From: an uncultured Atribacterota bacterium
GTDB taxonomy: Bacteria; Atribacterota; Phoenicimicrobiia; Phoenicimicrobiales; Stramentimicrobiaceae
NCBI GenBank assembly: GCA_964485485.1
Contig: CAZAJW010000234.1
Coordinates: 1-60,813 of the forward strand
Direction: 5' to 3'
Length of the DNA: 60,813 bases
In this document: positions 1-60,813 of the stretch, piece by piece
How positions within the stretch are numbered: position 1 is the stretch's first letter
Layout of the letters: the number at the start of each line of letters is the position of its first letter
Program-made: the position numbers and the translations under genes
The notes under the pieces: model-generated
Databases searched by the model: none
Seen by the model: the letters and a program-made list of their open reading frames with translations, nothing else
Told to the model about the DNA's origin: nothing

Positions 1-151
1 TATCCTCAGAAACTTCCAAGACTTGGCCTCTTCTTTTTTCTCCGTCTGATAATTCTATTTCTACTAATTCATCATATTTAACATTTACAATTTTATTTAC
101 AATGATTAGAGGGCCATTTACTTCTGTAATAGTTGAATATTCTTTTATCAT
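1..151 (-). CDS. atpB: V-type ATP synthase subunit B, N-terminal fragment (gene continues left of the window)
   Basis: Hand translation of the minus strand from ATG at 151 gives [50 protein letters not shown]. This is the conserved N-terminus of V/A-type B subunits. It starts 2 nt after the subunit A stop and is cut by the window edge. Confidence 0.8.
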
Positions 152-153
152 AA

Positions 154-1938
154 TTATTCATCCTTTCCTACTTTATCGGATGCGAGGGATTTAATTTCTC
201 TTTCTATTTCATTTTTTATTTTTTGGAATTCATCTAAATTATCTTCAGGTATAAATTTGGATCTTATAATCTTATTGCGTACTGACAATTGATTTAATTG
301 TTCATTAGAAATATCTTCTTCTGTAATAGCTTTTTTCGCTTTTTTGTGAAATAAAATAATTAACTCTAGCATTAAATACTGCTTTTTCATAGAAGTATAG
401 GTATCAATCTCGTCAAAAGCGTTTTGATGTAAGAAATCTTCTCTGATTGAACGAGCAGTGTCCAAAGTCAAACGTTCAATTTTAGATAATGCATCAATAC
501 CCACTAGCCGAACTGTTTCCTCTAATTCCGATTCTTCCTGGAGAATACTCATTGATACAATCCTGGTATTAATGAAATCTTTGTTGATTTCATCTTTAAA
601 AAAATTGCTTAATTGATCCAGATACAAAGAATAGCTCTTTAACCAATCGATTGCAGGAAAATGTCTTTTATAGGCTAATTTATCTTGCAAACTCCAGTAC
701 ACTTGAACAGTACGCAGAGTATTCTGGGTTACCGGTTCAGACAAATCTCCACCAGGTGGAGATACAGCCCCGATTACGCTAATGGTTGCTTCTTGTTTTT
801 TAGAGGATAAACATTTTACTCTACCTGATCTTTCATAGAAGCTAGCAATTTTTGTCCCTAGATATGCAGGATATCCCTCTTCGCCGGGCATTTCTTCCAA
901 TCTACCAGATATTTCTCGCATTGCCTCGGCCCATCTTGAGGTTGAGTCAGCCATTAGAGCAACATTATATCCCATATCTCGATAATATTCTGCGATTGTT
1001 ATTCCTGTATAGACAGATGCTTCCCTCGCAGCTACAGGCATATTAGAAGTATTAGCAATTAACACAGTTCTTTCCATTAATGGCTTTCCTGAATTTGGAT
1101 CAATTAATTCAGGAAATTCAAGTAAAACGTCTGTCATCTCATTACCTCTTTCCCCGCATCCAATAAAAACAATGATTTCTGCATTACACCATTTTGAAAG
1201 TTGATGCTGTACTACGGTTTTACCACTACCGAAAGGTCCGGGAATACAGGCTGTACCACCTTTTGCAATAGTAAAAAATGTGTCAATTACTCTTTGTCCT
1301 GTAATTAAAGGTTCGTTAGGAGGCATTTTTTCTTGATATGGCCGCATTTTTCTGACTGGCCATTTTTGTAACATTTGAACCTCATGAACCTTACCGGATT
1401 TATCTTTAATTTTAGCAATCGTGTCAGTAACCTTAAAACTTCCTTCGTTAATGCTTTCTATTGTTCCCTGAAGTCCAATGGGAACCATCACACGATGTTC
1501 TACAATGGAGGTTTCTTGAACCATTCCTAACCAGTCACCAGAACTAACTTCTTCACCCTTTTTTTTAGATGCTTTAAAGTCCCATTTTTTTGTTTTATTT
1601 AAACTTTCAGCTTCTACTCCTCTAGCGATAAAAGCACCTTCATTTTTAAATATTATATCTAAAGGTCTTTGAATTCCGTCATAAATTGATTTAATCAGAC
1701 CGGGTCCCAATTCCACACTTAGTGGTAAATCGGTAGTGTAAACAGGTTCCCCTGGTCCAATACCAGAAGTTTCTTCATAAACCTGAATAGTGGCTCTATC
1801 TTCGTTTAATTCGATTATCTCACCAATAAGTTTATTTTCACTAACTTTTACCACGTCATACATTTTGGCCCCTCTTAATCCATCTGCAATTACGACCGGT
1901 CCTGAAACCTTAACAATCTTGCCTGTGTTTTGTTGCAT
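154..1938 (-). CDS. atpA: V-type ATP synthase catalytic subunit A
   Basis: ORF 154..1989 has Walker A GPFGSGKT and V/A-type A-subunit similarity along its whole length. I set the start to ATG 1938 ([18 protein letters not shown]-like AGAGGGA upstream). The 17 extra codons of the long ORF overlap subunit F. Confidence 0.95.
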
Positions 1939-1939
1939 A

Positions 1940-2263
1940 TTATCCCTCTTTTCTAAACAAAATATCTGTACCCACCGCTTTTTCAACATTTTTTCTTAAA
2001 ATGTCTAAACTAAGAGTAGTTTCTTTCGTACGATTAGGAAGTATACAAATAGTCATTGTTGATAGTTTTTGATATTCTTCAATTTTTTCAAATATTGTTT
2101 GAGCAATATCGTTAGTAATAAAAGTAATTGAATAATTATTTTTATCGCAATACTTTAATGCTTTTATCGCTCCTTCGGGATCAGTTACTGGAAATAATTG
2201 TAATCCAATTAAGTTAAAACCAATAATAACTTCTTTCTCTCCGATTAGCGCTATATTAGACAT
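1940..2263 (-). CDS. atpF: V-type ATP synthase subunit F
   Basis: 107 aa, MSNIALIGEKEVIIGFNLIGL..., with the size and N-terminal pattern typical of V-type F. It sits between C and A as in the H-I-K-E-C-F-A-B order. Confidence 0.8.
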   Translation of the reverse strand: MSNIALIGEKEVIIGFNLIGLQLFPVTDPEGAIKALKYCDKNNYSITFITNDIAQTIFEKIEEYQKLSTMTICILPNRTKETTLSLDILRKNVEKAVGTDILFRKEG

Positions 2264-3284
2264 AACTATTCCTTATATTTTTTCTAATGATATCTTTTGG
2301 CAATAAATATCTTTTGCCGTTTAATATCATTCGAATATTTTTTATATCATTTTCTTTAGCATAATAATATGCAATAACACTTTCCAATCCAAAAGAAGTG
2401 TACCTGCCAATTTTTAACAAATTTAATAAAAAATTGTCACTAAGGCGTTCAATTTCCAGCAAGGATTTGTTTTCCTGCCAATGTTTAATCCCCTCTTCCA
2501 CAAGGGAAGAATAGTCAGTTTTTTCAAAATAGTTTGGCCATGAATGGACAGAGTTTTCATAAATATCTATTATCTTTTGCGGAGAAAAGTTACCATATTT
2601 TATTAATATTTCAGATAAATTTGCTTTCTTAATATGTCTAACTTTACATCTGCAGGCAATCAAGATATTCAATAAATCAATTTCCGTTTTATAAAAATAG
2701 AATAAAAAAGGTTGATTGATATCTTCCAAATTATTAAATATTATTTCGTAATATGCATTATCTAAGGAAATTTCCATTAACTGTAAATCTTCGTATTTCA
2801 TATACAATTCCTCAGACTGTTTAATAAATCGTTCAATTAGAATAGGTACTGACTGATATTTTCCATCAAAAACGGCAGCCCTTAATATATCTTGACTTAT
2901 GTTTCCGATTTCATAGATTGGAGCTTTTTCCTTTTTGTCGAGGATTTTTGTCTTTAATAGAACCTTAAGGTTGTGAAAGTCATATTTCCAATTAAATAAC
3001 TTAAATAAATATGGATAAGGAGATATTTCTGCAATTAATTTAATAGTCTTTTTTAAAATATTTACTAAATGATTGTCAATTGCCACGGGTTCAGTATTTT
3101 CAAAAATATATTCATTAAGATTACTTTCTGAAAAAACTTTTATGGCATTTTCCAGGTCTTGCGATTCAATCAATTTATCCAATATTTCTTGATTCAGTAA
3201 ATTTTTTTCTAATTCTCTGACTCTGGCACATGCATAGCCATAATCTTCCTGTGTATTTGTGCTCTCGTTGATGTATTTAAGCAT
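2256..3284 (-). CDS. atpC: V-type ATP synthase subunit C (d-like)
   Basis: 342-aa helical protein between subunits E and F, overlapping both neighbours by 8 nt (translational coupling). The call rests mainly on size and operon position. Confidence 0.75.
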   Translation of the reverse strand: MLKYINESTNTQEDYGYACARVRELEKNLLNQEILDKLIESQDLENAIKVFSESNLNEYIFENTEPVAIDNHLVNILKKTIKLIAEISPYPYLFKLFNWKYDFHNLKVLLKTKILDKKEKAPIYEIGNISQDILRAAVFDGKYQSVPILIERFIKQSEELYMKYEDLQLMEISLDNAYYEIIFNNLEDINQPFLFYFYKTEIDLLNILIACRCKVRHIKKANLSEILIKYGNFSPQKIIDIYENSVHSWPNYFEKTDYSSLVEEGIKHWQENKSLLEIERLSDNFLLNLLKIGRYTSFGLESVIAYYYAKENDIKNIRMILNGKRYLLPKDIIRKNIRNSYV

Positions 3285-3894
3285 TCAAATCCTCATTCTT
3301 TTGAAATAAAAACTGATTTAATTTTGTTTCAATATCTTCCTTGATTTTTTCAAGAATGACCTCGATAGAAGCATTTTTCCTGATCTCATTTGTCCCGATA
3401 ATAATACCGCCCTTGATAGGCATTGTTTTTTTGGATAGTTTCAAGTTACCCTTTTTCCCTTTGGACTTTAATTTATTATTAATGTCGTTAATAAAATTCT
3501 GATTTATTTCTTTACGCTCATTATTTCCAACATAAAGGGTTTCTTCTCCATTTTCTACATTTTCAAGAATAAGTTTTTCCATAAAATCAGCATATTTTTT
3601 GTTATCTAAATTTTTAATCTTATTTTCAGCTTCCTTGAATATTTCTTCAATAATAGCTTGTTTTTCAGAAAGGACTTCTTTATTGGCTGCTAATCTGGCT
3701 TCTGTGATTATATTCTTTTCTTTTAGTTCTGCTTCTTGTTCATATCGTTCAATTATGTTGTTTTTTATGGAGTTAAGATCTTTCTGTCTGTCATCTCTGA
3801 TTTTCTTAATATTTTCATTGGCTTCTTTTATAATTCTATCCTTCTCATGCAGGGCATCTTCAAGAATTTTATCTTTAATATCTTTTATCGGCAT
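3277..3894 (-). CDS. atpE: V-type ATP synthase subunit E (peripheral stalk)
   Basis: 205 aa with a highly charged coiled-coil N-half (KDKILEDALHEKDRIIKEANENIKKIRDD...) and a globular C-terminus. It lies between K and C. Confidence 0.75.
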   Translation of the reverse strand: MPIKDIKDKILEDALHEKDRIIKEANENIKKIRDDRQKDLNSIKNNIIERYEQEAELKEKNIITEARLAANKEVLSEKQAIIEEIFKEAENKIKNLDNKKYADFMEKLILENVENGEETLYVGNNERKEINQNFINDINNKLKSKGKKGNLKLSKKTMPIKGGIIIGTNEIRKNASIEVILEKIKEDIETKLNQFLFQKNEDLNA

Positions 3895-3917
3895 TGGAAA
3901 AACTCCTATTATAATAA

Positions 3918-4394
<477 letters not shown>

Positions 4395-4435
4395 TCAAAT
4401 CCCCCTTTTCTATCTTTTTCTAAATTTATTTCATT

Positions 4436-4500
4436 AAATAGCGCACCCGCTTATTTAACCATCACCAGCTTCAAAGAAGGTGGTTTTGTTGTTAAATAAA
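4436..4500 (+). repeat. Mosaic intergenic repeat, minimal copy (A-stub fused to E hairpin)
   Basis: AAATAGCGCACCCGC is joined directly to TTATTTAACCATCACCAGCTTCAAAGAAGGTGGTTTTGTTGTTAAATAAA. The copy lies between the atpI stop (4521) and the atpK start (4391). Strand is the A->E reading direction. Confidence 0.8.
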
Positions 4501-4520
4501 CTCATCTAAAAAGATTTTTT

Positions 4521-6512
4521 TTATTGTATTTTTTCCTCTACTTTAGTATATATTGTCTTGAGATTAAACGGTTTAAAGGCAACTCCTCCAGCTTGATAAA
4601 ATTTTGTGAAAAATTCTACATATTGTAGTCTGGCATCATGAATAAAAGCGCTTAATCCACTAATTAATAAGTTAAAAACATGTCCAATAAACAATATGAT
4701 TAAAGTCAAAAATATTCCTATATAGGGCACATTAGCCATCGTGGCAAGCATATTAAACATGGTGGCAATTATACCTGTGGCTAAACCTAGTGCGAACAAT
4801 CTAGAATAGGAAAGAACATCACTGAAATATCCTGTAATATTATATAAAGATAGTATCCCGCTACCAATTCTCATTATAATATTCTTGTTTGTCCTTCCTT
4901 GGGTAAAGATGAGTGTAAGGACACCAATTATCAATAGAAACCATGCTATTTTACCAAAAATCGGGGCTAGCATTCCTTGCACTAAAAGCAAAATAATGCC
5001 TGTTAATAAAATTAACCATGATATTTGATCCATAAGCCCATCTATTAATCTATCTTTTTTTAGATTATCTAAGAATTTTAAAATAATTCCCATATAAACT
5101 TGTATGACCCCCAAAGAAAGACTAAAAATCAAAAGCGGAATAGGATTGTCTGTTGGGTCAAATAAGGAAACTTTCTGAACCAAGAAATATCTTATATTAT
5201 CAAATATAGGTGGCAAATAACTTAAAATATCTCCAAACCAGCTACCAACGACTATTCCTCCAAATATTCCGGCAATTCCGCAATAATAAAGCAATCTGAA
5301 GAACTTTCTAGCACTACCTTCCAAACCCAATTTATTAATGGCAAGATAGCATAAAATAGCCATAACAGCACCATAACCAACATCGGAGAGACAGAATCCA
5401 AAAAAGATAAAATAGAATATTGAAAGAATTGGAGTCGGATCCATCTCAAAATAATTTGGAAGACTATAAAGCTCAGTTATTACTTCAAAGGGCTTAACAA
5501 ATTTGTGATTGTCTAAAGAAACAGGAACCTGGTCATCTTTATTTGGTTCAGAAAAATAGGCTTCATAAGCCTTGAAATGTTCTTTTAATCTACTCTGTAG
5601 TCTAGAAATATCTTTTTCACGTATCCAACCTTTTATTACAAAGGATTGTTCACTTTTTTTCAGATATTCTGAAACCTCTTCTTTTTCTTTGTTAATCGAT
5701 AAGAAATCATAAATTTTGTAGATTGATTGATTATTTTTAAAAATATCTTTTAACTCTAATTCAATTTTTTTTCTTCTTTTGCTAATATCACTTAATTCTT
5801 TTGAAATTTCTTTTAATATTTGAATTGGAGATCCAGAAAAATTATAATTATATTTATAAATTTCAAAGTGGTATTTCTGAGCAATTCGCTGTATTTCCTC
5901 AATATTTTCTTTTACACTAATAACAATAATATTAGATTTGTTTTTTTCTTCTTTTATAGTTTGGATAACATTTAATTTACTATGTTGTTTTACTTCATTG
6001 AAAAAACTATCCAGATTGTTTTTAGCTATTGAACCCAAGAGATATCTGACATATTTTGACTGATTAATTGTGCTTAAATCAAGTTCTAACTCTTTCCAAT
6101 CCTTGAGTTCCAGTTCGATAGCCTTTAACTTATTTTCCTGTAGCTTAAGATTATTAAGCTCATTATCAAAATCTTTACATTGCTGATATAATTCGTTATA
6201 TTCCAATTGCTGTGATAATTCAACTAGCTTAGTATAATCTAATGTTTCTTTTGAAGAAAACAATGATTTTAATCCATTATTTTTTTCTTCTTGGTAATTA
6301 GAAAGAAGATCAATGCAAAATTTAACCTTGTTTAGTTCTGCGGATATATTAGCATCAAGATTCTCTTCAATATTTTCCCAATCATGAAATACAGTTTTTT
6401 TGCTGATATGTATAATTTCAACAGAACCTAATTTTTGCAATTCCTCTAGCAACTGTTCTTTTATTGATAAGTGTGCAAAAATATGGAATTTATTTACTTT
6501 AGATATTGCCAT
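4521..6512 (-). CDS. atpI: V-type ATP synthase subunit I (a-subunit, stator/ion channel)
   Basis: 663 aa with a cytoplasmic coiled-coil N-half and a multi-TM C-half. Its operon position is upstream of K. Confidence 0.85.
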   Translation of the reverse strand: MAISKVNKFHIFAHLSIKEQLLEELQKLGSVEIIHISKKTVFHDWENIEENLDANISAELNKVKFCIDLLSNYQEEKNNGLKSLFSSKETLDYTKLVELSQQLEYNELYQQCKDFDNELNNLKLQENKLKAIELELKDWKELELDLSTINQSKYVRYLLGSIAKNNLDSFFNEVKQHSKLNVIQTIKEEKNKSNIIVISVKENIEEIQRIAQKYHFEIYKYNYNFSGSPIQILKEISKELSDISKRRKKIELELKDIFKNNQSIYKIYDFLSINKEKEEVSEYLKKSEQSFVIKGWIREKDISRLQSRLKEHFKAYEAYFSEPNKDDQVPVSLDNHKFVKPFEVITELYSLPNYFEMDPTPILSIFYFIFFGFCLSDVGYGAVMAILCYLAINKLGLEGSARKFFRLLYYCGIAGIFGGIVVGSWFGDILSYLPPIFDNIRYFLVQKVSLFDPTDNPIPLLIFSLSLGVIQVYMGIILKFLDNLKKDRLIDGLMDQISWLILLTGIILLLVQGMLAPIFGKIAWFLLIIGVLTLIFTQGRTNKNIIMRIGSGILSLYNITGYFSDVLSYSRLFALGLATGIIATMFNMLATMANVPYIGIFLTLIILFIGHVFNLLISGLSAFIHDARLQYVEFFTKFYQAGGVAFKPFNLKTIYTKVEEKIQ

Positions 6513-6513
6513 T

Positions 6514-6825
6514 TTAATTCACCAAATTATCTAATATCATTTCAATTGCCTGATTGCATTTCTTTTTAAAATCATTTCTAAGTCTTTCTTTTTCATTTTT
6601 GCTATTTTCAAGAATTTCTTTTGCTTTTTGTTGAGCTTTTTTTGTTCGGTCTTCTATCATGTCCTGACCCTTTTGATTCCATTCCTTGATTGCATTGTTT
6701 TTAATCTTTTCTTGTTTATCCTTTTCCTCTTGAACCATTCTTTGGCCTTCTTTTTTTGCATCTTCAATCATTTTTACTGCTTCATGTTCAGTATCTTTTA
6801 ATTCTTTTATGATTTTTTTTAACAT
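6514..6825 (-). CDS. V-type ATP synthase small stalk subunit (G/H-like)
   Basis: 103-aa Lys/Glu-rich coiled-coil protein. It is the first gene of the operon and ends 1 nt before subunit I, matching the position of subunit H (archaeal) or G (Thermus). No catalytic motif is available to confirm it. Confidence 0.55.
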   Translation of the reverse strand: MLKKIIKELKDTEHEAVKMIEDAKKEGQRMVQEEKDKQEKIKNNAIKEWNQKGQDMIEDRTKKAQQKAKEILENSKNEKERLRNDFKKKCNQAIEMILDNLVN

Positions 6826-6886
6826 ATTAATCTACTCCCAAAAAGGACTAATTTAATAATTTATAAATACAGTATTATTATTCAAT

Positions 6887-6981
6887 AAATATCGCACCCG
6901 CAGAGCGGGTGGTTTCAAAGACCTCTGAAAGAGGTTTAATTTTTTACCACATTAGAAGGAGGTTGTTTATGGTTAAATAAA
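6887..6981 (+). repeat. Mosaic intergenic repeat, short copy (A + B + 3' half of E)
   Basis: It reads AAATATCG-CACCCG-cagag-CGGGTG-G, then ACCTC-tgaaa-GAGGT plus a T-run, then ..AGAAGGAGGTTGTTTATGGTTAAATAAA. Confidence 0.85.
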
Positions 6982-7210
6982 AAAAATATATTAAATAAAA
7001 CAATACACTTTAGAAAAAATATCATAAATAACTATTTAAGTCAATTTTACAATTGTATCAATAAAGATATTATTATTGAAATTTAAATACCTTGAATTTA
7101 GGTTAGTTCTAACCAATATTTAATGTTTGTCAATTATTAATATGAGCTATTATTCTTTTTAAAATAAAATCCATATAGGTATCTAAAATGTTTCTTTAAA
7201 CTAAAAAAGT

Positions 7211-7381
7211 AAATATCGCACCCGCAGAGTGAGTGGCTTTAATATTTCTTCAGCAATACAACTTCCAACTTAGGACTTCAGATAAAAAATGTATCTAGCT
7301 TATATTAATCTTTTTATGGTAAATCCATTTATTTAACTATTATTACCTTCTTAGAAGGTAGTTTTCCATGGGTTAAATAAA
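7211..7381 (+). repeat. Mosaic intergenic repeat (A + distal C + D + E)
   Basis: It begins AAATATCGCACCCGcagagTGAGTGG. Next comes ..AATATTTCTTCAGCAATACAACTTCCAACTTAGGACTTCAG..ATCTAGCTTA..TTTTTATGGTAA... It ends with the E hairpin TTATTTAACTATTATTACCTTCTTAGAAGGTAGTTTTCCATGGGTTAAATAAA. Confidence 0.88.
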
Positions 7382-7400
7382 ATAAATAAAATTATTTTAG

Positions 7401-8030
7401 TTAATCAGATTTTAATTGTTTTACAATGTCAAGATACATTTGTAACCTTTTTTTGGCACCTTCAATAATACCATATTTTTCTTCTTTTATTCTTTGTGTT
7501 AAATTATGCAACTTTACTTTGCTGACCCTATAGTCATACTTTTTTACAACTTTGGTGATTGCTAACTCAAGACCATACTTCAGTAAATCCATATTGGGGA
7601 TTGCATCAATAATTTGTCTTTTAATTGCTCTCTGTCCAGAAAGATAAGGCATTAAGAATTGGGGTAAATCCGTTAGTAATCTTCCCTGGGTAAAAATACC
7701 GAGAGTCATATCGGCAGTATTTTCTCTTATGGGGTTTATTAAAGCATAAACATGTTCATTATTTAATCCGATTAAATCAGCATCTAAGAACAACAATATA
7801 TCAGAGTCAGTTTTTTCAAATCCTCTTTTAATTGCCCCTCCCTTGCCAATATTTTCTTTCATCTGATAAACATCTACATTTAATCCACGTGCAATAGCTA
7901 CCGTATCGTCAGTTGAACCATCACTTACTACAATGATATCATTAATTTCGGGAACATTTTTTACTGTTTTGATTACATCTGCAATAGTAATTTCCTCATT
8001 GTAAGCAGGTATAATAACTGATATTTTCAT
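7401..8030 (-). CDS. Family 2 glycosyltransferase (GT-A fold, dolichol/polyprenol-phosphate glycosyltransferase-like)
   Basis: 209 aa with MKISVIIPAYNEE..., VVSDGSTDDT and LDADL (DxD) motifs. SD AGGTGA lies 4 nt upstream of the ATG. It is monocistronic and bracketed by repeat copies. Confidence 0.75.
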   Translation of the reverse strand: MKISVIIPAYNEEITIADVIKTVKNVPEINDIIVVSDGSTDDTVAIARGLNVDVYQMKENIGKGGAIKRGFEKTDSDILLFLDADLIGLNNEHVYALINPIRENTADMTLGIFTQGRLLTDLPQFLMPYLSGQRAIKRQIIDAIPNMDLLKYGLELAITKVVKKYDYRVSKVKLHNLTQRIKEEKYGIIEGAKKRLQMYLDIVKQLKSD

Positions 8031-8047
8031 CTATTCACCTTTTTTGG

Positions 8048-8178
8048 GAGTATTTTTTAGTTTTTTCTTTCGTTTTTTTATTTATTCTTTAGCTATAATA
8101 TTCCTTAAGCAATAGTACTTCCAACTTTGGACCTCAGGCAAAAAATTGTATCTAGCTTATCTCAATCTTTTTATGGAA
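8048..8178 (+). repeat. Mosaic intergenic repeat, partial (C + D only)
   Basis: ..TTTTTCTTTCGTTTTTTTATTTATTCTTTAGCTATAATATTCCTTAAGCAATAGTACTTCCAACTTTGGACCTCAGGCAAAAAATTGTATCTAGCTTATCTCAATCTTTTTATGGAAAA. It fills the spacer between the ispG stop and the GT2 start. Confidence 0.85.
8095..8124 (-). promoter_or_regulatory. Sigma-70/SigA-like promoter carried by repeat module C, positioned to drive the GT2 gene
   Basis: The minus strand reads TTGGAA (8124-8119), an 18-nt spacer, then TATTAT (8100-8095), about 60 nt upstream of the GT2 ATG at 8030. The same TTGGAA-17-TATTAT occurs in the 36605 copy (36739-36711) and TTGGAA-18-TATTAA in the 7211 copy. Confidence 0.4.
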
Positions 8179-8186
8179 AATTAAAG

Positions 8187-9281
8187 CTAATCAAGATGAA
8201 GATTATTAATATTATTTTTAGAAATATACCTAGCCTCTTCTATCAACTTAGTCACGGATTCTTCTTTGTTGTACCGGCCAATTAATTGACCTTTTTTATA
8301 AAGCATAGCTTCTTGGTTATTGAAGGCAATTCCGATATCGGCAGATTTCGCCTCACCGGGACCGTTTACAACACAACCCATAATTGCAATAGTAAGGGGC
8401 TGACGGATATCACATAAACTACTTTCTATTTGTTTACCAATATCATGAATGTTAACCTTACATCTTCCACAGGTAGGACATGAAATAATATTAATACCTC
8501 TTTTTCTGATTGCTAGTGAACGTAAAATATCATGTCCCACTAAAACTTCCTGAATAGGATTACCGGATAAAGACACTCTTATGGTATCACCAATTCCTTT
8601 AAACAATAATACACCAATTCCTATCGCAGATTTTGTAATACCCTTTCTATCAAAACCAGCTTCTGTGATACCAATATGCAAAGGATAGTCAGTTTTTTCA
8701 GCAATGATTTGATTTGCTTTGATGGTATCTATAACATCGCTAGATTTAATGGATAGAATAATGTTATTATAATTAATTTTTTGTAAAAAAGAAATCAAAC
8801 GATCTGTTTCTTCAACCATTGCTTTAAAATTTGGTTTATCGTACTTTTCCATAATGCTCTTGTCAAGTGAACCCGAATTTACCCCAAAACGAATCATAAT
8901 ATTCTTTTTCCGGGCTTCTTCGATGATATGAATTATTTGTGATTCTTTCTTTATATTACCCGGATTAATTCTTATACCCTCAACATTATTTTTTATTGCT
9001 TCTAAGGCTATATTGGAGTTAAAATGGATATCAGCCATAATAGGAATGTGGGTTTTTTCTTTGATAATTGGAATAAAACGACAAGAATCAATATCGGGAA
9101 TAGCAATCCGAACCAAATCACATCCAGCTGATTCTAATTGTTTAATTTGTTTGATAGTTGTGCTAGTATCTTTAATATTGCAATTGGTCATGGATTGTAC
9201 AGAAACAGGGTGCTTGCCACCAATTTTTAATCTACCAATTTGCACAATTTTACTTTTTCTTCTATTAATATTCTCAGACAT
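8187..9281 (-). CDS. ispG: 4-hydroxy-3-methylbut-2-en-1-yl diphosphate synthase (GcpE)
   Basis: 364 aa with a TIM-barrel N-domain and the Fe-S cysteine pattern CPTCGRC ... GCVVNGPGE. Confidence 0.93.
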   Translation of the reverse strand: MSENINRRKSKIVQIGRLKIGGKHPVSVQSMTNCNIKDTSTTIKQIKQLESAGCDLVRIAIPDIDSCRFIPIIKEKTHIPIMADIHFNSNIALEAIKNNVEGIRINPGNIKKESQIIHIIEEARKKNIMIRFGVNSGSLDKSIMEKYDKPNFKAMVEETDRLISFLQKINYNNIILSIKSSDVIDTIKANQIIAEKTDYPLHIGITEAGFDRKGITKSAIGIGVLLFKGIGDTIRVSLSGNPIQEVLVGHDILRSLAIRKRGINIISCPTCGRCKVNIHDIGKQIESSLCDIRQPLTIAIMGCVVNGPGEAKSADIGIAFNNQEAMLYKKGQLIGRYNKEESVTKLIEEARYISKNNINNLHLD

Positions 9282-9315
9282 TATTTAATCCTAATTATTA
9301 TTTTAATCCTAATTA

Positions 9316-10377
9316 TTATTTTGTAAAAATTCTTAAAATATCTTGATAGGTTGCAATAAGGAAAATCATAACAACCAATGCAAGACCGATAATATAAATA
9401 AAATTAACATGCTCAGGTTCAAGAGGTTTGCCCCTGATTTTTTCGATTACTAACAAAACAATTTGTCCACCATCCAATATTGGTATGGGGAAGAGATTGA
9501 TAATTCCTAAAAAAATATTTATTACTGCTGTAAAAAATAACAAGTTTAAAAAGCCAACCTGTGCTGCTTCTCCAGCCATTTGAGCAATTCCTAACGGGCC
9601 AGCGAGTTCGATAGGCATTTTTCCTGTAAACATTTCCAAAAATCCTTTTCCAATTAAACGGATTATTTCACCAATCATTTCTATAGACTTGCTGACAGAC
9701 TGAAATAATGTTAGTTTTTTTATATTAACCTCAAGGGTAATACCTATTATAGCCCTTTCGTATTCGGGATTGTATTCTGGAACAACTTTAGTATTGAAAA
9801 AATCATTATTTCGCATAAGGCGTATTGTAATCGTTTCATCTTTTTTTTGATTAATAATTTCCGAAATATCTTCAGCATTTTCAATTATGGTTGAATCGAT
9901 AGATACTATTTTATCACCACTTAGAATGCCAGCTTTTGCTGCAGGACTTTCATCAGCAACATTACCAATAGTGTTTGATATTTGGGCTATTCCAGAAAAG
10001 TAGAAAACAATTATTAACAATAATATTGCCAAAATAATATTCATGATGGGGCCATTTACTATTACAGATACTCTGACAAAAAATGATTTCTTGTCGAATC
10101 TTTGCTTTTCAGGAACATATTCTTCTGTCGATATCTCTTTGTTTTCATGATTTTCGTTATGTTCCATTTCCCCAGCCATCTTAACATATCCACCAAATGG
10201 AAATAAGCATAATATATACTCTGTTCCTTTCCAGAAAAAACCGGCAATTTTTGGTCCGAAACCTAATGAGAAGCGAAAAACTTTTATTCCTGATAGTTTT
10301 GCTGTTATGAAATGACCGAATTCATGAAAAAGGATAGCTATGCCCAAAACAAAAATAAAGGCCAATATAGTCAACAA
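9316..10377 (-). CDS. rseP: RIP zinc metalloprotease RseP/RasP (M50, PDZ-containing site-2 protease)
   Basis: HEFGHF zinc motif, central PDZ-like segment and C-terminal NLFPIPILDGG motif. It follows dxr as in Bacillus. Confidence 0.9.
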   Translation of the reverse strand: MLTILAFIFVLGIAILFHEFGHFITAKLSGIKVFRFSLGFGPKIAGFFWKGTEYILCLFPFGGYVKMAGEMEHNENHENKEISTEEYVPEKQRFDKKSFFVRVSVIVNGPIMNIILAILLLIIVFYFSGIAQISNTIGNVADESPAAKAGILSGDKIVSIDSTIIENAEDISEIINQKKDETITIRLMRNNDFFNTKVVPEYNPEYERAIIGITLEVNIKKLTLFQSVSKSIEMIGEIIRLIGKGFLEMFTGKMPIELAGPLGIAQMAGEAAQVGFLNLLFFTAVINIFLGIINLFPIPILDGGQIVLLVIEKIRGKPLEPEHVNFIYIIGLALVVMIFLIATYQDILRIFTK

Positions 10378-10430
10378 TTTATATTTCTCCTCTTAAATAA
10401 TGATTTGTTTATTACTTATTTATCAATCTT

Positions 10431-11600
10431 TCAATTCTTCTTATTTTCGGTGCAAAATTGGCTTGTAAGCTTTCTGGTTTCCCGATCCTGACAGATAATA
10501 TCTTGTATGCTAGGATTTGCTTTATTTTTATGTTCATTCATTACTCTTGATACAATATTTATAATTTCTTTAAATTTTAATCCTTGATTTAAAAATGCAT
10601 TAACTGCAATTTCGTTTGCTGCATTTAATGCTGCAGGAAAAGTGCCTCCCTGCCTAATTGCTTCATAGCAAAGATCAACACTGGGAAATCTTTTAGAGTC
10701 AAGCTTTTTAAAAGTTAGCTGACCTATTTTCGCCAAATTAAGTCTAGATAGGTTACTTTTAACTCTTTTTGGATAATGTAAAGCAAAATGGATAGGAATA
10801 CGCATATCATGATTACTTAGTTGAGCAATCATACTACCATCTTCATATTGGACTAGGGCATGAATATAACTCTGAGGGTGAACTAATATTTCAATTTTGT
10901 TGATAGGAATATTAAAAAGCCAATAAGCTTCAATAACTTCAAGGCCTTTGTTCATTAAAGTTGCTGAATCAATTGTTACCTTATTACCCATTTGCCAATT
11001 GGGATGATTTAGAGCTTCCTCTACTGAGACATTATCCATAGCAGTTTCTTTTAAATTATAAAATGGACCACCTGAGGCAGTAATAATAATTTTTTCGATG
11101 TTATCATAAAATTGAGGCTGAATACACTGTAATATTCCACTATGTTCGCTGTCAATAGGAATTATCTTTATGTCATTTCTGTTTGCTTCTTCCATTAGTA
11201 TTTCTCCGGCAGAAACTACTATCTCTTTGTTTGCCAGACAAATCTCTTTTTTGGCATTAATTGCTTCGATTACAGGCTTTAAAGCATTCATACCAGCAGT
11301 TGCAACAACTACCTTGTCAATTTCTTTTATGGTAGATATTTTACTAAGCCCATAGTCCCCATAAAGTATATTGCAATTATTTTTATTTGCTAATTTATTT
11401 TTTAATTCCCTAGCTAGCCTCTCATCTTTTACTACGACATATTTAGGATTAAATTGATTAATTTGTGTTTTTAACAAATCAACATTTTTCCAGGCAGATA
11501 AAGCAATGATTTCAAAACTTTCTGGTTCATTTTTAATTACCTCTAAGGTTTGTTTCCCTACAGAACCAGTGGATCCTAATATTGTTATACATTTTTTCAT
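10431..11600 (-). CDS. dxr: 1-deoxy-D-xylulose 5-phosphate reductoisomerase
   Basis: 389 aa with the ILGSTGSVG NADPH-binding motif and Dxr similarity over the full length. Confidence 0.95.
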   Translation of the reverse strand: MKKCITILGSTGSVGKQTLEVIKNEPESFEIIALSAWKNVDLLKTQINQFNPKYVVVKDERLARELKNKLANKNNCNILYGDYGLSKISTIKEIDKVVVATAGMNALKPVIEAINAKKEICLANKEIVVSAGEILMEEANRNDIKIIPIDSEHSGILQCIQPQFYDNIEKIIITASGGPFYNLKETAMDNVSVEEALNHPNWQMGNKVTIDSATLMNKGLEVIEAYWLFNIPINKIEILVHPQSYIHALVQYEDGSMIAQLSNHDMRIPIHFALHYPKRVKSNLSRLNLAKIGQLTFKKLDSKRFPSVDLCYEAIRQGGTFPAALNAANEIAVNAFLNQGLKFKEIINIVSRVMNEHKNKANPSIQDIICQDRETRKLTSQFCTENKKN

Positions 11601-11638
11601 GAGAATAATTTTTACTCCATTTTTTTAACAAAATAATG

Positions 11639-12448
11639 TTAACTAAGATAATTTAGACAAAAATATAAAACCGGTACTGAGAATAAAAGACTATCCATAC
11701 AATCCAATACTCCACCATGACCAGGTATTAATTTACCAGAGTCTTTAAAATCGAAATTTCTTTTAATTATTGATTCAAATAAATCACCCGCTTGACCACA
11801 AATAGCAGAAATAAAACCTAGCGTGAAGAGCATTAATGGATGCAAGGGCAGTAAAAAATAAAAGGCTATTCCACAGATAGAGCCACCCAAAATCCCGCCG
11901 ATAGAACCCTCCAATGTTTTGTTAGGACTAATTCTTGGAAAAATATGTTTTTTGCCAAAGTTAATACCCACAATATATGCCATTGTATCACTCATCCAGG
12001 TTGTGAATAAAGCAAAAATTATAAATAAATTACCGTCAGTCAAATTTCTAATATCAATTAAAAATGACAACAAATGTCCAATATATATAGCAATAAATAT
12101 AGTTGTTGCTATATTGATAACCATGTATTTTTTGTTAGCTTTCAGTAGAAAGTGTTCTACGAAAATAAGCAAAATAATTAGTGTGAATAGCAAATTAATA
12201 TTAAGAAAAAAAGGTTCCGGTATAGTTCTTCTAAATAAAAAAAATAAGGATGCCACTATTCCAAGAATTAGTGAAGGACAATATCTACTTTTAAAAATAT
12301 TCCATAGTTCAATAGTTCCAATAATTGCCAATAAAGCAATCATTGAATAAAAAATTAATCCACCTAAATGAATAATAACTAATACCAAAGGTACACCGAT
12401 AACAATAGTAAGTGTTCGAGTTTTTATCTTTTCAAATTTCTCCCCCAA
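11639..12448 (-). CDS. cdsA: Phosphatidate cytidylyltransferase
   Basis: 269-aa polytopic membrane protein with the CTP-transferase signature SIIKRNFDFKDSGKLIPGHGGVLDCMDS. Confidence 0.92.
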   Translation of the reverse strand: MGEKFEKIKTRTLTIVIGVPLVLVIIHLGGLIFYSMIALLAIIGTIELWNIFKSRYCPSLILGIVASLFFLFRRTIPEPFFLNINLLFTLIILLIFVEHFLLKANKKYMVINIATTIFIAIYIGHLLSFLIDIRNLTDGNLFIIFALFTTWMSDTMAYIVGINFGKKHIFPRISPNKTLEGSIGGILGGSICGIAFYFLLPLHPLMLFTLGFISAICGQAGDLFESIIKRNFDFKDSGKLIPGHGGVLDCMDSLLFSVPVLYFCLNYLS

Positions 12449-13178
12449 ATTTTCTCACCCTTTTTTCATAATCATTTAAAGCTCTCCATAAATCTTTTTT
12501 AGAAAAATCCGGCCAGAAAGTATTTGTAAACCACAACTCCGTATATGCTATTTGCCATAAAAGAAAATTACTGATCCTCTTTTCTCCTCCTGTGCGGATT
12601 AGTAAGTCAGGATCAGGGATATTTGCCGTAAAAAGATTTTGATTGACAATTTTCTCATTTATATTGAAAGGTTCTAAATTATTTTTTTTAAATTGTTGAT
12701 AGATTGACTGGAATGCATTGCATAACTCTAATCGGCCTCCATAATTAATAGCTATGTTTAGAATTAATTTATAATTGTATTCCGTTGCCTTTTCTAAATT
12801 ATTCATTGCTGTTTTTAATTTTTCGGATAAGGAAATTCTGTCACCGATGAATTTAACTTTAATCTGGTTTTTGATAAGATTTCTTTTTTCTTTTTCGATA
12901 ACTTCTTGAAATAAATTCATTAGTGAAGTAATTTCTCTTTGTGATCTTTTCCAATTTTCGGTAGAAAATGCATAGAGAGTTAATATTTTAACACCTGCTT
13001 TTAATGATTCAGCAATGACCATCCTTATTGTTTTTATCCCAGCGTTATGACCAGCAAATCTTGGAAGGTTATTTTTTTTAGCCCATCTCCTATTTCCATC
13101 CATTATAATTGCTATATGGTTAGGTATTAGTTTATATTTTTGATAATTATTTAAATTATTATTGGAATTTTCTGGCAT
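12432..13178 (-). CDS. uppS: Undecaprenyl diphosphate synthase (cis-prenyltransferase)
   Basis: 248 aa with the IAIIMDGNRRWA motif. It overlaps cdsA by 17 nt. Confidence 0.95.
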   Translation of the reverse strand: MPENSNNNLNNYQKYKLIPNHIAIIMDGNRRWAKKNNLPRFAGHNAGIKTIRMVIAESLKAGVKILTLYAFSTENWKRSQREITSLMNLFQEVIEKEKRNLIKNQIKVKFIGDRISLSEKLKTAMNNLEKATEYNYKLILNIAINYGGRLELCNAFQSIYQQFKKNNLEPFNINEKIVNQNLFTANIPDPDLLIRTGGEKRISNFLLWQIAYTELWFTNTFWPDFSKKDLWRALNDYEKRVRKFGGEI

Positions 13179-13200
13179 TTTTTACCTTTATTATTTTATA

Positions 13201-13264
13201 AAAAAACCCCCATTTTATTCTAAAAAATAATACAATATTTATAACTACAATAGGTAAAAGGGGG
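13201..13264 (-). terminator. Terminator-like hairpin plus T7 run between frr and uppS
   Basis: On the minus strand CCCCCTTTTA (13264-13255) pairs with TAAAATGGGGG (13217-13207, one bulged A) across a ~37-nt loop. TTTTTTT follows, 22 nt upstream of the uppS ATG. Confidence 0.3.
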
Positions 13265-13367
13265 AATAAGTGATATATTCAATATTCAATAGCTATTTAT
13301 ATAATCTTTAATGAACCTCCGGTTATAATAAGGGTTAAAAATAAAAAATAATAGAAATAGTTTATTT

Positions 13368-13928
13368 TTAAACTTTCATTATTTCTGCTTCTTTTTGTTT
13401 ATAAATTTCATCTACTTCTTTTATGTAGTTGTCTGTCAAATCCTGAATTTCTTTGAATACTTCTTTGCTTTGGTCTTCGGATATTTCACTATTTTTTTCC
13501 ATTTTTTTTATCTTATCATTAATCTCTCTTCTAACATTTCTAATAGCAACCTTGGAAGATTCTATTTCTTTTTTCACTATTTTAACTATATCTTTTCTTC
13601 GGTCTTCCGTCATAGGGGGAATTGAAAGACGTATGACGGTACCATCATTATTTGGTGTTAATCCAAGATCTTCTTTCCATATTGCTTTTTCCACATCATT
13701 GACAGAACTCTTATCCCATGGCTGGATAACTATTAAATCAGCTTCGGGAATAGATATATTGGCAATTTCTTTTAAAGGAGTAGGAATACCATAATATTCT
13801 ACTTTTATGTTTTCTACTAATGCAGAGGAAGCCCTACCTGTCCTGATATGAGATAGTTCATCTTTAATTATTTCAATAGCTTTTTTCATCTTATGTTTAG
13901 CTTCTTTCAATAGTTCATTTACCATCAT
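13368..13928 (-). CDS. frr: Ribosome recycling factor
   Basis: 186 aa with full-length RRF similarity, located after pyrH. Confidence 0.95.
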   Translation of the reverse strand: MMVNELLKEAKHKMKKAIEIIKDELSHIRTGRASSALVENIKVEYYGIPTPLKEIANISIPEADLIVIQPWDKSSVNDVEKAIWKEDLGLTPNNDGTVIRLSIPPMTEDRRKDIVKIVKKEIESSKVAIRNVRREINDKIKKMEKNSEISEDQSKEVFKEIQDLTDNYIKEVDEIYKQKEAEIMKV

Positions 13929-14653
13929 TAGTCCTCCTTTACGATTGTTCCGATAGGTTCACCTAAGATAACTTTTTTTATATTCCCGGGTAAATTTAGA
14001 TTAAAAACAATAACAGGAACGTTGTTTTCCATACACAACGAAATGGATGTAGCATCCATAACTCTTAAATTTTTATTTAGGAAATCAAGAAAACTTATCT
14101 TTTTGTATTTCAATGCATTGGCATTTAAAAGAGGATCTGACTCATAAATACCATCTACCTTAGTTGCTTTAAGTATTGCATCGGCTTCTAACTCAATAGC
14201 CCTTAAAGCAGCAGCGGTGTCTGTTGTAAAAAAAGGATGACCTGTACCGGCTGCCAAGATAATAATTCTATCTTTTTCTAAATGCCTGATAGCCCTTCTT
14301 CTGATATAAGGTTCGGCAATAGCTTTCATTTCAATAGCGGTCTGAACTCTTGTTTCAATGTTTAGTTTTTCTAATGAATCTTGTAAGGCAAGAGCATTGA
14401 TGACAGTACCAAGCATTCCCATATAGTCAGCAGATGCCTGATTAATTCCTCTCTTGCTTGCCTCTCTTCCTCGAAAGATGTTTCCGCCTCCAATAACAAT
14501 TGCAATCTGTATCCCCATTTTTTTTATATCGGCTAATTCTTTTGAAATAAATTTAACTCGCCCAATATCAATTCCTCCTTTTCTTCCTTCAGAAAAGGAT
14601 TCACCACCTAATTTTAACAGTATTCGTTTATAAATAGGGTTATTTTTATGCAT
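13928..14653 (-). CDS. pyrH: UMP kinase
   Basis: 241 aa with [19 protein letters not shown] and other amino-acid-kinase fold motifs. Confidence 0.95.
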
Positions 14654-14732
14654 TTTCTCTAATTATTATTTAATATTATAAGATATGTTAACTGTTTTAA
14701 GGGTTTTTCAATGTTCATTATATTCACTTAAT

Positions 14733-15326
14733 TTATTCTCCAAGTTTAAATCTAGCAAATCTTTTAACTATGATGTTTTCTTTAAGTTTAGCTATTGCTT
14801 CTAAGATCAGTTGATTGACTGTCTTCTCAGGTTCACGTATGTATTCCTGTTCCAACAAGCAAATTTCCTTAAAGTATTTATTAAGCTTACCTTCGACTAT
14901 CTGGTCTAGAACTTTTTGAGGTTTATTTAGATTTTCTGCCTGACCATAATAAACTTCTTTTTCTTTGCTTATAACTTCTTCCGGAACCTCTTCACGCTTA
15001 ATGTATTTTGGATTAGATGCTGCAATCTGAAGCGTAATATTCTTTGCTAATTCATTAAACTCTGGGGTTTTTGCAACAAAATCTGTTTCACAATTTATTT
15101 CCAACAATACTCCTACTTTTCCATTTAAATGTATATAAGAGGCAATTAAACCATTTGAAGCTTTGCGACCAAATTTAGAACTTGCTGATTGAATGCCTTT
15201 TTTGCGAAGATAATCAACTGCCTTTTCTAAATCTCCATTAGTTTGGGTTAAGGCTTTTTTGCAATCCATCATACCCGCACCTGTTTTATCTCTCAATTCT
15301 TTCACTAGTTTAGCACTAATACTCAT
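14733..15326 (-). CDS. tsf: Elongation factor Ts (short form)
   Basis: 197 aa with the N-terminal UBA-like AKLVKELRDKTGAGMMDCKKAL, downstream of rpsB. Confidence 0.95.
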   Translation of the reverse strand: MSISAKLVKELRDKTGAGMMDCKKALTQTNGDLEKAVDYLRKKGIQSASSKFGRKASNGLIASYIHLNGKVGVLLEINCETDFVAKTPEFNELAKNITLQIAASNPKYIKREEVPEEVISKEKEVYYGQAENLNKPQKVLDQIVEGKLNKYFKEICLLEQEYIREPEKTVNQLILEAIAKLKENIIVKRFARFKLGE

Positions 15327-15369
15327 CTTCTTTCAGTCTCCTTTAAGTTAACATATATTGTTTAAAAAA

Positions 15370-16083
15370 TTATACTGCTATTTTGACATTATCTTCTAAA
15401 GATGCTTTCTTACCTTCCAAAACAGCATCAGCAATGACTGAAGTCATCAGCTTGATTGCCCTTATTGCATCATCATTGCCAGGTATTACATAATCAATTT
15501 CTTCAGGATTACAATTGGTATCAACGACTGCTACAATTGGAATAGATAGTTTTCTGGCTTCCGCTACTGCAATTTTCTCTCGTTTTGGATCAATTATAAA
15601 TAAAGCATCTGGTAATTTTTCCATATATTTAATGCCAGTTAATAATTTTTCAAGTTTTTCTTTTTCCCTTTTTAAAATAATGACTTCTTTTTTAGGCAGA
15701 AGATTAAAATCTTCACCCTGTTCCATTTTTTCTAATTGAAAAAGGCGTTTAACTCTTTGATTAATAGTATTAAAATTAGTCAATGTGCCGCCAAGCCATC
15801 TATAGTTAACATATGGCATTCCACATTTATCAGCTTCTGAACTAATTGATTCCTGTGCCTGTTTTTTTGTTCCTACAAACATAATATTACCGTTCTTGCT
15901 GGCAAGGTTATGAACAAAATTATAAGCTTCATCTATTAATTTAACAGTTTGTTGAAGGTCAATAATATATATATTATTCCTTTCAGTAAAAATATATGAT
16001 CGCATTCTTGGATCCCAACGCCTTTTTTGATGTCCAAAATGGACACCAGACTCTAATAATTGTTTCATAGATATAACGCTCAA
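15370..16083 (-). CDS. rpsB: 30S ribosomal protein S2
   Basis: 237 aa containing [19 protein letters not shown]. Confidence 0.97.
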
Positions 16084-16346
16084 ATAACCACTCTCCTTTT
16101 TAAAAATTATTTAAATATTTTACCATAGTTATATTATAAAATAAAGAATGATAAAAACCAAATAAGTATAACACAATTAGTTTTGTTAATCAAGACAAAC
16201 AATTGATATGTAATTATTAGCTTATTATTATAATGACTAGAATGATCATCGATATTTTTGCAAAATTTATAGGTTTCTATAATTCCTAATATTATATACT
16301 ATATTCTATATTATAATTATAGATTAATTTTTAGTATTTGACATTA

Positions 16347-17777
16347 TTACAATATATATTTGCTCAAGTCTTCCTGTTGTATTACATTTTGCAATCGGGT
16401 TTTAACGTAGTTTTTAGTTATAACTACTTTCTTTTTTCCTATCTTAGGAGCATTGAATGATATTCTTTCTAATAATTTCTCAAGAACTGTATAAAGCCTC
16501 CTGGCGCCAATATTTTCATTTTGTTCATTTACGATTGCAGCCATCCTAGCCAATTCTTTTATTGCTTCATATTGAAACTCCAAATCGATTCCTTCTGTTT
16601 TTAAAAGTGCCTTATATTGTTTAATTAAAGAATTATCTGGTTCTATTAGTATCTTCTCTAAATCTTCTTGTTTTAAACTATTTAATTCTACTCGTAATGG
16701 GAATCTTCCCTGTAATTCAGGAATTAAATCTGAAGGTTTGGAGGAGTTGAAAGCCCCAGCAGCTATAAAGAGAATGTGGTCTGTCTTTACTACTCCATAT
16801 TTAGTTACAACAGAAGAACCCTCAATAATTGGCAAAATATCCCTCTGTACACCACTTCTTGATACGTCAGGTCCATATGATTTTTCATTCATTGCAATTT
16901 TATCAATTTCGTCAATAAAAACAATTCCCAATTCTTCGGTTTTGGTAATAGCTTCCCTGGCTATCTTGTTGGTTTCCAACATTTTTTCAATTTCCTCATC
17001 CAGAAGAACTTTTCTTGCATCTGATATTTTTAATTTTTGTCTTTTTTTCTTATTAGGCAGCATCCGATCCATAATATCTTTAAAATTGATGCCAATTCCT
17101 TCCATGCCCATATTTGAAAATAAATCCATTGAGGATTGGCTCTGTTCTTCAATATCGATATCGATAAATTTTTCTTCAAACTTTCCATTTCTAAGTCTTT
17201 CTCGCAGTTTTTCTTTTGTTTTTTTAAATCTTTCTTTTTGTTGATTTTGTTTAGATAAAGCATGATCACTGACGGTGTTTTCTTCTTTGTCTATGAGAAT
17301 CCCAGCTTGACTATTTTGGTAATTTATATTTGTTTCCTCTTTTAAATCCTCCTGATTAATGTTAGGAAAAAGAGCTTGAAGTATTCTCTCTTCAACTTTT
17401 TCCTTAGCTTTCTCGCGAACCTCATCAATTTTTTCTTGCCGGATAAGTTGTATAGCCGCCTGCACCAAATCCCTTATCATAGAATCAACGTCTCTACCAA
17501 CATAGCCTACTTCGGTAAATTTAGTTGCCTCTACTTTTATAAAAGGTGCTTTAACGATTTTAGCCAATCTGCGAGCTATTTCGGTTTTTCCTACGCCAGT
17601 AGGCCCTATCATTATAATATTTTTAGGGGTAACTTCATCAATTAATTTTTTAGGAAGTTTTTTTCTTCTTATTCTGTTTCTTAAGGCAATGGACACAGTT
17701 TCTTTTGCTTTTTTTTGTCCAATAATATATTTATTTAATTCTGATACAATCTCAGATGGGATTAACCCTTTTAACAT
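16347..17777 (-). CDS. hslU: ATP-dependent protease ATPase subunit HslU
   Basis: 476 aa with Walker A GPTGVGKTEIARRLA and Walker B FIDEIDK, downstream of hslV. Confidence 0.95.
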   Translation of the reverse strand: MLKGLIPSEIVSELNKYIIGQKKAKETVSIALRNRIRRKKLPKKLIDEVTPKNIIMIGPTGVGKTEIARRLAKIVKAPFIKVEATKFTEVGYVGRDVDSMIRDLVQAAIQLIRQEKIDEVREKAKEKVEERILQALFPNINQEDLKEETNINYQNSQAGILIDKEENTVSDHALSKQNQQKERFKKTKEKLRERLRNGKFEEKFIDIDIEEQSQSSMDLFSNMGMEGIGINFKDIMDRMLPNKKKRQKLKISDARKVLLDEEIEKMLETNKIAREAITKTEELGIVFIDEIDKIAMNEKSYGPDVSRSGVQRDILPIIEGSSVVTKYGVVKTDHILFIAAGAFNSSKPSDLIPELQGRFPLRVELNSLKQEDLEKILIEPDNSLIKQYKALLKTEGIDLEFQYEAIKELARMAAIVNEQNENIGARRLYTVLEKLLERISFNAPKIGKKKVVITKNYVKTRLQNVIQQEDLSKYIL

Positions 17778-17789
17778 AATTTTCCTCCA

Positions 17790-18335
17790 TTAGCTTTTCA
17801 GGAATTCAACTGCAATATAATCATTTGTATAAATGCAAATTGAGGCAGTTATTTTCAATGACTCCATGGCAATATCAGAAGCAGACAATTTTGTAAATCC
17901 AAGTAATGCTTGGGCTGATGCCAAAGCATAGGGTCCACCAGAACCAATCGCTGCAATGGGTTTATCGGGTTCTATAATATCACCATTTCCCGATATAGTG
18001 AACATATCTTCTAAATCTGCAACAATTAATAGAGCCTCTAGTCTTCTTAATACTTTATCTGTTCTCCAATCTTTAGCTAACTCAATTGAGGCTCGTTTTA
18101 GATTCCCCTGGAATTCCTCTAATTTGTTTTCAAATCGTTCATATAAAGTAAGTGCATCAGCTGCACCCCCTGCAAAACCCGTTAAAACTTTATTATGATA
18201 AAGTTTTCTAATCTTTTTGGCTTCATTTTTAGCAATGGTATTACCCATTGTAATTTGTCCGTCTCCAGCAATAGCTATCTCGTTTTCTCGTCTGACAGCG
18301 AGAATTGTTGTGCCTTTATACATAATCAACACCAT
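17790..18335 (-). CDS. hslV: ATP-dependent protease subunit HslV
   Basis: 181 aa. The N-terminal GTTILAV supplies the catalytic Thr after processing, and the protein is an Ntn-hydrolase family member. The exact start (M1 or M5) is uncertain. Confidence 0.92.
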
Positions 18336-18427
18336 CTCCTTAAATTGTGATATTATTTCGCAATTATTTTTATTTAGTAAACTACAAATTCAATATTGAT
18401 TTTTATATATCTAAATATAAAAATTAT

Positions 18428-19348
18428 TCATTTTCTTGGGATAGAACTTTTATAAGTTTTTATTAATTTGTCCTTGGTTATATGAGTATAAATCTGTGTA
18501 GTTGATAAGCTTTCATGTCCCAATAGCTCTTGCACTGACCTTAAATCAGCACCACCATTCAAGAGGTGAGTCGCAAAAGTATGTCTAAAGACATGTGGGC
18601 TAATTTTTTTATTTAGATGAGCAAGTTGCATATACTTGTTAATCATTCTCCGAATACTCCTAGGAGAAAGCCTTTTTCCGATACAATTAATGAATAAAGC
18701 TTTAGATAAGACTGATTGATGATAATTTGTCCTAGGTACTTGTTCCCTGCATTTTAAATACTTGTATATGGCTGTTTTAGCTGGCTTGCTAAATGGAATT
18801 ATTCTTTCTTTAGAACCTTTGCCCATAACTTTTATTATATCATCATCCAAATTTATGTCATCAACGTTTAAACTGGAAAGTTCTGTTACTCTCATTCCTG
18901 TCCCATACAGCAATTCTACAATAGCTTGGTTTCTTTTGATAATAGGTTTGTCTTCTTTGAAAGAATCGATTAATTTGATGACTTCTTCAAAAAATAAAAA
19001 ATCCGGTAAACCCTTTTTTATTTTGGGAATTTGTACATACTCTGCTGGATTACTATTAATTAATTCTTGTTGTATTAAATATTTAAAAAATACACGAAAA
19101 GAGGATATCTTTCTCGCTATTGTTCTATCGGCATATCTTTCTTGTTTCAAAAAAACAACATATTTTCTTATATGATGGTAATTAATAAGAGTAAAATCGT
19201 TGATTTTATTATCTTTATTTATGAAATACAATAAATCGCAAATATCTTTGATATATGCATTTATAGTATTGAAAGAAAAATTTCTTCTTTCTTTAAGATA
19301 ATTTTTGTATTCTTTTAGTTGATTAATTAGTATTTTTGTTTTATTCAT
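18428..19348 (-). CDS. xerC: Tyrosine recombinase XerC/CodV type
   Basis: 306 aa with the C-terminal catalytic pattern R...HVFRHTFATHLL...LLGH...TQIYTH. The topA-xerC-hslVU order matches Bacillus codV-clpQY. Confidence 0.88.
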   Translation of the reverse strand: MNKTKILINQLKEYKNYLKERRNFSFNTINAYIKDICDLLYFINKDNKINDFTLINYHHIRKYVVFLKQERYADRTIARKISSFRVFFKYLIQQELINSNPAEYVQIPKIKKGLPDFLFFEEVIKLIDSFKEDKPIIKRNQAIVELLYGTGMRVTELSSLNVDDINLDDDIIKVMGKGSKERIIPFSKPAKTAIYKYLKCREQVPRTNYHQSVLSKALFINCIGKRLSPRSIRRMINKYMQLAHLNKKISPHVFRHTFATHLLNGGADLRSVQELLGHESLSTTQIYTHITKDKLIKTYKSSIPRK

Positions 19349-21449
19349 CTTTGCTTACCTTCTTACGGTAATTACATTCTTTCGCACTACATTGGTAATA
19401 AGTTCCCCTTTTTTTGCTACTTATTTTTACTAAAATAGACCCACACTTCGGACATTTTTCATTGACAGGCATATAAATAGAATAAAAATCACATTCAGGG
19501 TAATTGCTACATCCGTAGAATATTCTTCCTTTTTTGCTTTTCCGTTTAATGATTTCACCGTTACAGTTTTCTTTAGGGCAAGGAACTCCTATTTTTATCA
19601 TATATGGCTTGGTAGGATGTTTGGTGGAAAACTTGGAACAAGCAAGGTATTTACCATAGGGCCCATTTTTTATTTCCATTTGATTTCCACAGACAGAACA
19701 CTTCTCGTCTGTCAATACCCTACTCTTTTCAATCAATTTTTCAGGTGGGTTTTGCGTTAATCTGTTTATATCTGCCAGGAGTGATTGATAGAATATATCC
19801 AATGTTTCTTGCCAGTTATTCTCTCCTGATTCAATTTTATCCAATTTATTTTCCATTTTTGCAGTAAATTTAACATTGATTATATTGGAAAAATAATTCA
19901 TTAAAAATTCATCTACCACAAACCCTAATCTAGTAGGGATAAATTTTTTATTTTCTTTTTCTACATAATTTCTACTTTGTATTTTATCAATTATAACTGA
20001 ATAAGTACTTGGTCTTCCGATACCTTCTTTTTCCAAAACTTTTACCAGACTTGCTTCATTATATCTGGCTGGCGGCTTAGTAAATGATTGTTTTGAGTCT
20101 AATTTTGTTAATATTAACTTTTCGCCTACTTCTAAATTAGGTAGTATTTTTCTATCAATATCATTATTATCGAAAATTTTAAGATATCCGGGAAACAATA
20201 TTTTGGCACCATTCAATTCAAAAATATAATCATTGGCTTTTATTTTTACGTTGCATCTTTCTAGTAAGACAGATTTCATCTGGCTGGCAATAAAATATTT
20301 CCAAATTAATTGGTATAGCTTATATTGGTCTGATGATAAATTTTCTTTTATTAGTTCAGGGCTTAGATCTATTGAAGTTGGTCTGATTGCTTCATGCGCA
20401 TCCTGTATTTTGGCAGTTCCTTTTTTTGTTAAACGATTACTTTTTTTACCAGAAGAGGCATATTCTTTTCCATAGTTGGTCTGTATGTAATTTCTGGCAC
20501 TATTTTTTGCTTCATCAGATATTCGATTAGAATCAGTTCTCATATAAGTAATCAAACCCAGAGTTCCTCTACCCGTTATAGAGATTCCCTCATATAATTG
20601 TTGAGCAATGCGCATTGTACGTTTAACTGAAAAATTTAATTTATTATAGGATACTTGTTGCAATGTACTTGTTTTGAATGGCAATGGTGCATGTTTATGT
20701 TCTTTTTTATTTTTTATTTCTGAAACAATAAATTGACTATCATTAATTTCATTACAAATACTTTCAGCTTGTTCCTTTTTTTTAATATCAATCTTTTTAC
20801 CATTTTTTGAAACCAATGATGCCTCAAAAGGGACTTCTTTTTTATTGGTTTTCTTTAATAAAAAGGCATTTATTTTCCAATATTCTTCAGGTTGAAACGC
20901 TTGTATTTCTTTTTCTCTTTTGACAATAAGATGCACTGCAACCGACTGTACCCTACCGGCACTTTTCCCACGGGCATATTTATAACATAAAGGACTTACT
21001 TTGTATCCAACTAAACGATCAAGTAATCTTCGTGCGATTTGTGAATTAACAACATTCATATTAAGCTTTCTGGGATGTTTGACTGCTTGAATAACAACAT
21101 CCTTGGTAATTTCATTAAAAACAATACGACATTCTTCTTTTTCCAGGTTTAACTCTTTGGCAATATGCCATGATATTGCTTCTCCCTCCCTATCCGGATC
21201 GGTTGCCAGCAATATTCTTTCTTTCCCTTCAGCAATTTTTTTCAGTTTTTTAATCATTTGACGTTTGGCAGGAATAATAATCCAGGTAGGTTCAAAATGA
21301 TTTTCCGTATTTATTCCTAATCTAGATTTTGGAAGATCCTTGATATGACCTTTGCTTGAAGCAATCTGGAAACCTTCTCCCAAAATCTCTTTAAGGACTT
21401 TTTCCTTAGTTGGAGATTCTACGATAATTAGATGTTCTTTCATATACAA
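19341..21449 (-). CDS. topA: DNA topoisomerase I
   Basis: 702 aa with Toprim DPDREGEAISWH, active-site region TYMRTDS and C-terminal CxxC zinc ribbons. Confidence 0.96.
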   Translation of the reverse strand: MYMKEHLIIVESPTKEKVLKEILGEGFQIASSKGHIKDLPKSRLGINTENHFEPTWIIIPAKRQMIKKLKKIAEGKERILLATDPDREGEAISWHIAKELNLEKEECRIVFNEITKDVVIQAVKHPRKLNMNVVNSQIARRLLDRLVGYKVSPLCYKYARGKSAGRVQSVAVHLIVKREKEIQAFQPEEYWKINAFLLKKTNKKEVPFEASLVSKNGKKIDIKKKEQAESICNEINDSQFIVSEIKNKKEHKHAPLPFKTSTLQQVSYNKLNFSVKRTMRIAQQLYEGISITGRGTLGLITYMRTDSNRISDEAKNSARNYIQTNYGKEYASSGKKSNRLTKKGTAKIQDAHEAIRPTSIDLSPELIKENLSSDQYKLYQLIWKYFIASQMKSVLLERCNVKIKANDYIFELNGAKILFPGYLKIFDNNDIDRKILPNLEVGEKLILTKLDSKQSFTKPPARYNEASLVKVLEKEGIGRPSTYSVIIDKIQSRNYVEKENKKFIPTRLGFVVDEFLMNYFSNIINVKFTAKMENKLDKIESGENNWQETLDIFYQSLLADINRLTQNPPEKLIEKSRVLTDEKCSVCGNQMEIKNGPYGKYLACSKFSTKHPTKPYMIKIGVPCPKENCNGEIIKRKSKKGRIFYGCSNYPECDFYSIYMPVNEKCPKCGSILVKISSKKRGTYYQCSAKECNYRKKVSKDE

Positions 21450-21513
21450 TATTTTCCTATAGACTTAGAATATTTTAGAATAAAAACAAATAATACTAAA
21501 AATAATATTATTT

Positions 21514-22110
21514 TTATTTGTTCACATCAGTAATTTTATTTTCTTTTTTATGTAGCAACCTATTGATATTACTCTGGTGCCTAATAATAGCAAATAAAAA
21601 AATTATAACAACAAAAATCTTAAATTCCAAAGGTGTCTTGAATAAAAACGAGAGAATGAACATGGCAAAAACCGACATAATGGAACCCAAAGCAGCAAAC
21701 CTGGTAGTAAATACAATAGATCCCCATATTATTGCGGCAATGATTGCAATATAGGGATAGAAAGAGAGGACAACACCATAGGTAGTAGCGATTCCCTTCC
21801 CACCTTTAAAATTTAAAAAAATAGACCAGTTATGACCAATAATTGCAGCAAGACCAATCAATAAATAAAATTCAATTGACTCTGCCAGTAGCCATTTTGC
21901 CAGTATAATTGAAAAAAAACCTTTCAGACAATCTCCAATTAAAACCAACAAGGCACACTTGATTCCCATAACCCGAAAGCTATTTGCTACACCAATATTA
22001 CCACTACCATGTTCTCTGATATCTATTCTTTTTAAGTACTTTCCTACAAGGTAACCAAACGGTATTGAGCCAATTAGATAACTAAATATAATTATAAAAA
22101 TATATGTCAT
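21514..22110 (-). CDS. plsY: Glycerol-3-phosphate acyltransferase PlsY
   Basis: 198-aa membrane protein with the GSGNIGVAN motif. Confidence 0.92.
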   Translation of the reverse strand: MTYIFIIIFSYLIGSIPFGYLVGKYLKRIDIREHGSGNIGVANSFRVMGIKCALLVLIGDCLKGFFSIILAKWLLAESIEFYLLIGLAAIIGHNWSIFLNFKGGKGIATTYGVVLSFYPYIAIIAAIIWGSIVFTTRFAALGSIMSVFAMFILSFLFKTPLEFKIFVVIIFLFAIIRHQSNINRLLHKKENKITDVNK

Positions 22111-22125
22111 TTCTTAATCATCCAA

Positions 22126-23466
22126 TTAATATTTTTTTCTTTTTTGATAATGCAGTACAATAGGAATTCCCTTAAGATTAAAATACTGCACAAACTGATT
22201 TTCAAGATATCTTTGATATGAATTATATAAGAGTTCAGGTTCATTTACAAATATCTTGAATGTTGGGGGGTTTACCCCTACCTGGGTAATATAAAAAAAA
22301 TGAAGCCTTCTGCCATTAATAATTTTTGGTGGTTTGTAGTTTACAATTTTTTGCAAAAATTTGTTCAATTCCGGAGTAGTAATGTTTTTATTATATTCAT
22401 TATAAGTGTTTATAATTGCTTTTAAAATTTGAGAAACATTTTTTTTTGCACCAACTGCTATAGTTGTTAATATCTGCGTATCTTTTAGAAATCTTAATTC
22501 GTATCTACTCATTTTTAGTAATAAATTCTTATCAATTTCTTTTTGTTCGGCTACTAAATCATATTTATTTAGTAAAACAATACAGGCCCTTTTTTCTTCC
22601 ATAATCTTTTCTGCAAGTCGTTTATCCTGCATACTGACATAATTGTTCGCATTTAAAACAAGTAGCACTATATCTACTTTTTTAATGGATTCCAATGCAC
22701 GAATATTTCCGAAATATTCAACTTTTTCTTTAACACTTTTTTTTCTGCGAAGCCCGGAGGTATCTACAAATATCAATTTAAAATCATTAAAATCCATTGA
22801 AGCTTCAATGTTATCACGTGTAGTACCGGGATGATTATCAACGATTATTCTTTCATCATTTAGAAGAGCATTCAAAATACTTGATTTACCGACATTTGGT
22901 TTTCCAATGATGGCGATTTTTATTATATTGCTATTTTTTTCTTTTTTATCTTTATCAGTTTTATTATCAACAGCAGCTAATTGTAAGATTCTTTCTAATA
23001 ATTCACCAATATTTTCCCCTTGCTCTGCTGATACAAAACAGGGGTTTCCCATTCCCAGTTTAATGAAATCACCTAAAAAATAGTTTTTATGTTTGATGTC
23101 GTTTTTATTAATTACCAGAATTGTCTTCTTATTTTTTCTGCGGATAAATTTGGCAATATCTATGTCTTCTTGTTGAATACCTGTCATAATATCAAGCATT
23201 AGCAGAACAATATCAGATTCGATAATTGCTCTTTTTGATTGTTCGACTATTTTCCCCTGAATAGATTCTTTTTCTTTATCGTAATCAATTCCACCTGTAT
23301 CAATTAAAGTGAAACTTTTACCTTGCCAGGAAAAATCAGCATAGTTTCTATCACGGGTAATCCCTGTTTCTCTTAAAACTATTGCCTTTCTATATCCAAC
23401 TAGGCGATTAAACAAAGTTGATTTTCCTGTATTTGTCTTTCCGATAATTGCTATTTTTGTTACCAT
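22126..23466 (-). CDS. der: Ribosome-associated GTPase Der/EngA
   Basis: 446 aa with two tandem G domains (GKTNTGKST and GKPNVGKSS P-loops) plus a KH-like C-terminus. Confidence 0.95.
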   Translation of the reverse strand: MVTKIAIIGKTNTGKSTLFNRLVGYRKAIVLRETGITRDRNYADFSWQGKSFTLIDTGGIDYDKEKESIQGKIVEQSKRAIIESDIVLLMLDIMTGIQQEDIDIAKFIRRKNKKTILVINKNDIKHKNYFLGDFIKLGMGNPCFVSAEQGENIGELLERILQLAAVDNKTDKDKKEKNSNIIKIAIIGKPNVGKSSILNALLNDERIIVDNHPGTTRDNIEASMDFNDFKLIFVDTSGLRRKKSVKEKVEYFGNIRALESIKKVDIVLLVLNANNYVSMQDKRLAEKIMEEKRACIVLLNKYDLVAEQKEIDKNLLLKMSRYELRFLKDTQILTTIAVGAKKNVSQILKAIINTYNEYNKNITTPELNKFLQKIVNYKPPKIINGRRLHFFYITQVGVNPPTFKIFVNEPELLYNSYQRYLENQFVQYFNLKGIPIVLHYQKRKKY

Positions 23467-23563
23467 AATTTTGCCCTGTTTTTTATATTATTTAAAATAC
23501 AAATCATTTTATAATATTGTATAATTTATTTTGTAATAATATTGTTAATTAATAATGAAAATT

Positions 23564-24232
23564 TTATTCAGACAACATTTCTTGAATATTGTTAATTATT
23601 CTTACCGGGTATTGTGATTTGAATATTTCAGAACCAACTACCAGTATGTTAGCACCAGCTTGCTTTATAGACAAAATATTTTTAAGATTTACCCCACCAT
23701 CAACTTGAATATCAATATCTTTTTTAGCTTTTTTCACCATTTCCCTGGCTGATGTAATCTTTGACATCATTGGCGGTATGAATTTTTGACCACCAAATCC
23801 AGGATTAACTGTCATAATTAGTATAGTATTCAATTTATCCAGAACATATTTTATTAATTCCAATGGAGAAGAAGGATTCAGCGCTACTCCCGCCTTTAAA
23901 CCAGAATCAAGAATAATTTGAAGTGTGCTATCTAAATGCTTACAAGTCTCTGCATGGACAATGAGACAATCATTTTTATCCATAGCTTTAGAGAAATCAT
24001 CAATAAGCTTTTCTGGATTTTCTATCATCAAATGAACGCTCAACGGAATAGAAGTGATTTTACTAATTGTTTCAACTATCATGGGACCAAAAGATATATT
24101 TGGAACAAAATTACCATCCATTATATCAAGATGTATCAAATCAATTTTACTTTTTTCTAACATCAAAATAATTTCTCTCAAACAAGAAAAATCAGCATTC
24201 AATATCGATGGTGCCAATTTATTTTTAATCAT
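23564..24232 (-). CDS. rpe: Ribulose-phosphate 3-epimerase
   Basis: 222 aa with APSILNADF, HLDIMDGNFVPN and VNPGFGGQKF. Confidence 0.95.
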   Translation of the reverse strand: MIKNKLAPSILNADFSCLREIILMLEKSKIDLIHLDIMDGNFVPNISFGPMIVETISKITSIPLSVHLMIENPEKLIDDFSKAMDKNDCLIVHAETCKHLDSTLQIILDSGLKAGVALNPSSPLELIKYVLDKLNTILIMTVNPGFGGQKFIPPMMSKITSAREMVKKAKKDIDIQVDGGVNLKNILSIKQAGANILVVGSEIFKSQYPVRIINNIQEMLSE

Positions 24233-24269
24233 TATCTTCCCCTTTCAAAAAAATAAAATGAAATATCTA

Positions 24270-25805
24270 TTATATTAAATCTTCTCTATCCAAGCTTCGG
24301 TACTGAATTGCCTCTGATAGATGAGAAATACTGATTTCTTCCAACAAACTAAGGTCTGCAATTGTTCTTGATAGTTTTAATATTTTATCATAAGCTCGGG
24401 CGCTTAATTTCAATTTATCCATGGCATGATTTAACAAGGCCCAACCGTCTTTAGATAATTTACAATATTTTTCAATATCTTTACGATTCATTTGAGAATT
24501 ACTAAATATAGATTGATTTTTAAAACGCATCTGTTGGATATTTCTTGATTTTTCTATTCTGTTTCTAATTGTATTCGAAGTTTCTTCGTGGCCATTTCTG
24601 TTTGCTAATTCTCTATAATCTAACCTTGGTACTTCAATTTGTATATCGATTCTATCCAATAATGGGCCTGAGATCTTTGATCTATATTTTCTGATTTGAT
24701 TAGAAGTACAGGTACATTGTTTTACGGGGTCACCAAAATAACCACAAGGACAGGGGTTAGCCGCTGCAATGAGCATAAAATGAGAAAGATAAGTAACAGA
24801 TCTCAATGTCCTGGATATTGTGACTTTACCACTTTCTAAAGGTTGGCGTAATGACTCCAAGGCAGAACGATTAAATTCAGGCAATTCGTCCAAAAATAAT
24901 ACACCGTTATGTGCCATGCTAATTTCTCCTGGTTTTGGTATACGCCCACCGCCGATTAATCCTATATTGCTAATCGTATGATGTGGAGAACGAAAAGGCC
25001 TCCTAGTCATAATTGGGCAATCTCGATTAGATAGATTAGAAACACTATATAGTCGTGTTATTTCTATTGATTCCTCTAGGGACAAGGATGGTAAAATTGT
25101 TGGTATCCTTTTAGCTAACATTGTTTTGCCAGAACCAGGTGGTCCTATCATAATTACATTATGGCTACCTGCGGCAGCTACCTCTAGTGCTCTTTTGGCA
25201 TGGTTTTGACCTTTTACATCAGAAAAGTCTATTTGATAATCATTGCTATGCATCATAATTTCTCTTTTATCAACGTTAATTGGTAAAATATTAATTTCTT
25301 TATTTAGAAATCTAACCACTTCTCTCAAATTAGTAATAGGATAAATATTAATTCCATCTACAATACCAGCTTCAGGGGCATTTTCTTTAGGTACTATGAT
25401 ATTTTTAATCCCCTTTCTCCTGGCCATTAGTGCTATGGATAATATACCATTAACTGGTCTTATTTGACCATTAAGAGAGACTTCTCCGATGATAATAAAT
25501 TTATTATAAGAAAAATTATTTATCTGATTGTTGGCAGCTAATATCCCAATGGCGATAGGCAAATCCAGGGCTGGCCCTTCTTTTTTGACGTTAGCCGGAG
25601 CTAAATTAACCGTTATTCTTTGCATGGGAAATTGATACTCGGCATTTTTTATTGCAGACCTTACTCTCTCTTTTGATTCCTGTACAGCTGTATCTGGAAG
25701 TCCGACAATATTAAAAGAAGGGAGGCCATTAGAAACATCTATTTCTACTTCAACGACAAATGCATCTACTCCAAAAAGGGCACTACTGCGAAGTTTTGCA
25801 ATCAA
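24270..25805 (-). CDS. comM: Mg-chelatase-like AAA+ protein ComM/YifB
   Basis: 511 aa with a Lon-like N-domain, Walker [12 protein letters not shown] and the full YifB architecture. Confidence 0.9.
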
Positions 25806-25831
25806 CAGAACACCTACAATCCCTGTTATAT

Positions 25832-26185
25832 TTATTGAATAAAGGCATTAGTTATATGCCTTATTTCTCTTAATAAATATCTATCAAATTTTATGGAAAT
25901 AACATCAAAACGAAATAATTTATTTTTTATATTCTTCTTTTTTATGTAAAGCTGAGCGACTTTAATTATTCTTTTCTTTTTTATTGGAGTGATTGACTCT
26001 TCCGGAAGACCATACCGGTTTGATTTTCTTGATTTTACTTCTATAAAGCATATACAATTTTTCTTTTCAGCAATAATATCAATTTCACCAAAAGGGGCTT
26101 TAAGATTTTGTTCTAAAATAGTATAACCGTTTTTCAGCAAGTATTGTCCTGCTAAATCTTCTCCAATTTGTCCAGTGTTATTCAT
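25832..26185 (-). CDS. YraN family endonuclease-like protein (UPF0102)
   Basis: 117 aa containing GEIDIIA...FIEVK..., the restriction-endonuclease-like core typical of YraN. It follows rnhB as in many genomes. Confidence 0.85.
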
Positions 26186-26192
26186 TTATAAT

Positions 26193-26927
26193 TCAATATG
26201 CATATAGCCTTTCTTGTTTGATAGTATTTTTGCTAATATCCATATCCTTTGATACGTTTTTAAATGTTTTACGATGCAAAGGGCAAATACCATATTTTTT
26301 AATTGCCATTATATGGTTTCTTGTACCATATCCAACATTTTTGTCAAATTGATAAAAAGGATATTTTTTATTGGAGTCATACATAATTTTATCACGGCAT
26401 ACCTTGGCAATAATGGATGCTGCAGCAATAGAAATACTTTTATCTTCACCCTTGATGAGATTATCTTGAGGTATTCGGATATAAGGAATTTTAAATGCAT
26501 CAACTAAAATATAATCAGGAAATCTCTTTAAGTTCATAAGAGCTCTTTTCATTGCCAGAAAAGTTGCTTGTGCAATGTTGATTTTATCTATTATGTCCGG
26601 TTCAACAATACCAATACCTATATCTCTTGATTTGTGTTTGATAAACTCAGAAATATCCTCTCTTTTTACTCTATTTAATTTTTTTGAATCCTTAAGATAA
26701 GTAAGATAAAAATAATCAATATCCTTTATAACTACTGCAGCTGCAACAACAGGTCCTGCCAAAGCTCCTCTTCCAACTTCATCTATTCCAGCAATATAAT
26801 AAAAGCCATTAGAAATATGTCTTTTTTCGAAACATTTAAGGCTTTCGATTCTCTCTCTTTCTCGGTAAAGAAACTTGATATTTTTTTTTAAGCGAAGTAT
26901 CTTTCCAATATAATATCTTTTATTCAA
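26193..26927 (-). CDS. rnhB: Ribonuclease HII
   Basis: 244 aa with AGIDEVGRGALAGPVV and an N-terminal extension as in Bacillus RnhB. Confidence 0.93.
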   Translation of the reverse strand: MNKRYYIGKILRLKKNIKFLYRERERIESLKCFEKRHISNGFYYIAGIDEVGRGALAGPVVAAAVVIKDIDYFYLTYLKDSKKLNRVKREDISEFIKHKSRDIGIGIVEPDIIDKINIAQATFLAMKRALMNLKRFPDYILVDAFKIPYIRIPQDNLIKGEDKSISIAAASIIAKVCRDKIMYDSNKKYPFYQFDKNVGYGTRNHIMAIKKYGICPLHRKTFKNVSKDMDISKNTIKQERLYAY

Positions 26928-26948
26928 TTTACTCCACAGGATATTTGT

Positions 26949-27281
26949 TTAGGTCATCAAACCTTTTTGGCCAATTCTGTTCCTTAGATAATATAATTTT
27001 GCTTTTCTGGTTGATCCTCTTTTGATAAGTTTAATTTTTTCAATATTTGGGGAATTTAACGGAAATATTTTTTCAACTCCAATACCCTTAGTTACTTTTC
27101 TAACAGTAATTGTCTCTCTGCTTCCACCATGTTTTTGGGCTATTAATATACCCCTAAATACTTGTATTCTTTTTCTTTCTCCTTCAACAATTTTCTGGTA
27201 TACTTCGATTAAATCACCTGGATTTGCCTCAAAGTTTTCTTTTTTTAACTGTAAATCTTCAATATCTTTTATGTAATCCAT
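26949..27281 (-). CDS. rplS: 50S ribosomal protein L19
   Basis: 110 aa containing GDLIEVYQKIVEGERKRIQVFRG. Confidence 0.96.
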   Translation of the reverse strand: MDYIKDIEDLQLKKENFEANPGDLIEVYQKIVEGERKRIQVFRGILIAQKHGGSRETITVRKVTKGIGVEKIFPLNSPNIEKIKLIKRGSTRKAKLYYLRNRIGQKGLMT

Positions 27282-27283
27282 TA

Positions 27284-28042
27284 TTATTTTCCTCTCTTTT
27301 CCTTATCGTCTGTCTTTAAGTCATTTATTATTTTCATTTCTTCTTTGCTAAATTCTCTATCAATTAATAAATCTGGTCTTCTAATCATTGTTTCCAGGAG
27401 AGATTGTTTTTTTCTCCAAATTTCAATCTTTTTGTGATTGCCAGATAATAAAACCTTAGGTACCTCATGTCCCTTATATTTTTCTGGTCTGGTGAAATGA
27501 GGATAGTCAAGCAAACCATCATAGAATGAATCGTTAATCATTGATTCTTCTTTGCCAAGAACCCCGGGTATCATGCGAATAATTACGTCAACCATAACCA
27601 TAACAGGAATCTCTCCGCCAGTCATTACATAATCGCCAATTGATACTTCCTCTGCTTTTAATAAGCGTGAAACACGTTCATCGATTCCCTCATATCTCCC
27701 GCAAATAAAGAAAAGGTTTGTATGGGTTGATAATCTTTTTGCCATTTTCTGGTTAAATTTCTTGCCTTGAGCAGAGGAAATAATGATCTTACTATTCAAT
27801 CCCATTTTTTTTTCATTCCCAATACGTTCCATTGCTTCAATGATTGGTTCCGGCTTTAAGACCATTCCTGGTCCACCTCCATAGGAATAATCATCAACAC
27901 TTCTATGTTTATCTTTAGTAAAATCCCTTATGTCCAGGATATTTATATTGACTAATCCTTTTTCCTGTGCTCTTTTGATAATACTTTCCGAAAAGGGTGA
28001 AACAAACATCTCCGGAAAAATTGTCAATATGGTTATTTCCAT
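27284..28042 (-). CDS. trmD: tRNA (guanine37-N1)-methyltransferase
   Basis: 252 aa with SYGGGPGMVL and the SPOUT knot region GRYEGIDERV. Confidence 0.96.
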   Translation of the reverse strand: MEITILTIFPEMFVSPFSESIIKRAQEKGLVNINILDIRDFTKDKHRSVDDYSYGGGPGMVLKPEPIIEAMERIGNEKKMGLNSKIIISSAQGKKFNQKMAKRLSTHTNLFFICGRYEGIDERVSRLLKAEEVSIGDYVMTGGEIPVMVMVDVIIRMIPGVLGKEESMINDSFYDGLLDYPHFTRPEKYKGHEVPKVLLSGNHKKIEIWRKKQSLLETMIRRPDLLIDREFSKEEMKIINDLKTDDKEKRGK

Positions 28043-28084
28043 ATTATACCTAGCTTTTTAACTTATTATTTAAAAAATATTGTA

Positions 28085-28315
28085 TTATTCAGAAATTTTT
28101 ATTATTGTTTTTTTATCATCTTTAATTGTTGCTGCTTTTACTATCGTTCGAATTGCCTTAATTACCCTACCCTGTTTACCGATGATTTTGCCGACGTCAG
28201 TTGAATCAACACTTATTTCCAAAACATCTAAATTATCTCCATTTATTTCATTGATTTGAACACGGTCAGGGAAATTCACTATTTCTTTTAATAAAAATTC
28301 AATAATATCTCTCAA
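28085..28315 (-). CDS. KH-domain RNA-binding protein (YlqC/UPF0109)
   Basis: 76 aa with the GKIIGKQGRVIKAIRT GxxG motif, immediately after rpsP. Confidence 0.88.
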   Translation of the reverse strand: MRDIIEFLLKEIVNFPDRVQINEINGDNLDVLEISVDSTDVGKIIGKQGRVIKAIRTIVKAATIKDDKKTIIKISE

Positions 28316-28332
28316 AATATTTCTCCAAAATA

Positions 28333-28608
28333 TTATTTAGAATCAATTTTATTATTATGGGGATTATTCAATATTCCATTTTTTTTAAAGAGAGATTCTA
28401 TCGTTCTGGTCATTGTTGCGCCTTGCTTTATCCATTTTAAGCTTTCTTCTTTATCTACTTTAAAGCCACAAGGATCAGTTGTTGGTTGGTAATAACCCAA
28501 CATTTTGATAAATCTTCCATCCCTTGGTTTACGTGAATCAATTACTACAATCTTATAAGAAGGGTTTTTCTTGGCCCCTTCTCTTCTTAATTTTATTTTT
28601 GCTGACAT
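28333..28608 (-). CDS. rpsP: 30S ribosomal protein S16
   Basis: 91 aa starting MSAKIKLRREGAKKNPSYKIVV. Confidence 0.96.
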   Translation of the reverse strand: MSAKIKLRREGAKKNPSYKIVVIDSRKPRDGRFIKMLGYYQPTTDPCGFKVDKEESLKWIKQGATMTRTIESLFKKNGILNNPHNNKIDSK

Positions 28609-28674
28609 ATTATTCCTCCATCTATATTAACACATAATTAACATTCAAATATTTTTATTTTATAAAGATTATCA

Positions 28675-30003
28675 CTATTTAATAAACGAAGCTATTGATT
28701 GCTTGTTTGGACCTTGTTTTAAAAATTTTTTCATCTTTAAAAATTGTTTTAATAAACGATTTACATCACTAACAGTTGTTCCACTGCCATTTGCAATTCT
28801 CCTTCTCCTGCTCCCATTAATTATGTCTGGCTCAGCTTTTTCCCGCTTTGTCATTGAGCATATTATTGCCTCGACCTTACCCAACTCTTTTTCACTGCCA
28901 TCTAAATTCTGATTCATCCCATTTGCTAAACCAAGACCCTTCATTGGTAACATATCGAATATTCTATCAAGTGAACCCATATTTTTTAACCTTTTTAGTT
29001 GTTCATAAAAATCGTTCAAATCGAATTGTTCTCTGAATTCTTTTTTGCCCATCTTTTTTATTTCATTACGGTCATAATTAGCTTCAATTTTTTCAATTAA
29101 AGTTACCGTATCTCCCATTCCAAGAATTCTAGAGGACATTCTATCAGGATGAAAAGGTTCAATATCATTTATTTTTTCACCAATCCCTATATATTTAATA
29201 GGTAAAGAGGTTATTCCTTTAATTGATAAGGTAACACCACCACGGGCATCTCCATCCAATTTAGTTAATATATACCCATCTATTCCAACTTCTTGGTTAA
29301 AAGTATCTGCTACCTGTAATGCATCTTGTCCCATCAGTGAATCCAAAACTAATAAAGTTTCATTGACAGCTAAAGATTTTTTTATATCTTTAATTTCTTT
29401 AAGGAGATCTTTATCAATATGCAATCTTCCGGCAGTGTCAATAATCATTACATCTTTTTTATTTTCTTTTGCGAATTGTTCAGCTGCCTTGATGGTCTGT
29501 ATTGATTTTTCATTTGTACCTCTTGAAAAAACTTCAACCCCAGCCTTTTTACCCATTATCTGCAATTGTTCAATAGCAGCTGGTCTTATTTTATCAGCAG
29601 CAACCAACATTGGATCATGTCCCTGACTTTTCATTTGTGATGCTAATTTGGCTGCCGTGGTTGTTTTTCCAGAACCTTGCAAACCAACCAATAGAATAAT
29701 TGTTGGAACATTAATGTTAGTTCTAATTTTACTCTGGCAATCGCCTAGTATTTCTGTGAGAACTTCATGAGTAATTTTAACCATTTGCTGACCCGGTGTT
29801 AATGCTCTAGATAATTCCTCTTGGCTAGCACGTTTTTCTAATTTTGATACAAAGTCTTTTACAACCTTATAATTTACGTCTGCTTCTAAGAGTGCCAACT
29901 TTACTTCTCTTAAAGATTGTTTTATATCCTTTTCAGTAATCTTTCCTTTGTCTTTAATTTTATTTAAAATATTTTGTAATTTTTCTGACAGTATACCTAA
30001 CAT
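28675..30003 (-). CDS. ffh: Signal recognition particle protein Ffh
   Basis: 442 aa with an NG domain (GLQGSGKTTT, DTAGR, TKLDGDARGG) and a Met-rich M domain. Confidence 0.96.
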   Translation of the reverse strand: MLGILSEKLQNILNKIKDKGKITEKDIKQSLREVKLALLEADVNYKVVKDFVSKLEKRASQEELSRALTPGQQMVKITHEVLTEILGDCQSKIRTNINVPTIILLVGLQGSGKTTTAAKLASQMKSQGHDPMLVAADKIRPAAIEQLQIMGKKAGVEVFSRGTNEKSIQTIKAAEQFAKENKKDVMIIDTAGRLHIDKDLLKEIKDIKKSLAVNETLLVLDSLMGQDALQVADTFNQEVGIDGYILTKLDGDARGGVTLSIKGITSLPIKYIGIGEKINDIEPFHPDRMSSRILGMGDTVTLIEKIEANYDRNEIKKMGKKEFREQFDLNDFYEQLKRLKNMGSLDRIFDMLPMKGLGLANGMNQNLDGSEKELGKVEAIICSMTKREKAEPDIINGSRRRRIANGSGTTVSDVNRLLKQFLKMKKFLKQGPNKQSIASFIK

Positions 30004-30283
30004 TATTCATTACCTTAACATTTAAAAATGCCTTTCAAGAAAACATTATAACAAAAAATTAATATTTCCAGAAATTATTTTCATTAAAATATTAATATTA
30101 AATAATTCCTTTTTTATGACCATTGTATCAATTCTTAAATATCTTATAATAATTTTAGTGTTTTTAGCAATTAAATATTATATAAAATATTAATTGAGAA
30201 TATATATAATAATACATAAACGATGCATAAAAAAAATAAAAAGAACAAATTCTTTATCAGTATATAGAAAATTATAATAGGTG

Positions 30284-31201
30284 TCAATCAAGTAGTGCTT
30301 CAATAAAGTTTTCCGGGTCATATTCTGTCAGATTATCGATTTTTTCCCCAAAAGTGATATATTCTACAGGGATATGAAGCTCTTTTTGAATAGTAAGGAC
30401 AATACCTCCCTTAGCCGTACCATCTAATTTCGTTAGTGCAAGATTACTAATATCTAGAGATTCCTTAAAATGCCTAGCCTGAATAAGTCCATTCTGACCA
30501 GTAGTAGCATCAATAACTAATATTGTTTTTAATAAAGCTTCCGGAGCTGTTTTTATAATTACTCTTTTTATTTTCTCTAATTCTTTCATTAAATTATGAT
30601 AAGTATGGAGTCTGCCAGCAGTATCAATAATTAATAACTCCTTTTTTTTCGCCATGGCTGATTGCAATCCGTCAAAAACTACTGAAGCTGAATCAGCTCC
30701 TTCTGAGGTTTTTAGGGTTTCAACCCCAGCTTCATTCGCTAATAATGTTAGCTGATTAATGGCACCCGCACGATAAGTATCAGCGGGTACTAATAAACAT
30801 TTCTTCCCTTTATTTTTAAAATAATTGGCTAATTTACCCGCAAAGGATGTTTTTCCGGTACCATTTACACCGACAACCATGATAATATTTAGAATATCAG
30901 GTTCTAGTTTAAGTGCTGGTCTTTGTTCAGGTATCATTTCAACTAATATATTTTTCAATTGAGTTTTAAAATGATTAAAGTCTTTTGTCTTAAACTGGTG
31001 CAAGTTAACTTCCTCAAATTTGCCTAAAATCTCACCTGTAGTCTTAGGTCCAATATCTGATAAGATTAATAGTTCTTCTATTTTTTCTAAAAAATCTATT
31101 TTATCCTTTACTGCATCGGTAAATAATAAATCATATTTATCAAGCAAGGTATTTCTTGTCTTTTTTAATCCTTTTTTTAATGAAGAAAATATATTATTAA
31201 T
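30284..31201 (-). CDS. ftsY: SRP receptor FtsY (short form, no A domain); start probably ATT
   Basis: NG domain motifs GVNGTGKTS, DTAGR and TKLDGTAKGG. The tracked ORF starts at TTG 31147, but the in-frame upstream codons encode INNIFSSLKKGLKKTRNT, the conserved FtsY N-terminus. The only start-like codon there is ATT at 31201, 7 nt after GGAG. Confidence 0.88.
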   Translation of the reverse strand: MNNIFSSLKKGLKKTRNTLLDKYDLLFTDAVKDKIDFLEKIEELLILSDIGPKTTGEILGKFEEVNLHQFKTKDFNHFKTQLKNILVEMIPEQRPALKLEPDILNIIMVVGVNGTGKTSFAGKLANYFKNKGKKCLLVPADTYRAGAINQLTLLANEAGVETLKTSEGADSASVVFDGLQSAMAKKKELLIIDTAGRLHTYHNLMKELEKIKRVIIKTAPEALLKTILVIDATTGQNGLIQARHFKESLDISNLALTKLDGTAKGGIVLTIQKELHIPVEYITFGEKIDNLTEYDPENFIEALLD

Positions 31202-31211
31202 TTTTTAACTC

Positions 31212-34200
31212 CTAAGAATCCAATATTTTTACAGACATTAGTTTTGATATACCGGAACCTTCCATTGTAATTCCGTAAAGAGCATCAGCTGATTCCATTA
31301 CACCCCTTTGATGAGTAATGATGATTATTTGGGCATCTTTTAGATCTTCATTTCTTAAAAAAGATGCTAGTCTTAAAGCATTTGCCTCATCCAATGCCGA
31401 ATCTATTTCATCAAAAAAACAAAATGGACTAGGATTAGCTTTCCAAAGTGCAAATAAAAGAGCTATGGCTGTTAATGATCTTTCTCCTGTTGACAATAAA
31501 GAAATATTTTGCAACTTTTTACCGGGAGGTTGAGCCATTACTTCAATACCCGTCTCTAATAATTTTTTTTCATTGGTTAATTCTAGGGATACTTGTCCAC
31601 CGATAAATAATTTTTGAAATATTTCTTTAAAATTACTTTCAACTTTTAAAAAAGTTTGATAAAAATGTTCTTCAGCAATTCGGTCAATTCGGTTAATTAG
31701 ATTAAGTAATTTTTCTTTAGATTTTATAATTTCCTCTTTTTTTCTTTGAAGATCATGGTATCTGTCTGATTGATTTTGATATTCTTGTAGTGCATCAAAA
31801 TTTATTTGTCCCATTGATGAAATGTTCTCTTTGTATTTTGAGATTTTTGCATAAGCCTCCTTTTGACTATTAACTACATTTTTATGTAATAAAATTTCAT
31901 CTATAGAGGAATTATATTGATTTTTAATTGTATTTAACAAATGGTTTGTTTTTTCTTGATTCTGTACTTTGTTCATCTCAACTTCATGATATTTATTCTT
32001 TTTTTCTTCTAATTTGTCTTGATTTGTTTCTATATTTTCATGGGTTTTTTTTAATATATTTTCCTGTTCCTTTGTAGATTCTTTAAATTCTATTCGGTCA
32101 TTATCTAACAATTTTCTATGTTGCATTATTTCATTTAATTTTTTCTCTAGTATAGATTGCTGTTCCAATAGCTGATTTTTTTCATTTTTATATTGGTTTA
32201 TCTTGATCTGTCTTTGGTTTTCTTCCAAATTATAAGTCTGAATGAAATGATTCATTTCTTCTGTTCTCTTTTGCATAAGAGCTTTTCTTTCTTCATTCCA
32301 ATTGATTTTCATCTTATCATTTTCAAGTTCTTTTTTAAGCCAATCTATATTTTTAAGGCAAAGATTTTTTATTTTTAGGGCATATTGATAGAAAGATTGA
32401 AAAGAATCTATATATTTTTCAACTTTATTAATACTTGATTTAGATAATTCAATACTTTTTATTAAACTTTGTATTCTTTTTTCTTCTGATTTTTTCTTAA
32501 AAATCAAAGATTTTATCTGGTTTTCCAATCCGGAAATTGTCTTATTTATTTCTATAGAAATATTGTTTTCTTGACTTAGTTTATGTTCATATTTTTTGAG
32601 TTGTTGATCCAGTTGTTCTGTCTTCCTGGTTAATTCCTTGTTATCATTTTTGGAATTATCAAAAACTCCCTGGTGTTCTATTTTCTCTTTATTTATAAAA
32701 TGAATTTCTTTTTTGAGTTGCTCAATTTTTTCTTCTGGTAAAAGATTATTGATAGTTTCTTTATTTTCAGAAAAAATATTTAACATAATCAAACCGCTCA
32801 TATCAATTACCATACCATCCAAAGAGGCAATTGCCCATTGGCCTTTTAATTTTTTATATAGATTAAAAGCACTTCCCATATCTTCAACGATTAAGACTTG
32901 TCCTAACAATATTTCAAATAAATTATTGAATTCAGATGGATAATTAACTAGTTTATTAGCAACCCCGAGCACCTTCTCTTGACTTAAGTATTGATTAATA
33001 TTTTCATTTTTTGCTTTTAAATCTATATTTTCTAAAATATCATTAGAAATTAGTCTAATTTTTCCCAATTTGTTTACTTTTAAAAACTGGTCTATATCAG
33101 AAATTATATCTGAATGACTAACCATTATAATCTTTAATTTATTATTTAAAATGAAATGTATTAGATGTTTGAGATTATTTGGAATATATCGAATGATTTC
33201 ATAAACTTCTTGCAATAATTTAATATCTTTAAAACTGTTTTTTTTAAAGATATCTTCATTAATTTCTGTTTTTTTATATGGATTATTTTTTGTCACTTCT
33301 AATAGGAAATCTTTTTCTTTATTTTTTAGAATAATATCATTATTAAGTTTGCGAATTATGTTGTATTCTTGATCAATAACTAGTTTATTATCATTTAATG
33401 TTTTTGCTATTTTATTTTTTTCTTTTTGCAGTCGAACTAGTTCATTTTCATAGTAAGTTATATTTTTTTCTATGCTGCGAAACCTCTTTTTGTTGTCTAT
33501 TAATTTATCATTTATTAAAATAATATCTTTTTCAGTTGTTAAAAGAGAAGATTCCAGGGATTTCATTATTGTTTCTTCTTTTATTTTTTCTTCTCTGTAT
33601 TTGTGGATATATTTATTGGCAAAAGTTTTATTATTATCTTCAATATCAGAAACTATTTTGCTATAGCAAGTAAATACATCATCATATTTTTTTAACAGTA
33701 AATTATTCTCAGCATAATTTTTAGTAATTATTTTATAATTGGATTCCGTTTCTTGTATATCTTTTTCTATATCAGATATGGTATCTTTAAATTTTATAAA
33801 TTGCTTATTAGCGTTATCAGTATCTTCGTATATACTACTTATCCGTTGACTTATTTCTGATTTTTTCTGTTTTAATACAATTAGTTGATTATTATAATTA
33901 ATATTTTCTTTTTCATTTTCCTGAAAACATTTTTCGGTATCATTTAACTTTTTTTCCAGATATTCTTTCTTCTCTTCTATTTGTACTATTTTTCTCTTAT
34001 TTTCTTTTATTAAGTTTTCAATTTTAACTATTTCATGATTTAAATCAGCTAATTTTTTATCATATTTTATTGAATTTTTTTCATATAACATATACTGTTG
34101 GCTTAAAAGATAGAATTCTAATTTTTTAATATAATCACGATAGGATTGATATGCTTTTAAATCATTCGCCTTTTTTTTGTAGTAAGAGAGGTTTTCATTA

Positions 34201-34793
34201 ACTTCTAATAAAATATCATTAATTCTTAGAAGGTTATTTTTTACTAGATCAAGCTTTTTAATAGCAGATTCTTTCTTATTATTATAGCTGGAAATATTGG
34301 CTGCTTCCTCAAATAAAATTCTTCTTTCCGAAGGCTTTGAATTAAGAACAAAATCTACTTTTCCCTGGGCTATAATGGAATAAGAGTTTTTTCCTAAACC
34401 AGTTCCATAGAAAAGTTCGTGAATGTCTTTTAATTTACTAGGCAATCCATTAATATAGTTTTCAGTAGTACCGGATCGGTAAATAACTCTTCTCAATTCA
34501 ACTTGTTCAGTATCAATGGGTAATTTCCGATCGACATTATCAAATAAAATAGATACTTCAGCAAGATTGCGCATTTTTTGATATTTGTTACCGGAAAAAA
34601 TCATATCTGTTAAATTCTTGCCTCTCAGTGAACGTATATTTTGTTCACCAAGAATCCACCTTACAGCGTCAGTTATATTACTCTTTCCACAGCCATTTGG
34701 TCCAACTATAACTGTAATGCCTGGCGTAATAGTTAATTTTATCTTATTTGCAAATGATTTGAAACCCTTGATTTCAATTTCTTTTAAATACAA
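31212..34793 (-). CDS. smc: Chromosome partition protein Smc
   Basis: 1193 aa with Walker A GPNGCGKSN, long coiled coils and a hinge, signature LSTGERSLTA and Walker B FCFFDEIDSALD. Confidence 0.96.
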   Translation of the reverse strand: MYLKEIEIKGFKSFANKIKLTITPGITVIVGPNGCGKSNITDAVRWILGEQNIRSLRGKNLTDMIFSGNKYQKMRNLAEVSILFDNVDRKLPIDTEQVELRRVIYRSGTTENYINGLPSKLKDIHELFYGTGLGKNSYSIIAQGKVDFVLNSKPSERRILFEEAANISSYNNKKESAIKKLDLVKNNLLRINDILLEVNENLSYYKKKANDLKAYQSYRDYIKKLEFYLLSQQYMLYEKNSIKYDKKLADLNHEIVKIENLIKENKRKIVQIEEKKEYLEKKLNDTEKCFQENEKENINYNNQLIVLKQKKSEISQRISSIYEDTDNANKQFIKFKDTISDIEKDIQETESNYKIITKNYAENNLLLKKYDDVFTCYSKIVSDIEDNNKTFANKYIHKYREEKIKEETIMKSLESSLLTTEKDIILINDKLIDNKKRFRSIEKNITYYENELVRLQKEKNKIAKTLNDNKLVIDQEYNIIRKLNNDIILKNKEKDFLLEVTKNNPYKKTEINEDIFKKNSFKDIKLLQEVYEIIRYIPNNLKHLIHFILNNKLKIIMVSHSDIISDIDQFLKVNKLGKIRLISNDILENIDLKAKNENINQYLSQEKVLGVANKLVNYPSEFNNLFEILLGQVLIVEDMGSAFNLYKKLKGQWAIASLDGMVIDMSGLIMLNIFSENKETINNLLPEEKIEQLKKEIHFINKEKIEHQGVFDNSKNDNKELTRKTEQLDQQLKKYEHKLSQENNISIEINKTISGLENQIKSLIFKKKSEEKRIQSLIKSIELSKSSINKVEKYIDSFQSFYQYALKIKNLCLKNIDWLKKELENDKMKINWNEERKALMQKRTEEMNHFIQTYNLEENQRQIKINQYKNEKNQLLEQQSILEKKLNEIMQHRKLLDNDRIEFKESTKEQENILKKTHENIETNQDKLEEKKNKYHEVEMNKVQNQEKTNHLLNTIKNQYNSSIDEILLHKNVVNSQKEAYAKISKYKENISSMGQINFDALQEYQNQSDRYHDLQRKKEEIIKSKEKLLNLINRIDRIAEEHFYQTFLKVESNFKEIFQKLFIGGQVSLELTNEKKLLETGIEVMAQPPGKKLQNISLLSTGERSLTAIALLFALWKANPSPFCFFDEIDSALDEANALRLASFLRNEDLKDAQIIIITHQRGVMESADALYGITMEGSGISKLMSVKILDS

Positions 34794-34806
34794 TTAAATG
34801 CCTTTC

Positions 34807-35529
34807 TTAAATAGCCTTCATCTTTTTTAAAGCTTGATAAGCAGCATCTTGTTCGGCCTCTTTTTTACTTTTACCAATACCTTTGCCAAAAATATTATTA
34901 TCTATAACCACAGTAATATAAAATTTCTTTTGGTGATCAAGCCCTTCTTCTTTTAAGACTTTATAGTATGGTAGGCAATTAAGGTTTTTTTGGGTTATTT
35001 CCTGCAAAAAAGTTTTGTAATTTCTGATAACACGCTCATCTAAAAACATATCCATTTGCTCATTATTAATGAAATTAATAATTATTTTTTTGCATGGTTT
35101 CAAACCACCATCCAAGTAAATTGCCCCAAGGCATGATTCCATACAATCAGCCAAAATAGAAAATTTCCCTCTTCCTCTTGACAGGTCAACGCTCTTTCCA
35201 AGAATAATATGTTTCTCAAGCATGATATTGTCGGCAAGCTTGACCAAAAATGCCTGACTAATGATTACAGATTTTAATTTAGATAACTTGCCTTCTGAGA
35301 AAAAAGGAAATTTCTTATATAATAATTCACTTACGGATAAATTTAAAACTGAATCACCGAGAAATTCTAGTCTCTGAAAGTGATTGATTTCATTTTTTTC
35401 TTTTTGGTTAAAGTATGAAGTGTGCGTTAGGGCTTTTTCTAAAAGTTTACGATCCTTAAACTTATATCCTAATTTTGTTTCTAGATTGGTTAAATTTATA
35501 TTACTTAGCCCCCTTCTGCACACATTCAT
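34807..35529 (-). CDS. rnc: Ribonuclease III
   Basis: 240 aa with the QRLEFLGDSVL catalytic signature and a C-terminal dsRBD. Confidence 0.95.
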   Translation of the reverse strand: MNVCRRGLSNINLTNLETKLGYKFKDRKLLEKALTHTSYFNQKEKNEINHFQRLEFLGDSVLNLSVSELLYKKFPFFSEGKLSKLKSVIISQAFLVKLADNIMLEKHIILGKSVDLSRGRGKFSILADCMESCLGAIYLDGGLKPCKKIIINFINNEQMDMFLDERVIRNYKTFLQEITQKNLNCLPYYKVLKEEGLDHQKKFYITVVIDNNIFGKGIGKSKKEAEQDAAYQALKKMKAI

Positions 35530-35559
35530 TTTTAGGTAAACAGAAAAAACTGTTTTAAT

Positions 35560-35790
35560 CTATTGTCTGTTCTCTAAATAGCGAATTACATCTCCCACAA
35601 ATTTGATTTTTTCAGCATCTTCATCAGATATTTCAATATCAAATTCTTCTTCAAAGGCCATAATCAGTTCAACAATATCTAAAGAATCAGCTCCTAGATC
35701 ATCAATAAATGAAGAATCTTCCTTTACTTTATCTTCTTCAACACCTAACTGATCAACAATAATTTTTTTTACTTTCTCCATTACTTCCAT
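35560..35790 (-). CDS. acpP: Acyl carrier protein
   Basis: 76 aa with the phosphopantetheine site [11 protein letters not shown]. Confidence 0.96.
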
Positions 35791-35835
35791 CTTAAAAACT
35801 CCTTATTTCTATAAATTTATTATGGTAAAAATTTC

Positions 35836-36393
35836 TTAATCCAATGAAACCATGATTAATTTTGCGGTAAACACTTCAACACTATCACATTTTATATGTA
35901 TAGAAACCAAATATTTATTGCTTTTTATAGTAGCGATCCTTGCTTTGGCTACTAAGAGTTGACCTGCATAAACTGGGTTCTTATATCTTAAGCGGGCAAC
36001 TCCAGTTAAAACAACGTCAGCATCGATAATTGCCATGGCTAATGAATCAGCAAGAGAAAAAATGTAATGACTTCTTACTAGTTTATTCTTATCAAAGGCC
36101 ATATCTTTAGTAGCGCGCATAGTGGAAATGCCACTTTTACCTAATTCAATATCAATTAAATCTCCGATGATATCGTTTTTATTTAATGCCTTTACTTTTG
36201 ATGACGCTTTTTGGGCAAGCACTATTACCCTTTTTCGCATCTCGGGTATTCCCATTTCTAATCTATCTAATCTAATTGTCTGAATACTCACCCTGAACAT
36301 TTTTGATAACTGTTCATCTGATAAAAAAGGGTTATTAGATATTTTTTCTCTTATTTTTTCCTGTCTTTTTTCTTTGGCCATATTTTTTAGCAT
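35836..36393 (-). CDS. fapR: Fatty acid/phospholipid synthesis transcriptional repressor FapR
   Basis: 185 aa. It has an N-terminal HTH (FRVSIQTIRLDRLEMGIPE, near-identical to my recollection of Bacillus FapR) and a hot-dog thioesterase-like C-domain. The start could be M1 or M5. Confidence 0.88.
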   Translation of the reverse strand: MLKNMAKEKRQEKIREKISNNPFLSDEQLSKMFRVSIQTIRLDRLEMGIPEMRKRVIVLAQKASSKVKALNKNDIIGDLIDIELGKSGISTMRATKDMAFDKNKLVRSHYIFSLADSLAMAIIDADVVLTGVARLRYKNPVYAGQLLVAKARIATIKSNKYLVSIHIKCDSVEVFTAKLIMVSLD

Positions 36394-36410
36394 TGAATTA
36401 AAATTATATT

Positions 36411-36427
36411 TTAAGAGTACCTATTAA
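36411..36427 (-). promoter_or_regulatory. Candidate FapR operator (imperfect inverted repeat around GTAC)
   Basis: The minus strand reads TTAATAGGTACTCTTAA, 18 nt upstream of the fapR ORF start and just downstream of TATA-rich -10-like sequence. It resembles the Bacillus FapR box as I recall it (TTAGTACC..GGTACTAA type), which I cannot verify here. Confidence 0.2.
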
Positions 36428-36604
36428 TAGTTGTTACTACTATTCACTGCTAGTATATATAATATATTTAATGAAATCAAGTAGTATATTTATAATTTTT
36501 TTTTGCCTTAATTTTATATTTATTTTAATAATGTTAAGTTTTTTAATTGATAAAAAGCTAAAAAAATATTTTTTTTAATATGATTTATAATATTCAAATA
36601 TAAC

Positions 36605-36797
36605 AAATATCGCACCCGTTTAGCGGGTGGTTTAAAAAACCCTAGAAGAGGTTTAGTTTTTTGCTACTTTTTAGCTATTTTTCTTTCGATTTTTTATTTA
36701 TGCTTAAGCTATAATATTTCTAAGCAATATAACTTCCAACTTTGGGCTTCAGGTGAAAAATTACCATCTAGCTTACCTTAATATTTTTATGGTAAAA
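36605..36797 (+). repeat. Mosaic intergenic repeat (A + B + C + D, no E)
   Basis: This is the best-preserved A-D copy. It begins AAATATCGCACCCGtttagCGGGTGG...CCCTAGAAGAGGTTTAGTTTTTT. It continues ...CTTTCGATTTTTTATTTATGCTTAAGCTATAATATTTCTAAGCAATATAACTTCCAACTTTGGGCTTCAGGTGAAAAATTACCATCTAGCTTACCTTAATATTTTTATGGTAAAA. Confidence 0.9.
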
Positions 36798-36813
36798 ACA
36801 TTTTAACAAAGTT

Positions 36814-36841
36814 ATAGAGTGTCAGAATATTGACACTCTAT
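36814..36841 (-). terminator. Candidate intrinsic terminator downstream of rpmF
   Basis: Perfect 11-bp stem ATAGAGTGTCA / TGACACTCTAT with a 6-nt loop, about 68 nt after the rpmF stop. The minus-strand tail is only moderately T-rich. Confidence 0.45.
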
Positions 36842-36908
36842 TCAATACTAATTGTTATATAAAATTATATTCATAAATTATAAATAAGGAAATTGTAATA
36901 GCTAAAGT

Positions 36909-37109
36909 TTATTTTGCTTTTGCTTCAGAAACATTCTTTTCTTCTACAATTTTTTCTCCATTATAATAACCGCAAGAGGGGCAAACATGATGGGAAAGTT
37001 TAAATTCATGACATCTGGGACATTCTATTAGGTTAATTGACTTTTCTACCCAATGAGTTCTTCGTTTATTTTTCCTGGATTTTGATATTTTTCTTTTCGG
37101 GCAAGCCAC
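36909..37109 (-). CDS. rpmF: 50S ribosomal protein L32 (zinc-ribbon form)
   Basis: 66 aa starting (GTG)ACPKRKISKSRKNKRR, with CPRC...CPSC. SD AAGGAGG lies upstream of the GTG start. Confidence 0.95.
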   Translation of the reverse strand: MACPKRKISKSRKNKRRTHWVEKSINLIECPRCHEFKLSHHVCPSCGYYNGEKIVEEKNVSEAKAK

Positions 37110-37165
37110 TTTTCTTCCTCCTTTTAGAGCATTATAGTTGTTATGTTAATTAGTTACGATTAAGT

Positions 37166-37194
37166 ATTATATTAAATAAATATGTTTTTTGCAA
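37166..37194 (-). promoter_or_regulatory. Candidate SigA-type promoter of rpmF
   Basis: The minus strand reads TTGCAA, a 17-nt spacer (aaaacatatttatttaa), then TATAAT, about 55 nt upstream of the rpmF GTG start. Confidence 0.5.
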
Positions 37195-37266
37195 ATATAT
37201 ATTTATATTAGTTAAATTATGTATAATATTTTAAGCTATAATAATAATATAAGGCGCAATTCATTA

Positions 37267-38268
37267 TTAAATTCCCTGGGCTTGCAGAGCTGTGATCGCA
37301 ACTACATCTGCAATTTCTTCAGCAGTACAGCCTCTGGACAAGTCATTTACCGGTTTACGCATTCCTTGTGAAATAGGTCCTATTGCCTCGGCTTTTGCAA
37401 GCCTTTGTACTAATTTGTAGGCAATATTAGCAGCTTGCAAGTCTGGGAATATAAGTACATTTGCTTCTCCTGCTATCTTGCTATCAGGGGCTTTCCTTTT
37501 TCCTATTTCGGGAATCAATGCCGCATCTGCCTGAAGTTCTCCATCTATTTTTAAATCAGGCGCTTTTTTTCTGACAATATCGGTAGCCTGTATAACCTTG
37601 TCTACCAAAGGATGTTTGGCACTACCTTTGGTAGAAAATGAAAGCATGGCAATTTTTGGTTCGACACCTATTAATGCTTTCGCAGTATTTGCGCTGGCAA
37701 TAGCAATATCAGCCAATTCTTCAGCATTAGGATCAGGGAATAAAGCACAATCGGCAAACAATATTGCACCGTTCTCACCGTATGAACAATCAGGAACAAT
37801 CAGAATAAAAGAACTCGAAACAATTTTAACATTACTGGATGTTTTAATTGTTTGTAAGGCAGGTCTAAAAACATCACCGGTTGCGTTGATTGAGCCTGCT
37901 ACTAATCCATCTGCATCATTTTGATAAACCATTAAGGCTCCATAATAGAGTGGATTTTTTAGTAATTCTCTTGCTTCATTCTGGGAAATTCCTTTATTCT
38001 TTCTTAAATTGTAATATATTTCAGCATAGGCTTCCAGATTAATAGAATTTTCTGGATCAATAATTTCAATTTTCTCTGGAAAATTTACATTATGTTTTTT
38101 TGCAACTTCTTTTATTTTATCTTCCTTTCCCAAGAAAACAAGTTTTGCAAATCCTTCTCGATAAATAATCTGTGCAGCCTCAATCATTCTGGGTTCTTCT
38201 CCTTCAGGCAAGACAATTTTCTTGATGTTTTCTTTTGCCTTTTCTCTGATATTTTCTGAAATACTCAT
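37267..38268 (-). CDS. pta: Phosphate acetyltransferase (short, PTA_PTB-only form)
   Basis: 333 aa with [15 protein letters not shown]..., SxxxG motifs and full-length Pta similarity. A butyryl-specific variant cannot be excluded. Confidence 0.88.
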
Positions 38269-38364
38269 ATCGGCTTAATTCTCCCTCCTAAATAATTCTT
38301 TTAATAATTTAGTAATATTGATGTATAATTATAGCATAAAAAATACTATTTATCGAGGAAAGAC

Positions 38365-39660
38365 ATGGAAACATTAGGCATTATTGCTGAATATAATCCT
38401 TTTCATAATGGACATCTATATCATTTGCAAAAATCAAAAGAGATAACCGGGGCTAAGCATAGTATTGCTATAATAAGCGGGAATTTTCTTCAAAGGGGAG
38501 AGCCGGCTATTTTAGACAAATGGACTCGTACTATAATGGCTTTAAAAGCTGGGATTGATCTTGTTATTGAGATTCCATTTGTTTTTGCAAGCCAAGATGC
38601 CCGTGGATTTGCTCATGCCGGTATTCAACTTTTGAATTATTTGGGTATTGTAGATTGTGTTTCTTTTGGTTGTGAGGAAAGCCAAATAGCATGTTTAAAT
38701 GAATTAGTAGAGTTGTTAAAAAAAGAACCACTCTATTTCCAAAAAATACTAAAGGAAGAGGTAAAAAAAGGTGAAAATTACCCAAAAATACGGGAGAAGG
38801 CAATAGTAAAATATTATAAGAAGTTTGGAACTAAATTTAAAAACAATTCAATAGAGAAATTGAAAGAACTATTAAAACAACCAAATAATGTTTTGGCTTT
38901 AGAATATATGATATCTTTAAAAAATACAAATAGCTCTATTAAGCCATTTCCAATCAATCGTATCGGTTCAAACTATTTACAGGATAAATTAGAAGGGAAA
39001 TATTCCAGTGCTACTGCAATAAGAGAAAGAATATTTAAAAATATTTTTAATAATAACCCTATTCCTTTAGAAGGATTAAGCCCATCTATGCCTGTTTCTT
39101 CATATCAAATAATTCTAGATGAACTAAAAAAAGGCATTAATCCTATTACAATATCATGTTTTGAACAGGGAATTTTTAGCCAATTAAGAAGAATGCCAAT
39201 TGAAGAAATCAAAGAATTGCATGGTATTCAAGAAGGATTAGAAAATAGGCTAAAAGAAAGTGCAATATCATCTTTTAACATTGAAAATTTAATACAAAAA
39301 ACTAAAAGTAAACGCTATACCAGGACCAGAATACAAAGGATATTAGTTCATAGTTTATTTAATTTGAAACATAAAGAGATTGTGGCTTTTAACAATAAAG
39401 GTCCTCTCTATTGTCGGGTTCTCGGCATGACAGAAAACGGCAAAATGTTACTTAAAAGAATTAAATCGAAATCAAAATTGCCTATTATTATTAAATTAAA
39501 TAATTTTTACCAACAAAATAAATTTAGTGGAGATGTGATAGTACAAAAAATGTTAAATTACGATATATTGGCTACCAACCTATATGTATTAGGGTATAAA
39601 CTTAAAATGGCCAGAGTAGGAGCCCAGGATTATACCAGGAAAATTATAATTTTACCATGA
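38365..39660 (+). CDS. tmcAL: tRNA(Met) cytidine acetate ligase TmcAL (YlbM/UPF0348 nucleotidyltransferase)
   Basis: 431 aa with the N-terminal GIIAEYNPFHNGHLYHL HIGH-like motif. It neighbours coaD/rsmD as ylbM does in Bacillus. The TGA stop shows the standard code is in use. Confidence 0.85.
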   Translation: METLGIIAEYNPFHNGHLYHLQKSKEITGAKHSIAIISGNFLQRGEPAILDKWTRTIMALKAGIDLVIEIPFVFASQDARGFAHAGIQLLNYLGIVDCVSFGCEESQIACLNELVELLKKEPLYFQKILKEEVKKGENYPKIREKAIVKYYKKFGTKFKNNSIEKLKELLKQPNNVLALEYMISLKNTNSSIKPFPINRIGSNYLQDKLEGKYSSATAIRERIFKNIFNNNPIPLEGLSPSMPVSSYQIILDELKKGINPITISCFEQGIFSQLRRMPIEEIKELHGIQEGLENRLKESAISSFNIENLIQKTKSKRYTRTRIQRILVHSLFNLKHKEIVAFNNKGPLYCRVLGMTENGKMLLKRIKSKSKLPIIIKLNNFYQQNKFSGDVIVQKMLNYDILATNLYVLGYKLKMARVGAQDYTRKIIILP

Positions 39661-39838
39661 TAAAGATGAAGAGAAGCTATCTGACAATTTTTCACCCGAA
39701 GGCCAAAACTAGCAGTTAAATTGCTTAGAATTATTCAGTTATAATATAAGAAAAAAGCCGAACAAAAAAAGTAACTAAGAAAAAGTTGAACCCCTTTTAG
39801 GGACTCTTAAAGCAACCTGCTTAGCGGGTACGATATTT
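39650..39838 (-). repeat. Mosaic intergenic repeat, inverted copy (D-C-B-A as read on the plus strand)
   Basis: The plus strand reads TTTTACCATGATAAAGATGAAGAGAAGCTATCTGACAATTTTTCACCCGAAGGCCAAAACTAGCAG...CCCCTTTTAGGGAC...AACCTGCTTAGCGGGTACGATATTT. It fills the whole spacer between the convergent genes tmcAL and coaD and overlaps both stop codons. Confidence 0.88.
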
Positions 39839-40315
39839 ACTGAATTTTATTTTCAATTGTTTGGCAACATATGCCGGTACTAAATCGCTGATACAACCAT
39901 TTAAAGAGGCAATTTCTTTGACTATGCTGGAGTTAAGATAAGAGTATTTTGTACTTGTTACCATAAAGACTGTTTCAATTTCCGGAGCCATTTTCTTATT
40001 AATAAGAGCAAATTGAGACTCGTATTCGAAATCAGAAATTGCCCTCATACCTCTCAATATTACATTTGCCTTATTTGAACGTACACAGTCGATTAATAAC
40101 CCATCAAAAGACTGGACTTCAATTCCTTTTAAATCTTTAACTACTTTATTAATCATAACTTTTTTTTCTTCAATGGAGAAAAAAGATTTTTTACGTGAAT
40201 TTTCTGCAATAACAACAATTACTTTATCAAATATATTGCTTGCCCTTTTAATAATATCAAGATGCCCATTAGTAATTGGATCAAAACTTCCTGGATAGAT
40301 GGCTTTTATCATCAA
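39821..40315 (-). CDS. coaD: Phosphopantetheine adenylyltransferase
   Basis: 164 aa with YPGSFDPITNGHLDI. The last six codons plus the stop lie inside repeat module A. Confidence 0.95.
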   Translation of the reverse strand: MMIKAIYPGSFDPITNGHLDIIKRASNIFDKVIVVIAENSRKKSFFSIEEKKVMINKVVKDLKGIEVQSFDGLLIDCVRSNKANVILRGMRAISDFEYESQFALINKKMAPEIETVFMVTSTKYSYLNSSIVKEIASLNGCISDLVPAYVAKQLKIKFSKYRTR

Positions 40316-40335
40316 TATCTCCTTTTAATGATTAT

Positions 40336-40893
40336 TTACCCTTTATAATTAAAAAGTGTAATTTTAGTTTTTCCATATCTTTTTTCTTTAAGAAAGAATA
40401 ACTTTTCAAAACTCCCCTGCACATCTTCATTGATCTGATGTTGTGCTATAATTATAGAATTATTTTTTAAAATATAGTTTCTTTCAATTTCATATAATGT
40501 TTTTTGAATAATATTTTTATAATAAGGTGGATCTAAGAAAATAATATCAAATTTCTTCTGTTTAAAGTTCAGCATTTTTAATGACTGCATATGATTATTG
40601 TTTATAATGTTTGAAAAATCATTTTGATTAATTTTAATTAAATTCGATTTAATTAAATCTATGGCATGACTATTGATCTCTACAAAAGTAACTCTTTTTG
40701 CACCCCTGCTAAGGGCTTCTATGCCAATGGCACCTGTCCCTGCAAATAAATCTAAAAAATCAGATTCAATAACTTTGAATCCAAGTATATCAAACACAGC
40801 TTCCCTTATTTTGGATGGTGTAGGTCTAATTTTTTTGCCAGGGAATGATTGTAATGGGAATCCTTTATATAAACCTGCTATAATTCTCATCAA
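40336..40893 (-). CDS. rsmD: 16S rRNA (guanine966-N2)-methyltransferase RsmD
   Basis: 185 aa with a SAM-binding DLFAGTGAIG motif and the catalytic FLDPPY motif. Confidence 0.9.
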   Translation of the reverse strand: MMRIIAGLYKGFPLQSFPGKKIRPTPSKIREAVFDILGFKVIESDFLDLFAGTGAIGIEALSRGAKRVTFVEINSHAIDLIKSNLIKINQNDFSNIINNNHMQSLKMLNFKQKKFDIIFLDPPYYKNIIQKTLYEIERNYILKNNSIIIAQHQINEDVQGSFEKLFFLKEKRYGKTKITLFNYKG

Positions 40894-41030
40894 AATATCA
40901 CCTTTTGAAATATTTTATGTTATTAAAACAATTTTAAATAATATTATCTGTTTGCTTGATTAATGTTACTCAACTATGATAAAATATATTTTGTAATTTT
41001 TCAAGAATATATTATCTGGAGGAAATAATT

Positions 41031-41219
41031 ATGGCAAAATGTGACATTTGTGGAAAAACCCCTCTATTTGGGAAACAGATTAGTCATTCGCATAAATTAA
41101 GTAATAGAAAATGGTCTGTTAATATTCAAAAAGTTAGAGTTAAGGTTAATAATACTGTTCGCAAAGTAAATGTATGTACTAAATGCTTAAAATCAGGCAG
41201 AGTAGAAAAGATTGCCTAA
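41031..41219 (+). CDS. rpmB: 50S ribosomal protein L28
   Basis: 62 aa starting MAKCDICGKTPLFGKQISHSHKLSNRKW. SD GGAGG lies upstream. Confidence 0.95.
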   Translation: MAKCDICGKTPLFGKQISHSHKLSNRKWSVNIQKVRVKVNNTVRKVNVCTKCLKSGRVEKIA

Positions 41220-41293
41220 TTTGCTTTTTTATTGGAATCTAAAAGATTATATTGCTAATTAATGATTATAAATTATTTTTAAAAAAATCTTAT

Positions 41294-41339
41294 AAAAGAT
41301 TATCAAAAATTAATTAATTTCTGATAATCTTTTTTTATT
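41294..41339 (+). terminator. Candidate intrinsic terminator of rpmB
   Basis: Perfect 12-bp stem AAAAGATTATCA (41294-41305) / TGATAATCTTTT (41322-41333) with a 16-nt loop, followed by TTTTATTT. Two smaller AAAAGATT-type hairpins precede it. Confidence 0.55.
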
Positions 41340-41440
41340 TAATCATGAAAAAAGATATAGAGCAGCTATCTGACAATTTGTCATCTGATAAACCTCTTTT
41401 AGGAATTCTTAAAACTACCTGCTTTATAGGTGCGATATTT
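41340..41440 (-). repeat. Mosaic intergenic repeat, inverted short copy (D fragment + B + A)
   Basis: The plus strand reads ..ATCATGAAAAAAGATATAGAGCAGCTATCTGACAATTTGTCATCTGATAAACCTCTTTTAGGAATTCTTAAAACTACCTGCTTTATAGGTGCGATATTT. It lies between the rpmB terminator and the ispH stop. Confidence 0.82.
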
Positions 41441-42299
41441 ACTGATTCATCTGAAATATTTTTTTTATCCTATTAATTACACTTTCAGTGATATAATCAG
41501 GGGTAGAAGCTCCACTGGTAATTCCGATTTTATTCTTTTCTTTAAACCAGTTTTTCTTTATCTCTTGGGCTGTTTCGATATGATGTGTGTCTACACCTAT
41601 TTTTTTACTTAATTGGGCTAAGCGGGTAGTATTAGCACTATTTAATCCACCAACTACAATCATTAAGTCCACTTTCTTAGCTAATTTTCTAGTTGAGTTT
41701 TGTCTTAGACTTGTTGCCTTGCATATTGTATTAAAAATCCTTAATTCCTCAACGTTTTCAAATATTTTGGAAATTATTTGCTTAAATTCTTCTTTATCTT
41801 TAGTTGTTTGTGAGATTAATCCAATTTTACTTTTATCACTAAACGAATAGTCTTTAATGTCATCAATGGATTGGAAAACCTTAGCATTAACATTATTGTA
41901 ACTCAATAAGCTTTTTATTTCAGGGTGGTTAGTGTCACCAAAAATTATAATTTGGTAATTTTCTTTTCTTAAAAGATCTGTAATTTGATGTAATTTTTTA
42001 ACATAAGGGCATGTTGTGTCAATGAGTTTGAGATCATGTTTTTTCGCCAATTGTCTTTCATGATATGAAATGCCATGAGCTCTGGTAATAAGATATTTGT
42101 GAAAGGGAACCTGCGAAACATCCTGAACTATGTGAACTCCTTTTGATTCAAATTCACTTATAACTTGGGGGTTATGGATAATTTCTCCAAGCATGTAGAT
42201 ATTGTCATTTTGTATTTCTTTTAGCAGCTGGTTCGCCTTGTTAATTGCTCTTTTTACCCCGAAACAAAAACCAATGTTTTGGGCTTTAAATATTTCCAA
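41439..42299 (-). CDS. ispH: 4-hydroxy-3-methylbut-2-enyl diphosphate reductase
   Basis: 286 aa with GFCFGVKRA and conserved Cys residues for the 4Fe-4S cluster. The stop codon straddles the end of a repeat copy. Confidence 0.94.
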   Translation of the reverse strand: MEIFKAQNIGFCFGVKRAINKANQLLKEIQNDNIYMLGEIIHNPQVISEFESKGVHIVQDVSQVPFHKYLITRAHGISYHERQLAKKHDLKLIDTTCPYVKKLHQITDLLRKENYQIIIFGDTNHPEIKSLLSYNNVNAKVFQSIDDIKDYSFSDKSKIGLISQTTKDKEEFKQIISKIFENVEELRIFNTICKATSLRQNSTRKLAKKVDLMIVVGGLNSANTTRLAQLSKKIGVDTHHIETAQEIKKNWFKEKNKIGITSGASTPDYITESVINRIKKIFQMNQ

Positions 42300-42300
42300 T

Positions 42301-42999
42301 CTATGTGTTCTCCCTTCCTTGAATTACTCTTAATACTATTTTAATTACAGCATTGATATTTTTATCCGAGGTATCCACTATAATAGCATCTTTGGGTACG
42401 GTCAACGGAGAAAATTCTCTTTTACTGTCAAGATTATCACGTTTAATAATTTCTGATTTTACTTCTTGCAATGTAACGTGATATCCCTTTTTTAGAAGTT
42501 CTTTATATCTTCGTGTAGTTCTTGTTTTTCCATCAGCCATAAGAAAAAATTTTAAATCAGCATTAGGTAATATGACTGTACCAATGTCTCTTCCCTCCAT
42601 AACTATAGGTCTGTTTTCAGCCAGCAAACGTTGCAGAGGTATTAAATTTCTACGTACAGATTCATGACGAGCTACAAATGATACATTTTTATCAATTTCA
42701 GGGCTGTGTATTTTTTCTGTAATGACATTACTTTGTTCGAAAAATAACGCTAAATTTTGTTTATGTTGATGTTTCTTTGTCAATTGATCAACAATATTTT
42801 TTGATAAAGAATCCATAACTTCTGCTTTTTTAACATCTAAATTTTCTTTTAAAGCACAAAAAGTTACATAGCGATAGAGATCACCTGTATTTATATAGGA
42901 ATATCCTAATTTTTGAGCAATAATTTTTGCCACAGTGCTTTTGCCGGCCCCTGCGGGGCCATCAATTGTAATAACCAATTCACTATTTTTATAGTTCAA
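42301..42999 (-). CDS. cmk: Cytidylate kinase
   Basis: 232 aa with the P-loop IDGPAGAGKST. Confidence 0.95.
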   Translation of the reverse strand: MNYKNSELVITIDGPAGAGKSTVAKIIAQKLGYSYINTGDLYRYVTFCALKENLDVKKAEVMDSLSKNIVDQLTKKHQHKQNLALFFEQSNVITEKIHSPEIDKNVSFVARHESVRRNLIPLQRLLAENRPIVMEGRDIGTVILPNADLKFFLMADGKTRTTRRYKELLKKGYHVTLQEVKSEIIKRDNLDSKREFSPLTVPKDAIIVDTSDKNINAVIKIVLRVIQGRENT

Positions 43000-43018
43000 A
43001 ATATTATCCCTTTTTATT

Positions 43019-43747
43019 TCATAATGTATTTTTTATTTTTTCTACTTCTTCACAATCAAGATACCTATAATGGCCGGTTTTCAAATTTTCTAAAGCAAGC
43101 AAACCAATTTTAATTCTTTTTAATCTTACTACATTATAATTGAGGTAGGAAAACATTCTCCTGATTTGTCTTTTTTTGCCTTCCCGTATGGTGACTTCTA
43201 ATGTTGAAGTAGTCTTATTTTTCTTTAAAATGATAGCCCTGCAGGGACTGCTAGTAAAGGTTGGAGACAAAGGTATTCCTTGCTGAATTTTCGCTAATTC
43301 TTCCTTATTTGGGAACCCTTTTACCTTAACTATATAGACTTTATCAATTTTCTTTTTAGGATGAGTCAACTTATAAATCAAATCACCATCATTTGTTAAT
43401 AAAACCAAACCCTCGGAAAGATAATCAAGTCGCCCGGCATAATTAATCCTGGTCTTGATTTCCTTCAGTAAATCATAGATAGTTGGTCTACCAAATGGGT
43501 CGAAGTATGTACATAAATAACCCCTTGGTTTGTTTAGCAAGATATATATATTTTCTATGTTTTGGTTGATTATTTTATGGTCAATTTCTACTATATCTTT
43601 CGAGGGATCAATGCAAGTACCTAGCCTTGTCACAATAGAGTGATTTACTTTTACCCTACCCTGAACAATTAAATCTTCACATTTTCTTCTCGAATCAATC
43701 CCTTGTTTCGCTAAATATTTTTGTAATCTGATTTTCTTCATCACCAA
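43019..43747 (-). CDS. rluB: 23S rRNA pseudouridine synthase, RluB/RsuA family
   Basis: 242 aa with an S4 domain (RLQKYLAKQGIDSRRKCEDLI) and the catalytic GRLDYLSEGL motif. It overlaps the scpB 3' end by about 50 nt. Confidence 0.88.
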   Translation of the reverse strand: MVMKKIRLQKYLAKQGIDSRRKCEDLIVQGRVKVNHSIVTRLGTCIDPSKDIVEIDHKIINQNIENIYILLNKPRGYLCTYFDPFGRPTIYDLLKEIKTRINYAGRLDYLSEGLVLLTNDGDLIYKLTHPKKKIDKVYIVKVKGFPNKEELAKIQQGIPLSPTFTSSPCRAIILKKNKTTSTLEVTIREGKKRQIRRMFSYLNYNVVRLKRIKIGLLALENLKTGHYRYLDCEEVEKIKNTL

Positions 43748-44279
43748 GCCCCAATTGGTCGATAGGAGGTAAGTCTAATAAGCTCTTTAATCCAAAATGA
43801 AGTAAGAATCTTTCAGTAACACGATATAGCAAAGGATTACCAGGAACCTTTTTCCTTCCGCTAACTTTTATAAAATCATTTTTTAAAAGATTCAATAATA
43901 TACTGCTGCAATTTACACCCCTTATTTTCTCAATTTCCAAACGAGTTACCGGCTGATTATAGGCAATGATGGCTAAAGTTTCAATTGAGGATTTAGATAA
44001 TACATATTTTTTTTCATTATTGTACATTTTTTTAATCCATTCAGCATAATCGGGTTTTGTAGCAAAAGAAAAACCCTTTGCAACTTCTTGAATAAAAAAG
44101 GGTCGATTGTGTTCCTGATACTCAGATTGAAGAGTCTTTATTATTGCTTTTATATCTTTACTATCTTTCCCGGTAATATTTTTAATTTTTTTTATAGATA
44201 AAGGCTTGTTTGATAAAAACAATAGAACTTCGATTATTCTTTTCCATTTATTCTGTGATTTATTTTCTCTTTCGATAAT
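43695..44279 (-). CDS. scpB: Segregation and condensation protein B; start probably ATT
   Basis: The tracked ORF starts at TTG 44222, but in-frame upstream codons encode NKWKRIIEVLLF. This matches the conserved ScpB N-terminus (Bacillus NWKAIVEALLY, from memory). The only candidate start is ATT 44279, with AAAGGA 8 nt upstream. No ATG/GTG/TTG lies between it and the upstream in-frame stop. Confidence 0.85.
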   Translation of the reverse strand: MIERENKSQNKWKRIIEVLLFLSNKPLSIKKIKNITGKDSKDIKAIIKTLQSEYQEHNRPFFIQEVAKGFSFATKPDYAEWIKKMYNNEKKYVLSKSSIETLAIIAYNQPVTRLEIEKIRGVNCSSILLNLLKNDFIKVSGRKKVPGNPLLYRVTERFLLHFGLKSLLDLPPIDQLGLGDEENQITKIFSETRD

Positions 44280-45010
44280 TTTTTATCATCCTTTCTATAA
44301 AAGATAATATCTCCAAAATTTCTATATTGAATATAATATATTTTATCCTGACATATTAATTCTAATAAAGCTAAAAATATTACAATGATTTCTATTCTTG
44401 AACAATCATCAGCAATCATTTTATGAAAAGATAATTTACCTTTATTTTGTCTAAACTTTTCTTCGATTTCCTCGATTTTTTGCATAATATTATGCTCACG
44501 TTTTTTTAAATTGATTGTATTGTGCTCTTTTTTTCTAGATAATATTGATTCAATAGCCAGAATAAGATCGGAAAAATCATTTGTCTGGTACTTTTCCTTA
44601 TTTTCTATCTTTGGATCATGATAAGTTAAATATATATCCCTTTGTTTTATTTCTTTATCTTCGAATATTCTGATTAAAGAATGGTATTTTTTATACTCTA
44701 TCCAATATTCATCGCTTGAGAACTTATAATCTTCTTCAATTTCTTCCTCAGACTGTTCTTGCTGAATTGGTAGCAATAGACTGGATTTCCATAGTATTAG
44801 ATTAGATATTGAAGTAAGAAAATCAGCGGCAATATCTAAGTTTATAGAACCTGGTCGTGATAAAATCATATAGGAAAGATATTTTTCAAGGATATCCAGC
44901 AATGATATTTCGTTCGGGTCCATTTCCCCATTTTTAACTCTATAGAATAATTGTTGTACATAATTTATAAACTGTTCAATTTTTCTTTTATTAGAATTGT
45001 CTTTTTTCAT
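44234..45010 (-). CDS. scpA: Segregation and condensation protein A (kleisin)
   Basis: 258 aa, placed directly upstream of scpB and overlapping trpS by 4 nt. The sequence is divergent, so the call rests on size, position and weak kleisin-like similarity. Confidence 0.7.
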   Translation of the reverse strand: MKKDNSNKRKIEQFINYVQQLFYRVKNGEMDPNEISLLDILEKYLSYMILSRPGSINLDIAADFLTSISNLILWKSSLLLPIQQEQSEEEIEEDYKFSSDEYWIEYKKYHSLIRIFEDKEIKQRDIYLTYHDPKIENKEKYQTNDFSDLILAIESILSRKKEHNTINLKKREHNIMQKIEEIEEKFRQNKGKLSFHKMIADDCSRIEIIVIFLALLELICQDKIYYIQYRNFGDIIFYRKDDKKLSKEKINHRINGKE

Positions 45011-45993
45011 GCATAATCTATCTTCATTGCCTTTCTAACTTCAGACAAAGTTTTCTTTGCAACCTTTCTTGCTTCCTCACTACCTTTCATTAAGATGTCC
45101 CATACTAATTGAGGATTTCTTTCATAATAATTTCTTTTTTCCCTAAAAGATTGAAATGATTGAATCAATACATCTGCTAATTTTTTTTTACATGCTACAC
45201 AGCCTAAGTGAGCCTTGCGGCAATCTCTTCCAATATTTAGGAATTCTTTTTTGTTAAATATTTCATGATATTTATATACTACGCATACTTCAGGATGGCC
45301 TGGATCTGATAATCTTATTTTTTCCGGGTCAGTTATCATGGAAAGAACTTTATTCTTTATGTCTTCAGGTTTATCAGATAAAGTAATGTCATTTTTCAAG
45401 CTTTTACTCATTTTCCTACCATCAGTACCAGGGATTCTGGGGGTATGTGAAAGCTTAAGCTTTGGTATCGGAAAAACAGTGTTATAGAGATTATTAAACC
45501 GTCGACCTATTTCCCTGGCTAATTCTACATGGGGAGATTGGTCTTCTCCTACCGGAACAGCGTTTGATTTATAGATTAATATGTCAGATGCCATTAAAAC
45601 CGGATATCCAAGCAGTCCATATCCCATATTTTCTTTTAGATTAAGATCCCTAACTTGTTCTTTTAATACAGGATTTCTTTCTAGCCATGCTAAGGGTGTA
45701 ATCATTGATAACAGCAAATGAAGTTCGGCATGTTCTGGCACATGAGACTGGATTAACAGAGTGCTTTTATCAGGGTCAATTCCGGCACTTAACCAATCTA
45801 TTACCATTTCTATCATATTTTCTTTCATCATTGATGTATTATCATATCCTGTTGTAAGTGCATGCCAATCTACTACTCCATAATAACATTTATATTCATT
45901 CTGCAATTGAATCCAATTGGTTAATGCTCCATAGTAATTTCCTATATGGAGTTTGCCGGTTGGTCTCATTCCACTGAAAATAACACCTTTCAT
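45007..45993 (-). CDS. trpS: Tryptophan--tRNA ligase
   Basis: 328 aa with HIGH-type GKLHIGNYYG and KMSKS. Confidence 0.96.
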   Translation of the reverse strand: MKGVIFSGMRPTGKLHIGNYYGALTNWIQLQNEYKCYYGVVDWHALTTGYDNTSMMKENMIEMVIDWLSAGIDPDKSTLLIQSHVPEHAELHLLLSMITPLAWLERNPVLKEQVRDLNLKENMGYGLLGYPVLMASDILIYKSNAVPVGEDQSPHVELAREIGRRFNNLYNTVFPIPKLKLSHTPRIPGTDGRKMSKSLKNDITLSDKPEDIKNKVLSMITDPEKIRLSDPGHPEVCVVYKYHEIFNKKEFLNIGRDCRKAHLGCVACKKKLADVLIQSFQSFREKRNYYERNPQLVWDILMKGSEEARKVAKKTLSEVRKAMKIDYA

Positions 45994-46080
45994 GTAATAT
46001 TTTGCCTCCTTTATTTATCTTGTATTTTTATTTACTCAAAATACCAATGAATAAAATATTTGGTGTTTCTGTCTATAATT

Positions 46081-46743
46081 TTAGACAAATATACGGAATA
46101 TATAAAAAACAATTGGGAACAATACTTTCCCAATAAAACCTGTGAATATCAATAACAATAAAATTATCATGCCGTAAGTATGGTTAATTTTAGCATACTG
46201 CTTAGCCCATTGTGGCGGCAATATTCCTAATAGAATATGCTGTCCGTCCAAAGGTGGAATTGGTAATAAGTTAAATAATGCTAAAGCTAAGTTAATCAAA
46301 ACACCCGTCTGCAGGAAAATTATCCACCCTCTAATACACCCTCTAATAAATGTTAACATAAGATCTGGCAAATGACTAAGGTTATTAAACAAAATATTTT
46401 GCAAGAATACATTATTTAATCTGTACAATATTGCAAATAAGAAAGCAACTAAAATATTGGATAAAGGACCAGCTAATGATACTTTTATCATATCTTTTTT
46501 GGGATTTCGCAAATTTCCATAATTAATAGGGACAGGTTTTGCCCAGCCAATGCGAAAAATAATTAACATTAATGTTCCTACCGGATCAAGGTGTGCAATT
46601 GGGTTAAGTGTTAATCTTCCAGCTAGCTTAGCCGTAGGGTCTCCATAGTAATAAGCAATAAATCCATGCGCATATTCGTGCACTGTTATTGCAATTAATA
46701 CTGCAGGAACACTCCATAGAATTTCAAGAATATTGTTTAACAT
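46081..46743 (-). CDS. Site-2 protease family zinc metalloprotease (M50B, no PDZ)
   Basis: 220-aa polytopic protein with HEYAHG and the distal LLPIPPLDG motif. Confidence 0.85.
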   Translation of the reverse strand: MLNNILEILWSVPAVLIAITVHEYAHGFIAYYYGDPTAKLAGRLTLNPIAHLDPVGTLMLIIFRIGWAKPVPINYGNLRNPKKDMIKVSLAGPLSNILVAFLFAILYRLNNVFLQNILFNNLSHLPDLMLTFIRGCIRGWIIFLQTGVLINLALALFNLLPIPPLDGQHILLGILPPQWAKQYAKINHTYGMIILLLLIFTGFIGKVLFPIVFYIFRIFV

Positions 46744-46747
46744 ATAT

Positions 46748-49387
46748 TCATATAACCTTTTTTTCTTTTAACATTTTAACAAATGATAGTTCATCATTTT
46801 TATTTCTTAGAATACCGTTTAATTGAAGATATAATACTAATTTTAATATTTTAGCATAAATCGGATTGGGCTTCATGCCTATTTGCGTTAAATCATGCCC
46901 AGAAATATAAGTAGACGTTTTTTTATAATTATTCAAATATTTTTTTATTCGATTGATTATGAGCTTATTTTTCTTTTCCTCCAATAAAATAATAAAGAGT
47001 AACTCATTGTCTATATTCTTTAAATGATAATATATATGACTTGGCAAAATTTCCTCTTTATTTAAAATGCTTATTATCCTGTTTTTCCACTCAAGCAGTC
47101 TTTCAAGTTTTTTAATATTTCTTTCACTTAATCCGATTCGTTTTTTGATATGTTTAATCTCTAAATTTGATAGCTTTAATAGATAATATAAATACAAAAC
47201 ACCTTTATTTATCTTCTCTTCAGGGAATTTAATATCCCAGTAAATCATCATTTCTTCTATTTGCTTAAATCGTTCAATGAGAGGTTGATTTAGCCTTAGG
47301 TTGGGAATTACACTAGAAAGAATGCCTAACTCATCCATCCTTTTGAGTACTTTAATTGGTTTTTGTTCCTGTAAAATAATCAATAATTCTTCATTGAGTC
47401 TTTTTTTCCGAATAAGAGAAACTAACCCTTCTTTGACTGCTTTCCTAAGAAATTTTTCTGTTGTCTGTTCAAGCGTAAAATCATATCTTTGCTCAAATCG
47501 AACAGCTCTTATGATTCTAGCAGGATCTTCTGTAAAACTTAGGCTATATAGGATTCTTATTTTTTTTAGCTCTAAATCTCTCTTACCTCCAAAGAAATCA
47601 AGTAACCTTGCGAATTTATCCTTATTTAGTTGTATTGCCATAGCATTGATAGTAAAATCCCTGCGATACAAATCTTTTTTTATAGAAGCAAATTCAACTT
47701 TCGGTAATGCAGCAGGGAATTCGTAAAATTCTCTTCTTGCAGATGCAAAATCAATCTTTAATCCGTTTGGCAATATCACAACTGCTGTTTTAAATTTTTG
47801 ATGGCTTCTCATTTTTCCATTTGTCTTGCTACAAAAATATCTAGCAAATTTAATAGCATTTTCTTCAATAACTATGTCCAGATCCAGGTTTGGTATTCCT
47901 AGAAATAAATCTCTTACAATACCGCCAACCATAAAGATAGAATAGCCCAAATCATCCCCAGCCTGGCCTATTTGATACAAGACATCAAGAATATCTCTAG
48001 GGAAATATTGATGAATCAAAGCTTCAATTTTTTCTTTACCAGAATTATAATGTCCGTTTCTTTTTTCAAATAGAGAATATGATTCTCTGTTAATATCTTT
48101 TTCGCCATATAGGCTTCTGATTAGATCTGTCCTTGTGATTATTCCCTCTAACTTCCCCTTTTCATTTAAAACTAATACCCTACCAACATCATATTTAATC
48201 ATTAATTCTTGAATTTCTAACATTGGTGTATATAAATTAACACTAATAACATTCTCAGACATATAAATATCAACTGTTTCATTTTCATAACGATGGTGTT
48301 TGGCCTTATAAATTTCTTGACGTGTTATAATACCTACTAATTTTTCTTTATCCATTACTGGGAAACCGTTATGCCCATAGCGCAACATTATTTTAGATGC
48401 TTCTTCAATTGTAGTGTGAACATCTAAGGTTTTAACCGGGCTGGTCATGATATTTATTGCTAATGTTTCTGCTTCTATGTGATTATTTATAATTTCTTTT
48501 ATTTTATTTTCTACTTCTATTAAAGATAATTTTCTTACTACTGCTGATGCTGCCTGGGAATGACCACCCCCACCTATGCTTTTCAATATCTTACCAACAT
48601 TTACTGAATTTCTATTGCTTCTTCCAACTACATAAATTCTATCTTTCATTTGCACTAAAACAAAAATTATATCACTATTAACTATTTCAATTAATTTATG
48701 GGTAACAAGGGCTAAACCTTCAATATATTCTCCAACCTTGTTTTTTGCAAAAACAACACTTATTCCCTTAAAATACTTTTCTTGAGAATTTGAAATTAAA
48801 CTATTTAATAGTTTTTTCTGTTGTGAATTTAAACCAATATTAGTAAATTTATTAACGGTTCTTAAATTTACACCAATATAAAAAAGATAACTCAATACGT
48901 CAATATCTTCTTTCGTTGTCGTAGAGAAAGTTAGAGATCCAGTATCTTCATATATACCCAGGGCAAATAAAGTAGCTTCTAAAGATGTTATGGCAATATT
49001 TTGCTTAATTATAACATTTAACAGTATTGTAGTAGCTGCTCCCACTTCTTTTATAGTACTATTATTTGCCTTAATATCGTTTTCTGTTGTCGGATGATGA
49101 TCGTAAATTATGATTTTTAGTTTATTATTATTCAATAAGGATTCAAATGGACCAATTCTGTCTTTTTGCCTGGTATCGACAATAATTAATTCTGAAATAT
49201 TTGCCATATCAATTTGTTTTAGTGAGGATATATTTAAAGCATTGCCATACAAAGAAAGATATTTTCGAACATTTTCTTCAACAGCGCCAGGGAAAACAAT
49301 AAATGCATCAGGATATATCTTTTTGGCAGCAATCATGGAAGCAAGACAATCAAAATCTGCGCTGGTATGACCAATGATTACTTTCAT
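46748..49387 (-). CDS. Multidomain DHH/DHHA1 phosphoesterase - CBS pair - class II nucleotidyltransferase (CCA-adding/poly(A) polymerase family)
   Basis: 879 aa. It has an N-terminal DHH domain (HTSADFDCLAS, IIYDHH) and DHHA1 GGGGHSQAASA. These are followed by two CBS repeats, then the PolyA_pol head (MVGGIVRDLFLG...LDLDIV) and the tRNA-NT body. Confidence 0.85.
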   Translation of the reverse strand: MKVIIGHTSADFDCLASMIAAKKIYPDAFIVFPGAVEENVRKYLSLYGNALNISSLKQIDMANISELIIVDTRQKDRIGPFESLLNNNKLKIIIYDHHPTTENDIKANNSTIKEVGAATTILLNVIIKQNIAITSLEATLFALGIYEDTGSLTFSTTTKEDIDVLSYLFYIGVNLRTVNKFTNIGLNSQQKKLLNSLISNSQEKYFKGISVVFAKNKVGEYIEGLALVTHKLIEIVNSDIIFVLVQMKDRIYVVGRSNRNSVNVGKILKSIGGGGHSQAASAVVRKLSLIEVENKIKEIINNHIEAETLAINIMTSPVKTLDVHTTIEEASKIMLRYGHNGFPVMDKEKLVGIITRQEIYKAKHHRYENETVDIYMSENVISVNLYTPMLEIQELMIKYDVGRVLVLNEKGKLEGIITRTDLIRSLYGEKDINRESYSLFEKRNGHYNSGKEKIEALIHQYFPRDILDVLYQIGQAGDDLGYSIFMVGGIVRDLFLGIPNLDLDIVIEENAIKFARYFCSKTNGKMRSHQKFKTAVVILPNGLKIDFASARREFYEFPAALPKVEFASIKKDLYRRDFTINAMAIQLNKDKFARLLDFFGGKRDLELKKIRILYSLSFTEDPARIIRAVRFEQRYDFTLEQTTEKFLRKAVKEGLVSLIRKKRLNEELLIILQEQKPIKVLKRMDELGILSSVIPNLRLNQPLIERFKQIEEMMIYWDIKFPEEKINKGVLYLYYLLKLSNLEIKHIKKRIGLSERNIKKLERLLEWKNRIISILNKEEILPSHIYYHLKNIDNELLFIILLEEKKNKLIINRIKKYLNNYKKTSTYISGHDLTQIGMKPNPIYAKILKLVLYLQLNGILRNKNDELSFVKMLKEKKVI

Positions 49388-49450
49388 AATATCTCATCCG
49401 TTATCTAAAAATATTGAATATATATAATCTTTCAGGAAAGGATTACAAGC

Positions 49451-49634
49451 AAATATCGCACCCGCATAGTGCGTGTCTTTAAGTACCCCCAAAAGAGTTT
49501 TATTTTAGCTCTTTCTTCTTTCGATTTTATTTATACTTTAGCCAGAATATTTCTTAAGCAATATAACTTTTGACTTTGGACTTCAGGTAATAAATTATTA
49601 GATAGCCTATCTTAATCTTTATTTATGGTAATAC
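49451..49634 (+). repeat. Mosaic intergenic repeat (A + B + C + D, no E)
   Basis: AAATATCGCACCCGcatagTGCGTG...CTTTCGATTTTATTTATACTTTAGCCAGAATATTTCTTAAGCAATATAACTTTTGACTTTGGACTTCAGGTAATAAATT..AGATAGCCTATCTTAATCTTTATTTATGGTAAT. The pdp stop follows 5 nt later. Confidence 0.88.
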
Positions 49635-49638
49635 TATT

Positions 49639-50967
49639 TTAGTTAAGTTTTTTTAATCCACATTTATCAATGACAGCTAATAACAAGGGTTCTTCTTCCG
49701 GTTTTTTATCAATAATGTGAAAAGCATTCTTTGCTATATTTTTTGCATTAAAATATCTTTTTTCATCATTAAAATATAGTGTTGCTAAAGCCTCTTTTAA
49801 ACTTACGTAATCACCTTTTTTCTTTTTTAATATTATTCCGACAGATAAATCTACTTTTGCATCTTTCACTTCCCTGCCTGCTCCCAGGGCCATAGAAGCT
49901 TCACCAATCATGCGTGCATCAACTACATCAATAAATCCATTTCTTTCAGAATATATATTTTTTTTATACTTTGCTTTCGGTAATAAATCAGTGCTGTCTA
50001 TTTGCCTTATATCACCATTTTGGCTTTTTACTATTTGCCTGAATTTTCCTAATGCCTTACCATTTCCTAAAACCTCTTTTAGTATATTAACTCCATCTTT
50101 TGGATTACTAATAACTTCAGCTGCCATTAACATGTATGACCCTATACAAAGACAAAGTTCTCTTAAATCATCAGGACCTTGATTATTTAATAATGCAATT
50201 GCTTCTTCTATTTCAAGAGAATTGCCAATTGCATATCCCAGGGGTTGATCCATCGAGGAAACAATTGCATAAGTAGCTTTATTATTATTTTCCCCAATAT
50301 TAACCATTGTTTTGCCTAACAAAATGGCATCATTAATATTTTTTATAAAAGCTCCCTTACCAACTGTTATATTTAAAACAAATGCATCTGCCCCACCAGC
50401 AATCTTTTTGCTCATAATACTACTGGCAATCAGGGGAATGCTGTCGATGGTACCCGTAACATCTCTTAAGGAATATATTTTTTTATCTGCTGGTGCAATA
50501 TTAATATTGGCACTGATAATCGAGGCGTTCACATCTTTAACAATTTCAATAAACCTTCTAATAGAAAGATTGGTTTTAAAGCCATTTATTGATTCTAATT
50601 TATCAATAGTTCCACCAGTATGACCTAATCCACGACCAGAAATTTTAGGAATCGGAACACCTGCAGCAGCAACCATTGGTAACAATGCCAGAGAAGTTTT
50701 ATCTCCAACACCTCCTGTGCTATGTTTATCAATTTTTTTCCCAGATATTGAGCTTAGATCTAATGTTTCACCTGATTTAGCCATGGTTATAGTCAAATCA
50801 TTAATTTCCCGTTCAGTCATTCCATTAAACCAAATAGCCATAAGAAGTGAGGACATTTGATAATCTCGTATTTTTCCGTTTAAGTAATTATCAATAATAA
50901 ATTGTATTTCTTCTGTAGATAGCGCTTTGTTGTTCTTTTTTTTCTCAATAATTCCGATAATATTCAC
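49639..50967 (-). CDS. pdp: Pyrimidine-nucleoside phosphorylase
   Basis: 442 aa with HSTGGVGDKTS and full-length Pdp/DeoA similarity. It uses a GTG start with no obvious SD. Confidence 0.93.
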   Translation of the reverse strand: MNIIGIIEKKKNNKALSTEEIQFIIDNYLNGKIRDYQMSSLLMAIWFNGMTEREINDLTITMAKSGETLDLSSISGKKIDKHSTGGVGDKTSLALLPMVAAAGVPIPKISGRGLGHTGGTIDKLESINGFKTNLSIRRFIEIVKDVNASIISANINIAPADKKIYSLRDVTGTIDSIPLIASSIMSKKIAGGADAFVLNITVGKGAFIKNINDAILLGKTMVNIGENNNKATYAIVSSMDQPLGYAIGNSLEIEEAIALLNNQGPDDLRELCLCIGSYMLMAAEVISNPKDGVNILKEVLGNGKALGKFRQIVKSQNGDIRQIDSTDLLPKAKYKKNIYSERNGFIDVVDARMIGEASMALGAGREVKDAKVDLSVGIILKKKKGDYVSLKEALATLYFNDEKRYFNAKNIAKNAFHIIDKKPEEEPLLLAVIDKCGLKKLN

Positions 50968-51036
50968 AACAGAAGTAGTCAGAGGACTAGATGTCCCTGA
51001 AATCCTTTCAAAATAATATTTTAACTTATTACAGTG

Positions 51037-51275
51037 AAAATCGTACTCGCATAGCGGGTAGATTAAGAGCCTTTAAAAGAAGTTTATCTTTTTTTTACTC
51101 TTTTTCTTTTTTCGATTTTTTGTTTATATTTTAACTATACTTCTAAGAAATATTGTTTTATATTTTGAGTTTCAGGTGAAAAATTGTTAGATAGCATATC
51201 TTAATTTTTATTTCTGACAAAACTATTTTATTTAACCATTACCAACTTTTAAGAAGTTGGTAATGGTTAAATAAA
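51037..51275 (+). repeat. Mosaic intergenic repeat, full-length copy (A-B-C-D-E)
   Basis: All five modules are present. The A hairpin is TACTCG-catag-CGGGTA (51044-51060). E is a perfect 21-bp inverted repeat, TTATTTAACCATTACCAACTT (51228-51248) with AAGTTGGTAATGGTTAAATAA (51254-51274). Confidence 0.9.
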
Positions 51276-51282
51276 TATAATA

Positions 51283-53247
51283 TTATAAAAATAAAGGTAT
51301 AAAAACCAACGATACAATGGACATAACTTTAATTAAAATATTCATAGATGGCCCTGCTGTATCTTTAAAAGGGTCTCCGACTGTATCACCGATAACTCCT
51401 GCTTGATGTGCTGGTGAATTTTTACCACCATAGTTTCCTTTCTCGATATATTTTTTTGCATTATCCCAGGCACCCCCGGAATTGGCCATCATAATCGCTA
51501 AAAATACTCCTACAACAACTGAACCCAGTAAAAGACCCCCAAGAGCTTCTGGACCAAGAAATACGCCAACAAAAATAGGAGCAATAATAGCAAGCAATCC
51601 TGGTATTATCATTTCTTTCAGTGCACCCTTTGTGCTAATATCTACACATTTTTCTGGTTCTGGTTTAGCAGTGCCTTCTTTTAAACCAGGTATTTCTTTA
51701 AATTGTCTTCTTACTTCAGCAATCATTAATGACGCGGTTTTTCCAACAGCTTCTATTGTCATGGAAGCAAAAAGGAATGGTAATATGCCTCCAATAAAAA
51801 TACCAATCATTACCATGGGATTAGTAATACTAATAATACTCAATTCTACAGATTTACTATATGCAGTAAATAATGCTAATGCGGTTAAAGCGGCTGAGCC
51901 AATGGCAAATCCTTTCCCAATAGCTGCAGTAGTATTTCCTACAGCATCCAATGAATCGGTAATCTTTCTTACTTCAGGTTTCAGCCCAGCCATTTCGGCT
52001 ATTCCTCCTGCATTATCTGCTATAGGTCCATAAGAATCAACCGATACTGTCATGCCTACAATAGATAGCATTCCAACTGCAGCAACAGATATGCCATACA
52101 GCCCTGCAAAATAATGAGAAACATAAATTGCTATACAAATGACAATAATAGGTAATGCTGTGCTTTTGAGCCCCACCGCAAATCCTTCCAGAATTGTAGT
52201 TGCAGCTCCTGTTAATGATGCTTCTGATATTCTTTTTACCGGAGAATAATCATAGGAAGTATAATATTCTGTAATCAACCCAATTGCTACACCGGCAATT
52301 AAACCGGAAATCGTTGCAAAGAATATTGACAGATTTCCAAACAATGCATAAGACAAAGCAAAAGACACAACTACTACCAGTGCACCACTTATATATGTAC
52401 CTAAATTTAATGCCTTATGGATACTTCGGTCATCCTTGGGGGATATGAAAAAAGTTGCAATAATTACAGAAATGATCCCACAAGAAGCAAGAATTAAGGG
52501 ATAGGTAATATAGTTTACCGAATCGTGCAATATGCTACCCAATATCATGCATGACAAAATAGAACCTACAAAAGATTCGAACAAATCTGCTCCCATCCCT
52601 GCTACATCTCCAACATTGTCTCCAACATTGTCTGCTATTACTGCAGGGTTCCTTGGATCGTCTTCAGGTATTCCTGCCTCAACTTTTCCAACTAAATCAG
52701 CTCCTACATCTGCAGCTTTCGTATAGATACCACCACCAACTCTGGCAAATAGAGCTATTGAACTAGCACCTAAAGCGAAGCCATTAATTAAGTTAGGGTC
52801 TTCGTATAAATAATATAAAATACCTAAACCAACTAGGCCAAAACCGGCTACTGACATACCCATTACTGCTCCTCCGGAAAAGGCAATTTTTAGTGCTTTT
52901 GCCAATCCGGATTCCTGAGCTGCAAATGTGGTTCTTGCGTTAGTCTTTGTAGCAATTTTCATACCTATAAATCCTGCTAATGCCGAACATGCTGCTCCAA
53001 ATACAAATGAAATACCAGTTATGTTTCCTCTAACTAATACAATTATAATTGCAATGATAATAACAAAAAATATCAAAATCGAATATTCTCTTTTTAAAAA
53101 TGTCATTGCACCTTTTTCAATCGACATTGAGAGTTGCTGCATTAAATCGCTCCCTGCTTTTTCAGACATAACACGTTTTGCCAGTATCATTGCATATAAC
53201 AACGATATTAAACCACTAAGAATGATCATCATCTTAATTACCAACAT
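51283..53247 (-). CDS. hppA: Membrane-bound pyrophosphatase, K+-dependent type (H+ or Na+ pumping)
   Basis: 654 aa, about 16 TM, with DNVGDNVGD and [10 protein letters not shown]. Ala rather than Lys in GNTT[A/K]A marks K+-dependent enzymes. Confidence 0.93.
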
Positions 53248-53402
53248 TTTTGACTCCTTTTATATTAATAAAATTTATACAGCCAATACATATAAATATA
53301 AGTAAAATTATAATTATTTTCTATATAAACTATAAATGGATAAAATAATTATAAATCAATATTACTATTAATATAATATTATTTTATCACATTTAAAATT
53401 AC

Positions 53403-53445
53403 AAGGTGGTTCCCATATTTCTAAAAAACAAAAGGAAACCACCTT
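53403..53445 (-). terminator. Candidate (bidirectional) terminator downstream of ppdK
   Basis: On the minus strand AAGGTGGTTTCC pairs with GGGAACCACCTT (12 bp, one G.U) across a 19-nt loop, about 60 nt after the ppdK stop. T-rich tails occur on both strands. Confidence 0.5.
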
Positions 53446-53502
53446 ATTTTTACTACACAAATATATGAAAATATAAATATATGTGATTATTGATTTTTTG
53501 TT

Positions 53503-56139
53503 TTATTCCTTTAAAACTGCATGTGCGGCAGCTAATCTGGCAATCGGTACCCTGAAAGGAGAACAGCTTACGTAATTCAATCCAGTTCTGTGACAAAATT
53601 CAACGGAATTTGGCTCTCCTCCGTGTTCTCCACATATTCCAATCTCTAAATCTGGATTTGTTTTTCTGCCTAATTCTACACCGGTTTGAACTAGTTTTCC
53701 AACTCCTTCTGTATCTAAAACTTCAAAAGGATTTTCTTTTAATATTCCTTCATCAACATATTTTAGTAAAAATTTTCCTTCTGCATCGTCTCTGCTTATA
53801 CCGAATGTTGTCTGGGTCAAGTCGTTGGTTCCAAAGGAGAAGAATTCTGCATATTTAGCAATTTCATCAGCAGTTAATGCCGCCCTTGGTAATTCTATCA
53901 TGGTCCCTACTTTATATTCTAAATTTAGATGTTCCTTGGAAATAATTTCTTCGGCTAATTTTTTAGTTTTATCATAAATTGGTTTTAATTCATTGACATG
54001 TCCAACCAGAGGAATCATTATTTCAGGTTTTACGTCAACCCCTTGTTTTTTTAATTCAACGCTTGCTTCAATAATAGCTTTTACTTGCATCTCATAAATC
54101 TCAGGATACAATAATCCTAAACGGCATCCTCTTAAGCCAAGCATAGGATTCATTTCCTGTAACATTCTTATTCTCTCTAATATATTTTCCTGCTTTTCTA
54201 GTTCTTCCTTATTTTGCGGTTTCTCTAATTTTAGTGTTGTTACCTTTACCAATGTTTCTTCGAAATTAGGTAAAAATTCATGTAAAGGTGGGTCTAGCAA
54301 ACGAATAATTACAGGAAAACCATGCATTGCTTTTAATATTCCAACAAAGTCACTTTTTTGCATAGGTAATAACTTATCCAATTCTTTTTGCCGTGATTTC
54401 TTGGTATCAGAAGTAATCATAGCTTGTACAATAGGTAATCGCTCAGGTGCCATAAACATATGTTCAGTTCTACATAAACCTATTCCTTCTGCTCCTAAAT
54501 CTCTTGCTTTTTGAGCATCTTCCGGGGTATCAGCATTTGCGTAAACACCCAGTTTTCTGATATCGTCGGCCCAGGAAAGTAATAGGGTAAATTCCTCACT
54601 CATTTTTGGTTCAATCATAGGAACTTTTCCTTCGAATACCTTTCCATTACCTCCATCAATCGTTATCAGGTCACCTTTCTTGATTATTTTTTCTTTGACA
54701 GTAAAGGTCTCTTTTTTTGAATTAATTCTAATATCACTACAACCAGCAACACAGGGCATACCCATTCCTCTTGCTACCACAGCAGCGTGACTCGTCATGC
54801 CGCCCCTGCTGGTCAAAGTACCCTTTGCTGCAACCATGCCATGTATATCATCCGGCGTTGTTTCTGTTCTTACCAATATGACATCTTCTCCGTTTTTACC
54901 CATTTCTTCAGCTTCATCAGCAGTAAAGACAACTTTACCTGAAGCTGCACCGGGTGAAGCTGGTAACCCCTTAGCAATAGATTCAATATCAGCTTCAGGA
55001 TCAATCCTACGATGGAGCAATTGATTTAATTGCATTGGTTCAACTCTGCTAACAGCAATTCTCTTATCAATAACACCCTCATTAACCATATCAACGGCAA
55101 TTTTTAATGCTGCCTGTGCGGTTCGTTTGCCTGTTCTTGTCTGAAGAAGGTAAAGTTTCCCTTGTTCAATGGTAAATTCAAAATCCTGAACATCCTTGTA
55201 ATTTATTTCCAATGATTTTATAATGCGTATTAATTCTTCATATGTATCTGGTAGATCCTTCTTAAGGTCATCCAAGGGCTTTGGTGTCCTGATTCCAGCT
55301 ACAACATCTTCACCCTGGGCATTTAAAAGATATTCACCATAATTTTCTTTTTCACCTGTAGAAGGGTTTCGAGTAAAACCAACCCCTGTTCCGGAATCAT
55401 TTCCCATATTTCCGAAAACCATTTCCTGAACATTAACAGCAGTTCCCAAATCATCAGGAATCTTATGTATTCGGCGATAGGTAATGGCGCGTTTATTATC
55501 CCAGGAACTAAAAACAGCCTCTATAGACATATCCAGTTGCTGTTGAGGGTCATCGGGAAACTTTTTCCCCGTTTCTTTTAGAACCAGGCTTTTATACTGT
55601 TTAACAAGTTCTTTCAGTCCTTCTACATTTATTTCAGCATCAATTTCTACTTCTTGTTTTTCCTTGATTTGATCCAATATTTCTTCAAAAAGATCTCCCT
55701 TAATACCCATTACTACATTACCAAACATTTGAATAAATCTGCGATAGCTGTCATAGACAAATCTTTCATCATTTGTTTTTTTATGCATCGCTTTAATTGT
55801 ATCTTCGTTTAATCCTAAATTAAGAACAGTATCCATCATTCCAGGCATAGAAATAGCAGCACCTGAACGTACAGATACCAGCAACGGATTTTCTGAATCC
55901 CCTAACTTCTTATTGGCTTTCTTCTCCAATTTTTTTAAGTTTTCATTAACCTGTTCCGATAGTCCTTCCGGAAATTTTTTCGATTTTGTATATTCAATGC
56001 AGGCTTCTGAGGTTATAGTGAATCCCTGAGGTACTGGTATCCCCATTTTAGTCATTTCGGCTAAATTGGCCCCCTTACCTCCTAACAATCTTTTCATATC
56101 CTTATTTCCTTCATCAAAAAAATAGACATATTTTTTCAT
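53503..56139 (-). CDS. ppdK: Pyruvate, phosphate dikinase
   Basis: 878 aa with an ATP-grasp N-domain, the phosphohistidine motif GGMTSHAAVVARG and a PEP-utilising C-domain. Confidence 0.96.
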   Translation of the reverse strand: MKKYVYFFDEGNKDMKRLLGGKGANLAEMTKMGIPVPQGFTITSEACIEYTKSKKFPEGLSEQVNENLKKLEKKANKKLGDSENPLLVSVRSGAAISMPGMMDTVLNLGLNEDTIKAMHKKTNDERFVYDSYRRFIQMFGNVVMGIKGDLFEEILDQIKEKQEVEIDAEINVEGLKELVKQYKSLVLKETGKKFPDDPQQQLDMSIEAVFSSWDNKRAITYRRIHKIPDDLGTAVNVQEMVFGNMGNDSGTGVGFTRNPSTGEKENYGEYLLNAQGEDVVAGIRTPKPLDDLKKDLPDTYEELIRIIKSLEINYKDVQDFEFTIEQGKLYLLQTRTGKRTAQAALKIAVDMVNEGVIDKRIAVSRVEPMQLNQLLHRRIDPEADIESIAKGLPASPGAASGKVVFTADEAEEMGKNGEDVILVRTETTPDDIHGMVAAKGTLTSRGGMTSHAAVVARGMGMPCVAGCSDIRINSKKETFTVKEKIIKKGDLITIDGGNGKVFEGKVPMIEPKMSEEFTLLLSWADDIRKLGVYANADTPEDAQKARDLGAEGIGLCRTEHMFMAPERLPIVQAMITSDTKKSRQKELDKLLPMQKSDFVGILKAMHGFPVIIRLLDPPLHEFLPNFEETLVKVTTLKLEKPQNKEELEKQENILERIRMLQEMNPMLGLRGCRLGLLYPEIYEMQVKAIIEASVELKKQGVDVKPEIMIPLVGHVNELKPIYDKTKKLAEEIISKEHLNLEYKVGTMIELPRAALTADEIAKYAEFFSFGTNDLTQTTFGISRDDAEGKFLLKYVDEGILKENPFEVLDTEGVGKLVQTGVELGRKTNPDLEIGICGEHGGEPNSVEFCHRTGLNYVSCSPFRVPIARLAAAHAVLKE

Positions 56140-56229
56140 TGATTTTAATTCTCCTCTCTTTTATTGTATCAAATAAACAAAAAATGTTTTTTATTAAGAT
56201 AATCTAAAAAATATTATTTTTCAAATAAT

Positions 56230-58353
56230 TCATCTTGATTCACCCTTGGCAAGGGCAATCTTGGATAAATCTGCCACACTATAGTACATGTTTGTGATAT
56301 TTTTTAATAGTGCTAAACGATTATTCCTGATTAATTCATCTTTATCCATTACCAACACGCTATCAAAAAACGAGTTAATAGGTTCAGTCATTAATTCTAA
56401 ATAATCAAATATTTTATCATATTCTTGTTTCAAAACTGCTTTTTCAATTTTGTCACTTATTTTAAGGTAATTTTTATAAAGAATATCTTCTTCTTTTTCT
56501 TGAAATATTGTACAGTTTATCTCATTTGTTCGGGCATTTTTGGACAAGTTAAACGTTCTTGTTGCTGCGGTAATAATTTTATTGAATTTCGTATAGTTAT
56601 ATATATTTTGAATCACCTTTATTCTTAACAACGTATCGATAATAGTTGGAGGACTTTTTACTAAAACAGCATCAATTACATCGTAATTATAACCTCTTTC
56701 AATAAGTAAATATCGAAATCTTTGAAAAATAAAATCTTTAATTTTAAAAGCCAATTCATTATTATTTATACTATTTTTTAAAATGTTGTTTTCTTTTAAT
56801 AATAACTCAATGTTTAAATTAATAATCTCATCCAGGGGAAAATCCATATTGTTAAAGATAAGAGTATTTATGATGCCCAAAGCTTGCCTTCTCAAGGCAT
56901 AAGGATCTTGAGAACCATCAGGAATATTATTATTGACAAAACATGCTGTAATATTATCGATCTTATCGGCGATACTTAGAATTTTACCACTAATTGTTTT
57001 AGGTAAATCATCATCTGAAAATCTTGGTAGATAATGCTCAAAGATACTTTCTGCAACTTGCCTATCTTCTCCTTGCAAAATTGCATATTCTTTACCCATA
57101 ATACCTTGTAATTCAGGGAATTCCTTAACCATCTCAGTAACTAGGTCCGACTTGCATAACTGGGCTGATCTTTTTATTACTTCTAATTGATGATTAATTA
57201 ATTGTATTTTTGTTCCAATTGCTTCTACTAAAGCAATTAATCTTTCTACTTTATTAAACATAGAACCCAAATTTTCTTGATAGACAATATTTTTCAGCTT
57301 TTCCAAATTATTATCAAGTGGTTTTATGTTCTTAGCGGTAACTTTTTGGTCTTCTTGATAGAAAAACCTGGCATCTTCCAATCTAGCTTTTAAGACTTTC
57401 TCATTACCACGAATAATAATGTCTTTATATTTATCTTCATTACCATTAATTACAACGAAAAAATATGGCAATATGTATCCTTCTTTCGAGTAAGCAGGAA
57501 AATATTTTTGATGTTTTATCATCACAGATTTTAATACTTCAGAAGGTAATTCTAAGTAATTTTTATCAAATTGACCCAGTAAAACTCGTGGATATTCAAC
57601 TAAATTCTTTACTTCATCAAGCAATGTTTGGTTTATATAATCTCTTCCGGATATGCCTTTGGTTATTTCCTTAATTTGATTAGATATTATTTTTTTTCTT
57701 TCATCAGGGTCAATAATTACAAAACAATTATTCATTATTTTAAAATATCTATCTACTGAATTTATTGATTCGGATTTTGGAGAAAGTAAACGGTGACCAA
57801 AGGTATTACAATCAGAATTTAATTTTTCTAAATTAAAATGAATGATTTTATCATTGTATAGAGCTAATAACCATCTTATTGGTCTTATAAATCGGAAAGA
57901 AACATCACCCCATCGCATGGACTTAGGAAAGTTTAAACTAACAATTACTTTGAGAAGTATTTCTGGAAGTAAGGTCTCGGTTTTTTTACCTTTTACTATT
58001 TTTTGGGCAAATAAATATTCACCTTTTCCTGTTTTTTCTATTATAAGTTTTTCCACTTCTATATTATTAGCTTGAGCAAATTTTAGTGCAGGTTTTCGGG
58101 GATTACCATCCTTGTCAAAAGAAATATTTTTTGAAGGACCTTTAACTTTTTTAAAAATATCTTCTTGCTGAGAATTTATATTTTCTATATAAACGATAAG
58201 TCTTCTAGGTGTACCATAGGTCTTGATATGACTATATTCAATATAAAACTTTCTTAACTCATTTCTGGCAAGGCTTCTTAAGTCAGTTAGCGCTTTGTCT
58301 ATATATATAGAAGGTATTTCTTCTGTACCTATTTCCAAAATAACTTTATTCAT
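56230..58353 (-). CDS. glyS: Glycine--tRNA ligase beta subunit
   Basis: 707 aa starting with LEIGTEEIPS, immediately after glyQ with no gap. Confidence 0.95.
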   Translation of the reverse strand: MNKVILEIGTEEIPSIYIDKALTDLRSLARNELRKFYIEYSHIKTYGTPRRLIVYIENINSQQEDIFKKVKGPSKNISFDKDGNPRKPALKFAQANNIEVEKLIIEKTGKGEYLFAQKIVKGKKTETLLPEILLKVIVSLNFPKSMRWGDVSFRFIRPIRWLLALYNDKIIHFNLEKLNSDCNTFGHRLLSPKSESINSVDRYFKIMNNCFVIIDPDERKKIISNQIKEITKGISGRDYINQTLLDEVKNLVEYPRVLLGQFDKNYLELPSEVLKSVMIKHQKYFPAYSKEGYILPYFFVVINGNEDKYKDIIIRGNEKVLKARLEDARFFYQEDQKVTAKNIKPLDNNLEKLKNIVYQENLGSMFNKVERLIALVEAIGTKIQLINHQLEVIKRSAQLCKSDLVTEMVKEFPELQGIMGKEYAILQGEDRQVAESIFEHYLPRFSDDDLPKTISGKILSIADKIDNITACFVNNNIPDGSQDPYALRRQALGIINTLIFNNMDFPLDEIINLNIELLLKENNILKNSINNNELAFKIKDFIFQRFRYLLIERGYNYDVIDAVLVKSPPTIIDTLLRIKVIQNIYNYTKFNKIITAATRTFNLSKNARTNEINCTIFQEKEEDILYKNYLKISDKIEKAVLKQEYDKIFDYLELMTEPINSFFDSVLVMDKDELIRNNRLALLKNITNMYYSVADLSKIALAKGESR

Positions 58354-59229
58354 CTATAATTCCTTTTTTAATAGGGGATATCCTAATTTCTCTCTTTGCT
58401 CAATATAATATTTTGCACATAGTTTAGCCAATTCCCTTACTCTTGAGATGTAGCCGGTTCTTTCGGTAACACTAATTGCGCCCCTCGCTTCTAAAAGATT
58501 AAATGTATGAGAACATTTTAAAGCATAATCATATGCAGGTATTGCTAATTTTTTTGAAATAAGTTGGAGCGATTCTTTTTCAAATATTTTGAATAAGGAA
58601 AACAACATATTTACATCAGCTTCTTCAAAATTGTATTTAGACTGTTCGAACTCTGCTTGATGCTGTATTTCCCCATAAGTAATATTTTCACTCCAAAGAA
58701 GATTATATATGTTTTCCTTTTGTTGTACTACCATAGCAAGCCTTTCTATTCCGTAAGTGATTTCTATGGATACGGGATTTAAATCAATTCCACCAGCCTG
58801 TTGAAAATAAGTAAATTGGGTAATTTCCAAACCATCTACAATAACTTCCCAACCTAAGCCCCATGCACCTAATGTCGGAGCCTCCCAATCACCTTCCATA
58901 AACCTAATATCATGTTCTCTTCTATGTATACCAATTTGATCAAGACTTTCTAGATACAAATCCTGTATATTTTCAGGAGAAGGTTTTATAATAACTTGAA
59001 ATTGATAATGCTGTTGAACACGATTGGGATTTTCACCATAACGACCATCAGATGGTCTCCTGGAAGGTTCAACATAAGCAGTTTTCCATGGTTCTGGGCC
59101 GAGAACACGTAGAAAAGTAGCAGGATTCATTGTACCTGCACCAACTTCAGTGTCATAGGCATTTAAAATAATACAACCTTTTTCACTCCAATATTTTTCT
59201 AAGTTAAAAATTATTTCCTGAATATTCAA
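58354..59229 (-). CDS. glyQ: Glycine--tRNA ligase alpha subunit (TTG start)
   Basis: Strong GlyQ similarity ([26 protein letters not shown]). The tracked ORF starts at ATG 59289, but homologues begin at the position of TTG 59229. That gives (M)[13 protein letters not shown] against Bacillus MNIQDMILTLQKHW (from memory), with AAAAGGA upstream. Confidence 0.92.
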
Positions 59230-59273
59230 ATATATAGTCCTTTTTTCTAATATAATTCTTCTAATATAAACAA

Positions 59274-59332
59274 AATCCCTCTCCACCATGTTATGCTATT
59301 TATCTATATACAAGTTTCTATCGAGAGGGACT
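59274..59332 (-). promoter_or_regulatory. glyQS leader hairpin with trailing T-run (possible attenuator)
   Basis: On the minus strand AGTCCCTCTC (59332-59323) pairs with GAGAGGGATT (59283-59274) across a ~39-nt AT-rich loop. The 3' arm runs directly into TTTTGTTT. The element lies between the candidate promoter and the TTG start. Confidence 0.3.
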
Positions 59333-59345
59333 TTTTATCCTTATA

Positions 59346-59374
59346 AATATAACAAAATCATTTTATGATGTCAA
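59346..59374 (-). promoter_or_regulatory. Candidate SigA-type promoter of glyQS
   Basis: The minus strand reads TTGACA (59374-59369), a 17-nt spacer (tcataaaatgattttgt), then TATATT (59351-59346), about 115 nt upstream of the glyQ TTG start. Confidence 0.5.
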
Positions 59375-59661
59375 AAAAAGATTAAGAAAATTTAATATAT
59401 TAAAACATTTATTCCTACTTATTTTAGCATCAAGGCAATAACATCTTCCCTGAGATATTATTCGAGGCCCCAAAAATATGTAATATAGTTTTGAAATATA
59501 AAATAAAGCGATACTATTATGCTATCCAATCCCTTAATTAAGACCCAAATATATAGGAAGTTAGTTTTTAAGATGAAGCATCTTATCCCAAGGGTTCTCA
59601 GGAGGAAATATTCGTCTCGAATATCCTGAAAAGAATCTTTTTGGCAATCGCGTATTTAATA

Positions 59662-60423
59662 TTACTTAATTGTTTTTATTCTATCTATAAATTGTTTGGT
59701 TTTATTTTCTATTTCAAAATGATATAACATATATCGATTTGTGATTTCTACTAATTCGCCTAATTCAGATTGTGAAACTTTTTTATTATGAATCATTGAT
59801 AAATCAGCAGCTAATACCCTTTTTAATAATCTCAGGCAATAATCAGTTATTTTAATCTGATAGTAATTGTTATTCAATTGACAGGAACTACAGATTAAGC
59901 CTCCTTTTTGAATATCAAAAACATAATATTTATTTTCTTTAATATTGCTATAACAATGAATGCATTTATTTAACTCAGGTTGATATCCTAAAATGGAAAA
60001 TAATTTCCATTGAAAGGATACCAGTAAAAGAGTAGCATTTTTTTCATCTTTTAACAACATTAATACATCTTTAAATAAGATATAAATATATTCATTAGGA
60101 TCTTCATCTTCTGTTATCTTATCAATAATTTCTGCACATTGAATAGCTATCCCATAGTTTATTAAATCTTTGGATTGAAGAAAAAAAGAGCTAATAATTT
60201 CAGTTTGACTTACAATATTTAAATTTTTACCCTTGAAAGCCATTATTTTTACCAGTGTTAAGTTCTCCAGACTACTACCAAATTGGCTTTTTGTTTTTCT
60301 AATACCTTTCGCAATTGCTCTTATTTTTCCATAATGACGACTGAATATAGTTATAATTTTATCAGATTCATTAAGCTTGATATTTTTAAGTACTATTCCG
60401 TCAGTTTGAAATAAACGATTCAT
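59662..60423 (-). CDS. recO: DNA repair protein RecO
   Basis: 253 aa with an N-terminal OB fold (DGIVLKNIKLNESDKIITIFSRHYGK) and a CxxC...CxxC zinc motif. The recO-glyQS order matches Bacillus. Confidence 0.9.
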   Translation of the reverse strand: MNRLFQTDGIVLKNIKLNESDKIITIFSRHYGKIRAIAKGIRKTKSQFGSSLENLTLVKIMAFKGKNLNIVSQTEIISSFFLQSKDLINYGIAIQCAEIIDKITEDEDPNEYIYILFKDVLMLLKDEKNATLLLVSFQWKLFSILGYQPELNKCIHCYSNIKENKYYVFDIQKGGLICSSCQLNNNYYQIKITDYCLRLLKRVLAADLSMIHNKKVSQSELGELVEITNRYMLYHFEIENKTKQFIDRIKTIK

Positions 60424-60493
60424 TGTTTAATCAAAACCCCTATTGTTATAACATTGAAATATTGTATTATATTTCTTTTATGCTCTAGTTATC

Positions 60494-60727
60494 AGATATT
60501 GTCCCCGCATAGCTGGTAGCTCTAAGAACTTCTAAAAGGGGTCAATTATCTGTTTAGTTTTAGTTAACCTTTTTTCTACTATTTTAACTGAAATATTTAC
60601 AAGTAATATAACTCTTTTAGATTTTAGATGAAAAATGATCATATGGATTATCTAGATATTTTTATGGTTAAATTTTCATTTAACCATTACCAACTTCTAA
60701 GAAGGTGGTTTTTCATGGTTAAATAAA
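60494..60727 (+). repeat. Mosaic intergenic repeat, full-length but most divergent copy (A-B-C-D-E)
   Basis: AGATATTGTCCCCGcatagCTGGTAGC...CTTCTAAAAGGGG...TTTTAACTGAAATATTTACAAGTAATATAACTC...TATCTAGATATTTTTATGGTTAAATTTTCATTTAACCATTACCAACTTCTAAGAAGGTGGTTTTTCATGGTTAAATAAA. Confidence 0.85.
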
Positions 60728-60813
60728 CGGATTGGGAAGTAATTTATTCGCCTTTTTTATTTTAATTTCATTATGGAGGTTTGTCATTATAACATCCATC
60801 TCTGGTGAAAACT

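Follow-up and report, generated by a model that had tools for sequence, protein, structure and literature searches.

Intergenic repeats of an Atribacterota bacterium as probable PATE-type derivatives of an IS200-group element

Ten intergenic repeats in a 60,813-nucleotide stretch of Atribacterota DNA (the window) are very probably non-autonomous deletion derivatives of a 569-590 nt IS of this phylum that belongs to the IS200 group of the IS200/IS605 family. They would therefore be PATE-type MITEs, the family definitions being those of PMC7290912, PMC10055086 and PMC3597680. The repeats have their ends in common with an element encoding a Y1 transposase, their boundaries are sharp, and both filled and empty sites occur. 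In addition, they have no inverted repeats, their ends form stable hairpins, and identical copies are present at different loci. The repeats would represent a new family within a well-known kind of mobile DNA, and a literature search retrieved no report of such an element family in the phylum Atribacterota. The window comes from the genome of an uncultivated bacterium in a Mono Lake metagenome, which is related to Ca. Oleincola.

A 20-nt-specific pattern for module A, one of five modules (A to E) distinguished in the initial annotation, matched 95 stretches, nearly all from Atribacterota MAGs (at least nine), against a chance expectation of approximately one, consistent with the earlier view of a dispersed family rather than a local duplication. 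Nhmmer searches of 624 kb of these MAG loci gave 137 matches, 47 of them full length, and alignment of the 47 copies with their flanks revealed that similarity stops abruptly at ...TAAATATCG and at GGTTAAATAAA.... Read in the sense of tnpA, from E to A (the initial annotation had followed the bottom strand), the order in the intact element is target TTTAT, left end E, D, C, B and right end A. The left end comprises TTAACCAT, a short linker and the hairpin CCACCTTC-TTA-GAAGGTGG. The palindrome of module E had been recognised correctly, but the last 5 nt assigned to it (ATAAA), being complementary to the target motif, belong to the flank, not to the element. Module D is what is left of the 5'UTR and start codon of tnpA, and module C is an interior of ~100 nt with no detectable similarity to the IS. 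Hairpin B corresponds to a hairpin whose loop, in the autonomous element, contains the tnpA stop codon. The right end consists of hairpin A, CACCCGC-TAT-GCGGGTG, and a 10-nt linker ending in TTTAC (CGATATTTAC in the MITE versus GGTTGTTTAC or G/CGTGGTTTAC in the IS). The left and right hairpins have only a CCACC core in common, and single-strand DNA folds have z-scores of -3.3 to -10.9.

A profile of 242 positions, built from the 47 full-length copies, all from outside the window genome, recovered exactly the ten sites listed in the initial annotation and no others, with E-values of 1e-45 to 1e-6 and coordinates that agree to within ~10 nt. All ten were also linked by single-copy nhmmer queries (best E 1e-19), and a repeat search within the window returned the families at the same positions. 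The copies sum to ~1.6 kb, or 2.6% of the window, close to the earlier figure of ~1.5 kb (~2.5%); as had been reported, no long ORF lies inside them, and no Rfam family reached its gathering score. In a permissive Rfam scan, an intact copy returned no more than hairpin noise below threshold. The ten copies are given below, the strand being the transposase-sense (top) strand.

s1, 4436..4500 (profile match 4445-4500), minus strand: half of right-end hairpin A (4436-4450) joined directly to left-end palindrome E (4451-4500); profile positions 185-242, E 1.3e-10; between the genes for V-ATPase subunits I and K.
s2, 6886..6981, minus strand: hairpins A and B (right end) and, of the left-end palindrome, the distal arm, with the interior deleted; profile positions 1-60 and 202-242.
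s3, 7210..7381, minus strand: A, part of C, D and the whole left end E, with both termini kept and B and part of C deleted; profile positions 1-35 and 101-242, E 1e-25.
s4, 8048..8180 (profile match 8059-8180), minus strand: interior only, C and D; profile positions 62-184, E 5.5e-18; predicted to be unable to move because both termini are lost.
s5, 36605..36805, minus strand: right end (A, B), C and D; left-end hairpin E lost.
s6, 39647..39839, plus strand: D, C, B and A, with the left-end hairpin lost; inverted relative to the others; provides the stop codon of a plus-strand nucleotidyltransferase gene and the last 6 codons and stop of coaD.
s7, 41339..41441, plus strand: left end reduced to its first 8 nt, followed by a D remnant, then B and A; inverted; located at the end of ispH, within its final sense codon and stop, with target TTTAT at 41334-41338.
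s8, 49451..49646, minus strand: retains A to D and lacks the left-end hairpin; orthologues, differently deleted in each case, in Ca. Oleincola secundus (L033) and in L126.
s9, 51037..51275, minus strand: full length, A to E, hairpin A degenerate; profile positions 3-242, E 2.4e-39; left-end palindrome beginning 8 nt past the pyrophosphatase stop; orthologous copy in L033.
s10, 60494..60727, minus strand: full length, hairpin A degenerate (TTGTCCCCGCATAGCTGGTAG); E 9.8e-45; with an intact orthologue in Ca. Oleincola secundus (L023 262-530) and a counterpart in Mono Lake contig L001 (99% nt identity) from which hairpin B is deleted.

The module descriptions and the subsets ascribed to each copy agree with the alignment. 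Nevertheless, the preference for a mosaic over a fixed MITE does not hold, since the modules are colinear in every copy, 47 copies of ~242 nt are intact and the shorter forms are deletion derivatives. Distances between left and right ends peak at 240-260 nt, and shorter classes (60-80 and 180-240 nt) retain both termini, the smallest being 45 nt. As judged from the alignment, the A-B-C-D-E "mosaic" is one element of ~242 nt with differing internal and terminal deletions, not a combinatorial BIME-like array, and the repeats are a fixed MITE together with its decay products, the option held less likely in the initial annotation. Most window copies lack an end or have mutated hairpins and would therefore be old, immobile relics. 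Some copies probably serve in addition as terminators or mRNA 3' stabilisers, since the left-end palindrome is usually located just past a stop codon.

Autonomous IS200-type copies are present on public metagenome contigs at nine different sites (L107, L118, L121 and L132-L137), with lengths of 569-590 nt. The left boundary is TTTAT in eight of the nine and TTAAT in the other, and the right boundary is GTTTAC in all. The MITE consensus is nearly identical to this IS over ~46 nt on the left and ~55 nt on the right, in substance a match to IS ends of the kind that the initial annotation had said would count against its reading. The IS encodes a protein of 147 aa with a full-length match to Pfam Y1_Tnp (E 7.8e-43), a His-Ile-His motif (61-63) and Tyr126, and on one 2.7-kb contig (L136) the IS is accompanied by two full-length MITEs. 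The gene-less derivatives far outnumber the IS. No transposase gene was found in the window by tblastn, as the initial annotation had noted for the neighbourhood of the repeats, and the cognate tnpA was not found in the window, in the retrieved Mono Lake contigs or in the 624 kb from nine MAGs.

The initial annotation had likened the repeats to REP/BIME-type sequences, which are extragenic palindromes combined modularly and spread by a single-copy, domesticated RAYT. This was a fair lead, as the copies are intergenic, rich in palindromes, apparently modular, without inverted repeats and apparently without duplications, and as REPs depend on the same class of enzyme (Y1 HUH). However, the colinear modules all derive from one 242-nt unit, with neither REP pairs of alternating orientation nor a conserved GTAG head. 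The transposase passes the NCBIfam model transpos_IS200 (151.8 bits, cut-off 55) but fails REP_Tyr_transpos (32.2 bits, cut-off 80), and the tnpA unit has identical boundaries at nine loci, pointing to a mobile IS rather than a domesticated single-copy gene. A REP/BIME origin is consequently considered highly improbable.

Site comparisons also argue for derivation from the IS200-group element. A clean filled/empty pair at s7, the one pair that gives a base-exact junction, has ...TCTTTTTTTTAT|TGATTC in the empty sibling and ...TCTTTTTTTAT|TTAATCATG...GCGATATTTAC|TGATTC in the filled window, placing the insertion 3' of TTTAT with no duplication; TTTAT precedes the left end in 95 instances. The siblings empty at s7 encode an identical L28 and in turn have an insertion at a site that is unoccupied in the window. 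At s5 the site is empty in L124 and L128, siblings with 91-92% nt identity; elsewhere in the same fapR-rpmF spacer, a species at greater distance (L065) bears an independent insertion of opposite orientation. The s6 site is empty in L065, and L124 and L128 have orthologous copies with different deletions. Two copies that are 100% identical occupy different loci in one MAG (L008 and L024). It is exceedingly improbable that the repeats are MITEs of another class, whether DDE-type with inverted repeats and duplications, IS110-type or IS91-type. Small size and high copy number would suit such elements, and an insertion in the rsmD-rpmB spacer of siblings has its left flank imperfectly repeated behind it over 12 nt, which resembles a target duplication. 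Nevertheless, terminal inverted repeats are missing from the 47 aligned copies, in accordance with the initial annotation, the s7 junction is clean, and the element matched by both ends carries the Y1 transposase gene and no other. Moreover, no other transposase lies between any pair of left and right ends in the 624 kb. The pentamer left of the element and the terminal pentamer of the right end do not co-vary (flanks of L048, L079 and L098), which argues against target duplication.

The repeats might instead be host-encoded functional RNA or regulatory elements conserved by selection, either terminator and promoter cassettes or a small RNA gene, although this is very unlikely. Prediction assigns terminator character on both strands to the hairpins and their T-rich tails. 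A stop codon is often no more than 30 nt away from the left-end palindrome, right ends in the window are 45-71 nt from start codons, and a TTGGAA-N17-TATTAT match is directed outward via the right end to downstream genes. Furthermore, s8, s9 and s10 are kept at orthologous sites in Ca. Oleincola secundus. Against this, the promoter-like match is not commoner than in shuffled sequences (on average 1.8 per region) and is missing from other subfamilies, and the downstream genes are unrelated in function. Presence varies among close relatives, one spacer having independent insertions in opposite orientations; the window copies decay, with ends lost and hairpins mutated; no Rfam family matches; and the termini are those of an IS. 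Exaptation of single copies is possible as a secondary effect.

As derivatives of the IS200-group element, the MITEs are presumably moved in trans by its Y1 (HUH) transposase through single-stranded DNA. By analogy with IS608 and ISDra2, a TnpA dimer acting in trans would bind both top-strand hairpins when the replication fork exposes the DNA in single-stranded form, and would cut after TTTAT and after TTTAC to give a single-stranded circle, which would re-insert into the lagging-strand template, 3' of a further TTTAT. Such insertion would explain why the top strand follows the majority gene direction. In spacers between co-directional genes the sense strand runs with the genes in 60/69 copies, and it is the locus-majority strand in 96/112 copies, including 10/14 in convergent or divergent spacers; s6 and s7 have the minority orientation. 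The GC skew of the plus strand (-0.14 in the window) suggests that the minus strand is the leading strand, and the effects of replication and local transcription on the strand bias cannot be separated.

Among known systems, the pneumococcal BOX and RUP and the Correia elements of Neisseria are likewise small, abundant, structured intergenic repeats with variable modules that may carry promoters or terminators; RUP and Correia have inverted repeats and duplications, BOX is without a known transposase, and none has IS200-type ends. The REP/BIME and RAYT systems of E. coli and Pseudomonas similarly involve high-copy extragenic palindromes, dependent on Y1 HUH enzymes and often just 3' of genes, which may influence termination and mRNA stability. 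However, REPs are 20-40 nt, with a GTAG head, alternating orientation and a single-copy RAYT, whereas the unit here is 242 nt with two different ends.

PATEs are ends-only derivatives of the IS200/IS605 family, described from Haloquadratum walsbyi, Halanaerobium hydrogeniformans and Geobacillus stearothermophilus (PMC3119063, PMC7290912, PMC10055086). Like these, the present repeats are non-coding, keep only the hairpin-bearing ends, have no inverted repeats and are presumably mobilised in trans by TnpA, with sizes of 45-260 nt versus ~271 nt in H. hydrogeniformans. In contrast to these PATEs, the repeats derive from a tnpA-only parent of the IS200 group and accordingly hold no tnpB or guide-RNA remnant, the standard form has an interior of ~100 nt foreign to the known parent, and the density is high (10 copies in the 61 kb of the window and 47 intact copies in the 624 kb sampled). 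The parent resembles the IS200 group (tnpA only, ~0.6-0.7 kb, as in Salmonella IS200) in its single tnpA encoding a Y1 HUH protein of ~147 aa, the strong left-end hairpin upstream of tnpA, the structured 5'UTR and the lack of inverted repeats and duplications. The left-end hairpin of IS200 terminates incoming transcription. Unlike IS200 (707 nt), the element here is 569-590 nt, with other end sequences and target TTTAT.

IS608 of Helicobacter pylori and ISDra2 are the mechanistic models of single-strand 'peel and paste' transposition, and the left-end cleavage motif of IS608, TTAC, equals the terminal TTAC of the present element. Further features in common are hairpins in subterminal position, a specific tetra- or pentanucleotide on whose 3' side insertion occurs, and a right-end cleavage site 10 nt past the hairpin foot. 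The left-end guide of IS608 is AAAG (PMC3597680), and the same tetranucleotide adjoins the right hairpin here, although guide-like AAAG and terminal TTAC do not co-vary among copies, leaving the guide/cleavage pairing without covariation support. The present family differs in having no tnpB, and its left and right hairpins differ more than those of IS608, which are nearly identical. The orientation bias is compatible with the lagging-strand-template insertion of IS608 and ISDra2.

The window has a G+C content of 30.5% and is densely packed with housekeeping genes, nearly all on the - strand, which include the V-type ATPase operon, ispG, SMC, fapR, pta, coaD and ispH, as well as genes for tRNA nucleotidyltransferase, pyrimidine-nucleoside phosphorylase, membrane pyrophosphatase, PPDK, glyQS and recO. 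Ten copies of a repeat (s1 to s10) had been placed in this sequence by the initial annotation, and a repeat search of the window recovers repeat families at the same coordinates. Single-copy nhmmer queries connect all ten as one family, with E-values down to 1e-19. Moreover, a 242-position profile made only from 47 intact copies of other genomes finds exactly these ten sites in the window and no others (E 1e-45 to 1e-6). The repeats fill approximately 2.6% of the window, at a density of one copy per 6 kb. When the ten are aligned, the five segments (modules A to E) reappear, each copy showing the subset already assigned to it. The family had also been described as non-coding, with no transposase nearby and no recognisable Rfam relative, and these points are borne out: no ORF of at least 80 aa lies within any copy, tblastn of the window with the transposase (TnpA) identified below gives no match, and only remnants of the tnpA start and stop regions are left in the copies. 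Rfam returned 0 matches at gathering score for the whole window, and a permissive scan of one intact copy picked up hairpin matches below threshold and nothing else; no gene for a tRNA or tmRNA was found in the window.

The copies considered individually are as follows, the modules having been named on the bottom strand, so that the top, transposase-sense strand reads from E to A.

Repeat copies of the window
36605-36805, - strand: s5
39647-39839, + strand: s6
41339-41441, + strand: s7
60494-60727, - strand: s10

The proposal that the copies are mosaics with different module subsets gives way to a simpler one. In an alignment of the 47 intact copies together with 25-nt flanks, similarity ends abruptly on both sides of a unit of approximately 242 nt, from (A/G)TAAATATCGCACCCG... 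to ...ATGGTTAAATAAA, referred to here as the MITE. Distances from an A-end to the next E-end peak at 240-260 nt, with smaller classes at 60-80 and 180-240 nt, and the short forms (A+E, A+B+E, A+B plus the last 19 nt, and others down to 45 nt) are internal deletions retaining both termini, which is the pattern expected if a transposase requires the termini. Since module order is never permuted and always runs colinearly A-B-C-D-E, the module subsets of the window are deletion products of one 242-nt unit. Some window copies have lost termini as well: s4 is without either end, and s5, s6 and s8 are without the E hairpin. Both ends are retained only in s3, s9 and s10, the A hairpins of which are mutated, and the other window copies are relics. 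On a Mono Lake contig that is 99% identical to the window across the overlap (L001), hairpin B is deleted inside s10 (L001 2708-2937, compared with window 60494-60727), and relic copies are therefore still eroding within the population.

The RecO protein of the window is identical to that on Mono Lake metagenome contigs (JGI 3300001533 MLSed_10001240, 60 kb; 3300001335), and the family extends well beyond this population. The module-A pattern AAATATCGCACCCG-N5-CGGGTG (20 specified bases) was scanned against one genome per species (596 Gb), where approximately one chance match is expected, and gave 95 stretches, virtually all in Atribacterota MAGs. The matches span at least nine species representatives, the richest being Candidatus Oleincola secundus, and nhmmer on 624 kb of the matched loci gave 137 matches, 47 of them full length. 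These counts show the family to be lineage-wide and dispersed, as first supposed, rather than a local duplication. Besides the seeding copy, the matched loci hold approximately one additional copy per 20 kb, from which any per-genome copy number is an extrapolation; density across Atribacterota is similar to that of the window or lower, at approximately one copy per 5-20 kb of sampled DNA. The 28 intact copies of Ca. O. secundus have a mean identity of 70% and a maximum of 93%, and two copies at different loci of one MAG (L008 and L024) are 100% identical. Together with filled and empty differences among relatives, these identities indicate that the family is old, comprises several subfamilies and has been recently active in at least one lineage. 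Several MITEs (L077 approximately 3850-3900; also L091, L057 and L085) have a further short palindromic repeat (...TTCCAGGATATTCAAGGGGAAnnTTCCCCTTGAATATCCCTG...) nested inside them, suggesting that these genomes contain a second family of miniature elements.

Empty-site alleles are present among relatives and demonstrate that the family moves. Seven sibling genomes with identical ribosomal protein L28 and 91-92% DNA identity (L104, L108, L110, L111, L124, L126 and L128) are without s7 and s5; in their rsmD-rpmB spacer, which is unoccupied in the window, they have a full-length copy. In a species approximately 72% identical in this region (L065) the s6 site is empty, and the fapR-rpmF spacer has acquired an insertion of its own, independent of s5, differently placed and oppositely oriented. 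Copies s8, s9 and s10 are orthologous to copies in Ca. O. secundus, but with different deletions. The empty s5 and s6 sites do not yield exact junctions, since the left ends of these window copies are gone together with some flank, and other filled/empty pairs are blurred by deletions. A strong hairpin at window 36814-36841 (ATAGAGTGTCAGAATATTGACACTCTAT) lies approximately 65 nt beyond the rpmF stop and is conserved in siblings; it looks like the native rpmF terminator, distinct from the MITE.

The s7 site provides a base-exact junction. Empty siblings read ...AATCTTTTTTTTAT|TGATTCATC and the window reads ...AATCTTTTTTTAT|TTAATCATG...GGTGCGATATTTAC|TGATTCATC, so that insertion took place 3' of a TTTAT already present in the empty site, without duplication and with the boundary fixed to within one T. 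Ahead of TTAACCAT, TTTAT far outnumbers every other pentamer (95 MITE instances), and in tandem arrangements the next element starts directly after the TTTAY of the preceding one. The likeness of TTTAT to the terminal TTTAC/T does not appear to be a duplication, since left and right pentamers do not co-vary: in the aligned flanks, the left pentamers TTGAT, GTTAT and AGTAT are accompanied by no matching change at the right end. The claim that target-site duplication is absent thus stands at the single base-exact junction, s7, but meets a duplication-like repeat at rsmD-rpmB, where the insertion (L124 8381-8640; also L126 and L128; window counterpart 40920-40945) is followed by AGTTGTATTTTA, an imperfect 12-nt copy of the left flank AATTGTTTTA. 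Such a feature is unexpected of IS200/IS605 elements. The reported lack of terminal inverted repeats is confirmed by the 47 aligned copies, the ends of which on the top strand, TTAACCAT... and ...CGATATTTAC, are not complementary. A DDE-type MITE was considered and rejected.

A partner transposase was sought by tblastn with IS608 and IS200 TnpA sequences, as bait only, which found one Y1 transposase adjoining a MITE, in a Ca. O. secundus contig (L012). This candidate was rejected: its protein is only 37% identical to the TnpA described next and its element has its own, different hairpins, and it is therefore an unrelated IS200-type element, inserted approximately 12 nt after the right end of the MITE. 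Among the 624 kb of MAG loci, long pairs of left and right ends enclose ordinary genes only. The L28 look-up yielded a sibling-genome contig (L107) with a 147-aa Y1_Tnp gene between an A+B end and an E end. Homologues found with this protein run into the thousands, with identities of 82-97% for the closest clusters, and contigs of the TnpA clusters, together with one metagenome scan with an IS-specific pattern, supplied nine copies of the element (hereafter the IS) at nine different sites, each 569-590 nt long. None of the nine comes from a Mono Lake sample, and neither the window nor the Mono Lake contigs showed a cognate tnpA.

Organisation of the IS on the transposase-sense strand, with the matching MITE modules, and the second IS200-type element
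Left flank: TTTAT (8 of 9 copies) or TTAAT, then the boundary
Left end: TT(A/C)(A/T)CCTTAAAAAA-CCACCTTC-TTT-GAAGGTGG-TAATGGnTAAAyGGTT...; module E is the left-end hairpin
Middle: 5'UTR, then ATG and tnpA; module D is the tnpA 5'UTR down to a start-codon remnant (AGATGACAA)
End of tnpA: ...GAATTTGGCCTCTTT-TAG-AGGCC, a hairpin whose loop contains the stop codon; module B is this hairpin over the tnpA stop
Right end: TCTTAAAG-CCACCCGC-TAT-GCGGGTG, a 9-10 nt linker ending GTTTAC, then the boundary; module A is this hairpin and linker
L012 1113-1640: second IS200-type element, with hairpins CCCCACCTGTAAAGGTGGGG and CCACGCCTGTAAAGGCGTGG

In a global alignment, the IS and the MITE consensus are nearly identical over approximately 46 nt on the left and 55 nt on the right, and no similarity between module C and the IS interior is detected. 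The left-flank pentamer is TTTAT in eight of the nine IS copies, the ninth having TTAAT. TnpA is a full-length Pfam Y1_Tnp match (E 7.8e-43) and its sequence shows His61-Ile-His63 and Tyr126. On one 2.7-kb contig (L136) the IS occurs with two intact MITEs, one of which abuts its right end. Two IS copies (L132 and L133) share the same right flank (TTAYGGGTCGTGTTATGGAATGG...) and have different left flanks, which may reflect a rearrangement or a conserved segment that extends further past the right end.

Elements of the IS200/IS605 family have neither inverted repeats nor target duplications, insert 3' of a specific tetra- or pentanucleotide, and encode a TnpA dimer that binds subterminal hairpins; they excise from and insert into single-stranded DNA, with a bias for the lagging-strand template, and gene-less 'PATE' derivatives (palindrome-associated transposable elements) are moved in trans (PMC7290912, PMC10055086, PMC3597680). 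Judged by sequence, the MITEs share the lack of inverted repeats, the subterminal hairpins, insertion 3' of a specific pentanucleotide and the gene-less state, and at the one clean junction no duplication is seen. Folded as single-stranded DNA, the left end gives -13 to -24 kcal/mol and the right end -13 to -19 (z-scores -3.3 to -10.9), and both form stable hairpins on the same strand. TnpA acting in trans would excise and integrate MITEs on single-stranded DNA. At the right end of the top strand AAAG adjoins the hairpin and the last four bases, 10 nt past the hairpin foot, are TTAC. In IS608 the cleavage tetranucleotide paired with the guide AAAG is likewise TTAC, so that the two pairs are the same. 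AAAG is the documented IS608 guide (PMC3597680), and covariation of guide and cleavage site among copies (AAAG with TTAC, AAAA with TTAT) is not supported; the match is for this reason a resemblance only. Where both flanking genes point the same way, the transposase-sense strand follows them in 60 of 69 copies, and it matches the strand used by most genes of the locus in 96 of 112 copies, including 10 of 14 in convergent or divergent spacers. GC skew suggests that the - strand of the window is the leading strand. The strand bias is consistent with insertion into the lagging-strand template, local transcription and replication direction being confounded.

Insertion has also altered the ends of neighbouring genes. 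Copy s7 lies in the last sense codon and stop of ispH (window 41439-41450; compare L124 approximately 9032-9045), the empty sibling ending ...AAT CAA TAA and the window ...AAT CAG TAA ATA TCG; because the terminal TTTAC of the element mimics the target TTTAT, the Gln-stop is regenerated and the protein is unchanged. Copy s6 overlaps two gene ends.

Gene-end overlaps of s6
39821-39841: overlap of s6 with a gene end
39640-39660: overlap of s6 with a gene end

The last six codons and stop of coaD come from s6 (...FSKYRTR*), which also supplies the stop of a + strand gene for a HIGH-motif nucleotidyltransferase (...ILP*, compared with ...ILDN* in sibling L124), and both C-termini are therefore altered by the insertion. 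In public assemblies a 43-aa ORF is called across s7 (L102 1515-1646; window approximately 41345-41476); it consists wholly of MITE-derived sequence plus the tail of ispH, and the call is almost certainly spurious.

A bolder reading is that the MITE is a portable terminator-plus-promoter cassette or a small-RNA gene, with module C as acquired cargo, which rewires operon boundaries across this class of Atribacterota. Module C is foreign to the known parent IS, and a sigma-70-like TTGGAA-N17-TATTAT within it points out through the right end; the left-end palindrome lies directly behind stop codons; the E palindrome and A hairpin both draw terminator-like calls; and several copies have persisted at orthologous sites since the species diverged. 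Promoter-like hexamers in module C occur at the frequency expected by chance for AT-rich DNA, so that no promoter is claimed, and the outward-facing match is confined to one subfamily. A regulatory role is accordingly a secondary possibility, and this reading is considered improbable, although if true the element would be more than a parasite.

The preferred reading, that of a gene-less IS200/IS605 derivative, gives a name and a proposed mechanism to a repeat of a largely uncultivated phylum, Atribacterota. Its practical consequences are several: copies break assemblies, short contigs being the only place where the autonomous IS is seen; they give rise to spurious ORF calls and alter gene ends (coaD, the nucleotidyltransferase gene and the ispH stop codon); their presence or absence marks strains and species for tracking; and they could be mined for a tnpA-only system that is compact and has TTTAT as its defined target.

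Among known systems, the likeness to REP/BIME elements that was first suggested fails on transposase family, unit size and arrangement. Mobilisation by a REP-associated tyrosine transposase (RAYT) is contradicted by TnpA scoring 32.2 bits against NCBIfam REP_Tyr_transpos, below the cut-off of 80, compared with 151.8 bits against the transpos_IS200 equivalog (cut-off 55), and REP/BIME units of 20-40 nt in varying order and alternating orientation differ from the colinear 242-nt unit found here. The literature searched contains nothing relevant that connects Atribacterota with IS200 or with intergenic repeats, and on that basis Atribacterota is a new host phylum for IS200. The MITEs open no new biological category. 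They would work like the PATEs of the IS200/IS605 family, to which they appear to belong by the criteria of shared ends and gene content: a PATE has its ends in common with an autonomous Y1 (HUH) TnpA element, as is the case here for nine IS copies, and has no transposase gene of its own, as here. New relative to such elements are the copy density, a tnpA-only parent of merely 570-590 nt or so, and an interior that does not come from the known parent IS.

Follow-up and report, generated by a model that had tools for sequence, protein, structure and literature searches.

In the enterobacteria, the REP and BIME elements are short, GC-rich hairpins arranged in mosaic modules, which are found at the 3' ends of genes and in operons, and act as partial terminators or as stabilizers of the 3' end of the mRNA. 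The MIRU of the mycobacteria are tandem units of 40-100 bp, located inside operons, which carry small ORFs. In the pneumococcus, the BOX, RUP, and SPRITE repeats are found preferentially between convergent genes and follow the bias of the coding strand, with approximately 61% oriented on the leading strand, and they have been seen as mobile elements on which selection has acted to avoid the disturbance of transcription (Croucher et al. 2011, PMC3049150).

The repeat described here is of the same kind as the BOX/SPRITE and REP/BIME-like elements. It is a high-copy, non-autonomous, modular, and intergenic sequence, specific to one clade of the Atribacterota, and represents an apparently undescribed family; a full-text literature search for repeats of the Atribacterota or Oleincola found no description. 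The bias in its orientation is a known type of phenomenon, which limits the conceptual novelty of the case.

Copies of the repeat in the window

The window, that is, the whole stretch of 60,813 nucleotides that was analyzed, is approximately 92% identical to contigs of Ca. Oleincola secundus. A profile search and alignment located exactly ten copies or fragments of the repeat (modules A to E), which make up approximately 3% of these 61 kb, and the core motif occurs eight times, against 0.04 expected by chance. The modules are combined as A-B-C-D-E, A-B-C-D, A-B-D, A-B, C-D, and A+E. No tRNA or tmRNA was found in a scan of the window, which also contains no transposase genes.

Eight copies are forward, reading A to E on the plus strand, and two are inverted, each behind one of the only two plus-strand genes, a tally on which the profile search and the original prediction agree. 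All five modules are present in the forward copies at 51017..51292 (+), between the genes of a pyrophosphatase (stop 51283) and a pyrimidine-nucleoside phosphorylase (start 50967), and at 60482..60751 (+), upstream of recO (start 60423), where the gene on the E side lies past the end of the window. The A-B-C-D combination is found at 49429..49650 (+), between the pyrimidine-nucleoside phosphorylase (stop 49639) and the A-adding tRNA nucleotidyltransferase (start 49387), and at 36592..36806 (+), in the gap from rpmF to fapR, downstream of a native hairpin (36814-36841). The remaining forward copies are partial. The start of module A is fused to an E hairpin at 4422..4512 (+), between the genes of subunits I and K in the V-type ATPase operon, while A-B with a remnant of E (6872..6988, +) lies 46 nt upstream of the first gene of this ATPase (subunit H, start 6825). 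The copy at 7189..7396 (+), which retains A, D, E, and a part of C, has its E end 4 nt from the stop (7401) of a GT2 glycosyltransferase gene, and a copy formed by C and D only (8053..8184, +) lies between ispG (stop 8187, 2 nt from the D end) and the GT2 gene (start 8030, 22 nt from the C end), with TTGGAA-18-TATTAT on the gene-sense strand.

Both inverted copies occupy convergent gaps. The A-B-C-D copy at 39647..39861 (-) separates the tmcAL-type nucleotidyltransferase gene (38365..39660, +) from coaD (39821..40315, -); its D end holds the TGA stop of the former (39658-39660), and the 3' end of coaD enters its module A, which provides the last codons (..SKYRTR*) and the stop (39821-39823). 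The second inverted copy, A-B-D without C and E (41335..41456, -), lies between rpmB (L28; 41031..41219, +) and ispH (41439..42299, -). Its A end holds the TAA stop of ispH (41439-41441), and its D end is 115 nt behind rpmB, past what reads in the sequence as rpmB's own hairpin and T7 (~41297-41337).

The repeat rewrites the last codons of coaD and, in a related contig, those of an ORF that is GNAT-like. It also provides stop codons, and breaks assemblies at the ends of contigs.

Architecture of the family

The element is an oriented unit of approximately 250 nt, in which two hairpins (A, a 17-nt palindrome, and B) are followed by module C, which is rich in T, module D, which is conserved, and, in some copies, the long hairpin E. 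The consensus of 71 full copies has sharp boundaries, beginning with (AGT)AAATATCGCACC and ending in either TTTTTATGGTAAAA or ATGGTTAAATAAA; these ends are not mutual reverse complements, and there are thus no terminal inverted repeats. Profile matches numbered 133 in the genome contigs and the window, and the addition of metagenome loci brought the total to 299 merged copies, which represent 213 independent sites in the Atribacterota genome and metagenome contigs. At 43 of the independent sites, only A/B is present, and an inverted A/B pair was found in a single case. Module E is present in 29-68% of the full copies, depending on the class of gap, and its hairpin lies at the D end in 64 of 65 cases. 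Across these loci, the repeat is found in leaders, in the interior of operons, and beside essential RNA genes.

The folding of single copies gave z = -1.2 and -1.1, and the element as a whole thus has no excess of structure over shuffled sequence. An RNAalifold analysis of 70 copies on both strands recovered hairpin A only (A' on the E-to-A strand), with no covariation, and compensatory changes are almost absent from the hairpins. When the non-Watson-Crick pairs were counted as G-U or A-C to identify the RNA strand, G-U on the gene-sense strand was slightly, and indecisively, in excess (hairpin A, 33 vs. 19; hairpin B, 61 vs. 47). The scan of the whole window against Rfam at gathering thresholds returned no match, and a lenient scan of one full copy returned only generic hairpin matches, far below threshold.

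Mobility at orthologous sites

Copies have been gained or lost at a number of orthologous sites. One locus (L092) is filled, while two others (L173 and L136), with flanks that are 97.5-99.5% identical, are empty; the filled site reads TTTTCAAAT, the element, and then AATTACG, and in the empty sites TTTTCAAAT is joined directly to TAATTACG, with no target duplication of 2 nt or more. The window copy at 36592-36806 is absent from the matching site in L057 (Ca. Oleincola secundus), likewise without target duplication, and at the tmcAL/coaD site both the window and L057 carry a copy, but L080 is empty. The copies at a given site may also differ in content or direction. At one orthologous site, the A-B-C-D of the window corresponds to A-B-E in L057, L038 carries A-B alone at the site of 51017..51292, and the copies of the window and L080 in the rpmF-fapR gap are oppositely oriented. 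These gains and losses indicate that the family is mobile now, or was so recently.

The classical hallmarks of a MITE, terminal inverted repeats and target-site duplication, are both absent. An AAT precedes the A-end junction in four empty sites, although this motif is weak in a genome of 30% GC. The only candidate found for an autonomous parent, in which an A/B end and a D/E end surround a gene, is the split copy at 6872-8184, which encloses the glycosyltransferase gene and no transposase. An unsystematic look at the proteins of approximately 1.5 Mb of loci also saw no transposase with matching ends.

Orientation relative to the flanking genes

In the original prediction, the D/E side of every copy faces the stop codon of a gene transcribed toward it, and the A side points downstream. 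In the window, this is true of all eight copies in the seven same-direction gaps (with the E-side gene of 60482-60751 lying past the end of the window), and does not extend to the inverted copies, in which module A, rather than pointing downstream, extends over the stops of coaD and ispH. These two copies are uninformative on the rule, because a convergent gap places one end of the element at a stop in either orientation. The probability of the arrangement, given previously as one in 500-1000, is thus approximately 0.01 in the window (two-sided p of 0.008-0.016 for the 8/8 informative copies).

The census confirmed that the orientation is non-neutral across the clade, as a 4:1 tendency rather than a law. 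In the same-direction gaps, 90 copies at independent sites read E to A with the genes and 22 against them (80%; p = 6e-11). In the convergent gaps, the copies are enriched 2.2-fold (p = 0.004). When compared with the local majority gene direction, a proxy for the direction of replication, the split in favor of the majority is 73:19 in same-direction gaps, 6:6 in convergent gaps, and 7:3 in divergent gaps. In addition, three of the copies flanked by genes of the minority direction follow those genes, and one follows the majority. The contrast between 73:19 and 6:6 mildly favors a cause linked to transcription, with a Fisher p of 0.036 under lenient cut-offs and 0.17 under strict ones. The earlier attribution of the pattern to transcription rather than replication is thus weakly supported by small classes, and the two explanations are confounded, because approximately 91% of the coding sequence in the examined loci is on one strand. 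The GC skew was rejected as a marker of replication, given that its flip with gene strand at 38-40 kb matches the composition of the coding strand alone.

In 47% of the co-oriented copies, fewer than 60 nt separate the end of the element from the next start codon. The distance to this start did not differ between co-oriented and anti-oriented copies (Mann-Whitney p = 0.76), and a pattern seen in a smaller data set vanished; some anti-oriented copies are apparently near downstream starts, as placed by a crude ORF caller. The anti-oriented copies inspected lie between unrelated genes (ABC ATPase / AlaX-like, FchA / RpiR regulator, and rpmF / fapR). With respect to age, the anti-oriented copies make up 8/27 of the most consensus-like third, and 4/27 of each of the other two, a trend in the direction predicted if selection purges such copies, but not significant (p = 0.32). 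This third, presumably the youngest, is still 70% co-oriented, which suggests that a bias of insertion may contribute.

Terminator polarity

The two strands of the element differ in their terminator signals. On the A-to-E strand, hairpin B is followed by at least five T in the next 9 nt in 84% of the copies; by the same measure, the E-to-A strand reaches 4% after A' and 0% after B'. The tail of hairpin E has at least six T in 28% of cases when read A to E, vs. 0% when read E to A. The signature of an intrinsic terminator is thus found in hairpin B, and in part in E, on the A-to-E strand only, and this strand is antisense to the flanking genes in 80% of the copies in same-direction gaps. The element is therefore a poor fit to a terminator for the gene that runs into its D/E side, one of the roles proposed originally, because the canonical hairpin and T-run signals are on the opposite strand. 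A lenient scan for terminators does flag hairpin A' followed by CGATATTT as terminator-like on the E-to-A strand, so that this permissive face may be leaky and not strictly neutral.

Some natural insertions appear, from the arrangement of the genes, to require read-through from E to A. A recent insertion of 257 nt, which reads E to A with both of its neighbors, is separated by 2 nt from the tRNA-Ser gene upstream and by 5 nt from the SRP RNA gene downstream, while a copy in a divergent gap lies inside the leader of a gene, with the ATG 36 nt past its A end. The V-ATPase operon has a fragment of the repeat in its interior.

Possible causes of the orientation bias

The bias may be the product of selection for transcriptional compatibility acting on a mobile repeat that is permissive in one direction, a reading to which we give about an even chance. 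When the element is read from A to E, hairpins B and E, with the T-runs that follow them, would be canonical intrinsic terminators, whereas in the E-to-A reading the same hairpins lack T-runs and the RNA polymerase would be able to pass, and a weak internal promoter may also be present in this direction; only the favored orientation, then, would probably let transcription through. Copies with the terminator face along the direction of transcription would be tolerated only at the true ends of transcription units, and purged by selection elsewhere, while permissive E-to-A copies would survive anywhere, including operons and leaders. The expected outcome would be a 4:1 excess of copies that read E to A with the genes between same-direction genes, and no preferred orientation between convergent genes, which is why the copies behind the two plus-strand genes of the window can be inverted. 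The family, its modules, the presence or absence of copies at orthologous sites, the bias itself, and the asymmetry of the terminator signals between strands are observed here, while selection, rather than a bias of insertion, is the cause that we infer.

The bias may, on the other hand, have been fixed at insertion and follow replication, the repeat having derived, as a non-autonomous element, from a single-strand DNA transposon of the IS200/IS605 or REP/RAYT type, which seems possible but doubtful. Strand-specific insertion at the fork would mimic a transcription rule where some 90% of the genes are co-oriented with replication, and the observed 91% of coding sequence on one strand is consistent with this, as are the similar fits to the majority direction (73:19) and to the flanking genes (90:22), the 7:3 split in divergent gaps, and the 70% co-orientation of the most consensus-like copies. 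The lack of terminal inverted repeats and of a target duplication of at least 2 nt, together with the hairpins near the ends and the AAT before the A-end junction in the empty sites, also resembles such a mechanism, although this AAT "target" is poor in information at 30% GC, and the unsystematic look at the proteins of ~1.5 Mb revealed no transposase that has matching ends. The convergent gaps argue against replication, with their 6:6 split relative to the majority and both window copies opposing it, as do the copies flanked by minority genes (3 vs. 1). The elements IS608 and ISDra2 reportedly target the lagging-strand template; if the A end of the repeat is taken as the left end, its active strand would lie on the leading-strand template, the reverse of the IS608 paradigm. 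A mover that requires neither terminal inverted repeats nor target duplication (an HUH/Y1 enzyme, for example, or another single-strand or RNA-guided recombinase), with a choice of strand coupled to transcription rather than replication, or else the genome-wide recruitment of the copies as one-way valves that block antisense and convergent transcription and pass sense transcription, together seem quite improbable.

Functional roles in the host have also been considered. The copies may be domesticated cassettes working from E to A, in the sense of the genes, either with an internal promoter in C'/D' and a leader formed by the B'-A' hairpins, or with a 3'-end hairpin that stabilizes or partly terminates the upstream mRNA, as the REP/BIME elements do. 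The sense strand, but not the A-to-E strand, has recurrent promoter-like sites (TTGGAA-17-TATTAT in 13/71 copies and TTTTCA-17-TATATT in 12/71), the C-D half-copy at 8053-8184 precedes a gene start by 22 nt, the D/E end adjoins the stop codon upstream while the A end is often 20-60 nt from the next start codon, and hairpins A and B have the slight G-U excess on the sense strand. The original proposal of a promoter cassette thus retains weak support from motifs in 25/71 copies, but these are only ~35% of the total, and the flanking genes are functionally unrelated. Given, in addition, that the copies are polymorphic between close relatives and have swapped modules at one site, which is unexpected for a required signal, that the hairpins have almost no compensatory variation, and that the element is no more structured than shuffled sequence, domestication of this type is unlikely. 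An antisense RNA was also suggested originally; a small antisense RNA gene read from A to E, with A/B insulating it upstream, a promoter in C, a transcript from D, and a terminator in E, would account for the hairpin and T-run of E at the D end in 64/65 cases, and for the B hairpin and T-run ahead of C. However, no recurrent promoter-like site was found on the A-to-E strand in the 71 copies, no more than 29-68% of full copies have module E, with a good T-run in only 28% of the E hairpins examined, D lacks conserved structure, and Rfam has no match, all of which makes this role very improbable indeed.

Comparison with known systems

The Atribacterota are a widespread and mostly uncultured phylum of the subsurface, and recognition of the repeat family would help the annotation and binning of their genomes. 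The family may also serve as a marker for strain typing, and as a natural test case of how selection at the level of transcription shapes the orientation of selfish DNA.

The IS200/IS605-derived, palindrome-associated elements share with the Atribacterota repeat the absence of terminal inverted repeats and target duplication, the hairpins near the ends, what may be an insertion beside a short motif, and a strong bias of strand or orientation. They differ in that no autonomous parent or Y1 transposase was found for the repeat, its AAT target is poorly defined, and its orientation in the convergent gaps does not follow the proxy for replication. The REP/BIME and REP-RAYT systems are also similar, with short, GC-rich hairpins in AT-rich intergenic DNA and mosaic modules, and the REP/BIME are likewise found at the 3' ends of genes and in the interior of operons, without terminal inverted repeats or target duplication. 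In contrast, a REP has 20-40 nt and usually occurs in inverted pairs, whereas the Atribacterota unit is oriented, has ~250 nt, and includes the long, non-palindromic modules C and D; unlike REP-RAYT, it has no GTAG-type motif, and no RAYT gene was identified (nor any transposase in the window). Like the MIRU, it is intergenic, oriented with the flanking transcription, and overlaps the stop or start codons of its neighbors with its ends, but it is dispersed, non-tandem, and non-coding.

The likeness to the pneumococcal repeats includes small size, high copy number, an intergenic location, and enrichment between convergent genes. The Atribacterota element is modular with variable content, as is BOX (boxA-B-C in that case, and A-E here), and, like SPRITE, is terminator-like and found near the 3' ends of genes. 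The sequences are nevertheless unrelated and belong to different phyla, and BOX and RUP have terminal inverted repeats and tight folding, both absent from the Atribacterota element. The bias is also much stronger in the Atribacterota, where 80% of the copies are oriented with the flanking genes, in comparison with approximately 61% on the leading strand in the pneumococcus.

The repeat family in the window

The window has a GC content of 30%, and its genes lie on the minus strand, except for two plus-strand genes, a tmcAL-type nucleotidyltransferase gene (38365-39660) and rpmB (41031-41219). A modular repeat was defined by repeat finding, multiple alignment, and a profile search. On its A→E strand, it is formed by hairpin A (AAATATCGCACCCGCATAGCGGGTGG), hairpin B (AACCTCTAAAAGAGGTT then TAACTTTTTT), a T-rich module C, a conserved module D (...TTCAGGTGAAAAATT..CTAGCTTATCTTAATCTTTTTATGGTAAAA), and an optional long hairpin, module E (TTTAACCATTACCACCTTCTTAGAAGGTGGTTTTTTATGGTTAAA). 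The profile search recovered exactly ten copies or fragments in the window, eight forward on the plus strand (4422-4512, 6872-6988, 7189-7396, 8053-8184, 36592-36806, 49429-49650, 51017-51292, and 60482-60751) and two inverted on the minus strand (39647-39861 and 41335-41456). Eight occurrences of the core motif were counted, versus 0.04 expected by chance. No Rfam family matched the window or a repeat copy, and no tRNA gene was found in the window.

A V-type ATPase operon (subunits H, I, and K, among others) occupies positions 3918-6825, where a repeat fragment composed of the start of A and the E hairpin separates the subunit I and K genes. Two half-copies, A-B (6872-6945, profile positions 22-96) and C-D (8053-8184, positions 91-223), resemble a single element split by approximately 1.1 kb of DNA containing an E remnant, the full copy at 7189-7396, and a GT2 glycosyltransferase gene (7401-8030), which may have been inserted into a repeat or captured between repeats.

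Orientation of the copies and their flanking genes

The original prediction held that the orientation of the copies follows local transcription, a pattern expected by chance once in 500-1000 trials. The observation is essentially right, and the facts behind it are accurate: eight copies are forward and lie amid minus-strand genes, and the two that are inverted follow the sole plus-strand genes. Its statistics were overstated, however, and its logic is weaker than claimed. Both inverted copies occupy convergent gaps, tmcAL/coaD and rpmB/ispH, where either orientation meets a stop codon, so neither can serve as evidence for the rule. What is informative in the window is that all eight copies in same-direction gaps, seven gaps in total, obey it (two-sided p = 0.008-0.016).

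In the copy at 39647-39861, the D end holds the tmcAL stop codon, and the A module encodes the final residues and the stop codon of coaD, while the ispH stop codon lies inside the A end (41439-41456) of the copy at 41335-41456. The codons and stop of the coaD C-terminus (..KFSKYRTR*) come from module A (39821-39861), and a GNAT-like ORF ending in ..SKYRTRIAGSFKNP* in L014, a related contig (2196-2765), reads A/B in the frame of coaD; module A provides host genes with C-terminal codons and with stops.

Beyond the window, 102 stretches of species-representative genomes matched in a pattern scan, and 93 of these carry the repeat family. The carriers are nearly all Atribacterota MAGs; among them is Ca. 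Oleincola secundus, whose contigs are approximately 92% identical to the window. A metagenome scan added 120 loci. With the element profile and an ORF caller that had been trained on genes of the window, 299 copies were obtained, which formed 213 independent sites once clustered by flanking sequence. In same-direction gaps, the E→A direction matches that of the genes at 90 independent sites (80%) and opposes it at 22 (p = 6e-11). The bias therefore holds outside the window, at 4:1, but is not absolute, and since anti-oriented full-length copies are genuine, one example being that at 6009-6210 in locus L024, which was checked with ORF and sequence tools, the rule is a strong tendency rather than a law. 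The convergent gaps, with 22 copies, are over-represented 2.2-fold (p = 0.004), and the divergent gaps hold 14. Distance to the downstream gene did not differ between orientations, and the anti-oriented copies were not significantly more consensus-like than the co-oriented ones.

Many of the copies, for example in L006, L011, L020, L034, L039, L047, L057, L060, and L074, are no more than a few hundred bases away from a contig end, which suggests that the repeat breaks short-read assemblies of Atribacterota MAGs. True copies were also found on two short contigs (L022 and L046; CAZOON01) of a MAG labelled Halanaerobiales, and could reflect either the mis-binning of Atribacterota contigs or a host range wider than this phylum.

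Transcription signals

The repeat is asymmetric in its predicted transcription signals. In 84% of 105 copies, the 9 nt after hairpin B on the A→E strand include at least five T, and in 28% of copies at least six T follow the inner stem of E on that strand; the matching figures for the E→A strand are 0-4% and 0%. As the T-runs are confined largely to the A→E strand, the common orientation turns the terminator-like face against the flanking genes, whereas a terminator serving the upstream gene would have to face the other way. The roles proposed in the original prediction, such as a terminator, a processing site, or a promoter cassette, were mostly unsupported in that form. The hairpin terminators of rpmF (36814-36841) and rpmB (about 41297-41337) sit between the stop codon and the repeat, which is therefore not the primary terminator in those two gaps. 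The anti-oriented copies that were annotated separate unrelated genes, a setting in which a terminator would be harmless, and one is wedged between a gene's stop codon and its own terminator.

Recurrent promoter-like sites are confined to the E→A strand, and no more than 25 of 71 copies carry one. Judging from the gene arrangement, E→A transcription must pass through, or begin within, the element in several natural cases. In locus L092, a recently inserted 257-nt copy (2697-2953), which begins 2 nt past a tRNA-Ser(GGA) gene (2601-2694) and ends 5 nt short of a large SRP RNA gene (2959-3222), fills the spacer, E→A with both genes; two near-identical contigs, L173 and L136, have no such copy and join the flanks directly (97.5-99.5% identity). 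A copy in a divergent gap has its A end 36 nt from the downstream ATG, with promoter-like sites upstream of the copy, and the fragment within the V-type ATPase operon is a further read-through case. Among the co-oriented copies, 47% end less than 60 nt before the next start codon.

Wobble pairs slightly favour the gene-sense strand (33 versus 19 in hairpin A, 61 versus 47 in hairpin B). Almost no compensatory changes were found in the hairpins, consensus folding recovered hairpin A alone (seen as A' on the E→A strand), and neither strand of a full copy folded better than its shuffled counterparts (z = -1.2 and -1.1).

Mobility, transcription, and replication

Orthologous sites vary in both the presence and the module content of the copies. 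The window copy at 36592-36806 is absent from L057, a locus of Ca. Oleincola secundus, and the rpmF-fapR gap of locus L080, from a more distant relative, has a copy in the opposite orientation to that of the window. The convergent tmcAL/coaD gap contains A-B-C-D in the window (39647-39861) and A-B-(end of D)-E in L057 (1399-1524), and is empty in L080 (~936-982), which indicates that modules are exchanged or lost at a fixed site. Two loci (L016 and L019) have copies at places that are empty in the window. The cleanest junction, in L092 versus L173 and L136, lacks both terminal inverted repeats and a target duplication and places the insertion directly after AAT, which is also found at the junction in other empty sites. 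These junctions resemble those of the IS200/IS605 and REP/RAYT types, which are derivatives of single-strand DNA transposons, and no transposase was found among the loci in an unsystematic protein survey.

This resemblance is the main reason for retaining replication-linked insertion as a serious rival explanation of the orientation bias. The GC skew of the window merely tracks the coding strand, and the contigs have no replication landmarks, so the majority gene direction of each locus (91% of the coding sequence) was taken as a proxy for replication direction. Copy orientation agreed with this proxy at 73 sites and disagreed at 19 in same-direction gaps, versus six and six in convergent gaps, and seven and three in divergent gaps, the contrast between the first two classes being significant at lenient cut-offs (Fisher p = 0.036), but not at strict ones (p = 0.17). 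Three of the copies between two minority-direction genes follow those genes, and one follows the majority. The claim that orientation tracks transcription rather than replication is thus favoured by the contrasts between gap classes, and the evidence leans towards a transcription-linked cause, although this is not proven.

Comparison with known repeats

Without terminal repeats or target duplications, the repeat is not a MITE, and it does not have the short inverted pairs of a REP, while its modules do form mosaics. It is best filed as a new addition to a known class, the oriented interspersed intergenic repeats, and its orientation bias, at 4:1, is unusually strong. Precedents include the REP/BIME elements of enterobacteria and, closest of all, the BOX, RUP, and SPRITE repeats of pneumococci. 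The pneumococcal repeats are modular or terminator-like, are enriched between convergent genes, and mirror the coding bias, and have been read as mobile DNA on which its own influence on transcription acts as a filter (PMC3049150).

Follow-up and report, generated by a model that had tools for sequence, protein, structure and literature searches.

The repeat between hppA and pdp in this Atribacterota contig belongs to a family that is, with high probability, a tnpA-less, non-autonomous derivative of the IS200 group (IS200/IS605 family), PATE/MITE-like and residing in the intergenic spacers of Atribacterota (Oleincola/Stramentimicrobiaceae). This assignment rests on the homology of the right end (RE), the architecture of both ends, the absence of terminal inverted repeats (TIR) and target-site duplications (TSD), the orientation bias, the expansion of deletion derivatives, and presence or absence at orthologous sites. 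Selfish DNA of this kind is already known; what is new is its occurrence in a little-studied phylum, and no new mechanism is involved.

Structure of the focal copy and of the family

A family profile of 255 positions was built from 52 copies, and copies were located by nhmmer. The window, that is, the whole 60.8-kb stretch of DNA analyzed herein, contained 10 copies, amounting to 3% of its DNA and a density of ~1.6 copies per 10 kb. For the focal copy, strands are given in the IS200 sense, with the left end at 51275 and the right end at 51033. Its features are as follows.

51033..51275, minus strand: focal full-length copy, profile positions 3–251 of 255, boundaries from the 52-copy alignment
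51227..51275, minus strand: module E, the left end (LE), a perfect 22-bp palindrome
51085..51226, minus strand: internal modules B-C-D, non-coding
51068..51084, minus strand: hairpin 2 of module A, decayed
51033..51060, minus strand: RE terminus and hairpin 1

Because it spans positions 3–251 of the profile, the focal copy is full length, and the initial annotation was right that it has every module. The element is ~240 bp long, with the hppA stop at 51283 and the pdp start at 50967; the conserved boundary at 51033 lies ~4 nt left of the start given initially. Its interior consists of a T-rich B module followed by the conserved C/D blocks (..TTTCAGGTGAAAAATT.., ..TATCTTAAT..). Orthologues of this copy were found in loci L038, L103, and L104. 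The window was ~92% identical to Ca. Oleincola secundus, and exact-protein look-ups with hppA and the tRNA nucleotidyltransferase returned no record.

Module E terminates 8 nt from the hppA stop codon. Its arms (51227–51248 / 51254–51275) are 22 nt long, one more than first reported, 100% complementary, and separated by a 5-nt spacer. As single-stranded DNA, the palindrome folds at −21.2/−21.4 kcal/mol, compared with −4 ± 1.8 in shuffles (z of about −9 to −11), and none of the 200 shuffles equaled it. It is composed of an inner hairpin, CCAACTT/AAGTTGG, and an outer stem, TTTATTTAACCAT/ATGGTTAAATAAA. However, the perfect palindrome is not the archetype that it was taken for: it is a minority variant present in ~14 of 41 full-length copies, whereas ~25 of 41 carry an asymmetric loop (GGTGGTTTTT[T/C]ATGG). 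The latter form was seen, as described initially, in the window copy starting at 60494, which has the same architecture; in its E module, the outer stem is 10 bp long, the inner stem contains a single mismatch, and the internal loop is asymmetric (T versus TTTTC). The inner E hairpin of the family is CCACCTTC-TAAG-GAAGGTGG; an A-tract lies ahead of it, an arrangement shared with the LE of the IS200 of Enterococcus faecalis. The perfect focal palindrome is a variant of this LE hairpin in which the A-tract on the 5′ side has been replaced by TA, making the arms fully complementary.

At the other end, in module A, lie the two hairpins initially described as GC-clamped. In this copy, the description holds for hairpin 1 but not for hairpin 2; it is only in the family consensus that both form clean stems of 7 bp. 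The plus strand of the focal RE reads AGTGAAAATCG TACTCGC ATA GCGGGTA, and that of the consensus reads AGTAAATATCG CACCCGC ATA GCGGGTG. Focal hairpin 1 (51044–51060, TACTCGC/GCGGGTA) contains one G.T and one compensated pair. Focal hairpin 2 is AGCCTTT AAA AGAAGTT, with two wobbles and a mismatch, and is absent from the minimum-energy fold, whereas the consensus is AACCTCT AAA AGAGGTT.

In the 52-copy consensus, conservation stops sharply at AGTAAATAT and GGTTAAATAAA. The terminus AGTAAATATCG... does not correspond to the reverse complement of ...GGTTAAATAAA, and there is no TIR. Modules A and E, initially described as unrelated, do have a CCACC...GGTGG foot in common in their hairpins. The consensus hairpins fold whichever strand is taken, with energies of −13.8 and −13.3 kcal/mol (z of −4.9 and −4.2), and nine pairs have changed on both sides, against 3.4 ± 1.4 in shuffles (0/500). 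Folding of the two element strands, which had been proposed as a check, gave structures better than those of shuffles (z = −6.3 and −8.2); this signal derives almost wholly from the E palindrome. The C/D interior blocks are 80%–90% conserved, which exceeds what ends-only transposition needs.

We compared the flanks of 37 full copies. The longest word common to the left and right flanks was 3.81, compared with 3.72 ± 0.17 in permuted pairs, and the value for edge repeats was 0.35, compared with 0.53 ± 0.14. Since the flanks match no better than permuted pairs, there is no TSD, and the initial distinction from a classical MITE stands on both counts. TAAATA was considered as a TSD and rejected, because the left-terminus variants (C for T) have no mirror on the right side and the flanks are unrelated. 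The LE boundary is invariably (T)TTTAT followed by TTAACC; a target motif there is inseparable from element sequence, and no further motif was found beyond this boundary in the flanks of full copies. A 20-nt similarity between two "empty" sites was likewise discarded as a target because the motif did not recur.

Relationship of the ends to IS200 and similar elements

Consensus positions 1–33 matched seven E. faecalis plasmids with 97% identity (32/33 nt; E = 4e-4 in 7.3 Gb), and no matches were obtained in the phage and E. coli collections. The match is located ~95 nt beyond the stop of a 151-aa ORF, which is a Y1_Tnp protein (Pfam PF01797, E = 9e-41) close in sequence to the TnpA of Salmonella IS200. 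The element, ~750 bp in length, served as our IS200 reference. Its two insertion contexts diverge exactly past ...GCGGGTGGATATTTACT, which is the terminus of the family repeat, and the right ends of the family and of the E. faecalis element stop at the identical base (...GCGGGTG[G/CG]ATATTTACT). The RE terminus and hairpin 1 of the family, whose RE signature is GCCACCCGCTATGCGGGTGCGATATTTACT, are thus homologous to the IS200 RE ending in ...GCCACCCGCTATGCGGGTGGATATTTACT. The same right end was also found in an IMG/VR contig, after a diverged third IS200 tnpA. These results agree with the initial suggestion of IS200/IS605-type or PATE-like ends. Because module A is the IS200 right end, the element has to be read flipped from the A-to-E polarity used initially: relative to tnpA, the left end is formed by E and the right end by A. 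When the E. faecalis element without its ORF was aligned with flipped copies, the scores were 126.5 and 115, and those of shuffles were 71 ± 7 and 69 ± 8. At the LE the similarity to IS200 is weak, comprising the A-tract, a hairpin with a CCAC foot, and a TTTTATT start.

The family and the IS200 reference have the same RE design, with an almost identical sequence, namely a small upstream hairpin, an A-rich spacer, GCCACCCGC-TAT-GCGGGTG(G/C), then (G)ATATTTACT with the same final base. In both, the LE hairpin with its CCAC foot follows an A-tract, the left terminus begins with TTTTATT, and TIR and TSD are absent. However, the family lacks tnpA and has instead a ~140-nt non-coding interior, whose resemblance to the IS200 5′ UTR is faint at best. 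Its LE is far shorter and folded as a 13+9-bp palindrome, its host belongs to another phylum, and it reaches ~100 or more copies per genome, compared with a handful for a typical IS200.

PATEs (palindrome-associated transposable elements) and other tnpA-less IS200/IS605 derivatives have been described in Haloquadratum walsbyi (PMC3119063) and Geobacillus stearothermophilus (PMC10055086). Like them, the family is short, gene-less, and multicopy, with an IS200/IS605-type LE and RE, subterminal palindromes, presumed mobilization in trans, and neither TIR nor TSD. PATEs described so far originate from IS1341/IS605-type elements with a tnpB gene, and an omega-RNA region is often retained in them. 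The present family, by contrast, goes back to the tnpA-only IS200 group, bears no signature of TnpB or omega-RNA (no Rfam match), and yielded no matching autonomous element. In layout alone, the family may also resemble the modular intergenic BOX repeat of pneumococci (boxA-boxB-boxC), in which conserved modules at the ends enclose a middle that varies or can be deleted, and which likewise folds strongly; BOX is not known to be homologous to IS200 ends.

Spread, orientation, and a candidate transposase

The other nine copies in the window are listed below.

60494..60729, minus strand: second full-length copy, upstream of recO, asymmetric-loop LE, orthologous to L025 266–524
49442..49646, minus strand: A–D copy in the spacer between pdp and the A-adding tRNA nucleotidyltransferase (NTase) gene
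41335..41445, plus strand: degenerate copy (A and fragments), ispH / rsmD
39641..39843, plus strand: A–D copy between convergent genes, in opposite orientation
36587..36810, minus strand: A–D copy downstream of pta
8050..8189, minus strand: partial copy (B-C-D)
7207..7395, minus strand: internal-deletion copy (hairpin 1 joined to C-D-E)
6865..6995, minus strand: short copy (A and part of E)
4432..4501, minus strand: mini copy (A start joined directly to E)

Outside the window, at least 130 further copies were found in 8–9 Atribacterota MAGs. An exact search with a 24-nt A-module pattern returned 102 stretches, ~90 of them in 8–9 Atribacterota MAGs and ~10 being chance matches elsewhere. An 85-nt mini form with an identical junction occurs at 4 unrelated loci of one MAG, and a delta60–108 form at 6 loci of another. 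Since the mini forms lack B-C-D, these modules are dispensable for spread. One copy is nested inside an older copy, and MAG contigs frequently end within copies.

At orthologous sites, related genomes differed in having or lacking a copy; these filled/empty pairs are too diverged, or contain deleted copies, to fix a target motif at the LE. The one close pair is the pta-downstream copy (36601–36810 in this comparison), which lacks the LE, and locus L057 of Ca. O. secundus, where the copy is missing at ~4401–4415; this "empty" allele may be a deletion, because it keeps ATATTTAAT, which resembles the RE terminus. For the copy at 39641..39843, the O. secundus orthologue has a different deletion and the L080 site is empty.

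The copies show an orientation bias. A sides faced the start of an opposite-strand gene in 99 of 119 cases, at a median of 78 nt from the next start codon, and E sides adjoined the stop of an opposite-strand gene in 86 of 108, the median distance to the upstream stop being 31 nt and many copies lying within ±10 nt of it. In some cases the element supplies the stop codon itself, as for an ECF-T gene and for coaD, whose stop is provided by the terminus AGTAAATAT (window minus strand) of the 39641..39843 copy. By these counts, the IS200-sense strand has the same direction as the genes and as the G-rich strand; within the window, IS200 polarity corresponds to the minus strand in 8 of 10 copies. 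In IS608 and ISDra2, strand bias places the active strand on the lagging-strand template. The co-orientation of ~80% of the copies with genes is in the direction expected from this bias, with replication and transcription orientation confounded here.

An autonomous relative with matching ends, which the initial annotation had proposed to look for, was not found: in ~0.75 Mb of Atribacterota DNA, no tnpA was flanked by an LE resembling E and an RE resembling A, and no A...ORF...E arrangement occurred in the Atribacterota loci. Clustering of 602 ORFs from these loci, in search of a multicopy transposase beside copies, yielded a single large cluster of paralogues (19 members) and, apart from it, orthologues. 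The ORFs between inverted solo A modules in L014 appeared by eye to be methyltransferase-like, HD-domain-like, and acetyltransferase-like, none being a transposase. A 28-aa C-terminal tnpA remnant in L008 (1810–1893), with an A-like right end by eye, was not supported by nhmmer. A literature search on Atribacterota repeats or transposons found nothing relevant.

The sole Y1 transposase found in the ~0.75 Mb belongs to a different IS200-like element, "IS-Ole", present with its tnpA in O. secundus and relatives (loci L008, L166, and L172) and found in metagenomes as numerous, nearly identical copies. TTTAAT precedes IS-Ole in every case, and its hairpins have a CCAC...GTGG foot as in the family. 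It is an unproven candidate for mobilizing the family in trans, as its ends and target differ in sequence from the family ends and its TnpA is 33% identical to that of E. faecalis.

By analogy with the established biochemistry of IS608, ISDra2, and ISGst (PMC10055086), we infer a single-strand mechanism, a responsible transposase, and a target motif for the family. In IS200 polarity, the left end, module E, comprises TTTATTTAACCAT, an A-tract or TA, the hairpin CCACCTTC-TAAG-GAAGGTGG, and then TAATGGTTAAATAAA; the ~140 nt of non-coding interior follows, and the right end, module A, contributes two hairpins, the last being GCCACCCGC-TAT-GCGGGTGC, then GATATTTACT and the terminus. A Y1 (HUH) transposase supplied in trans would bind both subterminal hairpins on one strand of single-stranded DNA and cut the left and right boundaries, generating a single-stranded circle and a resealed donor. 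The predicted circle junction is ...GATATTTACT joined to TTAACCAT... or TTTATTTAACC.... The circle would then insert, without target duplication, on the 3′ side of a short motif in the target, for which the invariant TTTAT found at the LE boundary is a candidate.

Alternative explanations and significance

Irrespective of how it arose, the repeat might now be retained as an exapted intergenic cassette for gene expression, in which the LE palindrome just behind stop codons acts as a terminator or 3′-end stabilizer for the preceding mRNA, and the interior or RE hairpins act as a promoter or 5′-UTR structure for the following gene. We consider this unlikely as the explanation of the family, although several observations fit it. 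The E and A sides lie at short median distances from stops and starts, stop codons of coaD and the ECF-T gene come from the element, and the C/D blocks are well conserved. The pdp–NTase spacer, which also holds an element in L038, L103, L104, L113, L106, and L107, is occupied in lineages down to 71% pdp identity. A terminator scan called 51274–51228 on the minus strand, the gene-sense strand, terminator-like with a weak tail, AATAGTTTTG, and in the bulged variant TTTTTT follows the inner E hairpin, this combination occurring only on the opposite strand, antisense to the genes. However, the gene-sense palindrome has no following U-tract in most copies. The hppA–pdp orthologues decay freely: E and D were lost via three different microhomology deletions in L038, L103, and L104, and both L103 and the window copy have lost hairpin 2. 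Between genomes with 94%–100% identity in the flanking genes, identity in the B-C interior is as low as ~60%, and promoter-like matches occurred at 11 sites, compared with 11.6 expected from shuffles. Hand-picked −35/−10 candidates, sought on both strands, were dropped for lack of conservation from one subfamily to another. Exaptation would explain retention, but neither the IS200 homology nor the spread of mini forms, and because of that homology a terminator is not the whole explanation.

A multicopy structured ncRNA gene with its own promoter, ending at the E hairpin, had initially been put on an equal footing with a mobile element; we regard it as very improbable. The folding of both strands beyond shuffles, the small surplus of compensatory changes, a TATAAT in module C of one subfamily, and the resemblance of the inner E hairpin plus TTTTTT on the A-to-E strand to an intrinsic terminator are in line with such a gene. 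But the fold signal is almost all palindrome, the TATAAT is not conserved across subfamilies, and the Rfam gathering-score scan of the whole window returned no family; at E ≤ 1, the locus gave only plant miRNA-hairpin models on the palindrome, far below threshold. G.T and A.C mismatches were similar in number (48 vs. 56 in hairpin 2, 30 vs. 28 in the inner E hairpin), indicating that neither strand is favored as RNA. Furthermore, the high copy density with truncated and rearranged forms, and ends homologous to those of a DNA transposon, are at odds with an RNA gene.

Movement by another hairpin-using system, either REP/REPIN–RAYT or attC-like sites with an integron-type tyrosine recombinase, seems just as remote. 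RAYTs are Y1/HUH relatives of IS200 TnpA that use abundant, oriented, hairpin-bearing intergenic repeats, and in this the family is alike. REPs, however, are 20–40-nt units or inverted doublets with one kind of hairpin, whereas the element measures ~250 nt, its two ends differ from each other, its interior is modular, and its RE matches IS200 proper, exact terminus included. The consensus of attC R''/R' is RYYYAAC/GTTRRRY; the E outer stem ATTTAAC...GTTAAAT fits it by eye, and the asymmetric internal loop of E is attC-like. Such a match is expected by chance in an AT-rich palindrome, and the neighbors are housekeeping genes in conserved synteny. Cassettes and an integrase are lacking, and the attC-like reading was set aside for this reason; beside the copies, neither an integrase nor a RAYT-like ORF recurred. 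A classical TIR-bounded MITE was rejected because the family lacks both TIR and TSD.

With the family read as an IS200 derivative, co-option by Atribacterota as intergenic punctuation, with the LE palindrome at stops and the RE hairpins 20–90 nt upstream of starts, is an unlikely addition. C/D conservation and the near-fixed placement might reflect it, even though, as the mini forms demonstrate, spread requires no more than the ends. The co-opted unit could be a terminator or mRNA-stabilizing hairpin together with a promoter, 5′-UTR, or small RNA. Salmonella derives a regulatory RNA from the IS200 5′ UTR, which offers an analogue.

In many communities of the subsurface, oil reservoirs, and digesters, Atribacterota (OP9/JS1) are dominant; very few of them have been cultured, and knowledge of the phylum comes mainly from fragmented MAGs. 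A 250-bp repeat at this density is a concrete cause of broken Atribacterota assemblies, and also a source of annotation errors, as copies provide stop codons and are read through as ORF tails. Its presence or absence and its deletion subfamilies constitute a marker for strain and species history. The 29–33-nt IS200 RE is near-unchanged across Enterococcus, an uncultured virus-associated contig, and Atribacterota, which, judged from sequence, points to a tightly constrained recognition site of TnpA. This family very probably adds the tnpA-only IS200 group and a further phylum to the range of tnpA-less IS200/IS605 derivatives.

The repeat family and its hosts

Self-comparison of the window revealed ten related copies, whole or partial, of one repeat, amounting to 3.0% of the DNA and 1.6 copies per 10 kb. 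The parts of the repeat are named modules A to E, of which A comprises one terminus with hairpins 1 and 2 and E is the palindromic end. The copy between hppA and pdp is called the focal copy below.

Repeat copies in the window and genes flanking the focal copy
4432-4501, 6865-6995, 7207-7395, 8050-8189, 36587-36810, 49442-49646, 51033-51275 (focal copy) and 60494-60729, + strand in A-to-E order: repeat copies
39641-39843 and 41335-41445, - strand in A-to-E order: repeat copies
49639-50967, - strand: pyrimidine-nucleoside phosphorylase gene (pdp), whose start flanks the focal copy
51283-53247, - strand: sodium-translocating pyrophosphatase gene (hppA), whose stop flanks the focal copy

A family profile was built from 52 copies, and conservation in its consensus of ~250 nt breaks off sharply at AGTAAATAT and, at the opposite end, at GGTTAAATAAA. 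Applied to the DNA collected for the analysis, this profile gave ~140 copies, 41 of them full length and the others recurrent internal-deletion or E-less forms. A 24-nt pattern from module A, exact in five window copies (0 expected by chance), matched at least 102 stretches in the species-representative genome collection. Among the matches listed, ~90 came from 8-9 Atribacterota MAGs, Candidatus Oleincola secundus included, and ~10 were isolated ones in unrelated taxa, roughly equal to the chance number estimated by hand. Along syntenic stretches, the window shared ~92% identity with O. secundus contigs and thus stems from a close relative. The genus Oleincola belongs to Stramentimicrobiaceae, class Phoenicimicrobiia (JS1) (PMC11227167).

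In some copies (L068 5514-5650; L103 ~1830-1930), modules B/C are replaced by an alternative internal module (…CCAGGATATTCA..GAATCCTTCCC..AGAACCCC.TGGATACTATG…), which suggests either a second subfamily or the nesting of a small element. An overlapping palindrome with 24-nt arms (41294-41333; AAAAGATTATCAAAAATTAATTAA / TTAATTAATTTCTGATAATCTTTT, 96% complementary) lies in the ispH-rsmD spacer beside a degenerate repeat copy. Downstream of pta, a perfect 10-bp hairpin (36838-36863; TAGAGTGTCA GAATAT TGACACTCTA) is kept in O. secundus despite the absence of the repeat there. The hairpin is therefore not part of the repeat, and is likely the pta terminator.

An IS200-type right end and a palindromic left end

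Comparison of the consensus with plasmid records gave the decisive result for identity. Positions 1-33 (AGTAAATATCGCACCCGCATAGCGGGTGGCTTT) matched at 32/33 in seven Enterococcus faecalis plasmids (E = 4e-4 in 7.3 Gb), ~95 nt past the stop codon of a 151-aa ORF that belongs to Pfam Y1_Tnp 'Transposase IS200 like' (E = 9e-41) and is close to the Salmonella IS200 TnpA (279 of 343 bits). When two insertion contexts of this E. faecalis IS were aligned, similarity stopped exactly after ...GCCACCCGCTATGCGGGTGGATATTTACT; reverse-complemented, the Atribacterota terminus reads ...GCCACCCGCTATGCGGGTGCGATATTTACT, with the same final base. Both have a small hairpin near the right end (AGCCCTTCTAGGGCT versus AACCTCTTTTAGAGGTT) and an A-rich spacer, and the same right end follows a third, more diverged IS200-type tnpA on an IMG/VR contig. 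The ORF-less E. faecalis IS aligned with flipped Atribacterota copies at scores of 126.5 (shuffles, 71.4 +/- 7.3) and 115 (68.7 +/- 7.6), most of the signal being supplied by the right end. By this homology, the 32/33 match and the shared terminal base, module A is identified as an IS200 right end (RE). The element is then read opposite to the A-to-E order of the initial annotation, with E as the left end (LE).

Module E resembles the E. faecalis left end in its terminus, which starts TTTTATT, and in an A-tract ahead of a hairpin whose foot is CCAC...GTGG (CCACCTTC-TAAG-GAAGGTGG in Atribacterota versus CCACGCG-TACTG-CGCGTGG), a likeness that is weak when taken alone. In the focal copy, the palindrome annotated with 21-bp arms proved one pair longer: 51227-51248 and 51254-51275 are complementary over 22 nt without mismatch, with 5 nt between them. 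As single-stranded DNA, this hairpin has ~-21 kcal/mol on either strand, compared with -4 +/- 1.8 in shuffles. The copy at 60494-60729 proved to have the outer stem, inner stem and asymmetric internal loop that had been described for it. The focal copy had been called a full-length archetype. It is full length (profile positions 3-251) but not archetypal, because its hairpin 2 is decayed and the perfect palindrome is a minority state, seen in ~14/41 full copies (GGTGGTAATGG) versus ~25/41 with the asymmetric loop (GGTGGTTTTT(T/C)ATGG). The spacer from the start of hppA to the pyruvate, phosphate dikinase gene holds an AT-rich inverted repeat (53339-53388; 23-nt arms, 83% complementary) that has no relation to the family.

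Mobility, candidate mobiliser and alternative readings

The ends are not inverted repeats of each other, and the flanks of 37 full copies were no more alike than permuted pairs, in agreement with the annotated lack of TIR and TSD. With a right end homologous to that of a Y1-encoding IS200 and ending on the same base, the proposed IS200/IS605-type or PATE-like reading is supported. In one MAG, four unrelated loci hold an 85-nt form in which hairpin 1 is joined to E by an identical junction, and in another, six loci hold a form without profile positions 60-108; since such deletion forms multiplied at several loci, the terminal segments are enough for spread. One full copy is nested inside an older, decayed copy. 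The hairpins covaried modestly, nine pairs being changed on both sides versus 3.4 +/- 1.4 in shuffles. O. secundus lacks any counterpart of window 36601-36810, L016 carries a copy at a site that is a 38-bp spacer in the window, and the coaD-proximal copy, missing in L080, carries differing internal deletions in the window and O. secundus. In L019, a copy (4785-4943) lies in the spacer orthologous to window 30007-30245 (238 bp), in which none was detected; this may reflect a wholly decayed copy or an independent insertion. The hppA-pdp copy, found in four related genomes, is an old, decaying insertion: its interior is ~60% identical where the flanking genes are 94-100%, and E and D were lost three independent times by deletions between short direct repeats.

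The A side faced an opposite-strand gene start in 99/119 cases and the E side abutted an opposite-strand gene stop in 86/108, which places the IS200-sense strand in line with gene direction and with the G-rich strand. The window itself has 30% G+C, negative GC skew throughout and nearly all genes on the - strand. In IS608 and ISDra2, the active strand lies on the lagging-strand template. The observed orientation is the one expected if the same holds for the repeat, replication and transcription effects being confounded here.

The proposed mechanism is modelled on characterised IS200/IS605 members (PMC10055086). Working in trans, a Y1 transposase would bind to the hairpins of LE and RE on the same strand, release a single-stranded circle without leaving a scar at the donor joint, and insert this circle 3' of a short motif next to LE. 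The LE boundary carries an invariant TTTAT, the same pentanucleotide as the ISGst2 TAM (PMC10055086); it is a candidate target motif that may instead be element sequence, the two being indistinguishable here.

The search for a longer autonomous relative, as the initial annotation advised, covered ~0.75 Mb of Atribacterota DNA and found no tnpA enclosed by an E-like and an A-like end. These genomes carry a different IS200-like element, here named IS-Ole, encoding a 142-aa Y1 TnpA.

Copies of IS-Ole
L008 (O. secundus) 1101-1650: adjoins the right-end terminus of a repeat copy
L166 (related metagenome contig) 11355-11900: fills the spacer between pdp and the tRNA nucleotidyltransferase gene, where other genomes have the repeat
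L172 ~2412-2965: IS-Ole

IS-Ole was preceded by TTTAAT in 3/3 contexts, and its TnpA has >2000 homologues, many on short contigs and one annotated Candidatus Atribacteria. It is apparently active and is a candidate mobiliser of the repeat. Its hairpins have the same CCAC...GTGG foot; its sequence and termini (LE CAAGTGAGAACTCCCCACCTGTAAAGGTGGGG, RE CCACGCCTGTAAAGGCGTGG) are unlike those of the repeat, and its TnpA shares only 33% identity with that of E. faecalis. L008 1810-1893 (- strand), ~200 nt away from IS-Ole, encodes what remains of a Y1 transposase C-terminus: 28 aa (WSPDYFISTAAIYVNSILKYIQFQESQD) sharing 43% identity with residues 107-134 of the E. faecalis TnpA. By eye only, this remnant is flanked by an A-like right end, for which nhmmer gave no support.

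The LE hairpin may have a secondary role as a stabiliser or terminator, or the conserved C/D interior may form a functional unit, although orthologous copies decay freely, which argues against strong selection per locus. The suggested structured RNA gene was not supported: no Rfam family was found, the fold z-scores of the element stem from the palindrome, and G.T and A.C mismatches occurred without strand bias. A plain shared terminator leaves the IS200 homology and the spread of mini forms unexplained.

Effects on genes and assemblies

Element termini provide stop codons of neighbouring genes. At window 39821-39843, the TAA that ends coaD falls within AGTAAATAT; the coaD ORF of L080, which is without the element, has a different ending. 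An ECF-transporter T-component-like gene (assigned by eye; L008 857-866) stops at the TAA of TTTATTTAACC, and in L014 an acetyltransferase-like ORF runs into module A (…SKYRTRIAGSFKNP).

Element segments touched the end of a fetched stretch in 13/156 cases, several being true contig ends (L017, L020, L047, L050, L062, L072, L074, L093, L101 and others end with such segments), and Atribacterota MAG assemblies apparently often break at the repeat.

PATEs, the gene-less IS200/IS605 derivatives, are already known (PMC3119063, PMC10055086), and our literature search on Atribacterota repeats or transposons found nothing. What makes the family notable is how densely it occurs, the phylum that hosts it and the conservation of the IS200 right end.
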